Translations under genes and position numbers: made by a program
Origin: a virus
Length of the DNA: 64,000 bases
Reading direction: 5' to 3' (one strand)
IMG/VR virus record: IMGVR_UViG_3300036715_002570
Location: 1-64,000 of that record
In this document: positions 1 through 64,000 of the stretch, in pieces
Layout of the letters: each line of letters starts with the position of its first letter
How positions within the stretch are numbered: position 1 is the first letter of the stretch
Notes under the pieces: model-generated
Told to the model about the DNA's origin: nothing
Database searches by the model: none
The model's input: only the letters and a program-made list of their open reading frames with translations

Positions 1-1066
1 CCCCGGCAACACCCCACTGTTCGATTCCGTTGGTGACCTGATCACCGAGTTCGAAGGAGCTGCCCGCTGGGCAGCTCCCGACACCGCATTCCTGGTGACG
101 GCAATCACCGACGGCCAAGAATACGGGTCCCGCCGCTGGAACGCAAGCATGATCGCGCGCAAGATGCGCGAACTGCAAGCGACCGATCGTTGGACGTTTG
201 TGTTCCGTGTTCCGCGAGGCTACGCTCGTGAACTCGCCCGCCTCGGCATCCCCGCTGACAACATCCTCGAATGGGATCAAACCGCCCGCGGTGTGGAAGT
301 CGCAACCCGCGCTACCGAATCCGCATTCGACGGCTACTTCCAAGCTCGCGCGATGGGCGCAACTTCGACGAAGAAGTTCTACGCCGACTCCAACATGGCG
401 AAGGTTGACCTGAAGACCGTCCAGGCGAATCTGGTCGACATCTCCAGCCTTGTCAACATCTGGATGACGTCTGCCAAGGAAACGATCGCTCCGTACTGTG
501 AGCGCATGTCCGGCAAGCCGTTCATCAAGGGCGCCGCGTTCTACCAACTGGTTAAGACTGAATCTGACGTGCAAGACTACAAGAAGATCGTGATCCGTCA
601 CAAGGCGACGGGCGCAGTCTACGGTGGTGACGCTGCTCGTCAACTGCTCAGCCTGCCGCTGACCGGCACGTGCGGCCTGCGCGTCGGCGACAACGGCGAC
701 TACGATGTGTACGTGCAATCGACCTCGGTCAACCGCGTTCTGCCTCCTGGCACGACGCTGCTGTACTGGCCGACGCATACCCAGACTCATGTCGCACCCA
801 CCACGCCGGTCGCACCGACTCTGCATCCGAACCAACAAGCCGCAAAGAAGACTGTCGCCTCCGGCAAGACGACTCGCGGTGCTACGCACGGCCCGGCTGT
901 TGCTCCGAAGGTGTCGGCCGATTTCGTGGCTGGTTACAAAGCCGGCTTCCAACAAGGCAAGGCAAAGCTGTCGATGACCGGCACAACTGGCACAACTGAG
1001 TACGCGCTCGGCTTCCGTGCCGGGTACAAGGACGGCCGCGGCAAGAAGAAGAACCTCTACAAGTAA
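1..1066 (+). CDS. vWA-domain protein (5' partial)
   Basis: Frame open from window start; TPLFDSV and VTAITDGQE are MIDAS-type motifs. Confidence 0.6.
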   Translation, partial: PGNTPLFDSVGDLITEFEGAARWAAPDTAFLVTAITDGQEYGSRRWNASMIARKMRELQATDRWTFVFRVPRGYARELARLGIPADNILEWDQTARGVEVATRATESAFDGYFQARAMGATSTKKFYADSNMAKVDLKTVQANLVDISSLVNIWMTSAKETIAPYCERMSGKPFIKGAAFYQLVKTESDVQDYKKIVIRHKATGAVYGGDAARQLLSLPLTGTCGLRVGDNGDYDVYVQSTSVNRVLPPGTTLLYWPTHTQTHVAPTTPVAPTLHPNQQAAKKTVASGKTTRGATHGPAVAPKVSADFVAGYKAGFQQGKAKLSMTGTTGTTEYALGFRAGYKDGRGKKKNLYK

Positions 1067-1140
1067 CCCACAACGGGTTTGTTGAGCGGGAAGATGTGTT
1101 CAGTTTACCTGAACACATCTTCCCTTTTTCAGGATTCGAT

Positions 1141-1395
1141 ATGGCAAATCGCAAAAAATACTACGCGTTACCGGACTACCAAACCGTAACGGAGAACATC
1201 GACACCTACCTCAAAGCTTGGCGTACGATGGCAGAACCCGTTGAGCAAGCCCTCGGAGTTACAATGACAGGTTTTGATCCTGCGGTTGTGTTCCAGAAGG
1301 GCAATCCACAATCAAGCAACGTCGCGTCTGTCCAACTCCCCGTTTGGTTTGTTCGCGACCTGTCCAACTCACTTCGTAAGGCAGCGCCCCTGTGA
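1141..1395 (+). CDS. hypothetical protein
   Basis: ORF with AGGA RBS; overlaps next start. Confidence 0.5.
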   Translation: MANRKKYYALPDYQTVTENIDTYLKAWRTMAEPVEQALGVTMTGFDPAVVFQKGNPQSSNVASVQLPVWFVRDLSNSLRKAAPL

Positions 1396-1928
1396 CCCTC
1401 AAATCCCCACTGAATCGTAGACTGATCGCCACTTCAGCGTCCGACAGCTTTCGAGGCATGGGGGCAGCAGAAATAGGACTACCGTTGACACCTCATCCCG
1501 GGGCGTTTGCTGCTCAACGTCGACACCATCAACACGAGGGCGTCGACCTGTACGGCAGTGAAGATGAGCCTGTGTACGCAATGACGGACGGTGTTGTTGT
1601 TTCTGTGTACAAATTCACAGGCGAAAGCGTTGGAATGCCGTGGTGGAATGAGACGTCTGCTGTCGCCATTGAAGACGACACAGGAATCTGGGTATACGGT
1701 GAGCTTGAACCAGCAGAGCACCTTGTGCCTGGGTACCAGCTGCATCAAGGGCAGTACGTTGGATGCCTCAGGCCAGTACTCAAGAACGACAAAGGTCGTC
1801 CAACGACGATGCTTCACCTTGAGCGTTGGACAAAAGGGTCGAAACCATTCACACGTAATTGGCTGCTTGGCGAACCACAACCCACTGACATGCTTGACCC
1901 AACACCACTTCTACTTGAGATTAGGTAG
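1392..1928 (+). CDS. M23 family peptidase
   Basis: HEGVD and HLE zinc motifs. Confidence 0.75.
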   Translation: MTLKSPLNRRLIATSASDSFRGMGAAEIGLPLTPHPGAFAAQRRHHQHEGVDLYGSEDEPVYAMTDGVVVSVYKFTGESVGMPWWNETSAVAIEDDTGIWVYGELEPAEHLVPGYQLHQGQYVGCLRPVLKNDKGRPTTMLHLERWTKGSKPFTRNWLLGEPQPTDMLDPTPLLLEIR

Positions 1929-2093
1929 GACATCATGGAACGTAAGACAGACGAACTAGGAAGTTACGTTGAGTTTTCTCACTTTGGTGATACTAAGGAA
2001 CAGATCATCGCCAAACTAATTGAGCACCAAGAGCAACGGGCAGAGGAATACGAACAAGCTCGTGACCGCCGCGACGGCTAACCAAGGATCAAC

Positions 2094-2840
2094 ATGAAAC
2101 CATACATTGGTGTAACCGACTTTACCAGTCGTGCTCAAGTGGAGCAAGCAAAGGCTCTGATTCCAACAGACGCCAACCGCCGTCTGCATGTTGGCGTGAT
2201 GATGAGCTACAAGACGCTGAACCATATCCCAACAGCAACTGGCTGGGAAAGGATCTGGCCAAACCAAGCTCAACTTCGCAGCATTTTTGCTGACGATCCA
2301 GAAGTGTTTAACGTACTGCACTATGCTGATTACGATGATTTGACAGACCTCAGCCACCTTACTGCAGCTACGCTGATTGCTGGTCCGAATGTGCACGGTC
2401 TGCAGCTCGATATGAAGTGGCCGCTCCCGACAATGCTGACACAGTACAAAGCGATCAACGGCCACATCAAGTTGATCGTCCAAGTTGGCGCTACAGCAAT
2501 GGCGGAGTCGACCGACTGGGAACGCGATCTCGCTGCATACGAAGGGATTGCCGACTATGTTCTACTCGATAGCGGAATGGGTCGAGGCAAAACGTTCAGC
2601 CCCGATCTAATGCTACACAACGTTGCTGTCGCACTGAAGTACTTTGACCAAAATCAAATCGCTGTTGCGGGTGGCCTCGGTCCAGAGACGTACCTAAATC
2701 TGAAGCCGATTGTTGAGCTGTATCCACAGATCAGCTGCGATGCACAAGGCCGCCTTCGCGACAGTGGTAGCGCCAAGGATCCACTAAACATGGACCTTGT
2801 TGCGAAGTACGTATCAGGTATTTGTTCACTACTGGAGTAA
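2094..2840 (+). CDS. TIM-barrel protein, phosphoribosylanthranilate-isomerase-like
   Basis: VLLDSGMGRG and VAGGLGPE motifs. Confidence 0.5.
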   Translation: MKPYIGVTDFTSRAQVEQAKALIPTDANRRLHVGVMMSYKTLNHIPTATGWERIWPNQAQLRSIFADDPEVFNVLHYADYDDLTDLSHLTAATLIAGPNVHGLQLDMKWPLPTMLTQYKAINGHIKLIVQVGATAMAESTDWERDLAAYEGIADYVLLDSGMGRGKTFSPDLMLHNVAVALKYFDQNQIAVAGGLGPETYLNLKPIVELYPQISCDAQGRLRDSGSAKDPLNMDLVAKYVSGICSLLE

Positions 2841-3758
2841 TTGGTCAACTAAGGCTTTGGTTTGCTCTGATGTTAAGTTAAAACACTCTGTATCACCACC
2901 GATCTTCCTAGAAGGCGTATATGCGCAATGCATATACGCCTTCTTTATTTGCTGTTCAAGCTTGTAACATTCATACAAAGGCATACTACGTTCAATCAGC
3001 ACTTGAACTGTATAACCACTATTTGAGCGGAACCGTTCATTGGTGGATCGTTTAGTGATTCCAACTTTGGTAAAAGACTCCTCTCCGCTGGCAAATTGCA
3101 CACAATATATCGTACCAGGCAGATCCTTATACTCAGGATTACAGGCGAAAAAATGCTCAGTGTAACAACCTTGGTATCCACACGCTGGACATCCCTGTTT
3201 CATGTTAATGTGATTAGTAACACGTTGTTGAAACTCTCCGTGGGTCGGGCATTTAATTGTGATGTAGTCTTTAATGCTAGCGAAGGATAAGCCGGGATAC
3301 GTATATTTCCCGTGGTGAATTTGCTTAGCCCGATCCAAAAATTGATCTTGCGTCAACCTCCGGTTAGCCACTCCTTCAGAATGTCTACATGAACTGCATC
3401 CCGCTCGTCTTGCTATGTGATTAGTTGGTAGTTGGAAGAAGGGTCCGTGGACATGGCATGTTATTTCAACCTTGGTTTTGTTGTTAACGTACGTTACTTT
3501 GGAATAGTCGTATCGGTCGCCGTGAACGGCAATAGCTCGCTCGATGAATAGTTCTGTTGTATGAGTGGTCCGCTGTCGCGAGCAAGTCTGGCATCCAGAC
3601 TCGTATATTAAGTGAGTGTGAGGCGTTTGTTCGAAATAGCCGTGTTCCTTACACCCTATTACGACTGGCCGATCTATCCGTTTGTAGATAGTACGACTAT
3701 AATCGTATCTATCGCCATGAATGGTCATGGCGCGTTTGATAAATTGTTCGGTGTCCAT
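2829..3758 (-). CDS. putative homing endonuclease (repeated zinc-binding modules plus GIY-YIG-like C-terminus)
   Basis: Three HGxRYDYS-like / C..HG.F.Q / GC..C repeats; IY...KVGIT...RF motif. Confidence 0.7.
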   Translation of the reverse strand: MDTEQFIKRAMTIHGDRYDYSRTIYKRIDRPVVIGCKEHGYFEQTPHTHLIYESGCQTCSRQRTTHTTELFIERAIAVHGDRYDYSKVTYVNNKTKVEITCHVHGPFFQLPTNHIARRAGCSSCRHSEGVANRRLTQDQFLDRAKQIHHGKYTYPGLSFASIKDYITIKCPTHGEFQQRVTNHINMKQGCPACGYQGCYTEHFFACNPEYKDLPGTIYCVQFASGEESFTKVGITKRSTNERFRSNSGYTVQVLIERSMPLYECYKLEQQIKKAYMHCAYTPSRKIGGDTECFNLTSEQTKALVDQLLQ

Positions 3759-3806
3759 AAATATCTCCTGTGGTGGTATTTATGTTACCACCACAGGAGA
3801 TATAAG

Positions 3807-4923
3807 ATGAATACGTACCAGCAAACCTTGTATGCTGATCTGATACAGTTGTGCCAGAAGGAAGCGTTTAACTTTGTTGACCAACAGGTTGAAGGAACCA
3901 CGTTCCGTATCTTCACGTATCGCCTCGCGTCGTACACAGACTTCCTAACGCTCTGGAATGTCGGGGACACATGTTCGAACTTGATGCGACCGGCAATCCG
4001 GTCGCATTGGTGGCGTTGCCGCCTCCAAAGTTCTTCAACAACGAAGAGAACCCATTGACGATGGGGTTGGATTTCTCTAACCCCCGGCAAATCATGTTGA
4101 AAATGGACGGTTCCCTCATCAACACATACATGATGAGTTGTGGTAAGCTACGGTTGAAATCAAAGGCATCCCTTGCTTCCGACCAAGCTGTAGCTGCAAT
4201 GAGTCTCCTTGAGACAACTCCTGACTTCAAAGCAGAGCTGGAACAGCTTGTGTGCCAAGGATACACTGTATCAATGGAGTTCATCAGCCCCACAAATCGC
4301 ATCGTAGTGGGCTATGCAACACCTGATTTGGTGGTGCTGGCAGTTCGCAACCACAACGATGGATCTTTCGTGTACAAAGATGACGATCTCCTAGCAAACT
4401 ACCCGACCATTGTTAACAAATGGGTTAATCATGTTGAAACGACTAACCCTGTGCAGTTTGTTCAAAGCATCAAGGATGTTGAAGGAATTGAGGGCTACGT
4501 AATTCAACTGCGCACAGGTCAATTCGTCAAATGCAAGTCGATGTGGTACATGTCGCTTCACCATGCAAAGGATTCGATCAACAACCCCGTCGCCTGTTCG
4601 AAGCAGTCATCGACGAGGGCGTCGATGATCTCCGTTCGATGTTCGCCCATGACGAGCTCGCAATGAAGCAGATCGATGAGATGCAGACCAAGGTGATGGT
4701 GATGTACAACCACCTCGCCACTGTGTGTGAACAGTATCACGCTGATCACAAGCACGAAGATCGCAAGACGTACGCAATTGGCGCACAAGGTCTGGAACTG
4801 AACAAGATTCGGTTGCTGAGTCTGGTGATGAATATGTACCTCGGTAAGGATCCGGACTTCAAGGGCTGGTTGAAGGGCAAATACCGCGAATTGGGATTCC
4901 GAGATACTTCAATCTCTGACTGA
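3807..4923 (+). pseudogene. T4 Rnl1-like RNA ligase, two frameshifts (about 3945 and 4585)
   Basis: YRLASY, ALECRGHMFE, KFFN, KMDGS, EGYV, K.K motifs spread over three frames. Confidence 0.8.
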
Positions 4924-5589
4924 TTGGATGGCCCACTGCCGCTTGTAGAGGTTACCGGCACTGGCTGCAGCATACACACTGGATATCTTCCATCCACGTT
5001 GACGACACCAATCCTTAATGTCGTCAACGTGGATGATCTCTCCGGTATTTGCGTTAGTTAGAATCCACCTTCTTGCATTGGGGTTGTTCGATCCAACAGC
5101 ATTACTTCCACAGTGTCGCATTCGACACTCAGTTAGGATTGTCTGAACATGAGGTGGCCGTGGAACACCTATTTTGCTATTGGCAATGTTTTGTCGATGT
5201 TGTTGTGAATATGTGCGACCCAGGTTAACCAAGCGTAGTTTTTGTCGCGTCTCTTCTGTTGGTACGTATCCATGCATACCGTCTCCGCCACGAGTCATGT
5301 TGTATCCTTTAGTGGGGTGATCTACGTAGAACGTTTGATATGAGGCAATCAGAGCGACTTCCATCTGCTTCGCCTCACCTGCTGTATTCACCGTCAGCAA
5401 TTCTGTGCACGTGAAAGAATTTACTCCGTACTTCTTCATGGCTTTATGCACTAAACACTTTGGATGTGCCCCTCGAGCACATGTCTGGTGGCGGGCGAAC
5501 CGCCTCTCAACTGTCGTCCCCGTAATGCCAACATACCGCTTACCGTTGATCAAATTCTCTATCAAATATACCCTGTACATATTTTCCAC
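4909..5589 (-). CDS. GIY-YIG homing endonuclease with NUMOD3-like repeats
   Basis: VYLIENLINGKRYVG, GYNMTRGG, EETRQKL. Confidence 0.85.
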   Translation of the reverse strand: MENMYRVYLIENLINGKRYVGITGTTVERRFARHQTCARGAHPKCLVHKAMKKYGVNSFTCTELLTVNTAGEAKQMEVALIASYQTFYVDHPTKGYNMTRGGDGMHGYVPTEETRQKLRLVNLGRTYSQQHRQNIANSKIGVPRPPHVQTILTECRMRHCGSNAVGSNNPNARRWILTNANTGEIIHVDDIKDWCRQRGWKISSVYAAASAGNLYKRQWAIQSVRD

Positions 5590-6272
5590 TCCCTAGTAGA
5601 AGGTATATATGCAAAACGATGTCAAGTACAAGGAGCTCGGCTTCAAGGACACGTCAGTGGAGAAGGCTGAATGAACATTGAGACGATGCAATGCGAGAAT
5701 CCCAAGCTTCAACGCTTGCTTGACGTAATTGGGATTCTCGACCATTACAAGGTAACCGGTGTATTTGGCGATGACGGGTCGATTGTATTCATCCTAGCAA
5801 ACGACGAGGTAGTACACCCCGCTCATGTTCACCTCCTGAATACTATGTACGGTACTTTCAACCAGACTGAACCATCCTCATGGGAGGTGCACCTTGACTG
5901 AATTTGTCAATCCATATGAGATGGTCGATGAGTCGTGGACAAACGAGCAGGATCCCGATGGCTCCTGCTCGCGAGCATCGGTGTTATCAGACGACGGGGT
6001 TCGAACAACGCACCGATTCGGACGGTAACCAACTGCCATACCGCCTCAGGGGAATTACGCGGACGATCATTCAGCATCGGTACAATCCTCTGTTTGGTGA
6101 TGGTCGCACGTGCACATGCGGTCATTCATACTACCGTCACTTTGACAGTCATGAGAACAACACGCCCGTAGGTTGCAAGTATTGCGCTTGCTTCAAGTTC
6201 GTAGAAAAGAAAGACTAGTCAAACCAGCTGGGTCATAAATATCAGGCAACCCTCTCCCGAAGGAACCTGACA

Positions 6273-7304
6273 ATGACAACAGAAGGCTACGTAATCGCGC
6301 GCAACCGTAAGACAAGCGACCAGTTTTTCACCTCCTCCAGCTCGTACGACCGCCCACGTTGGATTCCTGTATCCGAAGCGACCGTATATCTTAGTGCCGA
6401 TCTCGCTCAGAAAGCGGCCGTTAAGCTCGGTATCAATGGTGCGTATGGCGCCGTTGTTCGTCCTCTAAAAGAGGCGATCAGCCTAGAGATGCCAGACGAC
6501 AAGATGGATCAGATGCCTGCTCAAGGTGCAGAAAACCAGACTCCTGGTGTTGATGACGCAGCTGTTGGTGCTGAGCAAGACGCAGCACACGCAGATCCAG
6601 AGTCAGGCATGACAGCTGACGACCAAGAAGACCCATGCCCAGAATGCAAGCATTGCCCATGCACGTGCCACGATCACGAAGGTGATGACGAAGTTGACGG
6701 TGAGATCGCCGATCACTTTGATGGAGACGAAGAGCCTGATGACGAAGCTGGCGACGTAATTGATGACGTTGATGCAGCCGTCTCGAAGCAAGCTCCCAAT
6801 GCACGTATGGAAGGCCTCGACACAACAGTGACGAAGATCACATACAAGCAAAACGCTGTCGACCAGGATGTTAGCCCCATTGATTCGGGTGCAGACGCTC
6901 CCGAAGGCAAGGTAGCCGTTCCTGCCGACATCAAGTCAGAACTTGCCGCAGCAATTGCCGACTTTGACAAACAAGCAAAAGCAAACAACGAAGTTGACGA
7001 CGCGAAGGCAACATTTGCGATGACTGTACATTCGGCGCTGTCGCAGTTGAAAGCTGACCTTGATCTAGGCACATCTCTAGGCATGAAGCAAGCTCAGATC
7101 CACATGACAAGCTGGATGAGCCCAATTACCCAACACGTTCCTCTGAATGTCAAGAAGTTTGTCCAGCAAGGTGGCCGTAAGTCATCATTGAAGGATCTAT
7201 TTGACACTAAGAAGACAGAAAAGAAGGTGATTGCAGAGTCGGAAGAGAACCTGCGAGCAGAACAACTACTCGCACAGCGTTTGGCTGCTGTCAAGAGGGC
7301 ATAA
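6273..7304 (+). CDS. acidic hypothetical protein, late-expressed
   Basis: 343-aa ORF preceded by CATAAATA and RBS. Confidence 0.6.
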   Translation: MTTEGYVIARNRKTSDQFFTSSSSYDRPRWIPVSEATVYLSADLAQKAAVKLGINGAYGAVVRPLKEAISLEMPDDKMDQMPAQGAENQTPGVDDAAVGAEQDAAHADPESGMTADDQEDPCPECKHCPCTCHDHEGDDEVDGEIADHFDGDEEPDDEAGDVIDDVDAAVSKQAPNARMEGLDTTVTKITYKQNAVDQDVSPIDSGADAPEGKVAVPADIKSELAAAIADFDKQAKANNEVDDAKATFAMTVHSALSQLKADLDLGTSLGMKQAQIHMTSWMSPITQHVPLNVKKFVQQGGRKSSLKDLFDTKKTEKKVIAESEENLRAEQLLAQRLAAVKRA

Positions 7305-7854
7305 GATGAAGTTCACAGAAATCACGTCGAGTATCACAGAATCAAAGCAAAGTAAGGCGAGTCGTGTTCAGAAGCTGCTTAACGAACGAGCAGCTCTGAG
7401 GAACGAATACCGCAAGGCTATTGAGGCTGGTGATACCGAGCGCGTTGATACTCTCAACGTCAAACTCAACCGTCTGACAGAGACGATCGAAGCTTTACAG
7501 GAGTCTGCATCTCCCAAAGTCGCAACTCGAGCATACATTGCTCAATTGAAGCGTGACCTAGCTGAATTGCATCAGAATCCGAGTAGTCAGGAGGGATACG
7601 ATGCCCGAGACGAACTACTCGCCAAGATCAAGAAAGCAGAATCGGAACTTGCATCGATGACGGAATCGGGCGATACAGCGCTAGCCTATCAAGCAGCTCG
7701 TCAGCAAGCGGTTGAAATCTTGAAACGGTTGTCTGGCCAAGTTGATACTCTGACAGAACAACACGTCCGTCATGGGAATGACTGGGGCTACGTCAATGCG
7801 ATGCGAGCAACAGTAGCCAAACTGCAGGAAATCAGCGACTCCTTTGGAGATTGA
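7305..7854 (+). CDS. coiled-coil hypothetical protein (MKFTEI N-terminus)
   Basis: ORF directly after previous stop. Confidence 0.55.
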
Positions 7855-8145
7855 TGTTACTGCACGAATTGCAAAATGCCACACCAAGAGCTGGCCGAGC
7901 GAATTGTCAAACGAGGCCAGCGTCAAACCATCAAGCCAGAGCCACTCGGCGATAGCCAACATGGCACTGTAATTTCGCAGCCACACTAACCCAATACCGT
8001 GCTGAATCGGATGCACTGTGACGGGTTCTACGAGGACATTCACCCAGGCAACATGATGGTCTGGCGCTCTCCGTACGGCTTCCAACTGGTGTTCACTGAC
8101 CCGTTTACCTCACACCATTCCGCAGGCGAAGAATCGAGTAGTTGA
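7854..8145 (+). pseudogene. kinase-like fragment
   Basis: Frame-broken; encodes DIHPGNMMV...LVFTDPF. Confidence 0.4.
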
Positions 8146-8247
8146 CTTTTTCGTCACTTCGCATATATACTACGACATCGCTGAACAATTCAGCATCCGA
8201 AAAAGATTGGCGAACCCAGTTGACATCTTCATAAATAGATGTACAGT
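8142..8247 (+). promoter_or_regulatory. tandem sigma70-like promoters of tRNA operon 1
   Basis: TTGACT-18-TATACT (8142-8171) and TTGACA-16-TACAGT (8220-8247). Confidence 0.6.
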
Positions 8248-8284
8248 TCACTAATCGACTGACATTAACGCTCTAAGCAACATC

Positions 8285-8422
8285 ATGACCCATCAACTCC
8301 GACAATCCAGTTTGCAGCTCAGCCAACATTGGCTGGGGATGCTCTCCGTCCGTTCAGAGCTGTGTGGTGATTATAGCTTCGAACAACCCACGACCGCCCT
8401 TTGTGGAGAAACTCTAGCGTAA
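8285..8422 (+). CDS. attenuator leader peptide 1 (45 aa)
   Basis: MTHQLRQSSLQLSQHWLGMLSVRSELCGDYSFEQPTTALCGETLA; 3' codons complementary to terminator arm; weak SD. Confidence 0.75.
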   Translation: MTHQLRQSSLQLSQHWLGMLSVRSELCGDYSFEQPTTALCGETLA

Positions 8423-8444
8423 ACCGCGAAAAGTTCAGATCAAA

Positions 8445-8480
8445 CACAAAGGGCTCTTGAGAAATCAAGGGCCTTTTTTG
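8445..8480 (+). terminator. attenuator terminator 1
   Basis: AAAGGGCTCTTGA-GAAA-TCAAGGGCCTTTTTT. Confidence 0.85.
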
Positions 8481-8536
8481 TTTGCCTTGAGCAAAACAGT
8501 TAACGTCATCCAATTGGCTGAACCTCTGAACTGTCA

Positions 8537-8552
8537 CGATCTTTAACAATTT
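8537..8552 (+). promoter_or_regulatory. rrn-type boxA
   Basis: CGATCTTTAACAATTT vs TGCTCTTTAACAATTT. Confidence 0.7.
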
Positions 8553-8599
8553 GTGTTGTTCCGATAAGCCTAGTGCTTATCGGCAAACAAAAGTTCAAT

Positions 8600-8675
8600 G
8601 GTGGCCATAGTGTAGTGGTCTGCATGAGATGCTGTGAACATCTCGGTACCGGTTCGATCCCGGTTGGACACCCCA
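8600..8675 (+). tRNA. tRNA-His(GTG)
   Basis: Cloverleaf, G-1, CCA encoded. Confidence 0.9.
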
Positions 8676-8721
8676 AGTTGGGTTCAACGTAAATATATGT
8701 TGAACCCAACGGAGAACAGAA

Positions 8722-9180
8722 TTGCCAGCAAAGATCAAGATATGCACGCAGTGTAAAGCTGAAAAGCCACTCACTGATTACCGGAAGGATAGAAGCAGAT
8801 TAGACGGTCGAAACTCACATTGCAACGTGTGCGCTAGGGAGAAACAAAGTATTCGATATCAAGAAGTATATGCAGCGTCCCGATCGATTCGCGACAAAGC
8901 ACTTCGTGATGCGAATAAACAGAGAATAGATGAATACAAATCAAGTGGCTGCGTTCTTTGTCATGAAGACGAAACCAGCTGTCTCGATTTCCATCACCTT
9001 GATGCAGATAAGAAAGAGTTTGGAATTGGCGGGAACACGCATCGCACTTGGTCGTATATTGAGCGCGAGCTTGCTAAGTGTGTTCTTGTTTGCAAAAACT
9101 GCCATACAAAGATACATGCTGGATTGATTGAACTACTTTTGCCAATAAGCATTGGAACTGCGTCAGGAACCGCAGGATAA
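8722..9180 (+). CDS. HNH endonuclease
   Basis: CTQC, LDFHH, CKNCH..IH. Confidence 0.8.
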   Translation: MPAKIKICTQCKAEKPLTDYRKDRSRLDGRNSHCNVCAREKQSIRYQEVYAASRSIRDKALRDANKQRIDEYKSSGCVLCHEDETSCLDFHHLDADKKEFGIGGNTHRTWSYIERELAKCVLVCKNCHTKIHAGLIELLLPISIGTASGTAG

Positions 9181-9249
9181 ACATAACGCCGGACCGCTAA
9201 GAGACAGTCGAGTAGCCTTCAGACTGTGGAGTGCGATAAAGGAATAATT

Positions 9250-9324
9250 CGTCTCGTGGTGTATCAGTGCACACAGTCCGCGAGGGGCTGAGGAGTTGAT
9301 CGTTAAATTCGATCCGAGACGACA
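9250..9324 (+). ncRNA. tRNA-like RNA with non-canonical anticodon and T loops
   Basis: CGTCTCG/CGAGACG acceptor, D, anticodon and T stems all pair. Confidence 0.5.
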
Positions 9325-9327
9325 AAT

Positions 9328-9416
9328 GGATGATTGGCAGAGTGGTCGATCGCGGGAGTTTGCTAAACTCCAGGGCCTTCACAGGCCCCACAGGTTCGAA
9401 TCCTGTATCATCCGCA
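9328..9416 (+). tRNA. tRNA-Ser(GCT)
   Basis: Cloverleaf with long variable arm. Confidence 0.9.
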
Positions 9417-9423
9417 GATATAT

Positions 9424-9509
9424 GCCTTCGTGCAGGGAATTGGTAGACCGAGCACGCTCAAAACGTGTTGACTCGAAAGGGTGTGGGTTCGAATCCCACC
9501 GAAGGTACA
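9424..9509 (+). tRNA. tRNA-Leu(CAA)
   Basis: Cloverleaf with long variable arm. Confidence 0.9.
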
Positions 9510-9514
9510 AACAT

Positions 9515-9586
9515 CTCCGATAAGTGTTACGGTAGCACTTGACGTTTGGGGCGTTGGGCGCAGGTTCGATTCCTGCATCAGAGACA
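9515..9586 (+). tRNA. tRNA-Pro(TGG)
   Basis: Cloverleaf, some mismatches. Confidence 0.7.
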
Positions 9587-9603
9587 GAAGATGTGTGTAG
9601 TGT

Positions 9604-9681
9604 CTGGGTATATTGTCAGCCTGGCCAGACGGCTCGCCTTGGAAGTGAGAGGACGCAGGTTCGAATCCTGCTACCCAGACA
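9604..9681 (+). tRNA. tRNA-Pro(TGG)
   Basis: Cloverleaf. Confidence 0.85.
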
Positions 9682-9695
9682 GTACACATATCAAT

Positions 9696-9770
9696 CTCTC
9701 CGTGGTGAAACTGGATATCACAGAAGACTACGAATCTTCAGTTCCGGGCTCGAGTCCTGGCGGAGGGACA
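9696..9770 (+). tRNA. tRNA-Arg(ACG)
   Basis: Cloverleaf. Confidence 0.85.
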
Positions 9771-9853
9771 TAAACTGCTGCGTAGTTGACAGATACTTCA
9801 AAACTCAAATATGATACTACAAGATCAACTGTCGACGCCTTTGGCTCAGTTTA
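9771..9853 (+). ncRNA. Y-RNA-like RNA copy 1 (no tRNA module)
   Basis: TGCTGCGTAGT-stem-ATACTTC ... ACG-N7-CTCA motif. Confidence 0.5.
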
Positions 9854-9888
9854 CACGTATGCAGGGAAGAATAACAGAACATGATTAT

Positions 9889-9966
9889 TGGGGTGAAATC
9901 GAAGTGGCACGAGATACATGGCTTTGAACCATGGTATTAGTAGGTTCGAGTCCTACCACCCTAGCA
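9889..9966 (+). tRNA. tRNA-Gln(TTG)
   Basis: Cloverleaf. Confidence 0.85.
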
Positions 9967-10002
9967 TACAAGGAGACAGTTCAACTCCTTCCCTTTGCCA
10001 AT

Positions 10003-10077
10003 CTCACCTTAGCTCAACTGGAAGAGCACCTGTCTGAAGAACAGGGTGTTGCAGGTTCAAGTCCTGCTGGGGGAGCA
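10003..10077 (+). tRNA. tRNA-Phe(GAA)
   Basis: Cloverleaf, imperfect acceptor stem. Confidence 0.7.
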
Positions 10078-10084
10078 AAACATT

Positions 10085-10158
10085 ACCGCGTTAGTATATG
10101 GGTTATCATTTCTGGCTGTCTACCAGAAGAAAGGGGTTCGAGTCCCCTACGCGGTGCA
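10085..10158 (+). tRNA. tRNA-Asp(GTC)
   Basis: Cloverleaf. Confidence 0.85.
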
Positions 10159-10206
10159 CGTATGTTAGTTGACTGAAAACAGGTTATTCAGCTAACATGG
10201 AGTAAT

Positions 10207-10291
10207 GGAGTATTAGACAGTTATGGATGCTGCCGAGGCTGTAACCCTCGTGTCATTGACCACCTAGGTTCGATTCCTAGATACTTCACCA
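10207..10291 (+). tRNA. tRNA-Tyr(GTA)
   Basis: Cloverleaf, CCA encoded. Confidence 0.85.
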
Positions 10292-10292
10292 A

Positions 10293-10724
10293 ATGTTCGA
10301 AAATGTTGATACAGATATTCGTAAAAAGCAGGGCGACTTAGGTGTTGCGTGAGCTATCTATGAGTACGCCCGAAAAGGTTACGTAATACTTGCTCCACTA
10401 AGTGATAGCGAGAAGTACGATTTAGTCATAGATACGGGTTGTTCCTTGAAGAAAATCCAAGTGAAGACGTCACGCTGCAAGGTTAAAGATTACAAGAGAC
10501 AGTCAGACCGTACTGGTTATCAAGTAAATTTGGCAACGCGTGGTGGCAATACAACTAAGAATACTATTCGAGCACGCATTGATAGTGATTACGATGAATT
10601 ATTCGTTTTGTTGGAGACGGGTGACTGTTGGATGATTCCCACATCTGCTTTGGTAGATGCTCATCACACAATCAATCTAGGTTCTGCTAAACCAAATAAG
10701 TATGATCAGTACAAAGTAATATAA
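10293..10724 (+). pseudogene. PD-(D/E)xK homing-type endonuclease with in-frame TGA (10350-10352)
   Basis: KQGDLG...YDLVID...IQVK motifs. Confidence 0.7.
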
Positions 10725-10925
10725 GTTTTGTTAGTAGTTGGCACTTGAGTACGCATCCGTGAGGATAGCTAATAATTGTACCCTTCAAGTCCAGTACAAC
10801 GCGTTTGACGCTCAGCAAACGCAAATCTGGTGCCTGACCTGAGCAGTCAGGAAAGTCTCCGGTTGCGGCGGCCCTTTGTAAGGGAGGCCAGCGATCGAAG
10901 CCGAGTGCCAACTACTAACAAAATT
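10724..10925 (+). ncRNA. unknown structured RNA, about 200 nt
   Basis: 24-bp closing helix and several internal hairpins. Confidence 0.65.
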
Positions 10926-10927
10926 CT

Positions 10928-11003
10928 AGGGGCGTCGTCTAGCCAAGTTAGGACAGCGGGGTTTGACACCGCAAACGGAGGCTCGATCCCTCTCGCCCCC
11001 ACA
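10928..11003 (+). tRNA. tRNA-Gln(TTG), atypical
   Basis: Cloverleaf; mismatch at base of anticodon stem. Confidence 0.65.
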
Positions 11004-11045
11004 GGTTGAGTAACTCAACATACGCACACAAGTGCGGTTTGTAAA

Positions 11046-11255
11046 TTGCTCCCTGCTTGGATGGGCAATCCAATGCCGTTGATTCTTGATCATATCAATG
11101 GTATCAATAATGATCACCGTTTAGAAAATCTTCGATTCGTATGTAGTAATTGTGATTCACAGCTGCCAACATACAAATCGAAGAACAAAAAGGAGTGTAG
11201 GGTGCTTGGCGCACAACAAGCCTTGAAAACTTGCCTACTTGTGATGAACAGGTAA
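11046..11255 (+). pseudogene. HNH endonuclease remnant reading into tRNA-Ser
   Basis: LDHINGINND.RLENLRFVCSNC. Confidence 0.7.
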
Positions 11256-11281
11256 CAGTTCGATTCTGTTACACTCCTCCA
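11192..11281 (+). tRNA. tRNA-Ser(TGA), atypical (possible 8/4 fold, U73)
   Basis: GGAGTGTA/TACACTCC, short D loop, long variable arm, CCA. Confidence 0.7.
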
Positions 11282-11286
11282 ACTTT

Positions 11287-11362
11287 GTGCCCGTAGCATA
11301 ACTTAAAGGTAATGCAGCTCGTGAAGAGAGCAGGATACGGGTTCGAACCCCGTGAGGTACAC
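11287..11362 (+). tRNA. tRNA-Phe(GAA), degenerate
   Basis: Anticodon and T arms clear, weak acceptor. Confidence 0.5.
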
Positions 11363-11422
11363 ATAGCAAGAATTTGCTACAGCGGAAGCATGTAGCCGGA
11401 GTTGTAACACACTCCAACCAAT

Positions 11423-11495
11423 GACGAGTTGGTATAGTGGTAGTGCTTCGGATTGCAAATCCGAGGAGACAGGTTCGATTCCTGTACTCGTCTCA
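11423..11495 (+). tRNA. tRNA-Cys(GCA)
   Basis: Cloverleaf, U73. Confidence 0.9.
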
Positions 11496-11752
11496 TGATA
11501 CACAAAAGCACATGCCCTCCAGGCACATCACTGCACGCGATCAAGTACGTGTTCCTAAAGCCGGCTCGGTTAACCATCCGCAACGGTGAAGATCACACAG
11601 TGTACGGCTACGGAATCGGAGAACAGATTGAAGTACTCGAGCCGTCGATGCAGTATTTGGTTGCTGGCGGAGTGAAGCTTGAACAGATCCCGCTGGCTGA
11701 TGGCCGGACAATTGTCCAGTATCCAAATGATTTGTGTGTGCAAAGAGTTTAT

Positions 11753-11827
11753 GCCGCGTTAGACTAATGGTGAGGTCACCAGGCTTTCAACCTGGATGGA
11801 TGGGATCGTGACCCATACGCGGCTCCA
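11753..11827 (+). tRNA. tRNA-Glu(TTC)
   Basis: Cloverleaf, CCA. Confidence 0.8.
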
Positions 11828-11830
11828 AAT

Positions 11831-11904
11831 GATGAGGTAGCTCAGAGAAAGAGTACCTGTCTGCAAAGCAGGAAGTCGTAGGTTGAAGTCCTACCCTCAT
11901 CTCA
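11831..11904 (+). tRNA. tRNA-Cys(GCA)
   Basis: Cloverleaf, U73. Confidence 0.8.
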
Positions 11905-12008
11905 AAATCACAGAGTCCATGTGGGACGTTCCTTGCATCTTGGAGTGAGGCGAGGAAAGTAGGTTTAGGTGGGCACACTCCACAGCCTAGACTGAACTGT
12001 GATTCTTA

Positions 12009-12082
12009 CGTGGTGAAGCTAAATGGTCAGGCAGCAGTTTCATAAGCTGTGTATAGTGGGTTCGATTCCCACCACCACGACG
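12009..12082 (+). tRNA. tRNA-Met(CAT) (Ile2 identity cannot be excluded)
   Basis: Cloverleaf. Confidence 0.75.
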
Positions 12083-12189
12083 GAGGACTTGCCGGTTGGA
12101 AACGACCGCTGTATGTGGAAGATCATCCCGCGTCAGGGATGCCATGTATATCCAACAGACCTGTCGAAGCAAGATACAGCAGGTCCCTT

Positions 12190-12262
12190 AGGACGCCTGT
12201 GGGCTACAGACAGAGAACTCCAAATCCTCTAGTGCACAGTTCGACTCTGTGGCGTCCTGCCA
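12190..12262 (+). tRNA. tRNA-Trp(CCA), reduced D arm
   Basis: AGGACGC/GCGTCCT, CTCCAAA loop, CCA. Confidence 0.65.
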
Positions 12263-12324
12263 ATAGGTCATTAGTGTAACGGCAACATTACGGTCTCACA
12301 TCATAAATACGCGATGGAGACATT

Positions 12325-12963
12325 ATGATTACACTCTACATCAAAACACACAACGTAACAGGTCTTAAATATTTTGGCAAAACGGGATCCGCGGATCCAT
12401 ATAAGTACCATGGATCTGGGAAGTATTGGAAACGTCACATTGCAGTTCACGGATATGATGTCACTACGGAAATCATTGGGCAATTTGAGGATTTACAAGA
12501 ATGTTCTCGAATCGCCTTGAAGTTCAGTGAAGACCATCAAATCGCAACTTCCGATTTGTGGGCTAACTTCAAGGCAGAGAATGGACTAGACGGCGGATTT
12601 GCTCACTTAAACGATGGATCAGAAGCGCATCGTACACGGTGTGTTAGAGCAGGTAAGCGATCACAGGAATTACATCCAGAAATTAAAGAGAACTTAGTCC
12701 CAACGACTGCCGCTACTGCCGCTCTGGGTACGGCAACAAAATTGAATAAATATGGGACGTCTTACTTTTCAGACATCGCTAAATATGAAAAAACAGCCGA
12801 ACATAGACAAAAATTAGCCGAACAATCACGGGGTAATGGTGCAGGTAAAGCAAATAAAGGCTTAGTTCGATCTAAGATCGAATGCCCCCATTGTGGTAAA
12901 CTAGGTGCAAATAATGTGATGAGCAGGTTTCACCTAAACAACTGCAAAAAACGTTCAACATAG
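12325..12963 (+). CDS. putative homing endonuclease (GIY-YIG-like, C-terminal CPHC)
   Basis: LYIKTH..TGLKYFGKT...Y.GSG.YW. Confidence 0.7.
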   Translation: MITLYIKTHNVTGLKYFGKTGSADPYKYHGSGKYWKRHIAVHGYDVTTEIIGQFEDLQECSRIALKFSEDHQIATSDLWANFKAENGLDGGFAHLNDGSEAHRTRCVRAGKRSQELHPEIKENLVPTTAATAALGTATKLNKYGTSYFSDIAKYEKTAEHRQKLAEQSRGNGAGKANKGLVRSKIECPHCGKLGANNVMSRFHLNNCKKRST

Positions 12964-13036
12964 GAATATAGCTCAATTGGCAGAGCGTTGGTCTCCAAAA
13001 CCAAAGGTTGTAAGTTCGAGTCTGTGCGAACCTGCA
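12962..13036 (+). tRNA. tRNA-Trp(CCA), chimeric/degenerate
   Basis: Good D and anticodon arms; mismatched T and acceptor stems. Confidence 0.55.
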
Positions 13037-13043
13037 AATTTAA

Positions 13044-13118
13044 GCCGCTTTGGTACAGCTGGTGCGTACAGGAGCTTGAAACCCTTCAGGTCACGGTTCG
13101 ATTCCGTGAGGTGGCACA
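13044..13118 (+). tRNA. tRNA-Phe(GAA)
   Basis: Cloverleaf. Confidence 0.75.
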
Positions 13119-13187
13119 TAGATAAATAGTAGTACAACACCGCCCAGGTGGACAAATCTGGTAAATATGCCGTAACCTGGTATAAAT

Positions 13188-13667
13188 ATGTTTACCATGA
13201 AATACACCGAAGCACTCCTTCAACCTCTCGTTGAACAAACAAACACGTACTCAGGGTTGGCTAGATTGTTGAACCTAGCACCCGTGGGAAGCACAGTAAC
13301 ATATCTAAGAAAACGATGTGAACTGTTAGGATTAAATGTAAGTCATTTTGTTGGCCAAGCTTCCAATAAAGGAAAACCCTCTTTCAACAAGAAATCGGTA
13401 GAAGAAATCTTGGTGTTAGGTAAACAGCTAGATCGCCGAGCTGAGCGGCATCAGCTGATGCGAGCTCCATTGGAGCTTGGTATAGAATACAAATGTGCCG
13501 AGTGCACCATCCATAATGTGTGGAATGGCAAGCCATTAACACTTCAAATTGATCATATCAACGGCCAATATTGGGATAACAGAATAGAAAATCTAAGGTT
13601 CCTGTGTCCTAACTGTCACACACAGACGGTTACGTGGGGAACGCAAAACATTGGGCGTGTGGCGTAG
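13188..13667 (+). CDS. HNH endonuclease
   Basis: WNGKPLTLQIDHING...NLRFLCPNCH. Confidence 0.85.
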   Translation: MFTMKYTEALLQPLVEQTNTYSGLARLLNLAPVGSTVTYLRKRCELLGLNVSHFVGQASNKGKPSFNKKSVEEILVLGKQLDRRAERHQLMRAPLELGIEYKCAECTIHNVWNGKPLTLQIDHINGQYWDNRIENLRFLCPNCHTQTVTWGTQNIGRVA

Positions 13668-13728
13668 TAGGTAACCGTATTCGTCTCAAACACGAAGTCC
13701 TGAGGGTTCGAGTCCCTCCATGCCCACA
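13653..13728 (+). tRNA. tRNA-Leu(CAA), short variable arm
   Basis: TTCGT-CTCAAAC-ACGAA, short variable loop. Confidence 0.75.
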
Positions 13729-13732
13729 ACTT

Positions 13733-13829
13733 GTCGTTGTAGCTCAATGGTAGAGCGCGAAACTGACGCTTTCGGCGTGAAGTTCCCTTTCAAGGCGGAG
13801 ATGGTGGCTCAATTCCACCCAACAACACA
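13733..13829 (+). tRNA. tRNA-Glu(TTC)-like with hairpin insertion
   Basis: Extra ~25 nt between D arm and CTTTCAA loop. Confidence 0.5.
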
Positions 13830-13835
13830 AACAAT

Positions 13836-13918
13836 GCCCCCGTGGTAAATGCAAATTTGGCACAGCTACTACGTTTAGACCGTGGACTTTTGTCGGTTCG
13901 AATCCGACCGGGGGTACA
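13836..13918 (+). tRNA. tRNA-Leu(TAG), short variable arm, large D loop
   Basis: CTACG-TTTAGAC-CGTGG. Confidence 0.75.
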
Positions 13919-13925
13919 AAACTAA

Positions 13926-14315
13926 TCAACCCAACACCGACGGCAACTGAATATCGTGCCAGTTGATTCCAGCCTTAGTCATCTTACGGCGAAGCGTAGT
14001 CTGTTGTCGTCGAAGGCTAATACGCTCAGCAACCAATTGGTGCATAGTGCTGCTGATTCGAGCAGCAACGGGGTCAGCTTTATCGTAGTACAAGCCGCAC
14101 TCACTGCAGCGAGCGGTAATCGAAGTTGCTAAGTTAGGCCTAGCAAAGAAGTGCTTACCGCGATTTAGCAATGAGCTAGCTTTCAGCATCAAGTGATGAA
14201 CGTACTTAGACAGGTCAGCATCGGTCTGGGAGACAGCAAGGTACCGATCGACCAATCGGTTGTGATCAATTGGTGGAAGTTCATCAAACGGTGAGGCAAT
14301 TTCGATCAGTAGCAT
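13926..14315 (-). CDS. hypothetical protein, PF.ELP N-terminal family
   Basis: MLLIEIASPFDELP; ATAAATA upstream on minus strand. Confidence 0.55.
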   Translation of the reverse strand: MLLIEIASPFDELPPIDHNRLVDRYLAVSQTDADLSKYVHHLMLKASSLLNRGKHFFARPNLATSITARCSECGLYYDKADPVAARISSTMHQLVAERISLRRQQTTLRRKMTKAGINWHDIQLPSVLG

Positions 14316-14584
14316 GACGCGGTCCAAAGACAGTATTTATCGAGCGGCTAGTTGACGGGTAACACTTAACATAGGACAATCTGAAAACGGTGAAAATGAA
14401 CACAAATATTTGGAAACTAGATCTGCTTGATGTCGCAGTCGACATGGAGTTGCCGAGTGAAGCCTTGTGTAGGAAATTAAGTGAACTAATCACTGACATT
14501 GAGGCGTTGTACCGACCTGAAGAACTTCACAAGGAGTGGGTTGAAGCGTTTGAAGCTGGCGTATATGACGACTAAATAGAGCAT

Positions 14585-14674
14585 GGAAGGTTGTGTATCT
14601 GGTGATACAACTAACTTGGAAAGTTAGTCCGCTTGTGATGAACAGGCGACGGTTCGACTCCGTATCCTTCCTCT
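14585..14674 (+). tRNA. tRNA-Ser(GGA), atypical 8/4 fold
   Basis: 8-bp acceptor, 4-bp T stem, 5-bp D stem with TGGT loop. Confidence 0.7.
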
Positions 14675-14788
14675 GATTTGTTGCGTAGTAAACAGTTACT
14701 TCAATTCTGGAAAAATTGAGTGGACGGTTCGATTCCGTTTTAATGGTGGGCCAACTTTGTTCTCTGTTTGCGACTTCATCTCAAATCA
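14674..14788 (+). ncRNA. Y-RNA-like RNA copy 2 (T-arm module)
   Basis: Shared motif plus GACGG-TTCGATT-CCGTT. Confidence 0.6.
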
Positions 14789-14792
14789 ATAT

Positions 14793-14868
14793 CGGAGTGT
14801 AGCGCAGTCTGGTAGCGCATCTGCTTTGGGAGCAGAGGGTCCAAGGTTCGAATCCTTGTACTCCGACA
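14793..14868 (+). tRNA. tRNA-Pro(TGG)
   Basis: Canonical cloverleaf. Confidence 0.95.
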
Positions 14869-14966
14869 GTACGTGCTGAGGTAGCTCTTCAGCTAGGAGT
14901 TCAGAGCATTCCGAACGAACCGCTTAGCTGGCGGCAAAGCTCCGATCAGGTGTAAGGCCTGTCCAT

Positions 14967-15043
14967 GCGGGTAAAGTGTTTACGGTTACACGTCAGTCTT
15001 CCAAACTGAAATACTAGGGTTCGAATCCCTGTACCCGCTCCAA
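14967..15043 (+). tRNA. tRNA-Gly(TCC)
   Basis: Cloverleaf, CCA. Confidence 0.9.
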
Positions 15044-15183
15044 AAAGAATTGTGTTTCGCGACACAAAAGGTAGACAGAACGCGCTCGAGAGCTAGTAAG
15101 TCTACATCGCTTGGCGCTAGACCGTTAATCTAGCGCCAAGAGCATACAGGTTGGTAGGCATATCAACTGCGAGTATGCACCTT

Positions 15184-15258
15184 CAGGGTAGGAGGCGTGT
15201 GGTAGCCGATGACGTCCGGAGCGTTGTAGTCCTGGTTCAACTCCAGGTACCCTGACAG
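15184..15258 (+). tRNA. tRNA-Pro(CGG), atypical
   Basis: CAGGGTA/TACCCTG acceptor. Confidence 0.6.
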
Positions 15259-15404
15259 TTTGTTGTTGCATAGTGTAGGATTTCTTCATACTCAAGCAGC
15301 GATTTGTGGGTTCGAGTCCCACCTAGTCGGAAACGGCTAGTAGCCAAATTGGTAAAGGCAGCCGCCTCAAAAAAGCAGCCTGCGCGCCCACATCTCAACA
15401 AACC
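15258..15404 (+). ncRNA. Y-RNA-like RNA copy 3 with circularly permuted tRNA-Leu-like module
   Basis: T arm, GAAA-closed acceptor stem, D arm inside a GTTTGTTG/CAACAAAC stem. Confidence 0.7.
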
Positions 15405-15407
15405 ATT

Positions 15408-15481
15408 GCCCCCGTAGTTTAGTGGCTAGAACGCTGCCCTTTCAAGGTGGAGAAGACGGATCGAAACCGTTCGGGGGTACA
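15408..15481 (+). tRNA. tRNA-Glu(TTC)
   Basis: Cloverleaf. Confidence 0.85.
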
Positions 15482-15498
15482 TAACAATAAGGCCATAT

Positions 15499-15948
15499 AT
15501 GGACCAGAAGAAATGGGACTTACATTTCCTTGAGGAAGCGAAGCTGATCGCTCGCTTGTCGAAAGATCCTAGCACACAAACAGGTGCTGTGATTGTTGCT
15601 CCCGATGGGAAGCGAATTGTGTCGAAAGGCTACAACGGCTTCCCCAGCAAGATGAAAGACACACACGAGTATCTTCATGATCGCGACGAAAAGTATCGCC
15701 GGATCATTCATTGCGAAATGAATGCTGCAATGTTTGCACGAGAGCCACTTGCGGGGTGTACGCTGTACACATACCCTCTAACATCATGCGATCGATGCTT
15801 CGTCCACATGCTCCAGTACGGAATCACGCGCTTTGTCGGCCCGAGGGCGTCTGACGATATCCGCTCTCGCTGGGGTGACGCACTAGACTGGGTTAAGCGT
15901 GAAGCTGCTGCAGCAGGCGTCGAAATGGTTGAATACGATTTCGACTGA
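15499..15948 (+). CDS. dCMP deaminase
   Basis: SKDPST..GA, GYNG, HCEMNA, CDRC. Confidence 0.9.
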   Translation: MDQKKWDLHFLEEAKLIARLSKDPSTQTGAVIVAPDGKRIVSKGYNGFPSKMKDTHEYLHDRDEKYRRIIHCEMNAAMFAREPLAGCTLYTYPLTSCDRCFVHMLQYGITRFVGPRASDDIRSRWGDALDWVKREAAAAGVEMVEYDFD

Positions 15949-15953
15949 ACAAT

Positions 15954-16088
15954 TGTGAGATAGTGTAATGGTCAGCACGGTAAAAACACTCTAAGCGATT
16001 TTGACTCATCCTCATGGATGCTGCGTAGTGTCAGAGTTACTTCTCATTATCAGAGACTAGTGTAGGTTCGATTCCTGCTCTCACAACA
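15954..16088 (+). ncRNA. Y-RNA-like copy 4: tRNA body with the motif replacing the anticodon arm
   Basis: TGTGAGA/TCTCACA acceptor, D and T arms, internal TGCTGCGTAGT..TTACTTC. Confidence 0.65.
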
Positions 16089-16099
16089 ATTTTAACCAC

Positions 16100-16158
16100 G
16101 GGAATGTGGCAGAAGAATGCACATTCGGATGTAGGTTCATATCCTACCATTCCCTCAA
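16100..16158 (+). ncRNA. tRNA-like RNA lacking anticodon arm
   Basis: GGGAATG/CATTCCC acceptor plus T arm. Confidence 0.5.
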
Positions 16159-16399
16159 CATAAGGACATTAACATGTCTACTTTGAAACAAATGGTCTCT
16201 GACGGAAAGCAGGTGACGTTCAGTCACTTTCGCCGTAACGAACTTTGGTATACCACGGAATGTGGTTTCCAGTTCGCAGTTCCTGTATCTGACGTGGGTG
16301 ACGCAACATTCAATAGCACAGAAAAAGCTATGCTTAATGATGCGATACATTCGCAAGCAGCTGGAAGCAAATGAGGCAGGCCGTCAAGGCTAAGATTAT

Positions 16400-16473
16400 T
16401 GGGGTGTAGTATAACGGTTAGTACGATGGGCTCTGACCCCGTAGGACACGGTTCAACTCCGTGCGCCCTTGCA
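16400..16473 (+). tRNA. tRNA-Gln(CTG)
   Basis: Cloverleaf. Confidence 0.85.
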
Positions 16474-16569
16474 GAATAAACAACACATATTTGTTAACCC
16501 TACCTGGGAAGGTAGGAAACTAATGATGATTCACCTACAATGAGATTGACTCTCAACTAAGGGAACATC

Positions 16570-17034
16570 ATGTCACTCCTCTCACGAATCAAAGCAGATC
16601 AACTGCAGGCCCGTAAGGCCAAAGACACCATCCAGGCGTCTCTTCTAACCACACTGATCGGTGAAGCTGAAGCTGTCGGTAAGAACGACGGCAACCGCGA
16701 GACCACGGATAGCGAAGTTGTGGCGATGATCAAGAAGTTCCTCAAGAACACCAACGAACTGCTTGCTGTCTTTCCGAAGCCGATCCCTGATCACGACCTC
16801 AAGCAGATTGCAGCCTGCAACGTTGCCTCTCAAGAAAAGCTGATTCTTGAGGCGTATCTGCCAACACAATACACCGGCACAGGTCTACAGTCAATCGTTG
16901 CTGCCTCAATCCAATTGGTTGGCGCATCGACAGCTAAGGACATGGGCAAGGTGATGAAGGATCTCAAGACGCGGTATGACGGCCAATACGACGGCAGTGA
17001 GGCAAGCAAGGTGATCAAGGAGCTGTTGCAATGA
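16570..17034 (+). CDS. GatB/YqeY domain protein
   Basis: E..ILEAYLP.Q, KDMGKVM motifs. Confidence 0.85.
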   Translation: MSLLSRIKADQLQARKAKDTIQASLLTTLIGEAEAVGKNDGNRETTDSEVVAMIKKFLKNTNELLAVFPKPIPDHDLKQIAACNVASQEKLILEAYLPTQYTGTGLQSIVAASIQLVGASTAKDMGKVMKDLKTRYDGQYDGSEASKVIKELLQ

Positions 17035-17405
17035 CCACCATGACAATCCTCTGGATCATCCTCGGCCTGTTTACGAAGCACCCGATCGTTGACTTCCTGA
17101 TGCAGGGACCGTTCCAGTACCGCAACAAGGGAACGTACGGCCATCCAGGTGGGATTCTTCACTCATTCAACCATCTGATCGGTACTCTGCTGGTGCTGGT
17201 GTATCCGTGCTCAATTGTCACTGCAGCGACGCTTGCCGCAGTTGATGGAGTGGTTCACTACCACATTGATTGGGCAAAAATGAGCCTCAATAAGAAGCTT
17301 GGCTGGGGTCCAACAACGCACGAACAATTCTGGTGGCTACTCGGCGTAGATCAGTACCTACACGCGATCACTTACATCAGCTTCGCTTTCTATTTGGCAA
17401 GCTGA
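17031..17405 (+). CDS. DUF3307-like membrane protein
   Basis: H...DF..Q, HYHIDW.K, G.DQYLH. Confidence 0.75.
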   Translation: MTTMTILWIILGLFTKHPIVDFLMQGPFQYRNKGTYGHPGGILHSFNHLIGTLLVLVYPCSIVTAATLAAVDGVVHYHIDWAKMSLNKKLGWGPTTHEQFWWLLGVDQYLHAITYISFAFYLAS

Positions 17406-17418
17406 GAAGCGCTGTGTA

Positions 17419-17877
17419 TCATGGAGAAACGCCGCGCTTCTCAGCATCCTTCTCTGCCTTCTTTGCCTTCTGCAATCGATTATACGTCTTAACCTCCCAC
17501 ATTATAGCGGGAGCCATGTGCTGTTTCCATAGACGCACTAATTTGTCAAACGCAGGAATGTGCTCCTCAGGGAACAATTGCGTCGAGCGCCAGAAAGGAC
17601 CATCTGGATATTCCAGCTTCGACCGAATCTCATCAACCTTCCGTACCGTGCGGTATCTCCAAATGTCTATGTCTTTAGATCCAGGAATTTGGATCTTCTG
17701 AGGCACTCTCTTCATTAACGCAGCGATTCTCAACGAGAGCGCCTCCTCAACTTGGCGTTCACGGTTGCGTGCATCATTCCATTCCCATTGCAGACGACTC
17801 ATCTCCGTGGAGTATTGGCGAGCGGGGATCTCTGCAAATGGATCGTCCGTGGTTTCTGTGAGTTGTTGTAGTCGCAT
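17419..17877 (-). CDS. hypothetical protein, PF.ELP family
   Basis: MRLQQLTETTDDPFAEIP. Confidence 0.6.
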   Translation of the reverse strand: MRLQQLTETTDDPFAEIPARQYSTEMSRLQWEWNDARNRERQVEEALSLRIAALMKRVPQKIQIPGSKDIDIWRYRTVRKVDEIRSKLEYPDGPFWRSTQLFPEEHIPAFDKLVRLWKQHMAPAIMWEVKTYNRLQKAKKAEKDAEKRGVSP

Positions 17878-17878
17878 A

Positions 17879-18850
17879 TTATGGGTGGAGTTTCTTCAGT
17901 AGTGCATCTTGTTGCGGCTCTGACAGAAGCGTCAGGTGTGTTGTTTGTATTTTTGTGCCATTGATGTACAGGTAATTTTGTCCGGTGCCGCCACCTCGGT
18001 CATACTTGTACCACACCACAGTATCGGTGGGGTTGACACCAATAAAGTTCAGACATGAAGTTGGTGTGTAGTTCGCCGCATACAATGTATCGATTTCCGG
18101 AATGCCATTACGCTTCAGCGCTGCATTGATCGTTAAGAATGTGTCCAGTGACGGTGTAGAGAACGGGAACTTGTAAGGATCACCCGCGTATCGCTGATTG
18201 GCAAATAAATGGTATGGGTTCTTCAGCTTAGACGTACCCGTATCAATTGTGACGGGCACTTTTCCTGGAGGAATCGTGTTACCTCCAGCAAAGTCAGGGG
18301 CCCATCCAGACTTTGCTGCTGCACCTTGTTTAGCTGCTTGTTTAGCTGCCTTTTGCTGCTTACGCAGAGCATTGCACCGATCGTGTAGGTCGTGATACAA
18401 CGCCAATTCTGGCACTTGTTGGCGAACTAGGTTAACTACCCCTTCGATCCTCCGCTGTAAGTCGCCGGACAGTTTGCTGAAGGACGGATAAATCTGAGCG
18501 ACCGATCCTCGGATCCAGAGGGGAAGATTCACGCTAGCAACCGAGATTAACAACAATGGAAAAAAGGCGGCACCACCGTATTTGTCGTTAATACGACGAT
18601 TGATTCTTGTGATCATATCATTGATGACCCCAAGGTGTAGCTTTGTGTGGTGATTCAAAGCACGCTTGATTTCTTCCAGGCGGTGCAGGTCAGACGACGT
18701 CTCCCATCCTGTTGTGTCAGGTAGTTCTGTGTGAAATAGTGCTAAATCCGACCATTCGTCGCGATAAACACGACCGAACAAAGAACTGGGATCGCGAGGA
18801 TCCTCCGCAAATGGATTGTTTGTCTCGATCAAGTACGTTAGGAAGTTCAT
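17879..18850 (-). CDS. hypothetical protein, PF.ELP family
   Basis: MNFLTYLIETNNPFAEDP; shares RYAGD/NAALKRN with next gene. Confidence 0.65.
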   Translation of the reverse strand: MNFLTYLIETNNPFAEDPRDPSSLFGRVYRDEWSDLALFHTELPDTTGWETSSDLHRLEEIKRALNHHTKLHLGVINDMITRINRRINDKYGGAAFFPLLLISVASVNLPLWIRGSVAQIYPSFSKLSGDLQRRIEGVVNLVRQQVPELALYHDLHDRCNALRKQQKAAKQAAKQGAAAKSGWAPDFAGGNTIPPGKVPVTIDTGTSKLKNPYHLFANQRYAGDPYKFPFSTPSLDTFLTINAALKRNGIPEIDTLYAANYTPTSCLNFIGVNPTDTVVWYKYDRGGGTGQNYLYINGTKIQTTHLTLLSEPQQDALLKKLHP

Positions 18851-19737
18851 GGAACATACGCCTTGAGAGCTTGATCTTGAGCAGCAGTTCCTGCACCAAA
18901 GAATTGACGAGCGTCAACTCGCTGACCACTCACGTACACGTTATGACGATATAGCGTGCCACTAGCGATCTTCTCCCACACAATTGAGTTACGACCGCCG
19001 GAATTACCACAACCACCGCCAATGATCGTGAAACTAGTGTTTGAGGTTCGGCCGTAGTTCTGTGAGAAATATGTGGTCGCAGATGCGTATGTTGTGTGAA
19101 GTTCGGGAATACTGTTGCGTTTGAGAGCAGCATTCAACTCATCAAACAGAGCGCCAGCCAATGTCGAGTACGGATACGTGTTCGCATCGCCAGCGTATCG
19201 TTCTATGTTGCTTTCAAAATACGCATTCTTCAACCGGCGGTGATACACATCAATTTCCTCAGGAACATCCGCTTCATCGATCGTATTGCCAAGGTCGAAC
19301 GCCTCTTGCCTTGCAGATGCCTTAGTTTGCCTTTGCGCCATCGAAGCCTCGCTCTTACGTTGGTTGATTTCTTGTGTGTGATTCTGGTACGTAGTTCGCA
19401 GTTGATCTCGATGGACCTTAACATTGCTTAAGGCTCGGTATGCATTGCGGATGCGTGGATCCGCATCCTTTCGAACGGCGTAGTTGCCAAATTGATCGTA
19501 TTGGTTCTCTTTCTCAGACGGGACACTCCACGAAGATAGTATCGTTCCCGCTGGAGGGACCAGTTGTTGGACAATAGCATTGGCTTTAGCCTCATAGTGA
19601 TCATACGCCGCCTGAGCCTCAGCCGTCGCAACCCGCAGCTCTTCGTTGTACTTCTTCTCACTCTTGGCGCGAGGGAGTTCTTCAAACGGGTTTAACGCAG
19701 GTGTGCGTGCTTCAATGACGATCTGTGTGAGTTTCAT
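18847..19737 (-). CDS. hypothetical protein, PF.ELP family
   Basis: MKLTQIVIEARTPALNPFEELP. Confidence 0.65.
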   Translation of the reverse strand: MKLTQIVIEARTPALNPFEELPRAKSEKKYNEELRVATAEAQAAYDHYEAKANAIVQQLVPPAGTILSSWSVPSEKENQYDQFGNYAVRKDADPRIRNAYRALSNVKVHRDQLRTTYQNHTQEINQRKSEASMAQRQTKASARQEAFDLGNTIDEADVPEEIDVYHRRLKNAYFESNIERYAGDANTYPYSTLAGALFDELNAALKRNSIPELHTTYASATTYFSQNYGRTSNTSFTIIGGGCGNSGGRNSIVWEKIASGTLYRHNVYVSGQRVDARQFFGAGTAAQDQALKAYVP

Positions 19738-20117
19738 GGTGTTGAGCCTTTGGATCCGATATTTATTGCTACGCGTTGCTAAGGCTCGGGTATTTGCTGT
19801 AGCGTATAAATATGGGACGAACCTCATGGGAGTCCTCAATGAAGCTGACTGAACTACCTACAGCACCACAAGCTACCACAATTCAAACGCCCGTCCAAGT
19901 TGACGAGAGCGTTGAGGCGGCTGCGCCTCAAGATCTGCCAGGAATGTACGGCATCGATCCCAAGTCTGCTGAAGGTGTGACAATGCTTAAGCGTCTGAAG
20001 CGGATGCAGAAGACGGATCCAGCTTTGTACGCTCGAATCATGAGCATGGATTGAGTGGAGGGATAAACTAGCGTCACATAAATACGCGTTCAACACCACC
20101 TTGTGTAGGACACGATT

Positions 20118-21113
20118 ATGCGACTGTTAGATGTATCTAAGCTACTCGAAATGGCTGGCCCAGCCCAAACCTGCGGCAACTGCGGAGCTAGCCCAATCCA
20201 CAAAACCCACAACTACAGCAAAGATGCAAATGGCGGCACCCGCTGGGCATGTCGCGGCGCAAACGTTCAAGCGTTCCAAGCTGCTGGCGGTAAGCCAACT
20301 CCCGATCCCGCTACTGGTCGGTATTTCTTTGTGCCCGCTACCGGCACTACACCTGCCGTAACCACTCCAGCTGCAGCACCCACAGCCGGTCCAGCATCAT
20401 CCGCGACACCCGCAGCACCAAAAGCAGCAGTTCCTAAAGCAGCACCAAAGCCCGCTGCTACCCCTGCTCCGGCACCATCCAGTCCTGCTCGCCCCTTCCG
20501 TAAGCAGGCAGAAGAATGGCTAAAGAGTAAGAAGGTAGAAAACTTTACCTTTAACGCTGACGATTCCGTTGACGTTGATGATGACGTTACGTTCGCTGCA
20601 CTCCGCTACACAACGCTGCCGATTAAGTTTGGCAAAGTTGCAGGCAACTTCTCTGTGGTTGGTAGCGCATTGACGTCATTCAAGAACTTCCCCGATCGCG
20701 TGGATGGTTCACTGTATGTGTCTGCCTCCCCAATCACCCACCTGGATGGCTGCACAACATCGATTGGTGAAGACTTCACGTTGAAAGACATGAAGGAATT
20801 GGAATCGATGGCTTCTGCGAAGCCTATTGAGGTTGGTGAAGACTTTAAGCTCAGCGCCCCACTGTTGAGCTCACTACCTGGCATCAACAAGTACATCAAG
20901 CGCGTTGGCGGCCGAGTCACCATTGAAATGGAACTCAAGAGTCATGCTCTAGGTTTGATGGCAATCCGTGGTGTAAAAGAAGTTCAATTACAATACCAAA
21001 ACCGCGCAGTCTCAGACATCATGAACAAGCACTTGAAGTCGGAAGATCGCGACATCAATGCGGCTCAAGAAGAAATGATTGACGCAGGCTTCACAGCCCT
21101 CGCTAAGATGTAA
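20118..21113 (+). CDS. Pro/Ala-linker protein with LRR-like repeat domain
   Basis: LPIKFGKVAGNF; C-terminus similar to 53888-54514. Confidence 0.6.
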   Translation: MRLLDVSKLLEMAGPAQTCGNCGASPIHKTHNYSKDANGGTRWACRGANVQAFQAAGGKPTPDPATGRYFFVPATGTTPAVTTPAAAPTAGPASSATPAAPKAAVPKAAPKPAATPAPAPSSPARPFRKQAEEWLKSKKVENFTFNADDSVDVDDDVTFAALRYTTLPIKFGKVAGNFSVVGSALTSFKNFPDRVDGSLYVSASPITHLDGCTTSIGEDFTLKDMKELESMASAKPIEVGEDFKLSAPLLSSLPGINKYIKRVGGRVTIEMELKSHALGLMAIRGVKEVQLQYQNRAVSDIMNKHLKSEDRDINAAQEEMIDAGFTALAKM

Positions 21114-21129
21114 CCTTAATGATTCAGAG

Positions 21130-21960
21130 TTACCTAGCGTGTCGCAAGTAACTCTGAATCACAGCAGCATCTCTCCACATAAACGTCTTCAAGGTCATCA
21201 GTTGACTACCAATGTAGACGTACGTTACTATCGTACCACCGTGCTTGTCGCGCAAGATCAGGGCGTTCTTAGTTGTATTGCGGACCGCAAACACATACTC
21301 GCCCGTGTCTTTGAAGCTTGAGTATTGTTGGGTCAGGGTAGGCATGCCCTCAGCAACCAACAGCCTGTTTAACCTGTCAATACCAGCCTTAGCTTCTGTT
21401 GACATTAGACGTGTGTTAACCGATCCGTGGTATTGGCCGATTGAGCCACCCCAGTATGGGTTGGAGATATTTTGAGCCTTGATGCGTCCATTGAATATCG
21501 TTAAGGCTTTAGTCATTGTCGAATCAACGGGCTGCTGCGGGACAGCTGTTGAGGCTCGCGTTTGAGCAGAGGTGACCTTCTTGTCGATGATTTCCTGCTT
21601 GCGCTTCTTTTTCAATTCTGATAAGCGCTTACTCAACTCTGCCAATTGTGTTGACACGCGTGCGTACGCCTTACAGGCGCGGACGATAGTGGGATCTGGT
21701 TGGTTGCCACGCGCGCATACGTAAGACATGTACTGCGACAGGGGAAGTTTAACCAGGGGTGGTGTCAGCGTTGTCCACGACATCGCCAGTTGGTTTGGGT
21801 AGCGCTTCACCAAACGCTCTCGCATGTGCTGCTCTGCATGCGCTAGAGTTTGCCTCTCATCCTTAATCCGCGTGATGATTTTCTCCGTTTTGTTTGGAGT
21901 GTCATCCGGCAGTTCTGCGAACGGGTCGTTGGTTTCAATCAGGAATTGGAGTAGATTCAT
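21130..21960 (-). CDS. hypothetical protein, PF.ELP family
   Basis: MNLLQFLIETNDPFAELP. Confidence 0.65.
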   Translation of the reverse strand: MNLLQFLIETNDPFAELPDDTPNKTEKIITRIKDERQTLAHAEQHMRERLVKRYPNQLAMSWTTLTPPLVKLPLSQYMSYVCARGNQPDPTIVRACKAYARVSTQLAELSKRLSELKKKRKQEIIDKKVTSAQTRASTAVPQQPVDSTMTKALTIFNGRIKAQNISNPYWGGSIGQYHGSVNTRLMSTEAKAGIDRLNRLLVAEGMPTLTQQYSSFKDTGEYVFAVRNTTKNALILRDKHGGTIVTYVYIGSQLMTLKTFMWRDAAVIQSYLRHAR

Positions 21961-22056
21961 GGTCAGGAGGCTTAGTGTGAGCAGGTATTTATCAAACCTG
22001 GCGCTGGACCGCCGTTGGTGATAAATAGGAGATCAACTTGACTAACGGGATCTCGC

Positions 22057-25000
22057 ATGGCCAATCAACAAACAATGAAACTGACCCAAAAAGTGCTTCG
22101 TCATATGGAAGCTATGGCGTCAGGCAATCAAGTCGGTAGCATCTTACTCGCAGGCGACCCAGGCATTGGTAAGACAACAATGATCTCTCTGCTTGCAGCG
22201 TTGCTCGGCATGAAGGCTGTGATCATTGAAATTCCGCACATCACTGAAGAACACTTGATCAACATCCCGTTCTTGGTGTTCAACTCTACGACCGGCGCAA
22301 AGACACACGGTTCCACAAACGTTGACACAAACGTTGACACAAGCAAGATGTCAATGGTTCTGGCTGACTCGAACCTGTTTACTGCACTACAAAGCGCAAA
22401 GGCACTGTCAGATGCAGAGTACTTGACATATATGTCAACAAAGGCTCCCCGTCACGTCCAGATGGTCTATCAACAGATGGGTGGCACTGCTGATAAGATT
22501 CCACCAGCGATTGCCCGTGCACGTAAGTCACACAGCACGATTTTGTTCCTCGACGAATACTACCGTATGACGTCCATGCGTATCCGCAACATCATGCGTG
22601 GTATCCTGAACGGTAACATCGGTATGCACAAGATTCCAAAAAATGTGTACATCATGTACGCATCTAACATGCGCGATCCGCATGCTGGTCTGGAGGAAAT
22701 CCCATCGAATCACCAATTCAACGTTGTTGAATTCAAGCCGCCAACCAAAGACGAATGGTTCATCTATCTCGCATCCACGTATGAGCACCACTCTCATATC
22801 CGCCTGAACGAGACTGTGATCCGTAAGTTTCAGAAGATTCTAAAGGATGAAGACATCAGCTATGATGACGTCAACGTTGGCGTCCGCACATCACCGCGTC
22901 GTTGGGAACAACTGATCACGTACATCAACACGTCGATTCCCGTCAAAGATACGACAGAAGCTCGCGCTCTGCTGACAAACGTCAAGAACAACTTCATCCA
23001 CTACCAAGAGGAAACGCACAGCAATCTCGCCGGCAAGGTGACGAAGGCAGTTGCGGAGCTAATCAAGGAAACGTCTGGTATTGACGTCAATGAAAAGGAT
23101 ACGCTAGAGCCACACGAATGGCGTACGGCTCTAGATCACGCAATCACTCAAATCATTCGTTCTGGTGGCGATCGGAAGCACATCCCCGTTGTTTCCGGCC
23201 CTCCAGGTATCGGTAAAGCTCAGCCACTGTATTCTAAAATCAAGACTCCAACGGGCTGGACCACGATGGGAGAGATCCGCGTTGGTGACGTATTAACTAT
23301 GCCCAACGGAGATAAGGCACCTGTGAGTGCTGTATATCCTCAAGGGAGGAAAGAGATTTTCGAACTGACGTTTGCGGATGGTCGAAAGACGCATGCATGT
23401 GCTGAGCACCTATGGAACATTAAAAAAGACCGTGAAAATAACTGGCAAACCGTTGACACGCATGAAATAGAACGCCTACTGAACACAACGAATCGTTGGG
23501 TGTACGTGCAGCTACCCGACAATACTGCCCCCCCTGTTGATGTTCCAATGGATCCATACTTGTTGGGTGTACTGTTGGGCGATGGTTCAATGACATCCCA
23601 CACAATTAGCCTATCAACTGCCGATACACAGATTCTTAGCAACGTAAATGATCTGCTGTCAGAAGGTTATAGTTTCAGGCACAGTAGCAACTACGATTAT
23701 CGTCTGACTCGAGAGCGTGACTCGTATGAAATTGAACCTACGTGGAAGATGGCAGGAATGTATGAAAACGCGTATGTTCAAAAATTAAGTGCTCTTGGAT
23801 TGCTCGGCAAGAGCAGCCTAGAGAAGTTTATTCCTAATGTATATAAGCAGGGATCGCGCGAACAAATTGAACAACTTCTGGCGGGATTAGTTGATACAGA
23901 CGGATATGTGAACAAACAAGGCGCAATCTCTATCTCTACAAGCAGTCGTCAATTGGCTGAGGATATTCAATACATTGTTCGATCAATTGGTGGTATTGCG
24001 AAGATAGCGACAAAGTATCCAACTTACACTTATCAAGGTGAAAGGAAAATTGGCAGTGTGGCATACACTGTGTCAATTCGCTATCCAACACCTCGCGCAT
24101 TATCTCACCTCGATCGTAAGCTTGCTCGAATCCCCAACCACTATCAGTATAGCGATTTGAACCTTCGCGTAGTGTCTATCGATTCAATCGGGGAGGACGA
24201 AGCACAGTGCATCATGGTTGATCACCCCGAACATCTGTATATCACAGATGACTTTATCGTGACACACAACACATCCCAAGCATGGGAAATCGCCGAAAAG
24301 CACAACCTTCGTTTGATTGAAATTGACGTCAGTGAGTTGTTTGCTGACGACGCTGTCGGTATGCCGCTGCCAGGCGAACGCAACGGCAATCAGATCAAGG
24401 TGCAATTCTCCGCTCCCAAATTGTATAAGCAAATCATGGACATGATTGAGCGTAAGGATAAGGCGTACATTGATGAATTGTCGCAAGACCCTGAGGCGGA
24501 TGCTCAGGCTGAGATTGCCAAGTACAAAAAGCAACCATTTAAGTATCTGATTCTGCTTGACGAATTGAACCGCGTTGACCAGAAGACGTTCAACTCCCTT
24601 CGCCGCGTGATCTTGGAAAAGAACTTTGGTGGTAAGGATGAAGAAACGGGTGAGGAATACAAGCTGCCTAAGTCCGCAATTGTGATTGGTGCTATCAATC
24701 CACACGGTGCTGGTACGGAAACACTGACGCAACACTTCCGGGATGCAATTGACGTGATTCCTGCCAAGGGTTCGTGGGACGCGACAAAGTCGTGGCTGAA
24801 GGGTAAGAAGTTCGAGGGAATCACAGATGACGTCCGTACGGTCGTTGAACAGCTGATGAATGCATTCGCAGATAAGTTTGCCGACAAGAGTGAAACACAC
24901 GGTAAGCACCAGCGTGCGTTCAACCTCGACATCAATGGCATGCCTCTGTACATCTCTCCTCGTGAGTACTCTGACATGCACGCAACTTTGATGCGTGAAA

Positions 25001-25701
25001 TCAATGCACGATTCAAGTACCTACTGGATGACCCCGACATCAAGGAATCGCAGATGCGTCCTGAGTTGGATGAGGCTGTGTATGAAGCGTTTGAAGACTC
25101 GCTGAACATGGTGTTCTACAAGCAGAATGCTGACATGAAGGATGAATTCATGGCTAAGTTGCATTCATGGGTTACGCACCTGCCAGCAACAATGTATAAT
25201 CAGTTGATCAAGAAGACAGCCTCAGGCATTCACGCTCTGTCTAACGTCATGAGCAAGTACTTGGATGGATCAACAGATCTAGCCAAGATGCCCGACGACG
25301 TCCACATCGTTAACGCAAACAACACAATTAACCATGCCCAGTTCATGGAAGAAATCAAGTCGGCACTAACGAACAAGATCGTTGATGACAGCACGGTTCA
25401 GAAGTACATTCTTGATGAAGTACACCCACGCGTTCGGTTGCAGGGTGACGAAATCATTGCCGATGGTCCTGACACCTCCTTGCTAACCAACTTCTTCATG
25501 TCGTTGCTATACACACTGCACTTGCACGAGTACGCACACGACCGTCTGGCAGTCGTTGGTAAGGCACTGTCAACAATGATGTCAGACACACGTAAGCGTC
25601 TGATCAAGGACGGCAAGATCACAGAAGATATTGCCGACGAAGCATCCACGTCTGTTGCTAACCTGCGCTCTGAATTGGTCGACGTAATTGAGGCTCTATA
25701 A
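22057..25701 (+). CDS. tandem AAA+ ATPase (MoxR/dynein-related) with intein
   Basis: Two Walker A (GDPGIGKT, GPPGIGK/T) and two Walker B (LFLDEY, ILLDELNR). Confidence 0.85.
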   Translation: MANQQTMKLTQKVLRHMEAMASGNQVGSILLAGDPGIGKTTMISLLAALLGMKAVIIEIPHITEEHLINIPFLVFNSTTGAKTHGSTNVDTNVDTSKMSMVLADSNLFTALQSAKALSDAEYLTYMSTKAPRHVQMVYQQMGGTADKIPPAIARARKSHSTILFLDEYYRMTSMRIRNIMRGILNGNIGMHKIPKNVYIMYASNMRDPHAGLEEIPSNHQFNVVEFKPPTKDEWFIYLASTYEHHSHIRLNETVIRKFQKILKDEDISYDDVNVGVRTSPRRWEQLITYINTSIPVKDTTEARALLTNVKNNFIHYQEETHSNLAGKVTKAVAELIKETSGIDVNEKDTLEPHEWRTALDHAITQIIRSGGDRKHIPVVSGPPGIGKAQPLYSKIKTPTGWTTMGEIRVGDVLTMPNGDKAPVSAVYPQGRKEIFELTFADGRKTHACAEHLWNIKKDRENNWQTVDTHEIERLLNTTNRWVYVQLPDNTAPPVDVPMDPYLLGVLLGDGSMTSHTISLSTADTQILSNVNDLLSEGYSFRHSSNYDYRLTRERDSYEIEPTWKMAGMYENAYVQKLSALGLLGKSSLEKFIPNVYKQGSREQIEQLLAGLVDTDGYVNKQGAISISTSSRQLAEDIQYIVRSIGGIAKIATKYPTYTYQGERKIGSVAYTVSIRYPTPRALSHLDRKLARIPNHYQYSDLNLRVVSIDSIGEDEAQCIMVDHPEHLYITDDFIVTHNTSQAWEIAEKHNLRLIEIDVSELFADDAVGMPLPGERNGNQIKVQFSAPKLYKQIMDMIERKDKAYIDELSQDPEADAQAEIAKYKKQPFKYLILLDELNRVDQKTFNSLRRVILEKNFGGKDEETGEEYKLPKSAIVIGAINPHGAGTETLTQHFRDAIDVIPAKGSWDATKSWLKGKKFEGITDDVRTVVEQLMNAFADKFADKSETHGKHQRAFNLDINGMPLYISPREYSDMHATLMREINARFKYLLDDPDIKESQMRPELDEAVYEAFEDSLNMVFYKQNADMKDEFMAKLHSWVTHLPATMYNQLIKKTASGIHALSNVMSKYLDGSTDLAKMPDDVHIVNANNTINHAQFMEEIKSALTNKIVDDSTVQKYILDEVHPRVRLQGDEIIADGPDTSLLTNFFMSLLYTLHLHEYAHDRLAVVGKALSTMMSDTRKRLIKDGKITEDIADEASTSVANLRSELVDVIEAL
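23218..24270 (+). mobile_element. intein with LAGLIDADG endonuclease (Ala1, class-3-like)
   Basis: K/AQPLYS...IVTHN/T; LLGVLLGDG and LLAGLVDTDG. Confidence 0.9.
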
Positions 25702-27671
25702 TGAAGTTCTATCGTATCGATGAAGCCCTGGAGCAGCGCCGCTTTGCTCCGGGCGCTGTGAAGTTTTCAAAGTCAGATTTCACAGATCCACACATCGTTG
25801 CCGTAATTCAAGCAATGGCACAGGCACCTGGCGTCACCCCACAGGCGATTGAGGCACAGGTCCAAGCTCGCCTGAACAAGCTGCATACGATGGCAGCCCG
25901 TGCTCCGTTTCTGTATCAAACAATCATCCAGAATGGTGTTGAAAATGAACTGTTTTCAATGTTCTGGAAGATGGACGTTCCAGTTAACGGCCCCAAGTTC
26001 CGCAGCCTAACGTTCCAGCGTCTGCAGCGTACAATTGCCGGTGAACATGATGAATTCTGGCCTCTGCGTAGTTTCATTGAGAAACGGCCACTAACAGCTA
26101 AGTGGGATCTCAATGAAATCCCACCCGGCCAACCAGGCGTAACGACCGCGGCAGCAACCCCAAGTGGTACGTTCATCTTCAACATTCCATTCATGCAGAA
26201 GTTGATGGACTACGCTCACCTGAAACAGGTGAAGCCAAAAGGCCGCAAATACGTATGCAATGGTGGTGACATCCCTGATGAATATGCGTACATCGAGTTC
26301 TTGATCATGCACGAACTGATGCACTACAGCAATGATGACTTCTATTACCAGAAGATCATTCCAAATGCTAACCCCCGAATCATCAACTGGGTTGGCGACT
26401 TCCGCTCAAATTACCTTTTGGTTAAAAGTGGATACGAACAGTTGCCTCTGGGACTTTTCAACGACGGAATCAATTATGACCGCCAAAAGTCATACGTTGA
26501 GATGTACAACATTGTCAAGGCGGAATTTGACAAGCTAAACGCCCAGGAACAAGAAGAGGTTGGTGACAAGCTTGATGAGATGGGTGACGACCATAAGCCT
26601 GGCCAGGAAGAAGGCGCTGAAAGCGACGTCCAACCCGGTGAGGGCGAAGGTGAGGGCGAAGGTGAGGGCGAAGGTGAGGGCGAAGGTGAGGGCGAAGGTG
26701 AGGGCGAAGGTGAGGGCGAAGGTGAGGGCGAAGGTGAAGGAGACGGTGCCGACCCATCCGCAAAGGGCAACAAGAAAGCCCCCACAGGCCGTCCAGGCAC
26801 AATGACCCCAGAACAAATCGATGAGAACGCGCGCCGCATTGCCGGTCAGATGAAAGACGGCAAGGATAAGACCTCTCAAGAAGTTGAGAAAGAAACCAAG
26901 GCCAAGCGTGCTGGAGAAGGATCCGGAGAGAGCTCCGCAAACGGCGCGCCCGGTTCCGGTAATGGCGGTAGCCCGTTAGAGATTGACTATTCTAAGGTCA
27001 AGCCGTCGTTCGACTGGAAGACGCTCGTTAAGCGATTCCTTTCTACTGCAAAGCCGCAGATGGAAGATACGTATGCGAAACCGAACCGTCGAGCTGTTTC
27101 ACAGCTCGACATCGCCCGGCAGCTCGGTGCGGGTGCAATGAAGCCAGGAGAGCGTGTTGGTGCAACAACTGACAGTAAACTGGGCTTCTTGTTTGACGCG
27201 TCTGGCTCAATGGCTGGCGTGATTTCAAAAGTGTTTGCAAACGCTGTCAACTTGTTGAAGACGCCACAGTTCAAGAATGCTACGTCGCTGGTGTTCCGCT
27301 TTAGTGGATCGTACTCAATGTACAAAGTAATGTTTGCTCAGAACAAGGCAGCAAAAATCGCCAGTGTCAAGGATAAAGTTGCAGCTTGGCCTCTAACGCC
27401 GCATGCGGCGTTTAACATGGCAGAGAGTGGTGGCACTGTATTCTCAAACGTGCTCGCTGGTAAGATCATTGAAGCATTGAAGGATAAGTGGAACATCATC
27501 TTTTTCTTGGATAGCGACATTTACACAGGCAACGAGAACCTGATCAACTTCCTGACTGTAATCAAAGCAGCACCAAACCAAGTGTTCGTTGTGTTCGACA
27601 GCGTTCAAACATATCAACAATTCCGCAAGATTAGTGGGATCACTACCCCAAATATCACCCATTTCAGTTGA
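25701..27671 (+). CDS. HEXXH metallopeptidase-like plus vWA-like protein (DUF2201-like), AAA partner
   Basis: HELMH, DASGSM, GGT, DSD. Confidence 0.75.
   Translation: MKFYRIDEALEQRRFAPGAVKFSKSDFTDPHIVAVIQAMAQAPGVTPQAIEAQVQARLNKLHTMAARAPFLYQTIIQNGVENELFSMFWKMDVPVNGPKFRSLTFQRLQRTIAGEHDEFWPLRSFIEKRPLTAKWDLNEIPPGQPGVTTAAATPSGTFIFNIPFMQKLMDYAHLKQVKPKGRKYVCNGGDIPDEYAYIEFLIMHELMHYSNDDFYYQKIIPNANPRIINWVGDFRSNYLLVKSGYEQLPLGLFNDGINYDRQKSYVEMYNIVKAEFDKLNAQEQEEVGDKLDEMGDDHKPGQEEGAESDVQPGEGEGEGEGEGEGEGEGEGEGEGEGEGEGEGEGEGDGADPSAKGNKKAPTGRPGTMTPEQIDENARRIAGQMKDGKDKTSQEVEKETKAKRAGEGSGESSANGAPGSGNGGSPLEIDYSKVKPSFDWKTLVKRFLSTAKPQMEDTYAKPNRRAVSQLDIARQLGAGAMKPGERVGATTDSKLGFLFDASGSMAGVISKVFANAVNLLKTPQFKNATSLVFRFSGSYSMYKVMFAQNKAAKIASVKDKVAAWPLTPHAAFNMAESGGTVFSNVLAGKIIEALKDKWNIIFFLDSDIYTGNENLINFLTVIKAAPNQVFVVFDSVQTYQQFRKISGITTPNITHFS
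26637..26732 (+). repeat. 12-bp tandem repeat GGTGAGGGCGAA x8 encoding a (GE)n linker
   Basis: Eight identical units. Confidence 0.95.
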
Positions 27672-27992
27672 TCAAACGGTAGGGTAACTTGGATAGTGTT
27701 AGCATTGAAAAACAAGGAAGTATATGTGGCAATACTGCAACAAGCGTGCACACGATAGCATTTAACCCCAGACACCCACCCAAAAAGGTACCTCGAATGG
27801 CTGATGAAGCGAACGCCCCCGTGATCCGCGCGTTGTTCGGTATGGTACTCCTGATGGTGATATCAGTGGGTTACGTGCTGTACAGCTTGTCCTCCAGCTT
27901 TGTGCCCAAGTACATCAGCATCCCAATCGGGTGCATTCCAGCCACATGGCTGGCTTACACCCAGGTTCTCCGATGGTTCAGAAAGTGACATC

Positions 27993-28358
27993 ATGACACC
28001 GGCAATTGGCTTCCTATACCAACACGTTGATGGTGGCTTATACCAAGTTACAGGACTTGGCAAAAGCACTGTTGACCAAACGGATCAGGTAGTGTATAAG
28101 CACCTGTTCCCATTTGAAGCAGCAACGTGGATTCGTCCTCTAGTGGAATGGACCGAACAACGGTTTCGGTTGATCTCCTCAAAAGAGTATGACCACATCA
28201 CCGCTTCGACAACGCGAGAAAAGATGCAACAACGCATTGAACAACACAAGGCAGCCCGCAAAGCGCCCGTCAAGCATCAGTGTGAATGGTGCAGCGACAC
28301 CAAGACGGTGTCTGACAATCTAGGTAACCACTACGATTGCATCTGCACTGTTTCGTAA
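27993..28358 (+). CDS. DUF1653-like protein
   Basis: YQH..GGLYQV...VVY...WIRPL.E. Confidence 0.6.
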   Translation: MTPAIGFLYQHVDGGLYQVTGLGKSTVDQTDQVVYKHLFPFEAATWIRPLVEWTEQRFRLISSKEYDHITASTTREKMQQRIEQHKAARKAPVKHQCEWCSDTKTVSDNLGNHYDCICTVS

Positions 28359-28361
28359 CTA

Positions 28362-28433
28362 TCGGGCGTAGAGTAGGTATGAAGTGAGCTGTATACAGCT
28401 CACTTCACAGGTTCAATTCCTGTCACCCGAACA
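28362..28433 (+). ncRNA. tRNA-like element with perfect palindrome replacing D and anticodon arms
   Basis: Acceptor and T arm present; TGAAGTGAGCTGTATACAGCTCACTTCA. Confidence 0.45.
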
Positions 28434-28447
28434 AATAAGGATTTGCC

Positions 28448-28873
28448 ATGGACTGGCATCAAGGATCCGGCACGATCATCTACGATCCACATCGTGCTGG
28501 CATGAAACGAGACATCGACGGTTGGTGCATCATTGCCGCCGATCGTGAAATCACCCGCTACTACCGCTGGTGGTTGCAGAAGGAACGGCATATCTTGCTG
28601 GATCAACCGTCCTGGGATGCGCACATTTCCGTCGTTCGTGGCGAACTTCGTGCAACTCGCCATCAAAACTGGAAGCGTCGCGCAGCAATGAAGGTCAACT
28701 TCAAGTACCAGCACGGAGACGTGCAAACTACGAAGGATGCGGATCGTCCCGGAACGTTCTACTGGATTCGCGTTGACTGTCCTGCAGTTGATGAGATCCG
28801 GACGGAGCTTGGTCTTCCGACGTCTTGGAAATACCATCACATGACGATCGGTCGGACCCATTACGACTGTTGA
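28448..28873 (+). CDS. 2H phosphoesterase-like protein
   Basis: HISV and HMTI motifs. Confidence 0.6.
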   Translation: MDWHQGSGTIIYDPHRAGMKRDIDGWCIIAADREITRYYRWWLQKERHILLDQPSWDAHISVVRGELRATRHQNWKRRAAMKVNFKYQHGDVQTTKDADRPGTFYWIRVDCPAVDEIRTELGLPTSWKYHHMTIGRTHYDC

Positions 28874-29466
28874 AAGGTGAAAAGTCATCAGCTATTCTAG
28901 GTGTTAACTAGAAGAAGGATAGTTGATGACCAAATCCCGGATCAAGATTGTATTCCCTCCAGAAACGATCGCTCAGATTGAGCGTGATTACCCTGCTGAC
29001 CAAGTTCAAAAGGTCATCGACGAACTGACTGCAGCAGCACAGCAATCACTCGACGAAGATACAGGGACTGTGTTTGATGAACTTCACGAAGAAGACCCCG
29101 AACTGCTGATTGCACTACAAGCGCAAATGAAGCGTCTCGGATATTCCACGTTGGATGAATGGTTCAACGCAGAGACAGAAAAACCTGTCTTGAACTGACA
29201 TATATACATGACCATTGATCACAGCTATTACCGAACAGAACTTCACGTGTTGCAAAACGTTTGTCACGGTGACAACGAAAAGTTCCTGAACGCTGTTGCT
29301 ACGATCATTGGCAACCTGACTGCTCAAAGAGATCGGTTTGCTACCGATCTCTGAATGGCAGAGCATGAGATTCGTATGTTGCGAACTTGGTATCTGTAGC
29401 CATTAAATGGCCAAACAGCGTCATACACCTACACATTCCTCATGTAAGCAATGAGGAAAGCTCAAG

Positions 29467-29859
29467 GTGTGGAATTATCACTCCACAAATACGTATTGCT
29501 CTAACGCATGTCAAGCAGATTGGAAGTGGCGGAACGTAACAATTTTGCAGATTGAAGCTGGAGAAAAGTCATACCATGCTGTCAACACTCTAAAGCGATA
29601 CCTATGCGAAAAAGTTGGTGAAAAATGTGCTGTGTGTGGTCAACTTCCGGAGTGGCAAGGTAAACCCTTGGTATTGCAAGTTGATCATATAGATGGAAAC
29701 AGTGATAATAACTTTCCTTCAAACATCAGGTTGATTTGTCCAAATTGTCACACTCAAACGGATACATTTGGTACTAAAGGTCAAGGATCTAGGTATCAGA
29801 AGGTCACTAAACGTAACGCATATATACGAGAATACCGAGGGAGCTTGGCGCAGCGGTAG
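29467..29859 (+). CDS. HNH endonuclease (true start probably further upstream)
   Basis: LQVDHIDGN..NN.P.N.RLICPNCH. Confidence 0.8.
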   Translation: MWNYHSTNTYCSNACQADWKWRNVTILQIEAGEKSYHAVNTLKRYLCEKVGEKCAVCGQLPEWQGKPLVLQVDHIDGNSDNNFPSNIRLICPNCHTQTDTFGTKGQGSRYQKVTKRNAYIREYRGSLAQR

Positions 29860-29912
29860 CGCAACGCTCTTACACAGCGAAGGTCACAGGTTCGATCCCT
29901 GTAGCTCCTACA
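29839..29912 (+). tRNA. tRNA-Val(TAC)
   Basis: Cloverleaf. Confidence 0.9.
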
Positions 29913-30052
29913 TATTAGAGGAACAAAATGTCCAACAAGTTTGACACAATCGACAAGATCGTCAGCCATGTGATGTTCGGGTTCTCGCCTGATGACTTCG
30001 CTCACTTCCAAGGCATCACGCTCGAAGCGATCTGGCACAAGATTCGCGCTGA

Positions 30053-30340
30053 ATGAAAGTTAACCAATACGGTCCACGTCGTGATGACGTAGATGTGTTT
30101 GTAGAGAACAGCACATATGCTCGTCATATATTGAAAGAGCGTATCATGAAGCAACAGTTGCTGCCTAACAAATGCGCAATCTGCTAAATGTCTCCCGCGT
30201 GGAATGGAAAACCACTGATTCTAATTCTAGATCATATCAATGGAGTCAACAATGATAATAGACTTGACAATCTTAGGTTAATCTGTCATAATTGTGACTC
30301 GCAATTGCCGACATACAAATCACGCAATCGCAAGAAGTAA
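30053..30340 (+). pseudogene. HNH endonuclease with in-frame TAA (30185-30187)
   Basis: CAIC*MSPAWNGKPLILILDHING. Confidence 0.75.
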
Positions 30341-30343
30341 ACT

Positions 30344-30430
30344 GGAAAGTTGGCCGAGTGGTTTAAGGCAGCAGTCTTGAAAATTGCCGGGTGTAACAGC
30401 CCCGTGAGTTCGAATCTCACACTTTCCGCA
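30344..30430 (+). tRNA. tRNA-Ser(TGA)
   Basis: Canonical type II cloverleaf. Confidence 0.9.
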
Positions 30431-30433
30431 AAT

Positions 30434-30554
30434 ACAGGATGGCCCGAACACCAACCAGGGAACACTTGAGACGCCTAGCGTCGTGGGTCTGCCGTAGAGT
30501 GTAAACGTCGTACTAGTCACCGATGTATGTGAGGTTGGAGTCCTCACTCCTGTA
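30434..30554 (+). ncRNA. tRNA-like RNA with expanded anticodon region
   Basis: ACAGGA/TCCTGT ends, T-like arm GTGAGG/CCTCAC. Confidence 0.4.
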
Positions 30555-30780
30555 TCAGATAACTGGAGAAAACATGTTTCCTGTACTCTTTCGTACAACG
30601 TGGCGCACATCAGGCTATGCGTTAGCCCAGACAGTCACAGAATTCGACACGTACGAACTGGCTGAAAATGCAATCAAGGCTCTTGATGCATACCAGTCAA
30701 ATCTTCATAAGACAACGAGTCACGTCACTACGCTACCTCACACGGAAGCAATTCGTCTTTACCAATAACAGGAGAAACAA

Positions 30781-30981
30781 ATTCCAATCTACACCTACAA
30801 ATGCAGTCGCTGCAACACGACTGAAGACTACCTCGTCAAGATCAATGATCCAATTCCTCCGTGCAAGGAATGTGGCAACCCTGACCAAGAGAAGCAATTG
30901 TCAACAGGCACAGGATTCTGCCTGATGGGCTACGGTTGGGCCAAGAACGGAATGAACGCCAAAAAGGTTGGTGACAGGTGA
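30781..30981 (+). CDS. FmdB-like zinc ribbon protein (ATT start)
   Basis: PIYTYKCSRC...CKECG after AGGAG. Confidence 0.65.
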   Translation: MPIYTYKCSRCNTTEDYLVKINDPIPPCKECGNPDQEKQLSTGTGFCLMGYGWAKNGMNAKKVGDR

Positions 30982-31029
30982 AGACGCGCACAGAAGTGTG
31001 AGTTGCTCTTGTGGCAACGGAGTCTGGCG

Positions 31030-31187
31030 ACGATCACGTGTGGAATGGTAAGCCGTTAACCCTTGAGTTAGATCACGTAAATAGTGATAATACTGACAAC
31101 AGTTTACGGAATTTGAGAGTGTTATGTCCGCACTGTCATTCTCAGACTCCAACGTTTAGGCGTAAGAAATCCGCGCGAGTGGCGTAA
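31030..31187 (+). pseudogene. HNH endonuclease 3' remnant
   Basis: WNGKPLTLELDHV...LCPHCHSQT. Confidence 0.7.
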
Positions 31188-31256
31188 TTGGTAGCCGCAT
31201 CTGACTTAAAATCAGCCGCCCCTTGGGCGTACGGGTTCGAGTCCCGTCTCGCGCAC
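31173..31256 (+). tRNA. tRNA-Leu(TAA)
   Basis: Canonical type II. Confidence 0.9.
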
Positions 31257-31271
31257 ATAAATAGACGACTG

Positions 31272-31354
31272 CCCCGATGGCGGAATCGGCAGACGCAGCA
31301 GGTTTAGGTCCTGCCGCTCTTTGAGTGTGGGGGTTCGAGTCCCCCTCGGGGCAC
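31272..31354 (+). tRNA. tRNA-Leu(TAG)
   Basis: Canonical type II. Confidence 0.9.
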
Positions 31355-31720
31355 GGAGCCAGGTAACACTGGGCATAATGCACTTCGTCCTCGATAACAG
31401 GCGATCTAAGGTGCGGGAGATTGAGATGACAAAACAAAGCGTCTGCTATGTAACGCTATGTAACGCTGGGCAATGAATCTGCGAACAAGTTTATCGACAT
31501 TAGCAGTGAGTTCGTACGTGCGTACGAATCTCCTGGTGGAGACGGGGTGGTGATCAAAGAGCCGACGTATCTGTCGGTCAGTGCAGACGGCCATAGAGTG
31601 TTTGACGCTTATGGTACTTGCTACTACAATCCCAGGGGATGGATTGTGCTGAAGTGGAATGCCCGTGATTGACACCCACATTTCGTCAAGTAAATACATG
31701 ATGGCTCAGGCCATCTCAAT

Positions 31721-31796
31721 GTCGCAGAAGCTGAAAAGGAACAGCGCTATCCTCCGAAGGTAGAGAATGTGGGTTCGATTCCCATCTGCGGCTCCA
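31721..31796 (+). tRNA. tRNA-Arg(CCG)
   Basis: Cloverleaf, CCA. Confidence 0.8.
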
Positions 31797-31798
31797 AT

Positions 31799-31992
31799 GC
31801 GGGAGTAGCTCAGTAGTGCACAGAGGGCTTACACATTTCGGCCGTACAGTGTGTAAGATGTAAGTGCTGTCTAGGATCGAGTCGGTAATAAGGGCGTGTA
31901 GCTAACGCTTGGAAGATCGATGGGTGATCAGGCGGTAGAGCAGCCAGTTTCTAACTGGAAGGTCGTTGGTTCGATCCCAACTTCCCGTACCA
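31799..31992 (+). tRNA. tRNA-Arg(TCT) with about 119-nt D-loop insertion
   Basis: GCGGGAG/TTCCCGT, GCTC/GAGC D stem around the insert, CCA. Confidence 0.75.
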
Positions 31993-31996
31993 ATAT

Positions 31997-32686
31997 ATGA
32001 ACGTCCAATACCAACTCGCAGAACTGCAGCCATCGGTTTTCCTGATCACGTCAGATAATCGGTACGATCTGGCACAACTATTTGCTTGTGTGCAGGAGTT
32101 CTACGAGAGTTCCGATCCGCAATGGAAAGGTAAACACTTCCCCCGTGAAGTGTTTGAACGTTGGTACGCACTGAATCAATGCGAAGACCACATCTTCTCG
32201 TATCCAATGGATTGGAGTGGATTCAACGTACCGAGTTGGGCGATAGACGAGTTCTATAAGCAGTCGCCGTATAACACCGATAACAACTTCTACGACAGAA
32301 TGATCAAGCACATTGACAGCTTGATTTCTGAGCGTATAGGCGTTGACATCCCGTACTACCTCATCGGGACTCAGTCAAACGATTTGGAAACGCTGGATCA
32401 CGAGATCGCTCATGGGTTGTACGCAACGTCTCCTGGCTACAAAATGATGATGGATGAGCAGATTGGCAACCTGCCAACACGGACTCGCAACCGCCTCGCA
32501 AGTGTGCTAACGAACATGGGATATGCTGAATCAGTGCACGATGATGAGATCCAGGCAAACTTTGCCACGGGATTGACGTCGTACTTTAAGGGCTTTCAGC
32601 GGTTCTGTCCACCATTTATTGAGGCGTTTGAGCAATACCGCCAACCATTCAATCCAGACTTCACGATAGTCCATCCTTGCCCATAA
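31997..32686 (+). CDS. hypothetical protein with HEXXH motif
   Basis: HEIAH...DEIQA. Confidence 0.6.
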   Translation: MNVQYQLAELQPSVFLITSDNRYDLAQLFACVQEFYESSDPQWKGKHFPREVFERWYALNQCEDHIFSYPMDWSGFNVPSWAIDEFYKQSPYNTDNNFYDRMIKHIDSLISERIGVDIPYYLIGTQSNDLETLDHEIAHGLYATSPGYKMMMDEQIGNLPTRTRNRLASVLTNMGYAESVHDDEIQANFATGLTSYFKGFQRFCPPFIEAFEQYRQPFNPDFTIVHPCP

Positions 32687-32965
32687 ATATCCACTCACAC
32701 AGTGGAGACTGGCATGAAACTATTTGAAATCTTGAACGAAATTGATGCAGGTGATCTGTATCTGGCACATATGGTCGATGATCGCCGCAACCGTGGTGAG
32801 CGTGATCGCAACTCTTACCTAACAGGCTTCTGGTTGATCGATCCGACGTCCGGTAAGAAGATTACCGGACCGTTCAAAGATAAGGAAGCAGCACTGCGCT
32901 TCAAGGCCAATCGCCCTGATAAGGTCCCTGCAAACGCTGTTGTAAAACCTCTGTGAAAGTTTTAC

Positions 32966-33048
32966 GTCCCCATGGCTTAGGTAAATAGGTACAGCCAAAC
33001 CTCTTAAAAGGGTTCGCTTTTGTCGGTTCGAATCCGACTGGGGATACA
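32966..33048 (+). tRNA. tRNA-Leu(TAA), short variable arm
   Basis: AACCT-CTTAAAA-GGGTT; similar to 13836-13918. Confidence 0.75.
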
Positions 33049-33361
33049 AAATGAAAAAACAAACACCCGACGTACGACAGCTCGTGTACGTCGTGCAAGA
33101 TTATGATCAGCAATTGTGTGGCGTCTACACCACACTGCGGCTAGCAGCAGAGCGCTACCAACACATCGTAGATCAAGACCTGACAAAGGAAGAGATCGAG
33201 ACGATGATTGAAGAATATGGCGAAGAGTTTCGCTCTCAATTCGAACGGGCTCCCTGTATCGTTGTCTACCGACTAGACACAGGATGGATCTGGTCATACG
33301 ATTCCTTGCACGAAATCAAACATGCTCTTGAGGGTGGAGAGCAATACGACTAAGGAAGACA

Positions 33362-33679
33362 ATGGCTATCGAAGCAACGAGCGAAACGTTCGAACAAGAA
33401 GTACTAAACAGTGATCTGCCCGTACTGGTTGATTTTTGGGCACCGTGGTGTGGACCGTGCAAAGCACTAGCGCCAACGTTTGAAGCGGTTTCTGCTGACT
33501 ATGCAGGGAAGGTCAAATTCGTCAAGGTCAACGTTGACGAGACAGACCTTGCAAGTAAATATGGCGTCCGTGGCATCCCTGCGCTGCTGGCGTTCAGGGG
33601 AGGCCGGGTACAAGCGTCGAAGTCCGGCGCCGTTAGCAAGGCAGTGCTAACGCAACTTGTGGATGCTCAGTTGCTATGA
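33362..33679 (+). CDS. trxA: thioredoxin
   Basis: VLVDFWAPWCGPCK. Confidence 0.95.
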   Translation: MAIEATSETFEQEVLNSDLPVLVDFWAPWCGPCKALAPTFEAVSADYAGKVKFVKVNVDETDLASKYGVRGIPALLAFRGGRVQASKSGAVSKAVLTQLVDAQLL

Positions 33680-33992
33680 TCGAACAAAGCCCCGTGTTCT
33701 ACTATATGTCGTTTGATGAGATCGTTACAGATTTGATGCTGTACAAGATGTCAGAGGCAACAAAGCGGTACCTCAGGGGGCAGTCGGATCAAGCACAGGA
33801 AGTTGCGCGAGTAATGTTTCCCCTGATTAACAACTATTACAGGTTGACGGATCAGGCCAATACGCACACAAACGATATCCTACCGTCTGTGTTCTGTCAG
33901 AAGATATTTCGAACGATCTGGGGTCGTCTCCAATAACGTTGATCGTCACTTCAAACGGTTATACGGTTACTTGACGGAAACTGTTTAGGATA

Positions 33993-34286
33993 ATGATGAG
34001 CAATTTCAATTTCGATGAATGGGCTGAACTGTACCGAACAGACCCCCGCGCCTTCGACAAGAAGCGCCGTGAGGCAACAGATGCAGCAATTGCGAGCGCA
34101 CCGGAGCATCTTCGTGCCAAGTTGCGCGAAACACAAACGCAATGTGATGCAATTCACACAACACAGCCGGGCCGCGAAGGTGCATCACGGATGTTCGCAA
34201 TGATGCATGACAGTCTGTTGGACATGCAAAATGCGTGGTACGATCTCGCATTCGCCCACCGCGAATTGGCAGCCGTTGCCAAGTAG
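33993..34286 (+). CDS. DUF3135-like protein
   Basis: FDEW..L...DP.AF...R...I..AP. Confidence 0.55.
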   Translation: MMSNFNFDEWAELYRTDPRAFDKKRREATDAAIASAPEHLRAKLRETQTQCDAIHTTQPGREGASRMFAMMHDSLLDMQNAWYDLAFAHRELAAVAK

Positions 34287-34325
34287 GTTGAAAACGGCTA
34301 AGGTATTTGACTAAATACCAAACAT

Positions 34326-34418
34326 GGATGGTTAACCGCACAGGCGTGCGGCACTGTTTCGAAAACAGTTGGAGTCGGCTAGAACCCGGCTTGGGGATCA
34401 AGACCTCAGCCATCCGCA
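34326..34418 (+). tRNA. tRNA-Ser(CGA)
   Basis: Type II cloverleaf, atypical T loop. Confidence 0.75.
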
Positions 34419-35110
34419 TAAGGTGAACCACACCCGGCAATTAGAGCCTCAAGTGTCGTACCTACTCATAACTATACTCAGGGGAGACTCTGCTGCGTCC
34501 AGACCATGATAAACTCTTTCACGAGCCAGAACGAGCTGGCTCCTCTAACGGTTACAACAACGTTCGTACCCGTCGCGCGTACGAAGAACGTTTTGATGAT
34601 CGATATTACGACGGCGTGTTGTCGCCGTCGATGATTGGCTCTGTTGCCCGTGAGGGCATGTGCCTCCGCCACAACTGACATTGGAGCGAGGACAAGGGCC
34701 AGCGCTACAACACCAACGCAATCCGTGGCTTGATTCATAAGAACGTTGACTGACCCTATCCGCTTCCGGATAGTTTGCAATAAGGAGATTCACATGCTTT
34801 GTTGCAAATGCCAGTCCCGCCTGTCGCTGAACTTGGAGAAGTTGAAGCTGATGAATAAATACACCTCTGCGGAGGTGCAGCGTGACAACAGTGCGTACAT
34901 ACATCCGTGCAGTTGTGCACGGACATGAGACAGTAGTATTTGAAATTCCAGCATGGAAACCAGGCGTCTGGATTCATTTGTCGAAGAGGGATGTACCACC
35001 AATTGAACGAGCACATTTACACCCTGGATTCAGGTGTAACGTGACGATCAACATTGACGCAGAAACACCAGACCAACTTCATATCCGTGATTGGGGTTTG
35101 GATTGAGCCT

Positions 35111-35186
35111 GTCCCCATAGTTCAAATGGACAGAATAAGACACTCCTAAGGTCAAGATCCGAGTTCGAACCTCGGTGGGGGCTCCA
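35111..35186 (+). tRNA. tRNA-Arg(CCT)
   Basis: Cloverleaf, CCA. Confidence 0.75.
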
Positions 35187-35446
35187 AACATGAAAAAGTA
35201 CATCACGGTAATCAACCCACAAGGCGCCACTCTAGATGGGGTGTTTGTTCCGATTAGCCACAGAATCCTAATTGAGGGAACAACCATGCATGGGTATGAG
35301 AGTACTGCAAAGCTGTTCCCCACATATCAACAGTTTGCTGATTTTGTCAGCCAAGCTGCGCGATCTCCATCAGGTACGACTGGGACCGTGCGTACCCTCA
35401 GTTGGGAAGTTGCCGACGCGTAAAGCGTCATATATACTTGAATCAT

Positions 35447-35532
35447 GCTGGTGTCGCATAGCGGCTATTGCACCGGTCTTGTAAGCCGGCAGGGAAACCT
35501 AATCGTGAGTTCGAGTCTCACCGCCAGCACCA
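35447..35532 (+). tRNA. tRNA-Thr(TGT) with long variable arm
   Basis: CCGGT-CTTGTAA-GCCGG then AGG-GAAA-CCT. Confidence 0.8.
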
Positions 35533-35581
35533 ATTTATGGTAGATCAACCGACTGAGTCATAAATATCCCCAGGAGATTTT

Positions 35582-36223
35582 ATGACCAGCGCTTACCATC
35601 AAATACAACAACACGACGAGTCTATCATCATCGGGATGATGCAAGATGGGCAGTCAAACACTGCAATCATCACCACTCTGGTGAATGAAAAAGCGGCAAG
35701 CGATCCACGAATTCGCAAGTACGTAACCACGATACGAGATCGAGCCGGCATTAAGGCTAAGCGACTACGTCACGCATACGCAGTTGACGATGTTCGCAAC
35801 GCTGTGGCTGCATCCATGTGTATGTCCGACGTCCTTCGCATACTGGGGTTAGCTACCCACGGCGGCAATGGTGAAACAATTCACCGACTGATCTGTGATC
35901 ATGAAATTGACATCTCTCACTTTGACGTCAACTACAGCCGGACCCGCAACCGTCGGCAGTGGACTCGAGAAACTGTGTTTGTTCAGCACTCCAAGGTGCC
36001 ACGACCAACCCTCTCTGGCTACGTGAAGCGGTTCAACGCACTTGAATACAAGTGTACCGGCTGTGGAAATCCCGGTGAGTGGTTGGGTAAACCTATCACG
36101 CTAACAGTTGATCATAAGAACGGCGTGAGTGACGATAATCGCATTGAAAATTTACGTTACCTCTGCCCTAACTGCCATGCACAGACAGATACATTTGGCA
36201 ACAGGAATAGAACCACTAAATGA
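35582..36223 (+). CDS. HNH endonuclease
   Basis: VDHKNG..DDNRIENLRYLCPNCH. Confidence 0.85.
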   Translation: MTSAYHQIQQHDESIIIGMMQDGQSNTAIITTLVNEKAASDPRIRKYVTTIRDRAGIKAKRLRHAYAVDDVRNAVAASMCMSDVLRILGLATHGGNGETIHRLICDHEIDISHFDVNYSRTRNRRQWTRETVFVQHSKVPRPTLSGYVKRFNALEYKCTGCGNPGEWLGKPITLTVDHKNGVSDDNRIENLRYLCPNCHAQTDTFGNRNRTTK

Positions 36224-36240
36224 CTAACAAACGTTGACGA

Positions 36241-36708
36241 ATGACCCGAATCAATCTTGTCGATCCTGTTGAACTAACAGACCAACACCTGATCGCTGAG
36301 TACCGCGAAACGCGCCTGTTGACAGCGAACATGCGTAAGTCGTTTAGGCTGACGGGGTACGATAAGCAAAAGATCCCGAAGCAGTTTACGTTGAATGCAG
36401 GGCACGTAACGTTCTTCAAGAACAAGGGCCCGTACATCTCCAATCGGTATCACAAGTTGATCTACGAGATGGAAAACTGTTGGTTTACCCCCACGTACAC
36501 GTCAATCGATACAACTGCGTGGCCAGCCAATTGCTTCAACGACTGGACACCTACAGAGCGTGACAAACAAATCGTCCGTGAGCGAATCGCCTTGCGGATA
36601 TCGGCTAAACCGTTGTGGTATCGGTACTACAGCAAACCTCTCGGAGAACTCTATGACGCGCGTTGTCGAATGTCCAACCTCAGCTCTACAGCTCCTGCAC
36701 GAACCTGA
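36241..36708 (+). CDS. denV: pyrimidine-dimer DNA glycosylase (endonuclease V)
   Basis: MTRINL...L.DQHL.AEYRE, GHVTFF. Confidence 0.9.
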   Translation: MTRINLVDPVELTDQHLIAEYRETRLLTANMRKSFRLTGYDKQKIPKQFTLNAGHVTFFKNKGPYISNRYHKLIYEMENCWFTPTYTSIDTTAWPANCFNDWTPTERDKQIVRERIALRISAKPLWYRYYSKPLGELYDARCRMSNLSSTAPART

Positions 36709-37171
36709 TAATCGGTACGTGTTCCTTGCAGGCGGAATCTCAGGATGCCCCGACTGGCAGAAGGAGATGATCGCTCGCTTCAAGGGCGTTGATGATCACC
36801 TCGTGCTCGTCAATCCACGTCGTGCCTCCTTCGATATTACCAACCCATCAGAGAGCGATTTCCAGATCGAATGGGAGGCAACGCATTTGCATATGTGCGA
36901 TGCTGCGATCTTCTGGTTTCCGTTTCACACACTGTGTCCGATTACGCTGTTCGAAATTGGCAAGCATGCAGAACAGGGAATGACGCTATTCGTTGGCTGC
37001 CATCCTGCATATGCCCGTGCGTTCGACGTGCGCAAGCAGCTATCTCTGATGCGTCCGGATATCGTCGTGCATGACAGTTTCACCCCGTTGGTGGAACAGA
37101 CGATTGACTGGTATCATCGTTCTGTTGATGAGAACCGATTCATCGCTGAGTCAGTTGGTGGCAACACTTAA
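36653..37171 (+). CDS. nucleoside 2-deoxyribosyltransferase-like protein
   Basis: FLAGGI..CPDWQ, NPRR, QIEWE, PITLFE.G. Confidence 0.8.
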   Translation: MTRVVECPTSALQLLHEPDNRYVFLAGGISGCPDWQKEMIARFKGVDDHLVLVNPRRASFDITNPSESDFQIEWEATHLHMCDAAIFWFPFHTLCPITLFEIGKHAEQGMTLFVGCHPAYARAFDVRKQLSLMRPDIVVHDSFTPLVEQTIDWYHRSVDENRFIAESVGGNT

Positions 37172-37570
37172 ACAGGCTTAGAGGAAGTTCGGGGCTACAC
37201 AGAGCAAGACTCGGCGCTCTGTGGGAGACACCATGTGCACTTACGGAAGCCGTCCTTGAGACGAGTTGACCTTCCAGTGCCTCGACAGTCGGGTAGAATA
37301 CGCTAGTGCTCTGAGCATGAAGGTCGCAATAGGTTGGTAGCCGCCGCGATCAGTTCCCTCGAGTAGGCGTACCTATCTGGACAACATGCCGTTCGCGGGC
37401 CGGGAGGTGCGGTCGTTTGTACCACAACGTTGACTGTAGCAAGCCAAACAGATCCTGCTGACGTTGCTCGCCGAGGGATCGGGTTGGTGCAGCTGCCTAT
37501 AAACGGCAGCCAGGTCGTAAGGCCTGAGATGAATGATGAATTAGAAACAGGACTCCGGCTATGAGTTCTC
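37130..37570 (+). ncRNA. rnpB: RNase P RNA
   Basis: P1 GAGAAC/GTTCTC, P2 TTCATC/GATGAA, GAGGAAGTTCGGGGC, GCAAGCCAAA, AGATGAATGA, ACAGGACTCCGGCT. Confidence 0.85.
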
Positions 37571-38011
37571 CGCGACACTGCTAGCGCTCAAATATTGGAT
37601 TGCACTTTCCAGTATTTGGGCGTTATCTTTTGCCAAGCCCAACATTACATTGCAGTTTCGACAGAGGATTCCACGCACAGCTCCGGTAGTGTGGCAGTGA
37701 TCGACGGCAACCAAATTGGATGTGATGGGCGCTAGCTTGTCTTTGCATATAGCACACTTACCATCTTGATCAACGATCATTTGCTTTTTGTGCTCTAACG
37801 TAATGCCGTACTTCTGCTGAAGGCGCTCACACGGCGTCATTCGTCTTCGATTCGGATGTGATTTCGACCATGCTCGCGATTTGGCCTTAGCGCACTCCTT
37901 GCACTTTGAATGGATGACCCCTTCTTTTGACTTGTAGAAATCTGGTTCTGGCTTGATAGTAGCACATTGCTTGCATTGTTTCATGCAGCTATTTACATCC
38001 TTAACACACAA
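37559..38011 (-). CDS. endonuclease VII-like HNH endonuclease
   Basis: Q.GKCAIC, VDHCH.TG.VRG.LC..CN..LG. Confidence 0.85.
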   Translation of the reverse strand: MCVKDVNSCMKQCKQCATIKPEPDFYKSKEGVIHSKCKECAKAKSRAWSKSHPNRRRMTPCERLQQKYGITLEHKKQMIVDQDGKCAICKDKLAPITSNLVAVDHCHTTGAVRGILCRNCNVMLGLAKDNAQILESAIQYLSASSVAENS

Positions 38012-38297
38012 GGAAACACCATGTTTCTACTCGGTCTTTTCATCGGTTTCGTTGTCGGTTTTGTGTTTGGTCCCAAGCTGCGGGACGAATACAACTCTGT
38101 TGCGAACAAGTGAACGTAAGTGAGCGGTTTTGTCCGCTCACTTACGTTCACCCTTCATATATACGGTTGTTGAGATGATTGCGGATCGCATTTATTGTTT
38201 CAACAACCGTAACGAGAAGTCAGGCCTCATCAAATTCTGACACAACAGCCAATCGGACAGACCGATTGCGTATCAACTATTGCAAAGGAACTTTGCC

Positions 38298-39764
38298 ATG
38301 CTATCTCTGATCAAGTCTCCCAATTTCATCATGGCCCGCGACAGCTACAAGGCTGGTCACTGGCAGGAAATCCCATCCGACATCAAATACGCCGTGTCGG
38401 CAATCGTCCCCCGCAAGCCAAGCAAACGACTGAACATCAACGAAGTCGTCGCTGCCGGTCTCGCCGTTTGTGCGGAGATCCTCGTGAATACGCGGATCAC
38501 GCATGCGATGATCGACGAAGCGGAAATCGAGGCGAATGAACAGGGCTATGAGTTCAACCGTGCAGGCTGGGAGCGAATCGTTACGGAATGTGACGGCAAG
38601 CTGCCGATCGCGATGTACGGCGTTGAAGAAGGCCGCGTCGTGCACCCGCAGACGCCGATCGCGATGTTCACCAACACCAAGCCTGGCTTTGCTTGGCTGG
38701 CGTCCGACATCGAAACATGGTCTCAGGGGATCATCTGGAAGATGTCGTCTGTCGCCAGCGTGTGCCGTGCTGCTCGTCTGAAGATTCGCGCAGGCATGAT
38801 CAAGTCTGGTGCCGATCTGGCATGGCTGGACTACAAGCTGCATAACTTCGGCGACCGTGCAACGACGCCGGAAGACGCAATTATGGCTGGTATCGCGCAC
38901 GCGATGTTGTTCAACGGGTCCGACTGCCTCCGCGCGAACGGGTACATCAAGACGATCTACCACACGAACGAGGCATACCTGTCCAGCGTCGAAGCGACCG
39001 AGCACAGCACGATGTGCATGAACAGCAACGCCGCTGAGAAGGATGACTTCGGTGCGGCAGAAATGGCTGTCACGCGCTTGGAAGCGGTCGTCAAGCGCGT
39101 CAAGCAAAAGTACATCGGTATTCCGCTGATGAGCGCTGTGATTGACACGTACGACAGTCGTCGTTTCGTGCGCGAATACCTCGGCACTCGCCTGAAGGAC
39201 CGAATTCTCGCTAGCGGTGGCAAGTTCGTCGCTCGTCCGGACAGTGGTGATGTCGCTGTTGAACCTGGCCTCGTTGCCAAAGACTGGGAAGACACTGTCG
39301 GTCTTGCCGGCTACACGTCGACCGGCTACAAGATCCTGAACCCCGCTGTTGGTGTGCTGCAAGGCGACGGCATCCGCTTGAACACGATTGATGCAGTGCA
39401 GGAAGGGTTCATGTCCGCAGGCTACAGTTGGGACAACTTCGTGCTCGGCATGGGTCACGGTACGACGAATGACGTGTCTCGCGACGACTTCAGCTTCAGC
39501 ATGAAGGCAATGGCGTTCAGCCGTGATGGCAAGTCGTGGACCCGCCTGCTCAAGGAACCGAAGACTGACCTCAGTAAGAAGTCGCTGAGCGGCCTAATCC
39601 GCTGCGCAGAGACGGTTGATGGTGATCTCGACGTGATTGACATGACGAACGACCCAGCTGGCTACTTCACGTCTACCCCTGGCTGGCGTCTGTACTCTAA
39701 GGACGGTGAACGGCATTACCTTCAGTCGTTCGACGATGTCATGGCGCGAGCGCGATCGCTGTAA
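38298..39764 (+). CDS. nadV: nicotinamide phosphoribosyltransferase
   Basis: DSYK..H, LHNFG.R, ATEHS, DTYD, RPDSGD, QGDG. Confidence 0.9.
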   Translation: MLSLIKSPNFIMARDSYKAGHWQEIPSDIKYAVSAIVPRKPSKRLNINEVVAAGLAVCAEILVNTRITHAMIDEAEIEANEQGYEFNRAGWERIVTECDGKLPIAMYGVEEGRVVHPQTPIAMFTNTKPGFAWLASDIETWSQGIIWKMSSVASVCRAARLKIRAGMIKSGADLAWLDYKLHNFGDRATTPEDAIMAGIAHAMLFNGSDCLRANGYIKTIYHTNEAYLSSVEATEHSTMCMNSNAAEKDDFGAAEMAVTRLEAVVKRVKQKYIGIPLMSAVIDTYDSRRFVREYLGTRLKDRILASGGKFVARPDSGDVAVEPGLVAKDWEDTVGLAGYTSTGYKILNPAVGVLQGDGIRLNTIDAVQEGFMSAGYSWDNFVLGMGHGTTNDVSRDDFSFSMKAMAFSRDGKSWTRLLKEPKTDLSKKSLSGLIRCAETVDGDLDVIDMTNDPAGYFTSTPGWRLYSKDGERHYLQSFDDVMARARSL

Positions 39765-39766
39765 CA

Positions 39767-39789
39767 TGAAGGGCCTTTGGGCCCTTCAT
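39767..39789 (+). terminator. terminator-like hairpin
   Basis: TGAAGGGCC/GGCCCTTCA. Confidence 0.5.
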
Positions 39790-40155
39790 CCGTTTGGAGA
39801 CCACTATGGAACGAAAAACAAGTTGTATTAGCGCGGTCCGACCTGTTCATGATCCTTCGGAAACACATGCTAGAGCTGTTTCCAAATGACAACACGTGTA
39901 ACGTGTCATTTGCGGTGGATGGGAAGCCGCTGGACGTTACCACAGCTGATGTAAAGGTGATCGTTCACATGACGACGTACGAGATTGATCCACAGAAGGC
40001 TCAGCGTGTAATCCCTCGCGGTCGATCGTCTGATTGAATTACGGATTCGAAAATGGTCCAGTGGGTGGTGTAAATGATACGCCGTATGGGTCGCATGGAG
40101 TATGTAAATTTGCAGGTAGGAATAGCGCTGGGCCTGTGTGAAACATCAGTTGCCT

Positions 40156-41002
40156 CTACGGAACGTGAGGATCCGTTTCTGTTAGCGTGCCATCATTAGC
40201 AACCCACAACGGAGCGCCGACTGTGCTCCAATTCCAGTCGGGATTGACGATCGTTGATGTTTGTAAGTCGTCGTACGTCGCCAGATTCAATTGGCCGAAA
40301 TCAGAGAACTTAACAACCTGATACTTGGCCATTGTCTCAAGAGCCGTGCCAGTAACCACAGTTGCGTCAAGACGGACCGGGTTGATCACCGAACCGTCGA
40401 CAAAGAAGTTGCTTTCAGAGGTAAAAAAAAGTGCCGTTGCTCTGGCGAATTGGCACACCTACAGAATCAGTGATAATGTGGCCCACGGCAACATTTGCTG
40501 TGTTTAGGTCAACCTGTGATCCTGCATATGGCTTCGACGGAAAGCCAGCCCCAAGGCCAGCAAACGTTGATGTGTTGACCTTGGCAGCAAATACACGAAT
40601 CACTTCGCGGTAACGCCCGCTGGTAAACACGTACTGGATCGCATTAGTTGTATCAAACCAGTGCTGATCTGGAACACCAGGAATCTGCGATGGACTATAT
40701 ACAGGCTTAACAGTTGTAAATCCAAACGTACGAGCCCCAGTGCGCAGATCAAGATCCCAGTACAGCCAGCAATCTATACTAGACGGAATTGGACCCCACG
40801 CATTGTTAACGTCTGTATCCTCAGTCAACAGGTAATCAGCTGTGCGGTGTGCAAACGCAACATCAACGTGAGAGGTTGATGCACGTAGGGAAACGTACAA
40901 CCCTTGCTTCTGCAAAAACGCTTGTGCACCACCAGAAATTGGGTAAGAGACGATACCCTGACGGAAATTGATTCGCATTTGAACCCCTTGTTGAGATGTC
41001 AT
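40156..41002 (-). pseudogene. structural-protein-like gene frameshifted at an 8-nt homopolymer (about 40425)
   Basis: Two consecutive ORFs join at the homopolymer; late motif upstream. Confidence 0.5.
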
Positions 41003-41079
41003 ATTTATACAGCGGCCGGCAAGTTGATCTGTGCGAATCGTATCTGTATAGTGATCAAATCTAGACTCAAGTAACCAGC

Positions 41080-41919
41080 ATGGCCTTCATCGACATACAT
41101 ATCGTCCCGAAGTTGAACGCGACAGATGACCCAAAAGTACTCGGCGCGATCTCTGTGATCGAGAACCTTGCCAACCAGCTTGGGGTTCCTGTCGTCCCAG
41201 AACAATCAGTGAATAGTGGAACACTATGTATCGCCGTCGGCGGTGACGGGACGATGATCGAAGCAATGCGTCGCGCTGCTCGATCCCGAGGATGGGCCCT
41301 AGGGATTAACCTTGGCCACATCGGCTTCTTGACTGACTACACAGCAACCTCACAGCTGCATGAGCAGTTGCGTGATGTGATCTTCAACCTCGATGAAATG
41401 CATCAGAGTGACTTCATGAGCTTCGAACGCCGAGCGGTATTGGAGAACTCTCTCGTTGACCGGCTGGCAATAAACGACGTGTCAATCTCGTCGCTCGCCT
41501 CCGATGAGATGATCAAGTACCAACTACTGATTGACGACCATAATGCAGGGATTCACCGAGCAAACTCATTGTTGGTGTCGACAGCGACAGGATCAACAGC
41601 GTACTCCCTGTCGGCTGGTGGAGCACTATTGATGCCCGGCATGCAATCGATCCAGGTTGTGCCAGTCGCCGCAGCTACGATGACGTCTCGCCCCCTGATC
41701 GTCAGCAGTCGTTCAAAGGTTACTGTCCGCGTGTTTGGACAGGGGGTTTCGGTTCGCGTGGATGGCCAACGTGTGTTCTCGAGTGAACAATCGTATACGA
41801 AGGATGCTCCGTTTGAAGTGGTTGTCAACCGGTATTCGCAAGATGTTGCTGTGATTCACCCGAAGGGCTGGAACTTTTTTGACATGCTGTCTATGAAACT
41901 TGGGTGGATCAAGGAATGA
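41080..41919 (+). CDS. nadK: NAD kinase
   Basis: GGDGT, GINLGHIGFL, STATGSTAYSLSAGG. Confidence 0.9.
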   Translation: MAFIDIHIVPKLNATDDPKVLGAISVIENLANQLGVPVVPEQSVNSGTLCIAVGGDGTMIEAMRRAARSRGWALGINLGHIGFLTDYTATSQLHEQLRDVIFNLDEMHQSDFMSFERRAVLENSLVDRLAINDVSISSLASDEMIKYQLLIDDHNAGIHRANSLLVSTATGSTAYSLSAGGALLMPGMQSIQVVPVAAATMTSRPLIVSSRSKVTVRVFGQGVSVRVDGQRVFSSEQSYTKDAPFEVVVNRYSQDVAVIHPKGWNFFDMLSMKLGWIKE

Positions 41920-42326
41920 TGTTCGACGAACCAACTGTGGCACCGATCCTCGAGTTCTCAGGCGAGCACCACTTTCTGTCAAACTTCCACGAGGGTGATC
42001 CGTTCGTTTGGAACGGCGATCTCTGGCTGACATCGGAGCATGCGTACCAGGCTGCGAAGTGTGCTCGTGAATACCAGTACCACTTGATTCGTAACCTGGC
42101 TCGTCCAAACCAAGCGAAGCGCGCAGGTAAGCATGTTGAGCTGCGTAGCGACTGGGAGCAGGTCAAAGATGGCATCATGCTCAGCATCGTTCGTGCAAAG
42201 TTCAATTCGCATCAACACCTTGCCCGCCTGTTGCTAGCAACAGGTGATGCCCATCTCGAAGAGGGGAATTGGTGGAAGGATCGGTACTGGGGTGTTTTGC
42301 CCCGTTGGAGGGTCGGGACAAAATAA
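41916..42326 (+). CDS. NADAR family protein (3' end probably frameshifted near 42300)
   Basis: LSNF, SEHAYQAAK, RSDWE.VK, LL.TG, D.YWG. Confidence 0.85.
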   Translation: MMFDEPTVAPILEFSGEHHFLSNFHEGDPFVWNGDLWLTSEHAYQAAKCAREYQYHLIRNLARPNQAKRAGKHVELRSDWEQVKDGIMLSIVRAKFNSHQHLARLLLATGDAHLEEGNWWKDRYWGVLPRWRVGTK

Positions 42327-42627
42327 GTTGGGGAAAATTCTAATGATCGTTCGAGACGAACTGACCTTTAGGAGCGAGCAGTGACTGAATACAAAGTGAT
42401 TGAAGAACGATTCAAGCCAGACTTCGAACTGGCTGTTAACCTTTTTCTACGCGATGGCTGGAAACTCGTTGGTGTCGCAATGAATGATGGCTACTACATC
42501 CAGACAATGACGCGCGCGGCAAACTGGGACTACCGAGGTGAATGTTCAGCTCACCTTGCATTGCGTCCAAAGTGATGGGCAAGTTCTACGCCGGTCTTAA
42601 AGCATAAATACCCGCATAGGAGACTTT

Positions 42628-43203
42628 ATGCCAAAGACCAGAACAGCTACGCCTCGTGAATTTGAAATTCGTACAGAAAATCGGTATACGTTGCATCCCC
42701 TCGATAAGAAGCGATGCACTGTGTGTGAAATTGTGTACGATGGGATCGTTGACCATTTTGACATCCACCACCTCAAACTTGACGGTACATATTCATATGC
42801 AGGACAATGTAAGCAATGTCTAGCAGCCATTCGTGCTGATCGGACGATGACATATAAGTCTGACATATCTCTGTACGTCAAGCGACTACTCCCAGCAGTT
42901 CGGTGTCGAGCAAAAGAAGTTGGCGTTGAGTTCAATCTCACACCCAACGCTCTGATCGAACAGTGGAATCGACAGCATGGCCTGTGCTATTACACTCACA
43001 TACCCATGGACTTACAAGCCACCAGCGCGTCGGGAAAAGCCCCTCACCATGACTTTCCATCGTTAGATCGTAAGACCCCCAAAGACGGTTACACGGTGAA
43101 TAACGTAGTATGGACTACCTTCGCGGTGAACAGAATGAAAAATGATCTAACAGACAATTTGTTTGTTGAACTGTGTCGCAAGGTACTAACTTATCATGGC
43201 TAA
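42628..43203 (+). CDS. putative HNH-like endonuclease
   Basis: Q.GLCYYT, PSLDR, GYT..NVVW....VNRMK. Confidence 0.65.
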   Translation: MPKTRTATPREFEIRTENRYTLHPLDKKRCTVCEIVYDGIVDHFDIHHLKLDGTYSYAGQCKQCLAAIRADRTMTYKSDISLYVKRLLPAVRCRAKEVGVEFNLTPNALIEQWNRQHGLCYYTHIPMDLQATSASGKAPHHDFPSLDRKTPKDGYTVNNVVWTTFAVNRMKNDLTDNLFVELCRKVLTYHG

Positions 43204-43726
43204 ATATTTCGCCGGAATTGGTTCAAGGGAGACACCTGATGACGTGCTGGAGCAAATGCGTGAGCTGGCAAAGTTGGCTGCGCGTCTCAACTGGTCTCTG
43301 CGTTCTGGAGCAGCTCCAGGCGCTGATACAGCGTTCGAACAGGGTTGTGATCTGGCTGGGGGATTGAAAGAAATCATGTTGCCGTGGAAAGGGTTTAACG
43401 GCAGCACCTCTCCTTATGCAAAGCACAATGAAGCAGCCTTCCAAGTTGCATCCGTTATCCACCCCGCATGGTCTTTCCTGAAACCCGCAGCAAAGCAATT
43501 GGCCGCGCGCAATATGCAACAGATTATGGGGGAAGACATGAATAACCCTGTAAAATGTGTAATTTGCTGGACTAGAGATGGTGCTCGAACGCATCGCGAG
43601 TACAGTCACAAAACAGGTGGAACTGGAACAGCCATTGCCCTCGCGTCTCTGTTTGATATTCCCGTGTTTAATTTGAAGCGCCCGTTGGATCATGACATGG
43701 CTGTTGAGTTCCTTCAATCAGTATAA
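43196..43726 (+). CDS. SLOG/DprA-Smf-like nucleotide-binding protein
   Basis: AGIGSRETP, RSGAAPGAD.AFE, GGTG.A, IPVFNL. Confidence 0.75.
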   Translation: MAKYFAGIGSRETPDDVLEQMRELAKLAARLNWSLRSGAAPGADTAFEQGCDLAGGLKEIMLPWKGFNGSTSPYAKHNEAAFQVASVIHPAWSFLKPAAKQLAARNMQQIMGEDMNNPVKCVICWTRDGARTHREYSHKTGGTGTAIALASLFDIPVFNLKRPLDHDMAVEFLQSV

Positions 43727-44430
43727 CGCCACGCCATTCCGTTGAGGGTATGTGAATAGCGATAGCCCTTACAGCATGCAACAATGTTGGCGGCACTTAT
43801 GTCATACGCCAGAGCGGCCGCTTTGATTGACGGAAACGTAGCAACTACAACATTGTCCTGTAGGCACTCCACACGCTTCCGACGGAGAGCATGCCTACTT
43901 TCTGTGATTGGCTGCAGTGGTTCCCCCGAATATGCCCAACGAAATCCGTATGCTTGGTTGGTCCGGCCCTTGCAACATTGTAGAATGCTCGCGATTCTGA
44001 CAGATAGAGCGGCAGCTGCTTGAGAGGCTGACGGGAACGTCTGCACCAAATCCCCATCCATGGTATATTGGATCACTTCCTTAGTCTGTCGCTTAGCATT
44101 ACCCGTTCTTCGATCTGAACTGCATCCGTAAACATTTGTTAGAATTCCTGTCCCGGTTACCAGCAGGCCGTACTTGGTAATCAATGCATCTTCCATGACA
44201 TATGCGGTGTGTTCATCCAAGTGCTCTTGCACCTTAATAATTTTGACCTCGTACCCCTGAGACCAAATTGAGTTAATACGTTCACATTTAATTGCATTAG
44301 TCCAAGTTGTTTTGGGCCGCTTGGCCTCTGCTAAATGCGACCTGTCACGATAACCTACACCCTTACCTACATAGAACGGGTGATCATTCCTGGGATCAAT
44401 TAGTTCGTAAACGTAATAGTTGCCGGTCAT
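43714..44430 (-). CDS. GIY-YIG endonuclease with NUMOD1-like repeats
   Basis: YYVYELIDPR...PFYVGKG; F.S...AA repeats. Confidence 0.8.
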   Translation of the reverse strand: MTGNYYVYELIDPRNDHPFYVGKGVGYRDRSHLAEAKRPKTTWTNAIKCERINSIWSQGYEVKIIKVQEHLDEHTAYVMEDALITKYGLLVTGTGILTNVYGCSSDRRTGNAKRQTKEVIQYTMDGDLVQTFPSASQAAAALSVRIASILQCCKGRTNQAYGFRWAYSGEPLQPITESRHALRRKRVECLQDNVVVATFPSIKAAALAYDISAANIVACCKGYRYSHTLNGMAWRYTD

Positions 44431-44463
44431 CCTGAACTCCCCTATCATCTTATTTATGATAGT

Positions 44464-44619
44464 ACACGCGACGGATGTGAGAGCATTAAGACTTACAACC
44501 GGAAAACTGGGGGTACGGGAACTGCTATTGCATTTGCTTCATCTCAAGATATACCAATTTTTAACCTGAACAATCCGTTCCGCTACGAATATGCGATCGA
44601 TTTTCTTCAAACCAACTAA
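44464..44619 (+). pseudogene. orphan alternative 3' end of the SLOG gene
   Basis: TRDGCES...KTGGTGTAIAFA...IPIFNL. Confidence 0.8.
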
Positions 44620-44905
44620 GGACTACTCATGTTGTTTGGAATTCTGTTTTTCGCCGCCCTGCCTGCAGGGATTCTCAAGCGTGATGTGTACGGCAATCGT
44701 CGGTTAGGTTCACATTACCTGTGCTCACTTTGCGGCACCGCAGAGCAGAAGCATGGGGCACACTTTGTGTCCAAAATTTCACCCCAGTACTGTAAAGGGT
44801 GCGTTGACATCGTCAATACGACGAACGAAACCCACCACGACCGGTATCAATTCTTCCTTCAATACATGGAAGGAACGAACCAACAAGTAACTTCAAGGAT
44901 TACGA

Positions 44906-45415
44906 ATGGTCGATGACATCTTAGAGAAATTACGCCAATGTGCCGATACTGCAGCAGCCGTACCTGTTGTTCCTCAGAAAACTGAACAAGAACTCGCCCT
45001 TGACGTTGTTGCTGCTTGTCCGTCAAAGTGCTATCTTGGTGGGTCGCGACGTATGGCAGAGCGGGCTCCATTTCGGATCACTGTGACTGATAGCACAGAC
45101 TATGACTACTACGTCACACATTCTGCATCCGTTCTGAGCTATTTCCTTGCGAACGGCTTCGATTACGCGCCCTCATCGAGAGGCGGGTATTATCTCGACG
45201 ACGAGGCTGTTGACATTGTTCAGCGTGGCCCCGTTCAAGTAGTACTACGCCATGACGCAGAGTTCTACTACGACGTTTTCGAAACGATCGACTCTAGATT
45301 CTACTACGAGATGTTGTGGAAATCGTCGCCCGTAGTGACGACTGACATGCGCAAGAACATTCAACCAATTTTCAACGCTTTATTCCAAGCCGCACATTCA
45401 AGAGAGGACAGCTGA
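44906..45415 (+). CDS. putative pol-beta-type nucleotidyltransferase
   Basis: LGGSR...TDYDY. Confidence 0.5.
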   Translation: MVDDILEKLRQCADTAAAVPVVPQKTEQELALDVVAACPSKCYLGGSRRMAERAPFRITVTDSTDYDYYVTHSASVLSYFLANGFDYAPSSRGGYYLDDEAVDIVQRGPVQVVLRHDAEFYYDVFETIDSRFYYEMLWKSSPVVTTDMRKNIQPIFNALFQAAHSREDS

Positions 45416-45705
45416 TGCCATATATCCGTCAAGAAAAGCGAGAAGCACTCGACCCCGTGATTACCGAAACTCTCCAGGCCCTCCGCGGCCTGGAGAGTGA
45501 CGACCCCACCAACGACATGGGTGGCAATCTGAATTACCTGTTCTCGTGCTTGCTTGATGCTTGCTACGGTAAGAAGTATAGCGAAATGGCTCAGGCTGTA
45601 TCCGTCCTCGAGATGGCCAAGCTTGAGTATTATCGCAGGCGCGCTGCTCCGTACGAAGACAATAAAGCATACCAGAATGGTGAGGTGTACGAACCTTTAC
45701 TGTAA
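45415..45705 (+). CDS. hypothetical phage protein
   Basis: MPYI, G.LNY, KLEYYRR..APYED. Confidence 0.6.
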   Translation: MPYIRQEKREALDPVITETLQALRGLESDDPTNDMGGNLNYLFSCLLDACYGKKYSEMAQAVSVLEMAKLEYYRRRAAPYEDNKAYQNGEVYEPLL

Positions 45706-46422
45706 CCTATAGGGAACCTCCAAAATTGAGTGCATACATACAGCACTGATTTGGAGGTTCCCATGCTCACAGAAGTGTCGCCAACGTTTTGGGCTGTACG
45801 TGTAAACGGCCGCATTGTTGCTTCAAACCTGCCTTCGCAGCGTCTTGCAGAACATACGATCCTGTCCCTCCCGCCTGAGCAACAGCGTGTTGCTGAAGTC
45901 GTCCCCATGACGAGCAGCGGTCAGCAGATTTTGCTTGGATAATCTGGCTGTTTTGGGTAGCCCCTCGTAAATACGGTCAGCTTGTTTTGACCCTATATGA
46001 GGCCCCATGAACACCACATCCCTGTACGAACTGCTAGAGCGGGTTGACGACTTTATTGCCGCTCTAGAGCAGGACGAAAATCGATTCTATGTAGCGATCG
46101 ATTTGGCTCATCAGCTGCGTGATGAGTTATCCCAGACTATCGAATTGGCTGAGTAATGTTGATTTCGCAGGCTCTGGTTGCGTCTTCAATAAATACCTCC
46201 CACAACCTCCTGCAGGATAACAAACATGAGTGACAACACAACTGATTACGAGCCAATGGCTCTTCTCAAGGAAATGCTTCAGCTCGACGAAGCAAAGAAA
46301 AAGGTGCCCCTCAAGAAGGCCGCAAAGTCCGTGTATCACCGTGACTACATGAAGACTCGCAACAAGCCATACCGTAAGTACAGTCCAGAAGACGAAGAAT
46401 TGTCTTCTGACAAGGAGTAAAC

Positions 46423-47247
46423 ATGGGGCTGAAAACTGTTCGTTGTGAGACGGTAACGGAAGGTCCAATGGACTTCCTACGAGGCGCCGCAGGCGCCGCT
46501 GGTCAGAAGGTTGCCACAGGCGCCCGTAATGTTGGTGCTGCAGTTGCTAACACAGCACGTGATATTCACGCCGCCGGCCAACAAGCGTCTCTTCAGGGTG
46601 ATCTTCAAGCAGCCCTGGTTGATCTCGCAAAGACTCTGTTTGTGCTCGATAAGCTGAAGACAAATGCTGCCGGTGCAAATGCTGGCGAACAACATCAACA
46701 AGCTGAAGAGCCGCCACAGCAGCAGCAACAACAAGCTGAAGATCCCACCTTGGCTAATAATCCATTCCGCACACCAAAGAATGTGCCAACACAACAAAAA
46801 CCGCGCGCCAGCACAGTCAACCGCAGTGGTGCATATCCCGGGTACGGCCCTCAACTGCAATTCAGTAGCTACCTGCAAGCAACACACGGCGAGCGCATTG
46901 ACGAAGGTGTGTGGGATTTCGTGAAGGGTGCTGGTTCCTATGTTGGTTCACGAATCAAGGACAAAATTAACCGGTACGCTGGTACAACGGGCGAAGTCCT
47001 AAATGACGTGATCAAGGCGGGACGGCAAGCCTCTGCTGAAGGTGACCAACGTAAGTTGGGTGAACAACTGCAGCAGACACAGGCCGCTGCTCAGCAGAAG
47101 GTTAAGAGCGTCCTGGGCATGGTTGAAAAACTTGGTCCCAATGGTGCAGCAATGTTGAAGGCGGCGGTGGCAAAGATTGACCCACGCATGCAGCGTCGCT
47201 TGGCATACGTGCAGCCCCTACAGAAGATGTTGCAACCTCAGCAATAA
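46423..47247 (+). CDS. Gln/Ala-rich protein with two EG..DF repeats
   Basis: VTEGPMDFLRGA / IDEGVWDFVKGA. Confidence 0.6.
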   Translation: MGLKTVRCETVTEGPMDFLRGAAGAAGQKVATGARNVGAAVANTARDIHAAGQQASLQGDLQAALVDLAKTLFVLDKLKTNAAGANAGEQHQQAEEPPQQQQQQAEDPTLANNPFRTPKNVPTQQKPRASTVNRSGAYPGYGPQLQFSSYLQATHGERIDEGVWDFVKGAGSYVGSRIKDKINRYAGTTGEVLNDVIKAGRQASAEGDQRKLGEQLQQTQAAAQQKVKSVLGMVEKLGPNGAAMLKAAVAKIDPRMQRRLAYVQPLQKMLQPQQ

Positions 47248-47330
47248 TCGTTTTTGGGGTTACCCTCATGACATAGTAAGCTCCAGCTAATCACTGGAGC
47301 TTACTTTTTATGGTCCCCCACAATCCAAAT

Positions 47331-47702
47331 ATGAACGTCAAACTTTGGGTTGACGATCTTCGCATTCCGCCTGATGATACATTTGACGTTGCTCGTACGT
47401 TTAACGATGCGATTCAAGCGTTGATGGCCGTCGAGTACGAGGAAATCTACCTCGATCACGACCTCAGTTCTTGGGATGATGTGGGCCGCGAACGGACAGG
47501 AGCACACATTGTCGATTGGTTGGCAGAACAATCGATGACCGTCCCTGGATTTGCAGCACCGAAGCGGTTTTACATCTTGTCCGACAATGGTCCAGGTATC
47601 CGCACGATGCGGTTGACGATTGAGCGGTACTTCGGTCCCGTGCAGCCGTGGATCAAACCGAGCAATTTGAAGTCAATCGCTGACGTGGAGCATTCGAGAT
47701 GA
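47331..47702 (+). CDS. cyclic-phosphate-processing receiver-like domain protein
   Basis: LWVDDLR, YLDHDL, TG..IV.WL. Confidence 0.7.
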   Translation: MNVKLWVDDLRIPPDDTFDVARTFNDAIQALMAVEYEEIYLDHDLSSWDDVGRERTGAHIVDWLAEQSMTVPGFAAPKRFYILSDNGPGIRTMRLTIERYFGPVQPWIKPSNLKSIADVEHSR

Positions 47703-47897
47703 GAACATTCAAAATTACGGTCAAAGCTCGCCGCGCCAAGATCGAATTTGCGCCCGGTATGGGCGTTGGAACTCTGGTGTCCCGGGAGATCAGCTCCCCG
47801 ACAACGCACGTGAGGTTGAGATGGGACTGATGGTTGACAATCTGTGTCAAGAGCTGATTCGAGATGCAATCGAAGTCACGACCGAGGAGGTCACGAA

Positions 47898-48995
47898 ATG
47901 AAGAAGTACCTCGTAGGTGGTGCGGTTCGTGACCTGCTGCTCGGGATCAAGCCGAAGGATCGCGACTGGGTGGTAGTAGGATCCTCTCCTGAGGAGATGC
48001 TCGCACTTGGATACCAGCAGGTAGGAGCATCTTTCCCCGTCTTCATTAAGGATGGTGAAGAATATGCACTGGCGCGTACCGAACGAAAGACGGGCGTTGG
48101 ATACAACGGGTTCGATGTCACGTTCGATCCTTCTGTCACATTGGAGGAGGACCTGATCCGCCGCGACCTGACGATCAACGCGATGGCGCTCGACATCGAT
48201 ACGTACCAACTGATCGATCCGCACGGCGGTCGCAGGGACTTACACAACGGAATCCTTCGCCATACCAGCCTCGCGTTCGCGGAAGATCCCGTCCGTGTTC
48301 TCCGCACAGCTCGGTTCGCTGCTCGGTACCAGTTCTCCGTGGATCCGACAACGATCCGTCTGATGTCCGACGTTGCACATGAACTTGTGCACGTGCCCCA
48401 AGAGCGGATCTGGGCGGAGTTCAAGAAGGGCCTGACGGAAGATACACCTCATCTGATGATGGACGTTCTCAGCCGCTGTGGCGCGTTGTCAACACCTGCG
48501 CTCGAGATCTACAGCCACGCCAATTTGGACATGATCCGGAATCTGTCCCCAACCCATCCAATGCACGTTCGCCTTGGCGCTGTGTTCCGGAACACAGTGG
48601 GTGACGTCAATGCGTGGTCGAAAAAGCTGAACAATGCGAAGATCCCTGCTGCATTGATCAAGATTCTCGTCACGTACCTGCGTGAGTATGACATCCTGTA
48701 CAACTACTGTCTGCAAGATGCGGATACACGCGTTCGGTTGCTTGACCGCCTTCGTGCGTTCTCGGATCCGAACCTGTTGTCACACGTGATGGATTGCATG
48801 ATCAACAACGATCTGATGTACTTCTACGTGTATCGCCCAATCCCGTCGTATCTGACCGGTCAGAAGGCGGCAGCTTTTCGTGATCTCGATACGATTCAAG
48901 CGAACGTTGACAGCGTTGCAATCGCTGCGTCAGTCGATACCAAGTCGATCAAGCAGGCGATTCATGATGCACGCGTTGCGGCATTGAGCAAGTAG
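47898..48995 (+). CDS. cca: tRNA nucleotidyltransferase (CCA-adding enzyme)
   Basis: [40 protein letters not shown]. Confidence 0.92.
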
Positions 48996-49012
48996 CCGGC
49001 TTAGTGATCGTC

Positions 49013-49047
49013 AAGAGGGTGGTTGGGCAATGCCCAACCACCCTCTT
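49013..49047 (+). terminator. terminator hairpin
   Basis: AAGAGGGTGGTTGGGC/GCCCAACCACCCTCTT. Confidence 0.7.
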
Positions 49048-49117
49048 CGTTTCGCCTCGTACATAAATACGTGCTTAACGTATTGGGTTGAGCCGCTGGC
49101 TCCCCTTGAGGAACAAA

Positions 49118-49468
49118 ATGATCACTCCAGCCCAGCACAACTTCATCATCTATCAAGGCTCCACGCTACGTAAGCCATTTGTGTGGCAGGCAAACAACGT
49201 GCCTGTTGACATCACGGGATACACTGGCCGTTGTCAATTCCGCCCAACGCTGGACTCTGACATTGTTGCCCTCAATCTAACGACACTAAACGGTGGCGTG
49301 TTGATTGATGGTCCAACGGGCACGATCACCCTGTACGCGAGTGACGCCCAGACAGCAGCGCTGACGCTGGACAAGTATGTGTATGATCTTGAAATTGTGG
49401 ACACTGTTGGTGATGTCAGCCGTCTAGTGTTTGGTACCGTGACTCTCAGTAAGGAGATCACGCGGTGA
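49118..49468 (+). CDS. virion structural protein (Ig-like, tail-associated)
   Basis: VDITGY...YVYDLEI...G.V.L..EIT; late motif upstream. Confidence 0.6.
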   Translation: MITPAQHNFIIYQGSTLRKPFVWQANNVPVDITGYTGRCQFRPTLDSDIVALNLTTLNGGVLIDGPTGTITLYASDAQTAALTLDKYVYDLEIVDTVGDVSRLVFGTVTLSKEITR

Positions 49469-49995
49469 GCACTCCAGTCCTAGTCACTCCCGCACCGTCA
49501 ACGACGGTAGTGGTTGGCACTAATGATACGGTGATTCTGCAGACAACTGAGACGCCTGTATCACTGATTGTCAACCCTGAAGTGACATACACAATCGTGA
49601 CAGCTGCCGAGCAAGGCCCGCGTGGTACTGACGGCGTGAGTCCGGGAGCAATAATCTACCCAGCGGCGACGACTTTGTCTGGCCATATGTTTGTGTATGT
49701 TAACACAAGCGGCCAAGTAGATGTCGCTGACGCTACGGTTATTGCTTCTGCGGCATCCGTTGTAGGAATCACGACAGGTGCCGTAGTTGCAGGGGCGCCC
49801 GTCATTCCTCAGTCTTCTGGTGTGATTGTGTTTAACGGCTGGTCATTTACGCCAGGCGCTAATATAGTGCTGGGTACTAATGGCCAGCCTGTACAAACGC
49901 CCGTGCCTGGATCAGCCTTCACTCTCAGCGTTGGGACAGCTTTGTCGGCGACGAAGTTGCTCATTAGTATCCGTTCGCCGATCATAAATACCTAA
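49465..49995 (+). CDS. putative structural protein
   Basis: T/V/A-rich, EQGPRG. Confidence 0.5.
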   Translation: MSTPVLVTPAPSTTVVVGTNDTVILQTTETPVSLIVNPEVTYTIVTAAEQGPRGTDGVSPGAIIYPAATTLSGHMFVYVNTSGQVDVADATVIASAASVVGITTGAVVAGAPVIPQSSGVIVFNGWSFTPGANIVLGTNGQPVQTPVPGSAFTLSVGTALSATKLLISIRSPIINT

Positions 49996-50016
49996 CACGC
50001 CTACAAGGACGACACC

Positions 50017-50619
50017 ATGGGAACCACCTCCACAACGAAGTACATCAAGCAGGTTGCTGGTGTATTGACAGAAGAAGCAGCACTAACAACCAGCGCCGGC
50101 GCTGGTGACGCACAAAAGATTCCAGCTCTGAACGCTTCCGGTGTGCTGGATCCGTCAATCGTTAACGCAACGACCGCAAGCGCTGGTGTAGGTTCGTCGG
50201 GGCAGGTTGCTGCTCTTGATAGTTCTGGCCGCCTTGACATAACGATGATGCCGGTAGGCGTTGTTGCAGAAACAGCGTTGATCACTGCAAGTGAGGCACT
50301 TGCATCAGGTGACTACGTCAACGTGTGGAACAGCTCTGGTGCAAAGGTTCGTAAAGCAGACGCCACGGTTGCTGGCAAGGAAGCAATGGGTTTCGTTCTT
50401 GCATCGGTTGGTAGCGGTTCTCCAGCAACTGTATACTTTGAAGGTACCAACACGGCTGTTTCTGGCCAGACAGCTGGCAATGTGTTCCTGTCAACAACGC
50501 CGGGCCAAGGCACATCAACACCTCCGTCTGGCTCTGGTAACGTTGTTCAACCAATTGGTTTTGCTGTCAGCGCAACAGCCGTCAACTTTAACGCATCCCG
50601 TCCTGTAACGCTGGCCTAA
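50017..50619 (+). CDS. putative decoration/tail protein
   Basis: A/G/S-rich, late motif upstream. Confidence 0.55.
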   Translation: MGTTSTTKYIKQVAGVLTEEAALTTSAGAGDAQKIPALNASGVLDPSIVNATTASAGVGSSGQVAALDSSGRLDITMMPVGVVAETALITASEALASGDYVNVWNSSGAKVRKADATVAGKEAMGFVLASVGSGSPATVYFEGTNTAVSGQTAGNVFLSTTPGQGTSTPPSGSGNVVQPIGFAVSATAVNFNASRPVTLA

Positions 50620-50820
50620 CATGACAACAGCTAAGCCGATCATCGTTGTCAATGGACAACTGCAGGAAATGTCGCCAACGATCCAGATTGATCCTATCAA
50701 TCTGGGTGCCGGCACACCTGACGGCACGAAGTTCTTGCGCGATGATGGTACGTTTGTCACGCCAACGGTGGTTGCGCTACCACCTAGTATTGCACGCACA
50801 TTCATGATGATGGGGGCCTA

Positions 50821-51150
50821 ATGGCTGACGCATTCAAAATTCTAGGCCAAGCAATCCCCGCCGCTACGACGCTGACGGACGTGTATACCGTCACTACTGG
50901 CGCAATGGCAACCGTGTCCACGGTTACGTTCTGTAATCAATCAGCAAACGCAACAACAGTACGCATGGCTGTAGCTGTTGCGGGAGCAGCAAACACACCT
51001 GCACAGTATGTCGTAATGGACGCCTCCGTTCGTGGCAACGACACTCTAACACTAACGATCGGGATGACTCTCGGATCAACTGACGTTCTGCGTGGTTATA
51101 GCGCTAACGGACAAGTGTCAATCAACGTTTTTGGTGTTGAGGTACAATAA
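50821..51150 (+). CDS. putative structural protein
   Basis: Operon context, beta-rich. Confidence 0.5.
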   Translation: MADAFKILGQAIPAATTLTDVYTVTTGAMATVSTVTFCNQSANATTVRMAVAVAGAANTPAQYVVMDASVRGNDTLTLTIGMTLGSTDVLRGYSANGQVSINVFGVEVQ

Positions 51151-52943
51151 TGTCCGCAGGATCAATCCTCAATCTGTCACCAAGTGAAGGCACCACAGGC
51201 CAAGCAGTTCCAGGAGTTGCTCAATTGTTGGGCTACTCCAGCGGCGGTACGTTAACAGGTGTTGCTGTTTCAGCCGGTCTGCCCGTATCACTAAACCAGA
51301 TTTACTACCCCTCAAGCGCCGCCAACAGCAGCACCGTCCAGCTCGCAGCAGGCGCCTCATTCACAGGCTCAATTGAAACGATCCTGAGTCTCCAAGCGGC
51401 GCAGATTGAAATCGTTTGCGATCAACCGTACACTGTAACGATCAACCAGTACATCGATGCTGCAGGAACGAAGCTGTCGAGCACAGACGTGTTCACTATT
51501 GGTGCAGGCGTACCGTTTTCTCAGAACGTAACGCTGCCAGGCAACTACTTTAATTTGGTTGTAACAAACAATGGTGTTGTACCAACGACAACGCTGACGA
51601 TTAACACCACGTTTGGTATCATGGATACGTTGCCGCGTACGCTTACGCTGCTTGGTAATGCTCGCGTCGCTCTGAATGAAGTTGGTGGCACTGCACTGAC
51701 GCTTGGACAAAAGACGTCCGCGGGCTCCATTCCCGTCGTCCTCCCATCGGATCAGGTCGTCATAGTACAAGACACAGACAGCTCCGTTGTGTACTCCGCA
51801 ACGTTGAATGCTATCGGTTACGGTACGTCAATCGACACCTCAGGCGCAGGTGCTGTAACGTTCCAATTTGTCGGCTCCGGCTTCTGGAACATTGGAATTG
51901 AAGGTAGTAACAACAACACCAACTGGGCTCCCGTGTTGATCCAACGCCTGGACAGCAACACTCTGACAGAATATGTTGGTCATGCTGGCAACTTTGCCGT
52001 TAAGACCAGTACGCGCTACCTACGTCTGAACGTTCGCGCGATCGTTGGAACGGCTACAGTCACAGCAGTAGCCCGCAACACTGTGGGGCCAAGCCCGTCA
52101 GACTTGCTAGCTCTTGCTCTTGATTCAGAACACAACGTCCAAATGAACGTCAACTTGGCATCCGGCCTAAAGACGGACGCTGTACAGGCGATGGTTCCGA
52201 GCGACGCCCCACTGCCAATCACGATTCAAGCAGCTGTCAACACGCCGTTCATCATTGACACGCAAGGTTACTCAACATTGCACTTGACCACTGCTGCTCT
52301 TGCAGGTGCACTAACGTGCTCCAACGATAAGGTTACGTGGTCTGCTTTGCAGGCTGTACCAATCGCAATTGCCGCACCAGTGAGTTCGATTGTGGCCAAC
52401 ACTGGTTACGTGATCAACTGCTCGGCACGATACATTCGTATCGTGCCGACGACTGCTGGTACAGCAGTCGGTTACCTGCGCGCCGCCGCTCCTGCCCTAA
52501 CTACGTCAAACATCGCATTCGTTGGTAACTCACTGACCGCGTCGCCAGGCCTTGCCGGCGCATTTGCAGTTGGTGGCGGTACAGCTGCTGGCGCCGCTAC
52601 ATCAATGTACCCGGTTCTTGTAGGTGGTGTTGATACCGGCGCCCTCGTTCGTCGTCTCCTAACAGATACTGCAGGCCGTCTTGCTGTAGCAGCCGATCAG
52701 GTTGGCTCGGGTGTTCGCGCTCCAAGTACACAAACGTCATATTTGAACGGTGCAGCACTAAATATACAGGACACGTCGCAGTTTGAAGGTCAATCATTCG
52801 TAGAACTGCTGGCTCAGATCCTCCTCGAACTGAGGATTATGAACCAGTATATGTATGATCTGCCAGAAACCCTACAGAGCGGTTATGGCTTTACCTCTGA
52901 ACCGCAACACTTCCGTGCTGATACCACGGTATTCAACCTATAA
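51150..52943 (+). CDS. tail fibre/spike-like protein
   Basis: 597 aa, T/G/A/S-rich, in structural operon. Confidence 0.55.
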   Translation: MSAGSILNLSPSEGTTGQAVPGVAQLLGYSSGGTLTGVAVSAGLPVSLNQIYYPSSAANSSTVQLAAGASFTGSIETILSLQAAQIEIVCDQPYTVTINQYIDAAGTKLSSTDVFTIGAGVPFSQNVTLPGNYFNLVVTNNGVVPTTTLTINTTFGIMDTLPRTLTLLGNARVALNEVGGTALTLGQKTSAGSIPVVLPSDQVVIVQDTDSSVVYSATLNAIGYGTSIDTSGAGAVTFQFVGSGFWNIGIEGSNNNTNWAPVLIQRLDSNTLTEYVGHAGNFAVKTSTRYLRLNVRAIVGTATVTAVARNTVGPSPSDLLALALDSEHNVQMNVNLASGLKTDAVQAMVPSDAPLPITIQAAVNTPFIIDTQGYSTLHLTTAALAGALTCSNDKVTWSALQAVPIAIAAPVSSIVANTGYVINCSARYIRIVPTTAGTAVGYLRAAAPALTTSNIAFVGNSLTASPGLAGAFAVGGGTAAGAATSMYPVLVGGVDTGALVRRLLTDTAGRLAVAADQVGSGVRAPSTQTSYLNGAALNIQDTSQFEGQSFVELLAQILLELRIMNQYMYDLPETLQSGYGFTSEPQHFRADTTVFNL

Positions 52944-52958
52944 CCCGGAGAGAAACTC

Positions 52959-53579
52959 ATGCTAGTACAATCACAAGTCGGTCCAGTAACAGCCGTTACT
53001 TCTATTTCAGCAGGTACCCAGCCGCCTCTGCGTGCTGGTCAGATGGGTGACGTTATCGTCTCCGAACTGCACGGCCGTTACTACGAAACCTCATATCGTC
53101 GCGCGCTGTACGCAGCTGCCAACCAGGCTGCCCAGGCAACAACTGTTGCTCTTGCAACAACCTACACTGGCCTCTGCTTGTCAAATCCTGCTGGCTCTAC
53201 AGTCAACTTGGTACTGAATAAAGTTGGCCTCACACTGACTGTTGCTCCTGCCGCCGCCGCTTCGCTTGGCATCATGACTGGTTACAACAGCACAACCAAC
53301 GTGACCCACACCACGCCTGTGACACCTCGTTCACAGTTCTTCGGTGCTGGTGCCGCTGGTATCGGGTTGGTTGATGCTGCCGCCACTCTACCAACCGCTC
53401 CCGTGGTCAACACGATGCTGATGGGTGGTTTCACAGCTGCCGCTCTGCCAAGCACTTCCCCAGCTCTAATCGACTTGGAAGGCTCGATCATTCTGCCTCC
53501 GGGCGCCTACGCTGCGATCTACACACTGACGGCCGTTACTGGTATGTTCAGCTTCCAGTGGGAAGAAGTTCCAATCTAA
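52959..53579 (+). CDS. putative structural protein
   Basis: Operon context. Confidence 0.5.
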   Translation: MLVQSQVGPVTAVTSISAGTQPPLRAGQMGDVIVSELHGRYYETSYRRALYAAANQAAQATTVALATTYTGLCLSNPAGSTVNLVLNKVGLTLTVAPAAAASLGIMTGYNSTTNVTHTTPVTPRSQFFGAGAAGIGLVDAAATLPTAPVVNTMLMGGFTAAALPSTSPALIDLEGSIILPPGAYAAIYTLTAVTGMFSFQWEEVPI

Positions 53580-53598
53580 TCGTACGTTGGTTAGACGA

Positions 53599-53626
53599 AG
53601 AAAAAGGGCCATATGGCCCTTTTTCT
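53599..53626. terminator. bidirectional terminator
   Basis: AGAAAAAGGGCC-ATAT-GGCCCTTTTTCT between convergent units. Confidence 0.8.
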
Positions 53627-53887
53627 GTTTATATCATCGCCCACAGTTTCATCCCGTTGTCTATCATCGCTTCTTGGATCTCGTTCAGATCTTTTCCTTG
53701 GTCAGCACAGGACATGGTTTGGGCGATTACCCAGATGCACGCTGCCGTCGATATCAAGCATCCGGTCTTCACGAACCTTAACTTTGATGTAGAACCCATC
53801 ATCTTTGCACCGTTGCAGAGCCATCTTTTTTGTATTGATCGAATGGGATTTCTGGCTCCAGGTTGGCTAGTTTAATTTTGTGGAGTT

Positions 53888-54514
53888 TCATAGTCGCGCC
53901 TGCGCTTTCATCCCTGCATCCAGTAGTTCTTCTTGGAATTGATTGATGTCATGGTGTGAGACGTCAAAGTTGATGTTGCGTTTTGACCGCACAATGTGTA
54001 CTGATGAAATTCCTGGGATTAGTGCTAGCCCAAGGATGTTGGTCATATTAGGAGACAAGTATACTCCCTCCTTGACTACGAGGGCCTTGTGCGTCTTGTG
54101 AATGCCAGACAATGACTGGATATTCTCTAGGTACATCAGATTCAGGAACCTCCCAATCTTCGTTGGCATGTGCTCCAACGAAGTCAGCTTAGGATTATAC
54201 TTGATGGATAGCATGCCGCCAACTTGTGAAGGTGCAAATGCCAAAGTCGTCAGCTGACGACTCATAGACATGTCACCACCAACCACAGATGGAGCTCCCC
54301 TCAACGTTGTCAGATAAGAGCAGTAGAAGTTACCTGTCACAATGCCAAATTGCACAGGTAACACACTTTCGTCGTAGCTGATACTACCATTAACGTGAAC
54401 AATCCCGTCCTTATCAGCGTTCCATTGACCGGCAATGTTGAACCGATCCATCACTCTATCGAGGTCCCCAGGGAACGTTGCAGACGTTGAATCAAGAATT
54501 TCGGTTAAGCGCAT
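53888..54514 (-). CDS. LRR-like repeat protein, paralog of the 20118-21113 C-terminal domain
   Basis: LPVQFGIVTGNF, QEELLDAG. Confidence 0.6.
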   Translation of the reverse strand: MRLTEILDSTSATFPGDLDRVMDRFNIAGQWNADKDGIVHVNGSISYDESVLPVQFGIVTGNFYCSYLTTLRGAPSVVGGDMSMSRQLTTLAFAPSQVGGMLSIKYNPKLTSLEHMPTKIGRFLNLMYLENIQSLSGIHKTHKALVVKEGVYLSPNMTNILGLALIPGISSVHIVRSKRNINFDVSHHDINQFQEELLDAGMKAQARL

Positions 54515-54677
54515 AGCAATCCTTCTTTCAAGTTATTTATCTGACCCCGTTGACTCAATAGGCTAAGTGACGGATAGTCAACGAACTGATTTCAACATCG
54601 CGATTGCAACTTTTCTTGCAGTTGCCATAAATACCCATACAGACAATCACGTCTACCAAATACAAGAGTTACACGAA

Positions 54678-54758
54678 ATGTTCACCACAACTGTTATCAC
54701 CGTCAAGGTCGTGACAAATGCGATTAAAAATTCGCAGGGGACTCTTCGTACCAATTAA
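54678..54758 (+). CDS. attenuator leader peptide 2 (26 aa)
   Basis: MFTTTVITVKVVTNAIKNSQGTLRTN. Confidence 0.8.
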   Translation: MFTTTVITVKVVTNAIKNSQGTLRTN

Positions 54759-54776
54759 GCATCTGCTAATTAACAC

Positions 54777-54814
54777 AAGAGCCCCGCAGAACTAGTTTCT
54801 CCGGGGCTTTTTTG
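54777..54814 (+). terminator. attenuator terminator 2
   Basis: AAGAGCCCCG...CGGGGCTTTTTT. Confidence 0.85.
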
Positions 54815-54889
54815 TTAGTTTGTCGAAATTGAAACCAGCTCGATTCCGCGCGTCAACATGCGAACCGCGGCAGCATTTCAACCAGATAC

Positions 54890-54905
54890 TGTTCTTTTAC
54901 AATTT
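54890..54905 (+). promoter_or_regulatory. rrn-type boxA
   Basis: TGTTCTTTTACAATTT. Confidence 0.65.
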
Positions 54906-54916
54906 GCGCACGTTTT

Positions 54917-54989
54917 GGGCTTGAAGCTTTAAGGTGAAGCAGCGGACTTTTAATCCGCAGAAGAGGGGTCAGTACCCTCCAGGCCTACA
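54917..54989 (+). tRNA. tRNA-Lys(TTT)
   Basis: GCGGA-CTTTTAA-TCCGC. Confidence 0.85.
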
Positions 54990-55003
54990 AATGTGTCTAT
55001 TGC

Positions 55004-55091
55004 TCCGTCCGGGCTGGCTTGGTGAAGGCCTCTGACTGTTAATCAGAAGGATGCAGAAAATGCATGCGAGGATCGTAACCTCGGGACGGAG
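55004..55091 (+). tRNA. tRNA-Asn(GTT) with long variable arm
   Basis: TCTGA-CTGTTAA-TCAGA, ATGCA/TGCAT arm, G73. Confidence 0.8.
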
Positions 55092-55110
55092 CAATAGACA
55101 CTTAGACAAT

Positions 55111-55186
55111 TCCTCTTTAGCTCAGTTGGTAGAGCGTTGCACTGTTAATGCAAATGTCGTTGGTTCGAACCCAGCAAGAGGAGCCA
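55111..55186 (+). tRNA. tRNA-Asn(GTT)
   Basis: Canonical, CCA. Confidence 0.95.
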
Positions 55187-55191
55187 AATTT

Positions 55192-55265
55192 GGGATGCAA
55201 GCTTTAAGGTGAAGCAACTGGCTCTTACCCAGTAGAACTCGGTTCAATACCGTGGCGTCCTACCA
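55192..55265 (+). tRNA. tRNA-Lys(CTT)
   Basis: ACTGG-CTCTTAC-CCAGT, CCA. Confidence 0.8.
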
Positions 55266-55267
55266 CT

Positions 55268-55340
55268 CTTCCGTTGGTGTAATTGGCAACACAGCTGGCT
55301 TTTACGCAGTCGTTCTCGAATCGTTGCCGAGGCGGAGGAC
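55268..55340 (+). tRNA. tRNA-Lys(TTT)-like, degenerate
   Basis: CTTTTAC loop, atypical T arm. Confidence 0.5.
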
Positions 55341-55629
55341 TTAGACGATTATAGAACAACATAATATCTGGAGACGAAATAGATGATTGGTGTCACGACC
55401 CTCTCGCGTGAAGAACGCGTTAAGCTGAAGAAGGCGCTCGAACGAATCGAGGAAGAAGCAACGAAGACGTACGCGATCACACTAAAGATCGTCGTCAAGG
55501 AAACTCGCAGTGACGACCTTGCAGAACCGGGAAGTGCAGTTGACAGCATTGTTGACGTGCTGCTACCTGGCTCTGAAAGGCTGGTCGTCCTCAACCTGAC
55601 GTTCCCTGACGAAGAATAACAGGACAAAT

Positions 55630-55703
55630 TACCGCGTAGCTCAGAAGTAGAGCAACACTCTTACAAAGTGAAGGTCGAGATTGCAAAATTCTCCGTGGCA
55701 ACA
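55630..55703 (+). tRNA. tRNA-Val(TAC), atypical
   Basis: CACT-CTTACAA-AGTG. Confidence 0.65.
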
Positions 55704-55707
55704 AAAT

Positions 55708-55783
55708 GGTCGCGTAGCTCAATTGGTAGAGCGTTCTCTTGATAGGGGGAATGGTTGTAGGTTCAACTCCTACCGTGGCCACA
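55708..55783 (+). tRNA. tRNA-Ile(GAT)
   Basis: Cloverleaf. Confidence 0.8.
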
Positions 55784-55788
55784 AATAT

Positions 55789-55862
55789 ACCCGCGTAATT
55801 CAGTGGTAGAATGCACGCTTGATAGGCGTGAGGTCGTAGGTTCAAGTCCTACCGTGGGTACA
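55789..55862 (+). tRNA. tRNA-Ile(GAT)
   Basis: CACGC-TTGATAG-GCGTG. Confidence 0.9.
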
Positions 55863-55923
55863 ATGTTTAGGATACGGTACTATACCATATCGACTCATAA
55901 ATAACTTCAGCACAGGAGTTAGC

Positions 55924-56562
55924 ATGCAGTCTATGGAAATTATTCGTCAGGTGGAGATTGAGCGGCTTATTGAGGCATATGCTGAAACAGGGTCAATCGC
56001 AGGTGTGGGTCGAGTGATGGGAATATCTGTTAAGGCTCCATGTGTTCGCAAGCTAATAAAGCAGCGCCTGGCAGCAGCAAGCCCATCATTAATGAAGGAG
56101 CATTCCGCCCGCGGATCGTATAGCATTGAGCAAATAAGAGCTGCAGTAGCGAAATCGATCTGTATGTCAGAAGTGTTGCGAGAAATTGGATTAAGTACAC
56201 ATGGGTCTTGCGCTAATGTAATCAAGCGAATCATGAAAGAACACAACATTCTTTCAGATCACTTTGATCCTGCTTTGGCGCTTCGTAAAGGTAACGCTCG
56301 TAGATGGTCACCAGACGAAGTGTTTATCGAGCACAGCCCAATCCCACGGGCCACTCTGCACACGCATGTTAAACGGCATAACGTAATTGGGACACCGGTG
56401 TGCAGTGAATGTGGAGTTGCAACTACTTACAATCGTAAGCCGATTTCTCTGACCGTTGACCATATAAACGGCGTTAGTGATGATAATCGAATAGAAAATC
56501 TAAGGTGGCTATGTCCAAATTGTCATTCACAGACGAGTACGTATTGTGGGAAGAACAAGTGA
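55924..56562 (+). CDS. HNH endonuclease (paralog of 35582-36223)
   Basis: VDHING.SDDNRIENLRWLCPNCH. Confidence 0.85.
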   Translation: MQSMEIIRQVEIERLIEAYAETGSIAGVGRVMGISVKAPCVRKLIKQRLAAASPSLMKEHSARGSYSIEQIRAAVAKSICMSEVLREIGLSTHGSCANVIKRIMKEHNILSDHFDPALALRKGNARRWSPDEVFIEHSPIPRATLHTHVKRHNVIGTPVCSECGVATTYNRKPISLTVDHINGVSDDNRIENLRWLCPNCHSQTSTYCGKNK

Positions 56563-56590
56563 CGGTGTTTCTTGCAGAGAAGTAAAGAAC

Positions 56591-56665
56591 GGGCCTCTAG
56601 TATAGGGGATATTATGCCGTGCTTGCACCGCAGAGACCTAGGGTTCGATTCCCTTCTCTCCTACA
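56591..56665 (+). tRNA. tRNA-Ala(TGC), degenerate
   Basis: CTTGCAC loop and T arm; broken acceptor. Confidence 0.45.
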
Positions 56666-57110
56666 AATAAAAAAGACATGCACACGATGCAAGCAAGAAA
56701 AGCTTCTACAAGACTTCACACGAGACTCATCCCAAAAAGAAGGACATTATTCTGCTTGTAAATTGTGCAAGCGTTTCACAGCCAGGATTCGTCATAAAGG
56801 TGATAATGTGGCGCAGGCGCGAAACAAGCTAAGAGTACAGCAAACATCGCAGATGATTCGTGATAAAAAGTCTTCAGGATGCATTGTATGTGGTGAGCTT
56901 GAGCCAGTCTGCTTAGATTTACACCACACGGATCCAAGTAAGAAAGACGTTGATCCAAACAAGCTGTGGAACCGTGTGTGGGATAAGTTCATGCAGGAGG
57001 CACAAAAGTGTATTGTCGTGTGTAGTAACTGTCACAAAAAGATTCATGCAGGGATGATCGTCAGCCAGTGTGACGGGACTGCAACAATGTTAAGAGCTGA
57101 TCAAGTGTAA
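56619..57110 (+). CDS. HNH endonuclease (paralog of 8722-9180; start uncertain)
   Basis: CTRC, LDLHH, CSNCH..IH. Confidence 0.75.
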   Translation: MLAPQRPRVRFPSLLQIKKTCTRCKQEKLLQDFTRDSSQKEGHYSACKLCKRFTARIRHKGDNVAQARNKLRVQQTSQMIRDKKSSGCIVCGELEPVCLDLHHTDPSKKDVDPNKLWNRVWDKFMQEAQKCIVVCSNCHKKIHAGMIVSQCDGTATMLRADQV

Positions 57111-57169
57111 GTGGTGACACGCCTCTCTCGTAAGGAGGAGAACGGAGTTCAATTCTCCGGATCAGCACA
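57096..57169 (+). tRNA. tRNA-Thr(CGT)
   Basis: Cloverleaf. Confidence 0.85.
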
Positions 57170-57173
57170 AATT

Positions 57174-57246
57174 GCCCCTATAGTTAAATGGTATAACAGG
57201 ACCTTTGTAACGTTCAGTCCACAGTTCGATTCTGTGTAGGGGCACA
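57174..57246 (+). tRNA. tRNA-Thr(TGT)
   Basis: Cloverleaf. Confidence 0.8.
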
Positions 57247-58080
57247 CACTGCAAACAATGGAGGATGCTATGACACAGCTAAACGCAGAACCAATGGAGT
57301 ACCGCGCAAGTCGGTAAACGGAGTTTCAAACAAGTTCAAACAAGTTCAAACGAATGTCTGAACTTTACAGGCACTTTTCCAAAGACTGGGAGCATGTACT
57401 TGATTACTCTGATCAAGCACTACTCGACTTGTACAACCAAGAATCATACGGTGGCCGCGTAGAGTCCAACAACGGATTCGCTGTCGGTAAGAAATGGTTG
57501 AACGTCTACGTAACAGCATGGAAACAATCGATCAGAGAAGGTACTCTGTTCGTCCATGAACTGTACGAAGACCCAGGTTTCCCACATTGGTGGCTAGATA
57601 GCGTACTGAAGGGTGTGTACGACAATCTAGACGTCTGGTGGCAAGACTACAGCAAGACGAAAGTACATCATGATCTCACAAGCGCTTCATAGCAAGTTTC
57701 TAACAAACACAGACGATACGGGCCGATTTGTTGTGTATTCACAGCGAACCGGTCGTCGGTACTACGTTGAGCCGATCGAAACACAACACACCCCCAAGTG
57801 GGGTTCAGTTGATCCAGCAACGGGTGAACTGATGCACAAGAAAGGCGATGGCAAGTACCGTGGCGGTGTCTCTCCAAAGGAGAGCCTGGTCACAGCTGAA
57901 AACGGGTTCAGCATCATTCATGAGCTTGGTATTGGCGTGAGCCCACACCATGCAATCGATGTGATTGATGCTAAGTATCCAGACAAAGCATAACAGGCCA
58001 ATGTACAAACAGTGTCCCGGGTTCATTGTTATGCTGTAGTAGGGTTTCCTCACTTTGTCCCACCTATACAAAGTGATACG

Positions 58081-58155
58081 GGGGCGGGGTGTTTACCGGA
58101 TAGCATATTACCCTTGCAAGGTTTTGGATCGAGTTCGAGTCTCGACGCCTCCACA
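58081..58155 (+). tRNA. tRNA-Ala(TGC)
   Basis: GGGGCG/CGCCTCC-type acceptor, CTTGCAA loop. Confidence 0.7.
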
Positions 58156-58448
58156 AACGCTGTTGATTTACCCTGTTGTAATCGAGAAGATTATGTCACA
58201 AATGGGAATAGTCAGGGGCGAGAAATGGAAAAAGCACTCGTGGTATTCGGTTGCACGATAGTTGGCGGTGGTGCTGGCTATCTAGTCAGCCCCGATGGAA
58301 CTGCCGTGACAATCGGAAGTGCAGTCGGTTTTCTGATTGGCTGCATGTTGGTCAGTGGCAGCGGCGGCGACGGCGGAAGTGCAGCGATCGTTGACCTGAT
58401 TGACGACCTCACTGACGGCTTCGCAACCAGTCACCACTGACAATTTTT

Positions 58449-58512
58449 GGGGATTAGTACAGCTGGAAAAACGCTAGCCTTGCACGCTTGAGTCAGGAGT
58501 TCGATCCTCCAC
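58449..58512 (+). pseudogene. tRNA-Ala(TGC), 3' truncated
   Basis: 5' half and T arm present; 3' acceptor strand missing. Confidence 0.55.
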
Positions 58513-58541
58513 CAGCTAGAAGTCAAACAAAGACAAATAAT

Positions 58542-58615
58542 AGCTCCATAGCTCAATGGTAGAGCACTGCGTTGACATCGCAGATACGAAGGTTCGATTC
58601 CTTCTGGAGCTACCA
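58542..58615 (+). tRNA. tRNA-Val(GAC)
   Basis: Cloverleaf, CCA. Confidence 0.9.
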
Positions 58616-59141
58616 ATTAAAGGAACATGATGATTTACGTCGCAGCACCACACAGCGACCCTGATCTTGCGATCAAGGACGCTAGGGTGCGCGAGTTCTA
58701 CGAGTTTGAGACCACCAAATATAGTCAGATGCCTGATGATTGGGTCTACTGGCAACAGTACAGTGAGCAAATGCTGAGCAAGTGTGACGGGATGGTCTTG
58801 CTGCTGCTAGAAGGCTGGGATAAGTCGACGGGCGTCCTCGCAGAACTCCGTACTGCCGAGACAACGGAATCCCATCCTCGTGACGGATGTCCGCTGGAAG
58901 CAGTTGTACGTTCCCGGACAGGGAATCGAATCATTCGTCATCAAACTGATAACCACTAAATAAGTGGTCCAGTTAAGGGAGCCCTTATGCGTCTGCAAGA
59001 CCTTTCATTCATCACAGAACAACAACTCCGTGAGCAAGCTGTTGCCCAACAGGCTCATGCTTTGCTAGAATCTGCAACTCCTGAGGAACTGATTTTGTCG
59101 GAACCTCGCAGCGCAGAAGACGTAATTGCGGAGTTGTACAA

Positions 59142-59495
59142 GTGATCGAAGTTCGCACGTGCATCTTGTTTCGTAAAACCTCGGTACAGCACTCACGTGA
59201 TCCGCGAGTGCGCGACAAGATCGTAGACTTCATCCGATTCAAGTCAGAGCACCCCCTTGAGTTGTATGGCTCGAAGGATCGTGCGTTTGCTAATGAAGGC
59301 AACTTGCGTGGTTTCATCCACGCAGGCCTAACGTTTGACGTTTCGATCGTGTACAAGATTGGGATGGTCGGTGGTAAGCGGACGTTGGATCTGTACGGCG
59401 TGTTCTCCCACGACGAGCTTGGTACAGGCCAGCCTCGTAACATCAATCGTCAACGTTCTGCTGGTGAAAAGCTGCGGAACCAAGAGATGGAGTAA
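59142..59495 (+). CDS. RelE/YafQ-like protein
   Basis: D..F..G.LRGF.HA.L..D.SIVY...HDEL pattern. Confidence 0.55.
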   Translation: MIEVRTCILFRKTSVQHSRDPRVRDKIVDFIRFKSEHPLELYGSKDRAFANEGNLRGFIHAGLTFDVSIVYKIGMVGGKRTLDLYGVFSHDELGTGQPRNINRQRSAGEKLRNQEME

Positions 59496-59510
59496 CGCTC
59501 CATCTTTCAT

Positions 59511-59583
59511 GCTCTGTTAGTATAGTGGGATAATAACTCCTTGGTACGGAGTAGACACAGGTTCAATTCCTGTACAGAGCACA
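59511..59583 (+). tRNA. tRNA-Thr(GGT)
   Basis: ACTCC-TTGGTAC-GGAGT. Confidence 0.9.
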
Positions 59584-59594
59584 AAACATCGCCT

Positions 59595-59667
59595 GGTGAG
59601 CGTAGCGGGTGACACCTCCTCTCCTACAAAGAGGTATTGCAGGGTTCGAACCCAGCCGTGGCCACCA
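59595..59667 (+). tRNA. tRNA-Val(TAC), degenerate
   Basis: CCTCT-CCTACAA-AGAGG, CCA. Confidence 0.55.
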
Positions 59668-59852
59668 TCTAAAGGAACAAACGTGCGCAATATTGTCCAG
59701 TATCCATTACAGTACGATGAGGTCGTCACGAGCGCTTGAGCGCACAGCTCAAGCGCTCGCTGAAAAAGAAGCCGGTACTTGCGGGAGCATTGACGCACAC
59801 GTGTTGAATTGGCTGCACCGGTTTGTGTTGAGCAACAAGACCAGGATGATCG

Positions 59853-60734
59853 ATGAACTCGCAAACGCTGACCAATACGGCCGCAACCGTCCTTGCCAGG
59901 CCTGATCGCCTGGCGTACCACGCAACGTCGTACGACGAAGTATACCAATACTTCCTGATGCGCAACCTTCAACTTGCTCCTCACGGCTTTCGTTGGTCGT
60001 TTGAGTTGACGCCACAAGAAGGTGGCTACACAACACATCTAACCAGCCAAGATGGTACCACGTATGATTCGTTTTATGTAACGAATCAAGGTAAGGGTGT
60101 TGGCAGGCGACTACTCAAGCAGTGCCACAACAAAATCATCACAATCGGCGATTGCCAAATCGTTGAGTGGCTCCGTCATCATGACGCGAACTTTGAAGTG
60201 ATTCATGGTGTCTTTGACACCGTAGAATACCAGATGATTCAGCGGACGTATGGCAACGAGCGCGCTAAACGTAGCGGTGTGTTTAAGATGAACCACATCG
60301 ACGAAGGAATCTACATTCTGTCCAAGCTCGGCGCATCGTCAATCGCACAGAAAGCGTTCTGCTTGCATCCCCTGCTGCAGCTGGATCCTGACCTCGAAAA
60401 GAACTTCGACGTCATCGTCGCACAGTGTGACAAGCGTGCTGTTGCGCTGGCGATGGAGTACCGGAATATCGCCAACGCATACCTTAGCCGTCGGGAGATC
60501 GATACGCTGGAAGAAGTTGCCCTCAGTCCTCTGGAAGGCGTCAACCGCATGTTGGTTGCTGACAAGATCCAAAACTATAAGGACTTTATGGCACATCACT
60601 ACGAAACGCACCCGCGTCGTCGTGAACTGAACGAGTACTTCCACAATTGGTTCGAGCGTTTGGGTGAAGATCGAATGGGCAATCTGCATTGGGTTGACTG
60701 GATCGCAAGCCTCGAATCCCTCCACACCAAGTGA
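59853..60734 (+). CDS. hypothetical protein
   Basis: 293-aa ORF; GKGVG motif may indicate a GNAT-like segment. Confidence 0.55.
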   Translation: MNSQTLTNTAATVLARPDRLAYHATSYDEVYQYFLMRNLQLAPHGFRWSFELTPQEGGYTTHLTSQDGTTYDSFYVTNQGKGVGRRLLKQCHNKIITIGDCQIVEWLRHHDANFEVIHGVFDTVEYQMIQRTYGNERAKRSGVFKMNHIDEGIYILSKLGASSIAQKAFCLHPLLQLDPDLEKNFDVIVAQCDKRAVALAMEYRNIANAYLSRREIDTLEEVALSPLEGVNRMLVADKIQNYKDFMAHHYETHPRRRELNEYFHNWFERLGEDRMGNLHWVDWIASLESLHTK

Positions 60735-61057
60735 GCAACTATGAAAATGATCCTCCCACCACCGCACGCGTCAAATACAACGTTCCCTCTACTGACGATC
60801 AACGTCGGCGAGGTGTGGCACGTTCGATTTCCTGAAGAGACGCGTATTCGACGTGTCTTGGTCGAATCGTTCACGGAGCGAGTGATCGAGCTGCGCGTGT
60901 ACAAGGACGGGCACGGTGACTCGAAGTTCAAGTTCCGTAGCTACATCGTCGATGACCTGCAGTGGATTCATCAGCTCGCTGAACCCGATCCTGAATCTGT
61001 TGACTGACACCTGCCGTTTTCAGGAAGATGGGCTGACTTAACAAGAAAGGTCAGTCC

Positions 61058-61615
61058 ATGAGCTCACTAGCAGATGTCGGAATCCCTGGGGTTGGCACGG
61101 GAATTCTTCAACCAAATTTAGCATACAAGTTCCGTGTACGGATCGTTGAGAATGACGTTCAGTACAACGAGCTGTCAATGCAAGTTGTATCAACATCAGA
61201 TTTTGGATATTGGTCATCCCAGTACGGTGGACACCGCCTAACCGTCGTATTCCAAGACGACGTAACTAACCAGGCCGCCCGCCGGCTAGTTGATCTGCAT
61301 GCACGAGGTGCAAAGATTGACGTGTTCGTAGACATTTTAGACGGCAACGACACCGTTACACGCACGCACGCTTTCAACGACGCAGTGATCGCCGGCGACC
61401 TCGTATTTTCACCGTTGGATTACGCTGGTGGCGGTTCTCCCGAACAGTTCGTGTTCAACAGCAACAATCGCGACGATAACCCTTTACGAACTATGCTAAG
61501 TGGCAGTAGGGTAGAGTTTTATAAGCGCGATCACAAGACGGGCGTAAATACGATCACCGCAACGTTTTTTGCACAGCAGTACCAGGTTTTGTTCCCCCAA
61601 CCGACTAAGGAATAG
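61058..61615 (+). CDS. tail-tube-like protein (gp19-like)
   Basis: GILQP...YKFRV, F.DD, ILDG, LDYA patterns. Confidence 0.5.
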   Translation: MSSLADVGIPGVGTGILQPNLAYKFRVRIVENDVQYNELSMQVVSTSDFGYWSSQYGGHRLTVVFQDDVTNQAARRLVDLHARGAKIDVFVDILDGNDTVTRTHAFNDAVIAGDLVFSPLDYAGGGSPEQFVFNSNNRDDNPLRTMLSGSRVEFYKRDHKTGVNTITATFFAQQYQVLFPQPTKE

Positions 61616-62922
61616 TCATGCAATAGGTTTTTGAAAAGGTCGTTATCGTGTTTCACTTTAACAAGGCTCATCTAGCGGATCCGACGATCCCAATGTGGGT
61701 GTTGAAAGTGAAGGGTGAGTCACACTATGTGTCGCACGTTGAAGTGCAACCCGGGTGTGGGATTCTCCACGAAGGAAACTCCTGACAATCCACACACCGA
61801 AGGTGCGATCAAGATCAAGATCAGGGGGAATCTAAAATTGTTCACCAACGACCAAGGAGAACCTGAAGCATTGATCTACTGACATGCGCAAATATCGAAT
61901 CGTGTGCCGCGTATATGGCGATGGCTCCTGCACGTACACACCTCAGTATAAGGTGCGGTTTTGGCCGTTCTGGCTCCACTTCACAGACAATTACCCACAA
62001 TGTCCTGAGGTGTTTAACCAGCTGCACGAGGCACGGGAGTTTGTGATGCTTGAGATTAATCGAGAGCGTTCACACACGTTGGTATCAACCTACATTGAAA
62101 TGTGCGCCAAGGAATGATCAAGTACTTGTACCGCTATCGGTACGTGCTGTTTGATGCAGCGATAGTGGCAGCGGTAATTTGGACGATCTGGCAGTTTTCA
62201 CTACCGCCAATCACCGTTGTCTCTTTCCTGCTCGCATACCTTGGTATGCGGCACACTGTATCGAGGCAGCATGATCGCGAACAGCGCGAACTCGCTGTTC
62301 GCATTTTGCTTGAAAACGCGAAGTTCCACACAGAACAAAATTCAGGCAAGACCGCCGTCAAGGCGCTTCCCGTTTACCGAACGAATTGGTTTACAGGTAA
62401 GCAAACTGGTGAGATAATCGGCGCTCGCATTTTGTATTCCGATGGTCCATCGTCTGAATCGGATGTGTTCACGACACCAACGTTCCTCAGTTTCATGTTC
62501 ACCATCAATCCTGTCGTAACACGCAAGCAACACGTCAATCATGCTGACCACCAATTTCACACACACCACGCAGCGTCTACCAAACGGTGGCGTTCAGATC
62601 GTTCTGACACGGCTGGAGGACGGTAAGACGCATACGATCGTTGAGCGCCGCACGTCGTACTATGACGATACTGCTCTTGCACGGCTCGTCCAACAAATGG
62701 AGTCATTTACGGACGAGTGTTGCGAATGCTACTTCCCAAAACCTCGCAAGACGAAGGAAGAGAAGAAGGCTGAAAAGGTCGTTGTGGAGAGGGCTCCGTT
62801 GACGAAAGAACAGCTTGAAGAACGGGAGAAGCAAGCGAAGGCAAAGGCTGAAAAGGCCGAGCGCGCGGCTGCTCGTGAGTTGCGAAAAGCTGAAAAGCGA
62901 GAACAAAAGATGAGGGAACGAA

Positions 62923-63189
62923 ATGGCAACATGGTTACCGATGTCGACTGTGCCACTTGATGGCACAGAGGTTCTGCTGAAGACGAACATTGGTGTCGTC
63001 TCCGCGTGGTGGGCCACTCCTGTAATTACTCATGACTACTTCGACGGTGATGACATGGAAGGGTGTGAGTGGATATGCTATGACGATAAGTTCAGAATTC
63101 AAGTTGAGTGGTACAGTGATGCACCAAATGGTGAAGAATTCTGGCATAGCAGCGCTGGGATCACTGGCTGGATGCCAATTCCTCAATAA
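62923..63189 (+). CDS. DUF551-like protein
   Basis: W.P..T.P.DG..VL ... ITGWMPIP. Confidence 0.65.
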   Translation: MATWLPMSTVPLDGTEVLLKTNIGVVSAWWATPVITHDYFDGDDMEGCEWICYDDKFRIQVEWYSDAPNGEEFWHSSAGITGWMPIPQ

Positions 63190-63200
63190 ATAGGTTAATT

Positions 63201-63270
63201 GTCCCCGCCTATTGGATAGTAGTCGCTCTTCTAAAGCGACGGTGAAAGTTCGACTCTTTCCGGGGGCACA
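63201..63270 (+). tRNA. tRNA-Arg(TCT), reduced D arm
   Basis: TCGCT-CTTCTAA-AGCGA, T arm. Confidence 0.7.
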
Positions 63271-63389
63271 CACTCCCTCATCTTGGGAGCACAACCGTCG
63301 AGGACACGCAGACGTTAAAACAGTGGTGGGAGTCCAGTGGAAGCCTGGTACCGAATTGATAAATAGTCCACTAACCTAAGGGGCTATTG

Positions 63390-64000
63390 ATGAAATTCCT
63401 GAAGACTATTGTGGCAGCAGCTCTGTTTGCCATTTCTACAGCACAAGCGTGCACACCCATCACTCTAACAGCTGGCGCTAAAGGCAACAGCATTTGCTGG
63501 GGCTCTGAAACGTGGAATGAAGCTGCGAACAACGGTAAGTTGATGTCGCAGACGCTGAACTTCTACGCTGCAACAACGAATCCGTCAGCACCACTGATCA
63601 TCTACTTCCACCCAAATGGTGGTAGCAGCTATATTGACCAGAAGCAAAACCCAACACTGTACAGCCAGATTGTGCAACCTGCATTGGCTGCTGGTTACGC
63701 TATTGCTTCTGTAGAGTTCCGTCATCCGGTGGACAACGACAACGTACCAAACCGTGTTTCAGATCCACGCGTTCCTCACTGGGACGCCGCCCGAGCAATC
63801 CAGTTCTTGCGTGCTAACGCAACAGCCCTTGGCATTGACAAGCGCAATGTATTCGTGGTGGGTCATTCACGTGGCACACTATCGATGTGGACGGCTATGC
63901 AAGATGACATGGCGATCTCCAATAGCCCCGACGCTATTGCTCGTGAATCAACACGTGTTCGCGCAGTTTGGGCATATCAAGGTCAGACCTCATACAATCC
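63390..64000 (+). CDS. exported alpha/beta hydrolase (3' partial)
   Basis: Signal peptide MKFLKTIVAAALFA; GHSRG nucleophile elbow. Confidence 0.7.
   Translation, partial: MKFLKTIVAAALFAISTAQACTPITLTAGAKGNSICWGSETWNEAANNGKLMSQTLNFYAATTNPSAPLIIYFHPNGGSSYIDQKQNPTLYSQIVQPALAAGYAIASVEFRHPVDNDNVPNRVSDPRVPHWDAARAIQFLRANATALGIDKRNVFVVGHSRGTLSMWTAMQDDMAISNSPDAIARESTRVRAVWAYQGQTSYN

Follow-up and report, generated by a model that had tools for sequence, protein, structure and literature searches.

Amino-acid-matched leader ORFs and predicted attenuators precede two tRNA gene arrays of an RsoM2USA-like jumbo phage

RESULTS

Two tRNA arrays and their upstream cassettes

The window, that is, the whole stretch of 64,000 nucleotides of viral DNA that was analysed, is part of an RsoM2USA-like jumbo phage. 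Its tRNA genes and the features discussed below are the following.

3971-4923, + strand: T4 Rnl1-type RNA ligase, split over two ORFs, upstream of leader 1
8142-8171, + strand: sigma70-type promoter TTGACT-18-TATACT ahead of leader 1, conserved in four relatives
8230-8237, + strand: T4-late-type promoter motif CATAAATA, lying 48 nt upstream of the start of leader 1
8285-8422, + strand: leader 1 ORF, 45 codons
8396-8405, + strand: antiterminator strand 1 (codons 38-41), able to form a perfect 10-bp pairing with 8445-8454; 5 orthologues retain it
8445-8484, + strand: predicted intrinsic terminator 1, hairpin of about -18 kcal/mol and U tract
8538-8551, + strand: rrn-type boxA-like motif 1, putative Nus antitermination signal
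8601-16472, + strand: tRNA array 1 (ARAGORN and Rfam)
28362-35532, + strand: third, dispersed cluster of about 10 minor-isoacceptor tRNAs
47844-48995, + strand: CCA-adding tRNA nucleotidyltransferase, preceding leader 2 in a synteny common to RsoM2USA and relatives
54550-54578, + strand: site resembling a sigma70-type promoter, upstream of leader 2
54626-54633, + strand: T4-late-type promoter motif CATAAATA before leader 2, kept in most orthologues
54678-54758, + strand: leader 2 ORF, 26 codons
54737-54749, + strand: antiterminator strand 2, pairs with 54775-54785
54775-54817, + strand: predicted intrinsic terminator 2, with a folding energy of -19.4 kcal/mol, a U tract, and compensatory changes among orthologues
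54890-54904, + strand: rrn-type boxA-like motif 2
54917-59667, + strand: tRNA array 2 (ARAGORN and Rfam), with HNH ORFs and degenerate tRNA copies

According to both ARAGORN and Rfam, array 1 encodes tRNAs only for His, Ser, Leu, Pro, Arg, Gln, Phe, Asp, Tyr, Cys, Glu, Met, Trp, and Gly, and array 2 only for Lys, Asn, Ile, Thr, Ala, and Val, which makes 14+6 = 20 amino acids. An earlier note, made from the sequence alone, had listed these same two sets and proposed that two operons partition all 20 amino acids. The lists were borne out and the partition holds for arrays 1 and 2, but a third, leaderless tRNA cluster is also present. It contains Val-TAC, Ser-TGA/CGA, Leu-TAA/TAG, Arg-CCG/TCT/CCT, and Thr-TGT, and a search upstream of it found no attenuator. 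In relative G001, the counterpart of this cluster is contiguous with array 1. Lone tRNAs lie at 63201 and at genome position 68614. Between its tRNA genes, array 1 also contains a dCMP deaminase, endonuclease-like ORFs, and degenerate copies of tRNAs, and no strong + strand terminator was found in its interior. Late-type promoters occur within the arrays at 12302 and 13181 (array 1) and at 55896 (array 2), and could let distal tRNAs escape attenuator control. A low-threshold "Pro" call at 56576 in array 2 was rejected, as BLAST identified a degenerate Ala tRNA.

The layout described in the earlier note, namely, leader ORF, antiterminator/terminator, boxA, and tRNAs, was found at both arrays, with a promoter ahead. 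The motif CATAAATA is presumably a late promoter, judging from what we know of T4 gp55 promoters. As in leader-peptide attenuators, a short, apparently translated ORF lies between the promoter and the genes that it would regulate. The 5' arm of terminator 1 begins about 25 nt past the leader 1 stop. Among the 80 terminator-like hairpins of the 150-kb contig, only these two were accompanied by a short ORF, a strong antiterminator, and a late promoter. Likewise, close boxA matches adjoining tRNAs were found only at 8538 and 54890, and both are kept in orthologues. Such a boxA consensus before stable-RNA genes is that of rrn-type Nus antitermination leaders, and may have a similar function here.

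Each leader is written in the amino acids of its own array

The sensing stretch of leader 1, codons 3-35 (8291-8389), contains all 14 array 1 amino acids plus one Val, and Lys, Asn, and Ile are absent from the whole peptide. In leader 2, codons 3-18 (54684-54731) form 16 consecutive Thr, Val, Ile, Lys, Asn, or Ala codons, all six being present. Both compositions agree with those first reported from the bare sequence, including Val as the sole outsider and the uninterrupted run. The regulatory codons are thus cognate to the function of the genes downstream. Within sensing stretch 1, Trp, Tyr, Phe, Cys, Asp, and Pro occur once each. An odd tRNA-like element at 13733-13827, with a GAC loop and a 28-nt insert, is the sole possible Val tRNA in array 1; a correspondence between it and the lone Val codon was dropped, since the orthologue column is Val, Ala, or Leu regardless.

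When the nucleotides of the sensing DNA were shuffled, a match and coverage as high as those observed arose with P = 2.5e-4 for leader 1 and <=5e-5 for leader 2. The in-array match of the non-leader reading frames was 56-59% (leader 1) and 0-13% (leader 2). Shine-Dalgarno signals of the window leaders are weak. Leader 2 probes 9/10 and leader 1 probes 17/20 of the distinct anticodons. Overall, own-array anticodons read 414/454 leader codons, where uniform synonymous use expects 384, so any match at the level of isoacceptors is modest.

Leaders follow their arrays in other jumbo phages

When both leader regions were compared with GenBank phages by BLASTN, only tRNAs matched. The leaders diverge too fast for such a search, and relatives were therefore reached via neighbouring proteins, being gathered from IMG/VR with a 22-sequence alignment of the CCA enzyme. 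Exact leader patterns were found only in G001 among viral contigs, gave one unrelated chance match in metagenomes and none in GTDB genomes; hence, nothing indicates that these very leaders are also present in bacteria.

Comparison with relatives, which the earlier note had called for, showed that the leaders are conserved. Frame and amino acid alphabet are retained in ten orthologues: the start is conserved, indels are all frame-preserving, and 31 extra synonymous codons were counted. Orthologue column states fell inside the alphabet in 58/62 and 30/35 cases, outsiders occurring only at codons 2-5 and in one column. The antiterminator is conserved in the close family, but two-sided changes are absent.

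Such leaders occur in eleven other jumbo phages, including the cultured Ralstonia phage RsoM2USA. The partition of the window is also seen in G001, G004, and G005. RsoM2USA, G002, G003, G006, G007, G008, G012, and G013 have other partitions, and there the leaders match their own arrays. On permuting leaders and arrays (22 leaders), the observed score of 7.8 compared with a null of 0.08 +/- 1.0, and 0/200,000 permutations reached it. The fit is poor or weak for three leaders (G002 2a, G002 2c, and G006 6a), G006 6a being uninformative because its array spans 18 amino acids. An array leader was sought and not found in XacN1, G009, G010, and G011; none was found in the fetched DNA of G014 and G015, whose array start may be outside it. 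Partitions do not consistently follow biosynthetic families, and an amino-acid-family logic was rejected. In G012 and G007, a GOLLD identity for the RNA separating the leader from the first tRNA was not confirmed. ArfA ribosome-rescue ORFs directly follow the attenuator in RsoM2USA and G002. No phage RNA polymerase is annotated in RsoM2USA (PMC8504454).

The composition match ends at the modelled switch point

We modelled the switch by equilibrium folding with a fixed 13-nt ribosome footprint, a crude approximation. The switch fell at codon 34/35 in leader 1 and 16-18 in leader 2, beside the first off-array residue after the sensing stretch (codons 36 and 19, respectively). A similar coincidence was observed in RsoM2USA (23/24 and 30/31) and G003 (12/13). 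In the model, the in-array alphabet stops where the ribosome begins to cover the antiterminator. On pooling 21 leaders, orthologues of the window's leaders left out, in-array codons amounted to 398/456 before the switch versus 97/190 after it (Fisher p = 1.5e-21). An antiterminator duplex near the stop was found at p <= 0.025 in 22/26 leaders, the majority unrelated in sequence.

As modelled, antiterminator and terminator would be mutually exclusive, the former being freed by a stalled ribosome and covered by a finishing one, as in the leader-peptide attenuator class. In ribosome-free folding, leader 1 and both RsoM2USA leaders adopted the antiterminator form, whereas leader 2 and G003 leaned toward the terminator. 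The model thus predicts that failed initiation on leader 1 would also turn its array on. No pause hairpin was identified, and a 1:2 super-attenuation hairpin was not predicted for leader 1.

DISCUSSION

Collectively, these data make it very likely that the two cassettes are ribosome-dependent transcription attenuators that form a feedback loop on tRNA supply. The earlier note had read them as a tRNA-pool sensor, a view that gains support from leader-array co-variation in relatives and from the codon-by-codon geometry of the attenuators. We infer leader translation, termination, Nus use, and the trigger as follows. Host RNA polymerase would initiate at the early sigma70-type or the late T4-type promoter, and a ribosome would translate the leader. 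With all cognate aminoacyl-tRNAs plentiful, the ribosome would enter the last 8-11 codons and cover the antiterminator strand, the terminator would fold, and transcription would end ahead of the tRNAs. Slow reading of any codon of the sensing stretch, owing to scarcity, cleavage, or lack of charging or modification of its tRNA, would leave the antiterminator strand free to capture the 5' arm of the terminator. Polymerase would then continue, acquire Nus factors at boxA, and transcribe the array for exactly those amino acids. A leader written in its array's amino acids, together with a switchable stop, makes such a supply probable: the phage probably makes each main tRNA block only when its codons are read slowly. 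Classic attenuators contain runs of regulatory codons, and since many amino acids are probed here by one codon, sensitivity per amino acid is doubtful. None of PrrC/AriB-type cleavage, amino acid starvation, tRNA turnover, or general ribosome slowing is singled out as the trigger.

A narrower version of this explanation concerns purpose rather than mechanism. The same attenuators may have been selected as counter-defence: destruction of one tRNA by a host anticodon nuclease (PrrC, PARIS AriB, retron PtuAB, OLD, Schlafen) would make them fire, and the array would supply replacements. Single codons per amino acid are better suited to near-total loss of one tRNA than to mild starvation, the majority of distinct anticodons are covered, and the Rnl1 ligase and CCA enzyme adjoin the leaders. 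Moreover, rescue from tRNases by phage tRNAs is known (PMC11555353, PMC11464382), and firing of the mycobacterial whiB7 uORF attenuator was linked to tRNA cleavage (PMC10287673). Yet all 20 amino acids are monitored, whereas known tRNases cut few tRNAs, and partitions vary among phages with no pattern tied to nuclease targets, so that we consider selection for counter-defence possible but lean against it. A bolder statement would be that of a widespread, unpublished class of programmable multi-codon attenuators, with which jumbo phages would audit all tRNAs of the cell, divided into two or three blocks, and switch on only the block with the failing tRNA as an inducible counter to tRNA-destroying immunity, the leader being rewritten when tRNA genes move from one array to another; we give it slightly less than an even chance.

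Two other readings differ on the mechanism itself. The leaders might be general ribosome-speed sensors of the whiB7 or antibiotic-inducible uORF type, both arrays answering any translation stress and the codon match being a historical by-product or mere threshold tuning. The modelled read-through in the absence of a ribosome, the co-regulation of ArfA in two phages, and the induction of an Anabaena tRNA operon by general translational stress (PMC8421152) go in this direction. However, alphabets that track the array over many independent partitions and end at the switch codon would then be needless, which makes this reading unlikely. Finally, the ORFs might be untranslated. The terminators would then end small RNAs made close to the promoter or transcripts arriving from upstream, and the composition would be a product of chance or an echo of RNA structure and base composition. 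The ORFs are indeed very short, their ribosome-binding sites in the window weak, and candidates were chosen from a few frames per terminator. Against this, shuffles that keep base composition fail, with many P <= 5e-5, far past a 4-fold choice of frame; other frames mismatch, indels leave the frame intact, synonymous changes have built up, and none of the upstream genes requires these terminators. We regard it as highly improbable.

Multivalent leaders are known in enterobacteria, such as thrL (Thr/Ile) and ilvL of ilvGMEDA (Ile/Leu/Val), alongside trpL, hisL, leuL, and pheL, and pheM before pheST. The phage cassettes resemble them in having a short ORF rich in regulatory codons, an antiterminator at its end, and a terminator about 20-30 nt past the stop, the presumed signal being slow decoding for want of charged tRNA. 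In contrast, enterobacterial attenuators control biosynthetic enzymes or synthetases, whereas the phage leaders would control tRNAs themselves, cover 3 to 16 amino acids at once, often with a single codon each, and are phage-encoded, after a late-type promoter and before a boxA. No Rfam amino-acid leader model reached its gathering threshold (best, His_leader with 21.1 of 49 bits and Thr_leader with 13.7 of 55), and none matched leader 1; instead of the biosynthesis or synthetase operon expected downstream in these models, we found tRNAs, endonuclease-like ORFs, and a dCMP deaminase.

T-box riboswitches also report tRNA charging through a terminator/antiterminator switch, but bind the tRNA directly via a specifier loop with no translated ORF; no match to the T-box (RF00230; Stem I with specifier loop, T-box bulge) was found in the window. 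In whiB7/wblC and the mycobacterial polycysteine sORFs, uORF stalling likewise leads to read-through, and whiB7 is induced after tRNA cleavage by VapC5 (PMC10287673), but their targets are transcription factors or enzymes rather than tRNA arrays, and they have no alphabet matched to an array. The trn operon of Anabaena PCC 7120 (tRNA L-array), likewise long and containing a homing endonuclease, is silent until translation is stressed (PMC8421152). It differs in having a protein repressor, TrcR (PMC10272220), one array, and no codon match, and neither attenuation nor leaders are mentioned in PMC8421152. Among phages, T5 (PMC11555353), XacN1 (PMC5852040), and RsoM2USA (PMC8504454) share large tRNA sets accompanied by tRNA helpers such as a CCA enzyme and RNA ligase, and T5 tRNA-Lys acts against PARIS (PMC11464382), as counter-defence or pool replacement. 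These clusters are said to run from strong promoters or their regulation is unanalysed, and no attenuator appears in these papers. The earlier note knew of no such description for phage tRNA arrays; our literature search, covering mostly non-subscription journals, likewise found no attenuator for tRNA genes.

The reason for tRNA genes in phages has been debated for 50 years, between codon compensation, replacement of a degraded host pool, and tRNase evasion (PMC10264068). A leader that requests tRNAs only on codon stalling would mean that the phage treats tRNAs as an on-demand supply. The rival ideas would become directly testable, as leader reporters would identify the failing tRNAs, the time of failure, and the host concerned, and RsoM2USA provides a cultured example of a leader-bearing phage. 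The 150-250 nt cassettes may also serve as codon-specific translation sensors. More generally, leader-peptide attenuation would be extended from enzymes to tRNA genes, and the number of amino acids monitored per leader raised from 1-3 to as many as 16.

The two arrays and their leaders

The window covers the opening 64 kb of a linear viral contig (150,677 bp, 52% G+C, estimated completeness 64%). The large ATPase, the next gene, and the CCA-adding enzyme had their best cultured matches in the Ralstonia jumbo phage RsoM2USA (39-55% identity), with the same gene order. Separately, an AAA ATPase at 22057-25701, adjoining a vWA-like gene, is split at about residues 380-750 by an intein-like endonuclease insert, and the PHROG labels at this place (e.g., terminase) stem from the insert alone. 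The tRNA-related features were as follows.

8285-8422: leader 1, short ORF of 45 codons
8601-16472: array 1, tRNAs for 14 amino acids
28362-35532: third, dispersed tRNA cluster, mostly minor isoacceptors
54678-54758: leader 2, short ORF of 26 codons
54917-59667: array 2, tRNAs for the remaining six amino acids
12302, 13181, and 55896: late motifs inside the arrays, ahead of endonuclease-like ORFs

Ahead of both arrays, a sigma70-type promoter-like site came first, then a T4-late-type CATAAATA motif, the leader ORF, an intrinsic terminator, and a boxA; the 5' arm of the terminator began 18-25 nt past the leader stop. From the leader ORF onward, this layout was as the earlier note had described it. 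The 14-plus-six division of amino acids also held, but that note had overlooked the third cluster. No attenuator was found ahead of this cluster, and the codons special to it (TTA, TCG, CGG, AGG, and AGA) were absent from the sensing stretch of leader 1 (codons 3-35). The late motifs inside the arrays may let distal genes bypass attenuator control.

The claimed match between each leader and its array was borne out. Leader 1 codons 3-35 covered all 14 array-1 amino acids plus one Val, and leader 2 codons 3-18 contained only array-2 amino acids, of all six kinds. Own-array match was 97% for leader 1 and 93% for leader 2, as against 9% and at most 33%, respectively, when arrays were swapped. Base shuffles of the sensing DNA equaled match and coverage with P = 2.5e-4 (leader 1) and at most 5e-5 (leader 2), and other reading frames showed no match. 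The contig has 80 terminator-like hairpins, and just the two behind the leaders come with a short ORF, a late promoter, and an antiterminator at least as stable as -17 kcal/mol.

Array 1 also held a YrlA-like Y RNA with a permuted tRNA-like domain (15258-15404; Rfam RF02553, 29.5 bits, E 0.0036, whole model, under the gathering score), in part conserved in the related genome G001, with weaker candidates at 9911-10055 and 13701-13756. Two tRNA bodies carried inserts in the anticodon/variable region (13733-13827, 28 nt; 15954-16086, about 56 nt). Degenerate tRNA copies were many (9250, 11293, 12262, 55268, 56590, 58450, and 59590), several HNH-type endonuclease ORFs in 8700-35500 were broken, and the Rnl1 ligase (3971-4923) was split over two ORFs, as in locus L141. 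Ongoing decay or assembly error are candidate readings.

The modelled switch lies where the match ends

In leader 1, 8396-8405 was the exact complement of the terminator 5' base (8445-8454); in leader 2, 54737-54749 paired with 54775-54785. We folded the nascent RNA with a ribosome set on every codon in turn. The modelled antiterminator prevailed up to codon 34 (leader 1) or 15-16 (leader 2) and then collapsed; the first off-array residues past the matched run were codons 36 and 19. The same coincidence was seen in both RsoM2USA leaders and in jumbo phage genome G003. In 21 pooled leaders, chosen to leave out orthologues of the window's own, in-array codons made up 87% before the switch versus 51% after (p = 1.5e-21). 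An antiterminator duplex near the stop reached p <= 0.025 in 22 of 26 leaders, most unrelated in sequence. Unlike trpL, leader 1 was predicted by the model to be read through when the ribosome is absent.

Leaders are conserved and co-vary with array content

Starting from neighbouring proteins, we found leader 2 in eight further copies and leader 1 in four, and the expectation that the leaders are conserved in relatives proved right. Indels were multiples of three, synonymous changes accumulated (12 and 19 extra codons for the two leaders), and amino-acid changes left the array's alphabet only at codons 2-5 and in a single column of leader 1. Random single-base changes would keep to it in only 42% and 69% of cases. 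The antiterminator was simply conserved. Compensatory changes in four cells of the leader 2 terminator stem (6 of 500 shuffles) would lend weak support, because a slid control scored alike.

RsoM2USA splits its tRNAs otherwise than the window's phage: one array carries Met/Ile/Asn/Gln/Lys/Arg/Phe/Ala/Val/Pro/Asp/Thr, the other Pro/Cys/Glu/Tyr/Leu/Trp/Ser/His/Val. A structure-first scan of tRNA regions found matched leaders in 10 of 15 IMG/VR jumbo genomes.

RsoM2USA L006:42249-42362: 27/27 sensing codons in-array
RsoM2USA L008:18047-18124, minus strand: 19/20 sensing codons in-array
G003: 19 codons, Tyr, Phe, Ile, Cys, Lys, Glu, and Met, with exactly those tRNAs downstream
G006: Leu/Ser/Trp/Tyr
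G008: Leu/Ser/Tyr/Cys/Glu/Trp
G007: Met/Ile/Lys/Cys/Glu, a GTG-started partner leader covering the remaining amino acids
G013: Pro/Asn/Ser

In most genomes with matched leaders, two arrays jointly covered 19-20 amino acids; in G002, two of three leaders fitted in part only. When 22 leaders were assigned to arrays at random 200,000 times, no trial scored as high as the real assignment (7.8 vs 0.08 +/- 1.0). Some pairs share ancestry, which inflates this figure, yet seven or more distinct partitions are represented. On this decisive test, the predicted co-variation was thus found. No leader was seen in the tRNA regions of jumbo phage XacN1 or of G009, G010, G011, G014, and G015; hence the element is common, not universal. 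As a side observation, a Lys/Asn/Ile/Thr/Ala/Val block, all six with purine-starting codons, recurred in distant phages (the window, G001, G004, and G005).

Neighbouring genes and RNAs

An ORF for the ribosome-rescue factor ArfA (Pfam, above cut-off) was the first gene past the terminator in RsoM2USA and G002, which fits a translation-stress operon. The short homologues (RsoM2USA L008:17842-17964, minus strand; L017:15714-15830) lack the E. coli C-terminal tail and were apparently missed in the RsoM2USA annotation. Between the attenuator and the first tRNA, G012 (L118, about 21100-21900) and G007 (L110, upstream of 66833) share a structured RNA (about 500-800 nt) that has no Rfam match at gathering score. 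GOLLD RNA and amber-suppressor (CTA) tRNAs occurred near arrays in relatives (L140 and L141, upstream of His tRNA arrays; G001; RsoM2USA). Directly past the window, a peptide release factor gene (contig 64729-65409; L001:2729-3409) carries UGA in frame as its codon 36, and the position of this UGA is conserved in G001 (L093), L134, L021, and G004 (L103) (46-77% identity). Judging by sequence, this gene is probably read-through-gated and self-regulating, a second translation feedback device.

A probable feedback loop on tRNA supply

Attenuation needs host RNA polymerase. No RNA polymerase is annotated in RsoM2USA (PMC8504454), so the host enzyme probably transcribes the phage. The leaders would work like thrL and ilvL but control no biosynthetic genes, and they belong to no Rfam leader family. 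In the Anabaena trn operon, the closest known case of a regulated tRNA array, control is by a repressor (PMC8421152, PMC10272220). A genome-wide survey of bacterial attenuators does not mention tRNA genes as targets (PMC2965389), the RsoM2USA and XacN1 genome papers and a T5 tRNA study mention no attenuator, and our literature search, covering few subscription journals, found no published attenuator case for tRNA genes.

A chance match between leaders and arrays is very hard to credit, and a general sensor of ribosome speed is improbable; both leave the leader-array co-variation unexplained. Within the attenuator reading, selection of the loop against host tRNases is possible, though we hold it only tentatively; general pool decay during a long infection may have acted instead, or together with them.

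The pairing of leaders with arrays is genuine: it has strong statistics behind it, is conserved, and makes mechanistic sense. What the analysis establishes is the anatomy, the match, its conservation, and the geometry, whereas translation, termination, Nus use, and the trigger are inferences. Very probably, the leaders act as ribosome-dependent attenuators and switch on the very tRNAs that would end a stall. Slow decoding of a translated leader would prevent termination; read-through, presumably with use of Nus factors, would yield the array's own tRNAs and relieve the stall. That many amino acids are covered by one codon each points to one of two signals, the almost complete loss of a single tRNA or slowing that adds up over many codons. 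The whole would form a closed loop on tRNA supply.

Follow-up and report, generated by a model that had tools for sequence, protein, structure and literature searches.

A probable leader-peptide transcription attenuator at the head of a jumbo phage tRNA operon

The first tRNA operon of an uncultivated jumbo phage probably begins with a ribosome-mediated (leader-peptide) transcription attenuator, and the phage probably makes the tRNAs of this operon only when ribosomes struggle with the matching codons. We favor this reading because the conservation of the whole module, the coding-type evolution of its short open reading frame (ORF), the frozen tail of that ORF, the predicted order of RNA folding, and folding with a ribosome mask all fit it.

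In the mechanism that we propose, transcripts would begin at either of two promoters (P1 and P2) and would contain an ORF of 45 codons, the first 35 of which specify almost only the 14 amino acids of the downstream tRNAs and would sample nearly every isoacceptor. With a ribosome stalled at one of these sensor codons, or with no ribosome present, nucleotides 8396–8405 would pair with 8445–8454 upon emergence of the latter. Polymerase would then continue via boxA into the tRNA genes because this antiterminator pairing would withhold the G-C-rich base of the terminator stem. Smooth decoding into the tail of the ORF (codons 36–45), or a ribosome at the stop codon, would leave 8396–8405 covered or unreachable; the hairpin at 8441–8484 would form, and transcription would stop at its U tract. 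The net outcome would be negative feedback in which the operon's own or host tRNAs switch it off and the loss of any of them switches it on; if this reading holds, the products of the operon would feed back on their own transcription via the ribosome.

Genome context and the conserved module

The window covers the opening 64 kb of an IMG/VR record that is 150,677 bp long and has a completeness estimate of 64%. It contains more than 44 tRNA genes on the plus strand, with genes for HNH and other endonucleases in between. The tRNAs of array 1 (8601 to approximately 16472) carry H, S, L, P, R, Q, F, D, Y, C, E, M, W, and G; these 14 amino acids are referred to below as set 1, and K, N, I, T, A, and V as set 2. 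The set 2 tRNAs are encoded by an array at 54917–59582, and a smaller, mixed tRNA group is located at approximately 28–36 kb of the window. Other genes in the window include a MoxR-like AAA ATPase gene (22057–25701), split by a LAGLIDADG (intein-type) homing endonuclease domain and followed by a CobT/VWA-like gene (25701–27671), and, further along, genes for NAMPT (38280–39764) and a CCA-adding enzyme (47844–48995). The closest isolate found was the Ralstonia jumbo phage RsoM2USA, with 46% identity on one CobT-like protein.

Searches of isolated phages with the DNA of 7800–9300 and with the leader peptide gave no match. Scans of IMG/VR with the upstream protein, the terminator DNA, a protein alignment, a DNA pattern of the ORF, and an alignment of the leader returned no relative, and none was found in bacterial and archaeal genomes. 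The protein encoded just upstream, at 7306–7854, does have homologues at 41–46% identity, and their alignment led to a pair of loci from metagenomes: L002, which is a contig of 5.4 kb, and L003, a 16-kb locus examined within a 252,843-bp contig. In each of them the module is complete and its order unchanged (ORF, 10-mer, its partner, terminator, boxA, tRNA-His). P1, a block containing the motif CATAAATA, the start codon, the ORF, its TAA stop codon, both 10-mers, the terminator base, boxA, the hairpin after it, and tRNA-His are kept in these loci; the upstream genes, the 5' UTR, the spacer after the stop codon, and the top of the terminator stem have diverged among the three genomes. Coordinates are collected in Table 1.

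Table 1. Features of the leader region and of the second leader; positions are those of the window unless a locus is named
Feature	Position	Strand	Remarks
Promoter P1, sigma-70-like (TTGACT, 18 nt, TATACT)	8142–8171	+	Predicted; hexamers and spacing shared by L002 and L003
Promoter P2 (TTGACA, 16 nt, TACAGT)	8220–8247	+	Predicted; conserved block; overlaps CATAAATA at 8230–8237
Leader ORF, 45 codons plus TAA	8285–8422	+	Homologous ORFs at L002:3775–3912 and L003:9909–10049
Sensor part, codons 2–35	8288–8389	+	All 14 array 1 amino acids; T2 and V22 are the sole outsiders
Hairpin H0 inside the ORF	8314–8342	+	RNAalifold; two pairs survive changes on both sides
Hairpin H1 inside the ORF	8352–8384	+	Core invariant in three genomes, synonymous sites included
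Antiterminator 5' strand, GCCCTTTGTG (codons 38–41)	8396–8405	+	Predicted; sequence invariant in L002 and L003
Leader stop codon, TAA	8420–8422	+	Conserved
Intrinsic terminator	8441–8484	+	Predicted; core 8448–8477, U tract from 8474, tail TTTTTTGTTTG
Antiterminator 3' strand, CACAAAGGGC, base of the terminator 5' arm	8445–8454	+	Predicted; sequence invariant in L002 and L003
rrn-type boxA	8540–8553	+	Motif; conserved in L002 and L003
Hairpin after boxA, 9 bp	8561–8583	+	Repeat finder; in L003, G-C replaces an A-T pair
tRNA-His(GUG), first gene of array 1	8601–8675	+	First tRNA in L003 too
Attenuator 2 (predicted)	54678–54820	+	CATAAATA motif, short ORF, antiterminator strand, terminator, boxA, tRNAs

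The gene block upstream of the leader is eroded in the window. Only the C-terminal 37 residues (7999–8110; 46% identity) are left of a 387-residue protein that is intact at L003:8349–9512, where it has a faint kinase-like PHROG match, and a small gene at L003:9516–9758, present in L002 too, is missing.

On the plus strand, the module runs P1, P2, ORF, terminator, boxA, hairpin, and tRNA-His. The CATAAATA motif has 18 copies on this strand compared with approximately two expected (an excess of about 9-fold), mostly located 20–45 nt before gene starts, and one of them precedes the second leader of the same phage, leader 2 (54626–54633). The motif resembles a promoter specific to the phage and akin to the T4 late TATAAATA, and in both tRNA leaders it sits beside a sigma-70-like promoter. 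The boxA motif occurs at two sites in the 150-kb record, upstream of tRNA-His and, with one mismatch, after leader 2 at 54893. Its sequence conforms to the boxA consensus on the transcript, and it is a putative site of NusB/NusE binding. The order of boxA and then a hairpin, as in lambda nut, recurs in the window (8540–8583), L002 (3989–4033), and L003 (10124–10169). Relative to the two other loci, the window carries 41 extra bases (approximately 8497–8537) between the terminator and boxA, including a palindrome at 8506–8521.

No plus-strand sigma-70-like promoter was predicted between the terminator and tRNA-His in the window, L002, or L003, and in the latter two this gap is just 60–70 nt long and is occupied by boxA and the hairpin. 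Together with the position of boxA downstream, this indicates that transcription of the tRNAs must pass the terminator. An alternative is that the terminator just ends the upstream gene block and that the array has its own, unrecognized phage promoter downstream of 8485; phage-specific promoters may differ from sigma-70 sites, and the window does carry its extra bases there. The two conserved promoters are, however, located between the upstream genes and the ORF and not past the terminator, the gap in L002 and L003 is already taken up, and CATAAATA is absent between the terminator and tRNA-His. We consider a separate promoter for the array very unlikely.

Coding evidence and codon set of the leader ORF

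The leader ORF sits between P1/P2 and tRNA-His (8601), that is, between promoter and first regulated gene. It has 45 codons in L002 and 46 in L003, the difference being a one-codon indel that keeps the frame. A word-based search for related peptides gave six, to which an exhaustive profile search added 16 candidates, 42–82 residues long; 20 of these 22 were retained after a duplicate of L002 and one repetitive match were dropped. With the window, L002, and L003, this makes 23 homologues, called as ORFs of 42–48 codons that share their start and end pattern. Between the window and L002, codons 19–35 differ by six synonymous changes and one non-synonymous change (dS 0.97, dN 0.025; dN/dS approximately 0.03), and from codon 19 onward, seven of 10 differences fall at third positions. 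This coding-type evolution suggests that the ORF is translated. Its Shine-Dalgarno site, described as weak in the preliminary description, is indeed so: pairing with the anti-SD is worth −0.5 kcal/mol, no better than random 17-mers (median, −2.2) and far from 71 long ORFs of the phage (−5.4). The site is weak in the relatives too (−3.0 kcal/mol in L002 and −3.3 kcal/mol in L003 against a gene median of −5.4).

The region could alternatively be a structured non-coding leader or small RNA of approximately 230 nt, from P2 to the terminator, in which the open frame is incidental. The weak Shine-Dalgarno site would be unsurprising in such an RNA, the fold has a z-score of −3.4, and hairpins H0, with its compensatory changes, and H1 are conserved. 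A frame that survives a 3-nt indel, third-position substitutions that predominate from codon 19, and homologues called as ORFs in all 23 cases are not what an incidental frame would be expected to leave, and an Rfam search gave no family match; we therefore give the non-coding explanation very little weight. Within the translated leader that we prefer, the compensatory changes in H0 indicate that RNA structure, besides the codon set, shapes the variable N-terminal half. H1 is a possible pause hairpin.

The sensor part of the ORF, codons 2–35, is unusual in its composition. The synonymous codons that had been listed for the leader (Ser TCC/AGT/AGC/TCA, Leu CTC/TTG/CTG, Arg CGA/CGT, and Gln CAA/CAG) are all present. 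Among 3004 frames in the record, counted stop-to-stop with at least 30 codons, the leader ORF is the only one with a stretch that covers all 14 set 1 amino acids with one outsider at most. Across the 23 homologues, set 2 residues make up 33 of 773 sensor residues (4.3%) compared with 108 of 237 tail residues (45.6%); K and I do not occur among the 773 at all, and many of these homologues share less than 50% identity. All 14 set 1 amino acids are retained by 22 of the 23. By hand count in the alignment, one of approximately 32 sensor replacements among the eight closest homologues is to set 2, compared with 27% under a mutational null. The sensor prefers R over K, L/M/F over I/V/A, S over T, and Q/D over N, a split that mirrors the tRNA arrays and is not physico-chemical.

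The match extends to anticodons. Under strict wobble rules, array 1 anticodons read 25 of 34 sensor codons in the window (P = 0.003) and 33 of 35 in L003 (P = 2e-7); the sensor codons sample 16 of 18 distinct array 1 anticodons in the window and 19 of 20 in L003. Only three of the 10 tail codons are read in this way. The regulatory codons thus match the products of the regulated genes both in amino acid set and in anticodons. Five Leu codons (CTC and CTG) of the window leader are without a reader in their own array 1; array 1 of L003 holds Leu(CAG) and Leu(GAG).

Base composition was rejected as the source of the codon set. The four A-starting codons of the sensor are all AGY or ATG, which are, besides AGR, the sole set 1 options among A-starting codons, and by our own count one of six G-starting sensor codons encodes Val or Ala. 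Array 1 also contains atypical Val(GAC)-like tRNA genes (window 13733–13827; L003:11010–11079), one of which scores 52 bits against the Rfam tRNA model and has an extra arm of 27 nt, and one of which, in L003, has an anticodon loop of 6 nt; these could bring the conserved GTC/GTT Val codon of the leader into the set. Given the atypical form of the genes and the absence of Val22 from six of the 23 homologues, this is a tentative idea.

Conservation of codons 21–35 exceeds what retaining single-copy residues requires. The peptide or the RNA is under some further constraint here; H1 accounts for part of it, and the nascent peptide is another candidate. The strength of this conservation, the low dN/dS, and the recurrence across the 23 homologues of a W, two Cys, and a D-Y..F-E..P pattern would also suit a small phage protein of independent function, encoded ahead of an ordinary leaky terminator, with the tRNAs expressed by read-through and the 10-nt complement irrelevant. 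Pfam and PHROG searches gave no family for such a protein, and it would leave unaccounted for a sensor that lacks K and I and almost lacks N, A, and T yet makes free use of R, L, M, F, S, Q, and D, as well as the fit of this split to the tRNA arrays and the match of codons to anticodons. We consider it an unlikely explanation, and further evidence that bears on it is given below.

Terminator, antiterminator, and predicted effect of ribosome position

The preliminary description held that codons 38–41 contain an exact 10-bp complement of the 5' arm of a U-tailed terminator. Direct reading and a repeat finder agree: the strand that starts at the first base of codon 38 (8396) and the strand at 8445–8454 are 10 nt long, 100% complementary, and 39 nt apart, and the latter does belong to the 5' arm of a U-tailed hairpin with a 13-pair core stem (8448–8460/8465–8477). 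The terminator hairpin folds at about −24 kcal/mol (−24.2 to −24.6; z-score, −6.6), and those of L002 and L003 fold at −23.9 and −25.6 kcal/mol, with compensated changes (covariation) in the upper stem. The spacer from stop codon to terminator varies in sequence, and its length is 21–22 nt in all three genomes.

A complement of this length is rare by chance. When the terminator was held fixed and the 186 nt upstream were dinucleotide-shuffled, seven of 5000 shuffles (0.14%) gave a perfect complement to the 5' arm of at least 10 nt. Among 16 terminator-like hairpins of the 150-kb record, listed by a simple in-house scan, the complement is 10 nt long here and 4–7 nt in the others. Covariation in homologues had been proposed as a check of the pairing, and it yielded none at the antiterminator: both strands are invariant in the window, L002, and L003, so the pairing is backed by conservation and not by covariation. 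The 5' strand is additionally constrained by coding, and the Ala-Leu-Cys that it encodes is retained in 18 of the 23 homologues. Natural leader variants in these codons include Leu to Pro (P0011 and P0041) and Cys to Arg (P0014 and P0033), and in one further homologue (P0026), the tail is replaced.

Synonymous changes in tail codons 36–45 number zero compared with L002 and 0.5 compared with L003, while non-synonymous changes number about 2–4.5. Synonymous sites adjoining the tail have a dS of 0.5–1.0 and differ at 20–55%. Because synonymous sites are frozen in the tail while non-synonymous changes occur, a constraint at the RNA level is indicated. If the ORF encoded a protein with a separate function, the lack of covariation at the antiterminator would be no surprise, but neither the frozen synonymous sites nor a complement seen in so few shuffles would be accounted for.

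Folding predictions are consistent with alternative structures on the attenuator model. In minimum-energy folds of nascent RNA, all 10 antiterminator pairs are present from the emergence of 8454 until the 3' arm of the terminator exits; once that arm is out, the terminator supersedes the antiterminator, and the same holds in L002 and L003. The predicted folds of the three genomes thus contain an antiterminator and a terminator that share a strand and are mutually exclusive. The antiterminator module folds at −20.6 kcal/mol compared with about −24 for the terminator, and the overall balance at equilibrium favors the terminator state by 7.6 kcal/mol; the antiterminator must therefore act as a kinetic trap, and the switch would be a kinetic one like that of classical attenuators. 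Six loop-proximal pairs of the terminator stay unblocked by the antiterminator and could seed strand displacement. This remaining 6-pair top, which includes one G-U pair, is probably too weak and too distant from the U tract to terminate by itself.

Constrained folding, also proposed in the preliminary description, was carried out with a 31-nt ribosome mask, the footprint size being taken from textbook values, and the result fits an attenuator. The antiterminator helix persists with the A site at codons 10 to 33 but disappears with it at codons 35, 37, and 40 and at the stop codon, which supports the claim that an upstream stall would leave 8396–8405 free. The switch border at codons 33–35 coincides with the boundary between the set 1 part and the tail, in line with the suggestion that the antiterminator accounts for the departure of the tail from the 14 amino acids. 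In these models, hungry codons would thus free the antiterminator, and a ribosome at the end of the ORF would block it. The related claim that a ribosome at the stop codon covers 8396–8405 stands only in its effect: the helix is lost, but under textbook footprint geometry a ribosome with the stop codon in the A site would cover approximately 8402–8432 and hence only the last 1–4 nt of the strand. Full cover is modeled while codons ~36–43 are decoded.

The same geometry bears on whether the nascent peptide could arrest the ribosome at a fixed place, as with TnaC or SecM, so that arrest rather than codon hunger would set terminator use. Residue-level conservation of codons 21–35 does end at an invariant Pro right before the tail, and the weak ribosome-binding site hints that translation here is out of the ordinary. 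A stall at Pro35 would, however, cover the 10-mer and favor constitutive termination, and the codon-set restriction in the variable N-terminal half would be unaccounted for; no known arrest motif was recognizable on inspection. Peptide arrest is, in our assessment, an improbable basis for the switch.

A trp-type 1:2 hairpin was rejected as part of the ribosome-mediated attenuator. No anti-antiterminator is conserved, and the sole local partner of the antiterminator strand (8388–8393) is weak and not conserved. Naked RNA is predicted to fold into the antiterminator first, so without a ribosome, the predicted default is read-through. This default, combined with the weak ribosome-binding site, makes it questionable how frequently the terminator is used. 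An 11-nt perfect complement also exists between the terminator tail (8476–8486) and a stretch just before tRNA-His (8582–8592). It was rejected as an extra switch; its downstream arm is missing in L002 and shortened in L003, and it is therefore probably due to chance or specific to this lineage.

A second leader and comparison with known systems

The set 2 array is preceded by a leader of similar design. Like leader 1, attenuator 2 combines CATAAATA, a putative antiterminator 5' strand in the last codons of a short ORF, a terminator, boxA, and tRNAs. In masked folding, its helix disappears from codon 19 onward, one codon past the end of its set 2 run at codon 18; here too, the ribosome-masking border is the codon-set border. 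Unlike leader 1, leader 2 has only 26 codons, 16 of which are consecutive K/N/V/I/A/T codons, much as in thrL or ilvL. Homology between the two leaders was rejected, with none detectable and shared motifs only in the alignment. A run of 16 set 2 codons ahead of the set 2 array is a further observation that an independent function of the leader 1 peptide would leave unaccounted for.

Taken as a pair, the complementary 14- and 6-amino-acid leaders might form an isoacceptor-by-isoacceptor decoding sensor that induces tRNA supply when host tRNA is depleted or cleaved, and they might be the first tRNA genes found under leader-peptide attenuation; we advance this broader idea tentatively, as one that may well prove wrong. 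If true, it would describe an inducible, self-limiting counter-measure, for example against anticodon nucleases or phage-induced host shut-off, in a clade of uncultivated jumbo phages. The attenuator itself, if it acts as proposed, would provide a direct and testable answer to two questions: what regulates the large tRNA sets of phages, and whether these sets respond when host tRNAs are lost. The 23 leader homologues, three of them with DNA, offer a natural case in which many codons are sampled once or a few times instead of one being sampled repeatedly.

Leader-peptide attenuation is a textbook mechanism for amino acid biosynthesis. The thr, ilvGMEDA, ilvBN, trp, his, leu, and pheA attenuators resemble the phage element in having a promoter and a short ORF enriched in the pertinent codons before a U-tailed terminator that precedes the first gene; as in the folds predicted here, antiterminator and terminator share one strand in these enterobacterial systems, and the position of the ribosome picks the fold. 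By analogy, the phage element would work like the multivalent thr and ilv attenuators. It differs in that the enterobacterial attenuators control biosynthetic enzymes, whereas the phage element would control tRNAs, and in that their leaders contain runs of one to three amino acids, whereas the phage leader covers 14, most of them by between one and a few codons. The trp and his types also have an anti-antiterminator; the phage element has no conserved one, and its predicted default without translation is read-through. A 1:2 hairpin is typical of the trp and his types, and the general attenuation mechanism works without it. The phage leader has no sequence or Rfam similarity to the enterobacterial attenuators: the Rfam His, Thr, Leu, Trp, and Phe leaders and the T-box gave no match even at E values up to 10, where the listing held only terminator look-alikes far below gathering scores.

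Other systems share single aspects with the module. In E. coli, the attenuator of the pheST operon, with its pheM leader, places a component of the translation apparatus under leader-peptide attenuation via ribosome stalling; it is bacterial, acts on a synthetase gene, and has a Phe-only leader, whereas the phage element is viral and precedes tRNA genes. T-box riboswitches likewise sense tRNA status and choose between terminator and antiterminator before translation-related genes, but they bind uncharged tRNA directly and have no ORF, which the phage element does. With rrn leaders, the module shares tandem promoters and boxA, which agrees with the E. coli rrn core at every position of CTTTAACAATTT. 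The rrn leaders lack a leader peptide and a terminator before boxA, both of which the phage module has, and the phage hairpin comes after boxA and not before it. A full-text literature search returned no report of leader-peptide attenuation for tRNA genes or a phage tRNA array. Compared with known attenuators, what sets the phage element apart is its putative tRNA target, the breadth of its codon sample, and the location of the antiterminator 5' strand, which is within the last codons of the ORF in the phage and after the stop codon in the enterobacterial attenuators.

Follow-up and report, generated by a model that had tools for sequence, protein, structure and literature searches.

Leader-peptide attenuators of enterobacteria include those of the ilvGMEDA (Ile/Val/Leu) and thr (Thr/Ile) operons as well as trpL, hisL, leuL, and pheL. 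The cassette analysed here, located ahead of a phage tRNA array, resembles them in having a promoter, a short ORF rich in regulatory codons, and mutually exclusive antiterminator and terminator hairpins followed by a U-run. As in those systems, the position of the ribosome would decide which hairpin forms, and the ilv and thr leaders also sense several amino acids each. Enterobacterial attenuators, however, regulate biosynthetic enzymes and their leaders repeat one to three amino acids, whereas the phage cassette is predicted to regulate tRNA genes and small phage ORFs, and the phage leaders sample all the amino acids concerned (6 here and 14 in a second copy of the design, cassette 1). The phage system further differs in being phage-encoded and combined with a boxA-like element. 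Since the regulated genes would be tRNAs, their products would feed back directly on decoding. We consider it likely that the cassette is a ribosome-mediated (leader-peptide) transcription attenuator controlling a phage tRNA operon; the regulation is inferred, as no expression data were available. The full-text literature searched contained no account of tRNA genes being controlled by a leader-peptide attenuator, subscription-only papers being outside its scope.

T-box riboswitches, which control aminoacyl-tRNA synthetase and amino-acid genes in Gram-positive bacteria, bind uncharged tRNA directly and require no translation. They share with the phage cassette the sensing of tRNA charging or supply and the choice between an antiterminator and a terminator, but the signal of the phage cassette would be read by a translating ribosome. 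The T-box covariance model gave no match between positions 54500 and 55000, even at E-values up to 10. Scores for the Rfam leader families were below threshold, amounting to 13.7–15.4 bits vs. 55 for Thr_leader (RF00506) and 21.1 vs. 49 for His_leader (RF00514). An earlier note on this stretch had described the leader as thrL/ilvL-like, which held for the mechanism only, while membership in the Thr_leader or His_leader family failed. All sequence-level features that define an attenuator of the trp/his/thr/ilv type were present and non-random, and the mechanism class was that of the multivalent ilv/thr type.

The stretch of DNA analysed (64,000 nucleotides, hereafter the window) comprised the first 64 kb of a single phage genome of 150,677 nt with a G+C content of 52%. 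It carried approximately 50 tRNA genes and also encoded a CCA-adding enzyme, a nicotinamide phosphoribosyltransferase, and terminase-like and HNH genes, a gene content which identified the source as a large tRNA-rich phage genome. Among GenBank phages no close relative of the window was found, the matches at the DNA level being single tRNA genes only; a tail-fibre-like protein of 597 aa had no match there, and the CCA-adding enzyme reached approximately 36–41% identity at best. Three neighbouring proteins, each scanned singly against IMG/VR, yielded no relatives. For the divergent 208-aa gene few homologs were obtained, and the one context inspected (L126) was not syntenic.

Leader ORF and predicted RNA switch of cassette 2

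All elements described below lie on the forward strand unless stated otherwise. A sigma-70-type promoter (TTGACT-17-GATAGT, 9 of 12 matches) was located at 54550–54578. Because the upstream gene (53888–54514) lies on the opposite strand, divergent to the leader, this promoter serves the leader and the array only; for the same reason, the interval 54515–54916 is a divergent control region, without any gene on which a forward terminator could act. The leader ORF (54678–54758) starts with ATG, comprises 26 codons followed by TAA, and encodes MFTTTVITVKVVTNAIKNSQGTLRTN. It is preceded by a weak Shine-Dalgarno-like AAGAG 9 nt 5' of the start codon; its translation is inferred. Apart from codon 2, which specifies Phe, the first part of the ORF is strictly restricted in composition: codons 3–18 (54684–54731), the putative sensing segment, are 16 consecutive codons for Thr, Val, Ile, Lys, Asn, or Ala. 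These six amino acids, all of which are used, are exactly those served by the tRNA array starting at 54917.

To evaluate the significance of this run, the whole genome was divided into stop-to-stop segments in all six frames (5460 segments), and the longest stretch of residues from the set (T, V, I, K, N, A) was determined for each. The run of 16 residues was the six-frame maximum of the 150,677-nt genome, with a runner-up of 11. At a six-frame set frequency of 0.305, the expected number of runs of 16 or more was 0.0012 genome-wide and 1.6e-6 within the 400 nt 5' of the array.

The array itself (54917–59582; Lys, Asn, Val, Ile, Thr, and Ala) is interspersed with small ORFs and two HNH endonuclease genes. 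It begins with Lys-TTT at 54917, two Asn-GTT genes, Lys-CTT, a weaker Lys-TTT at 55268, and Val-TAC at 55630, and continues with two Ile-GAT genes, Thr-CGT, Thr-TGT, Ala-TGC, Val-GAC, and Thr-GGT. The earlier note had stated that the regulated genes were tRNAs rather than biosynthetic enzymes, and the presence of tRNAs downstream was confirmed. Its further claim that both Lys codons, three Thr, three Val, and two Ile codon types are used also held (Lys AAG and AAA; Thr ACC, ACA, and ACT; Val GTT, GTC, and GTG; Ile ATC and ATT). The array supplies a suitable anticodon for every codon of the run: ACC and ACT can be read by GGT, ACA by TGT, GTT and GTC by GAC, GTG by TAC, ATC and ATT by GAT, AAA by TTT, AAG by CTT, AAT by GTT, and GCG by TGC. 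The codons ACG (Thr-CGT) and ATA (Ile-TAT) are absent from the leader despite dedicated tRNAs for both.

As a side observation, all three Asn codons of the leader are AAT, whereas the long ORFs of the phage favour AAC (68%). It is possible that this choice tunes the sensitivity of the leader, although this is speculation.

A longer frame of 63 aa, open from a GTG at 54567 and covering the leader, was evaluated as a real protein and rejected. Its N-terminal part was not conserved in a syntenic contig (L118, described below), where a stop and a deletion of 28 nt fall upstream of the ATG, within the region of this frame; no family match was obtained in PHROGs. Since the upstream part was not conserved, the 26-codon ORF is the conserved unit.

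Downstream of the sensing segment, the 3' part of the ORF and the spacer contain the elements of an RNA switch. Region 1 (54673–54687), which includes the start codon, is paired to region 2 when the ribosome-free transcript is folded to its minimum free energy; the fold of 54668–54755 amounts to −24.9 kcal/mol. Region 2, the 5' strand of the antiterminator (GCAGGGGACTCTT, 54734–54746), lies within codons 19–23. Region 3 (AAGAGCCCCGC, 54777–54787) is shared by the two hairpins, as the 5' arm in the terminator and as the 3' strand in the antiterminator. The intrinsic terminator (54777–54814) consists of a hairpin at 54777–54811 of −20.1 kcal/mol and a run of six T at 54808–54813; it had been missed by a simple terminator scan with a loop limit of 8. 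Pairing of regions 2 and 3 with two bulged A, as proposed in the earlier note, was confirmed and comprises 11 bp; the hairpin spanning 54730–54790 has an energy of −19.4 kcal/mol. The near-equality of the antiterminator and terminator energies (−19.4 vs. −20.1 kcal/mol) is as in classical attenuators. Indeed, every feature that the earlier note had reported for this locus, i.e., the leader ORF, the pairing segments, and the 5' arm of the terminator, was found at the coordinates it had given.

Among 1000 dinucleotide shuffles, 18 attained a complementarity to the terminator 5' arm as strong as that of the ORF region, and the folding of the whole 161-nt stretch corresponded to a z-score of −5.9. 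A small conserved hairpin (TGCGA...TCGCA) was also seen at 54717–54735, ahead of region 2.

The effect of ribosome position was modelled by blocking 30 nt around each A-site codon in a transcript cut before the 3' arm of the terminator. With stalls at codons 1–16, the antiterminator was formed and region 3 was paired upstream (P 0.74–0.97), whereas with the ribosome at codon 17 through the stop codon (codons 17–27) the pairing of region 3 dropped to P 0.21–0.44. The modelled switch boundary thus coincided with the end of the in-set run. The tail of the peptide, SQGTLRTN, is exempt from the compositional rule because it encodes the antiterminator strand. While the alternative pairings were shown, that stalling switches the structure in vivo is inferred.

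In the full-length RNA at equilibrium the terminator was always formed; the switch must therefore be kinetic. A kinetic decision is also known for the trp attenuator and was assumed here for cassette 2. When the untranslated RNA was cut before region 4, the minimum-energy fold was the antiterminator and not the pairing of regions 1 and 2, indicating that termination in the absence of translation depends on the order of folding. Termination at 54813 and read-through in response to tRNA supply are both inferred and not supported by experimental data.

Sister cassette and boxA-like elements

A second cassette of the same design near the start of the window served as an internal control. It has tandem promoters at 8142–8247 (TTGACT-18-TATACT and TTGACA-16-TACAGT, 10 of 12 matches each) and a leader ORF of 45 codons at 8285–8422 that is devoid of Lys, Asn, and Ile codons and has no visible Shine-Dalgarno sequence. 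Its switch (8396–8480) comprises an antiterminator strand at 8396–8405, the exact complement at 8445–8454 (10 bp), and a terminator at 8448–8480, with a duplex energy of −19.4 and a complementarity matched by 5 of 1000 shuffles. Modelled stalls at codons 1–33 kept the antiterminator, placing the boundary at codons 33–34, and in-set residues extended through codon 35.

The corresponding array 1 starts with a tRNA-His at 8601 and serves H, S, L, P, R, F, D, Y, C, E, M, W, G, and Q. All 14 of these amino acids occur within a segment of 21 residues in leader 1, the shortest of its kind in the genome. The sole foreign residue in that leader segment is a Val, encoded by GTC; a tRNA-like gene with the anticodon GAC (Val) is present in array 1 at 13733, which slightly blurs the partition of the 20 amino acids over the arrays. 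Counts of set 1 and set 2 residues were 32 and 1 for codons 3–35 of leader 1 and 0 and 16 for codons 3–18 of leader 2 (Fisher's test, p = 5e-12). The earlier note had expected the two leaders to respond to different amino acids, and this was supported at the level of composition; specificity of the read-through itself is inferred. A further group of tRNA genes at 28–36 kb showed no third attenuator, although it was not looked at in depth; there, individual sigma-70-like promoters were located ahead of single tRNAs.

Each terminator is followed by a boxA-like element. That of cassette 2, GTTCTTTTACA, is part of a conserved motif, TCTTTTACAATTTGCG (54891–54908), and that of cassette 1 is GATCTTTAACAATTTGTG (8538–8555). 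Compared with the gammaproteobacterial boxA consensus GYTCTTTAANA (PMC5725501), each matched 10 of 11 positions, at 54891–54901 and 8538–8548, respectively. A 16-nt motif, TCTTTWACAATTTGYG, occurred genome-wide only at 8540 and 54893, in both cases between the terminator and the first tRNA, and the 13-mer TCTTTAACAATTT at 8540 was identical to the boxA region of the Escherichia coli MG1655 rrnB leader, located 129 nt upstream of the 16S gene. The syntenic contig keeps the motif as TGCTCTTTTACAATTTGCG, though a different tRNA comes next there. Matches of 10 of 11 positions were found at seven sites in the genome, i.e., five besides the two cassette copies, and the boxA argument consequently rests on position and conservation, not on the consensus score.

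The 16-nt motif was also examined as a possible promoter, but this reading was rejected: at 8540 the sequence is AACAAT with no −35 box, the promoter scan gave it no score, and the motif matches boxA.

We regard the motif as a likely rrn-type boxA-like element, i.e., a site for NusB/NusE, an assignment made from sequence alone, without binding data and with the host unknown; binding of Nus factors is thus inferred. Its match to the rrn-type boxA suggests that read-through transcripts are probably made termination-resistant by host Nus factors, which is likely but likewise an inference. On this reading, the full cassette consists of promoter, leader ORF, attenuator, boxA, and array, and only transcripts that pass the attenuator would gain the antitermination signal. 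Such a signal would be sensible for an array transcript that extends over many kilobases and is for the most part not translated. The boxA of E. coli rrn operons and the boxA-like element of the phage are both located in an untranslated leader just 5' of stable-RNA genes. They differ in that the former precedes 16S rRNA and the latter tRNA arrays, that the phage element comes after a leader-peptide attenuator, and that no clear boxB or boxC partners could be established for the phage element.

Relatives and recurrence of the design

Relatives were found via a 107-aa ORF within the array (57670–57993), which yielded 307 homologs with 65–82% identity. Among these, L118 (a 162-kb contig) was syntenic, with a CCA-adding enzyme, a divergent gene of approximately 205 aa, the cassette, and a Lys/Asn/Ala/Ile/Thr/Val array. 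The alignment was 77% identical overall, with conserved blocks at the promoter hexamers (both kept), the context of the ATG (ACGAAATG), regions 2 and 3, the lower terminator stem, and the pre-tRNA motif; region 2 was identical and region 1 only partly conserved. The leader of this contig, MNFNHVITVKAATNAIKKSQGTLRA, differed from that of the window by four synonymous changes, two replacements of V by A, and one of N by K. From Val6 on, the replacements stay within the six-amino-acid set, while Phe3 and His5 are outside it, and its in-set run of 13 residues ranked first in its locus.

The switch was likewise retained. Region 3 of L118, AAGAGCCCCTG, pairs with region 2 in a shifted register with one bulge fewer, and the upper terminator stem, though altered in sequence, remains paired (−28.0). 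The ribosome-stall model behaved in the same way as for leader 2. While conservation of these elements was shown, no base-pair covariation was observed between the window and L118 in the helix of regions 2 and 3. In the near-identical contigs L121–L125 the leader was 100% identical, hence there was no microdiversity; identical contigs are present in the JGI samples 3300035180–82 and 3300037010.

L113, L111, and L117 are more distantly related; each of them has a single larger array and a leader that spells the differing set of that array. In L113 the leader MITRNVKTTKMFWQQRQNTVVRFERHEIDRM has 31 of 31 residues in the set and uses all 13 types (expected 1.2e-5). Where the L113 leader reads WQQRQ, that of L111, which has a tRNA-Cys, reads WQQCQ. 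The terminators of these three loci are mutually different, and in each the ORF tail shows complementarity to the terminator arm of the same locus, to a degree reached in 0–2 of 500 shuffles; these changes amount to covariation at the level of the whole helix.

In order to sample loci by a criterion independent of the leaders, 110 IMG/VR loci were fetched with an 18-mer of the tRNA-Lys D-arm and screened for a terminator 40–400 nt before the first tRNA of the array together with an ORF ending just ahead of that terminator. Short ORFs rich in rare residues that match the phage's own array were found in several unrelated AT-rich phages; for example, in a locus (L041) with an array serving P, I, C, W, Y, Q, M, and S, the peptide begins with MISKRQPQISICWYPRI. 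All four AT-rich loci tested had an ORF whose 3' part was complementary to the terminator arm (matched by 0–9 of 500 shuffles). The same design was thus present in eight other loci, i.e., the syntenic contig, the three distant relatives, and four unrelated phage loci. A gapped DNA pattern composed of region 3, the terminator, and boxA had no match in metagenome contigs.

Proposed mechanism, rival explanations and biological meaning

The earlier interpretation of the cassette as an attenuator was supported by every in silico test run, the regulation as such remaining inferred. According to the proposed mechanism, host RNA polymerase would start at 54550–54578 and transcribe the 26-codon leader, which a ribosome would translate behind it. 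If codons 3–18 are decoded fast, the ribosome would reach the end of the ORF and cover 54734–54746; the terminator hairpin 54777–54811 would then form and transcription would stop at the U-run. If matching charged tRNA is scarce, decoding of the corresponding codon would be slow and the ribosome would stall upstream, so that 54734–54746 could pair with 54777–54787, no terminator would form, and the polymerase would read on. The read-through RNA would carry the boxA-like element at 54891–54901 and probably recruit host NusB/NusE and other Nus factors, with which the polymerase may traverse the array, long and for the most part untranslated as it is, and escape premature (Rho-dependent) termination. 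The tRNAs of the array would in turn speed up decoding of the leader and shut the operon again, giving negative feedback on tRNA supply, and the sister cassette (8285–8555) would act likewise for the other 14 amino acids. The physiological signal sensed is also inferred: decay of host tRNA after shut-off, codon mismatch, starvation, and anticodon nucleases were not distinguished as the event that slows decoding.

Among the alternative explanations, the one that survives best is a translated leader with a terminator switch that reports general translation capacity (ribosome availability, transcription-translation coupling, or global amino-acid starvation) or infection timing, and not the supply of particular tRNAs. 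In its favour, the modelled structure responded identically to any slowdown of the leader ribosome, a joint readout of six or fourteen amino acids approximates a global signal, and sigma-70-type promoters are common to both cassettes. However, a general sensor needs no particular composition, whereas each leader is a genome-wide extreme for the set of its own array; moreover, leaders 1 and 2 are mutually exclusive, and in the relatives the leader tracks the content of the array. We therefore consider this explanation unlikely.

A second alternative, which we regard as very unlikely, treats the ORF and its hairpin as a small gene or RNA in its own right, ending at its own terminator, with a separate downstream start for the array; the composition of the leader would then be coincidental or due to a function of the peptide. 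Support for a separate start could be seen in TACAAT at 54897–54902, a possible −10 box inside the conserved motif with TTTCAA 16 nt upstream, and in the conservation of the stretch between terminator and tRNA in L118; an independent gene could be read from the 63-aa frame discussed above. Against the separate start, the copy of the motif at 8540 lacks the corresponding features, the motif matches boxA, and the promoter scan scored no sigma-70-like promoter between the terminator and the first tRNA of either cassette. Against the independent gene, the N-terminal part of the 63-aa frame is not conserved in L118, and the frame as a whole gave no family hit in PHROGs. Coincidence is excluded by the run statistics, the Fisher test, and the recurrence in eight other loci.

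Equally poorly supported is an RNA switch that responds to a bound protein or tRNA (T-box-like or dependent on a phage antitermination protein) and to which the ORF would be irrelevant: the alternative pairing would serve it equally well and the small conserved hairpin at 54717–54735 lies ahead of region 2, but no T-box or other riboswitch family scored in 54500–55000, the best leader-type hits were far below threshold, and such a switch would leave unexplained why the codons are in frame and restricted to the set and why the ortholog shows synonymous and in-set substitutions.

Returning to the attenuator as the preferred reading, a bolder version can be formulated in which phage tRNA arrays are demand-driven operons behind "roster" leaders, with a boxA handover to the rRNA antitermination machinery, and detect tRNA-targeting immunity. 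We put this forward only tentatively and are inclined to doubt it slightly more than to accept it. If it were true, a shortage of any one host tRNA, whether caused by host shut-off, codon mismatch, or an anticodon-nuclease defence, would open just the operon able to replace it. The 20 amino acids would be divided over two sensors, with Lys, Asn, Ile, and Thr, whose ANN codons include known targets of anticodon nucleases, placed on a switch of their own. The earlier note had remarked that four of the six amino acids use ANN codons (t6A37 tRNAs), a group that includes the tRNA-Lys targeted by known anticodon nucleases; this is correct as a statement on ANN codons, but as an explanation of the partition it is speculation.

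Why phages carry tRNA genes and how these are expressed is an open question. The usual answers are compensation for codon usage, replacement of degraded host tRNAs, and escape from anticodon nucleases, and they have been argued mostly from gene content. The two cassettes would provide a simple experimental handle on this question, as opposite responses to aminoacyl-tRNA shortages are expected of them, and could be used to test the sensing of tRNA-cleaving defences; the boxA-like element would provide a second testable link, to antitermination by host Nus factors. Roster leaders could also predict the content of phage tRNA operons and locate arrays and transcription units in metagenomic phage contigs. 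If the proposed attenuation is true, a textbook mode of control would be extended to a new class of targets, in which the regulated product acts directly on the sensor, and the phage would gauge the speed of decoding codon by codon and make its tRNAs on demand.

Recurrence of the cassette in unrelated phages

The arrangement of leader ORF, terminator and tRNA array was also found on four unrelated AT-rich phage contigs, where the cassette precedes a tRNA array at L041 4773–4930, L103 5041–5210 (minus strand), L094 391–560 and L014 485–680. In each of these, the short ORF spells the amino acids of its own array, and the tail of the ORF is complementary to a terminator arm. In L041, even the order of the peptide (P..I..CWY) matches the gene order Pro-Ile-Cys-Trp-Tyr. 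Near-copies of these contigs (L088, L108, L079, L019, L098, L027, L036, L039 and L092) show the cassette as well.

Elements within the leader and ahead of the first tRNA

Codons 14–19 of leader 2 contain a small hairpin (TGCGA-loop-TCGCA; 54717–54735) which immediately adjoins the antiterminator strand. It is kept in L118, the syntenic ortholog locus of cassette 2, with differences confined to the loop, and could act as an RNA polymerase pause hairpin.

Elements resembling the boxA of rRNA operons (the NusB/NusE site) were located between the leader terminator and the first tRNA of array 1 (8538–8555), of array 2 (54891–54908) and of the L118 array (L118 7523–7541). A perfect boxA, GTTCTTTAAAA, was found at L119 9093–9103, approximately 190 nt upstream of the tRNA array there; L119 is AT-rich and not closely related, and shares the 107-aa array gene. 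Placement of boxA ahead of tRNA arrays may be a wider habit. Among the more distant relatives, no boxA-like site (≤1 mismatch) was present between leader terminator and first tRNA in L113 and L117, or anywhere in the L111 locus.

In these three relatives, the terminator-to-tRNA spacer (L113 4745–4940, L117 6940–7195, L111 6700–6930) measures 200–250 nt and holds a conserved, structured-looking segment reading ..CCGAGTACTCTTCAGGC..CGAGTGCGAAAAGGGATGGATA... All three contigs encode a Ro60/TROVE protein. The segment may represent a Y-RNA-like RNA made on one transcript with the array.

Atypical and dispersed tRNA genes

Array 1 includes a tRNA-like gene with anticodon GAC (Val; 13733–13827; Rfam 52 bits), which carries a long extra arm or insertion. 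Val is the sole array-2-type amino acid in array 1, and the one Val codon of leader 1 is GTC. In array 2, the first tRNA-Asn(GTT) (55004–55092; 89 nt) carries an insertion that the second copy (55111–55186) lacks; long Asn(GTT) genes of 94–95 nt also occur in L111, L115, L117 and L118.

No leader cassette was evident for a looser third group of tRNA genes (28362–35532; Val-TAC, Ser, Leu-TAA, Leu-TAG, Arg-CCG, Arg-TCT, Ser-CGA, Arg-CCT and Thr-TGT). Good sigma-70-like promoters lie immediately upstream of single tRNAs in this group, e.g., at 30264 and 31602.

A conserved ORF inside array 2

The 107-aa ORF embedded in array 2 (57670–57993) is very widely conserved, with 307 homologs (65–82% identity) on phage contigs of 50–385 kb, typically adjoined by tRNA genes. 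The precomputed Pfam field was blank for its listed homologs. A conserved protein with such a link to tRNA arrays may merit separate study.
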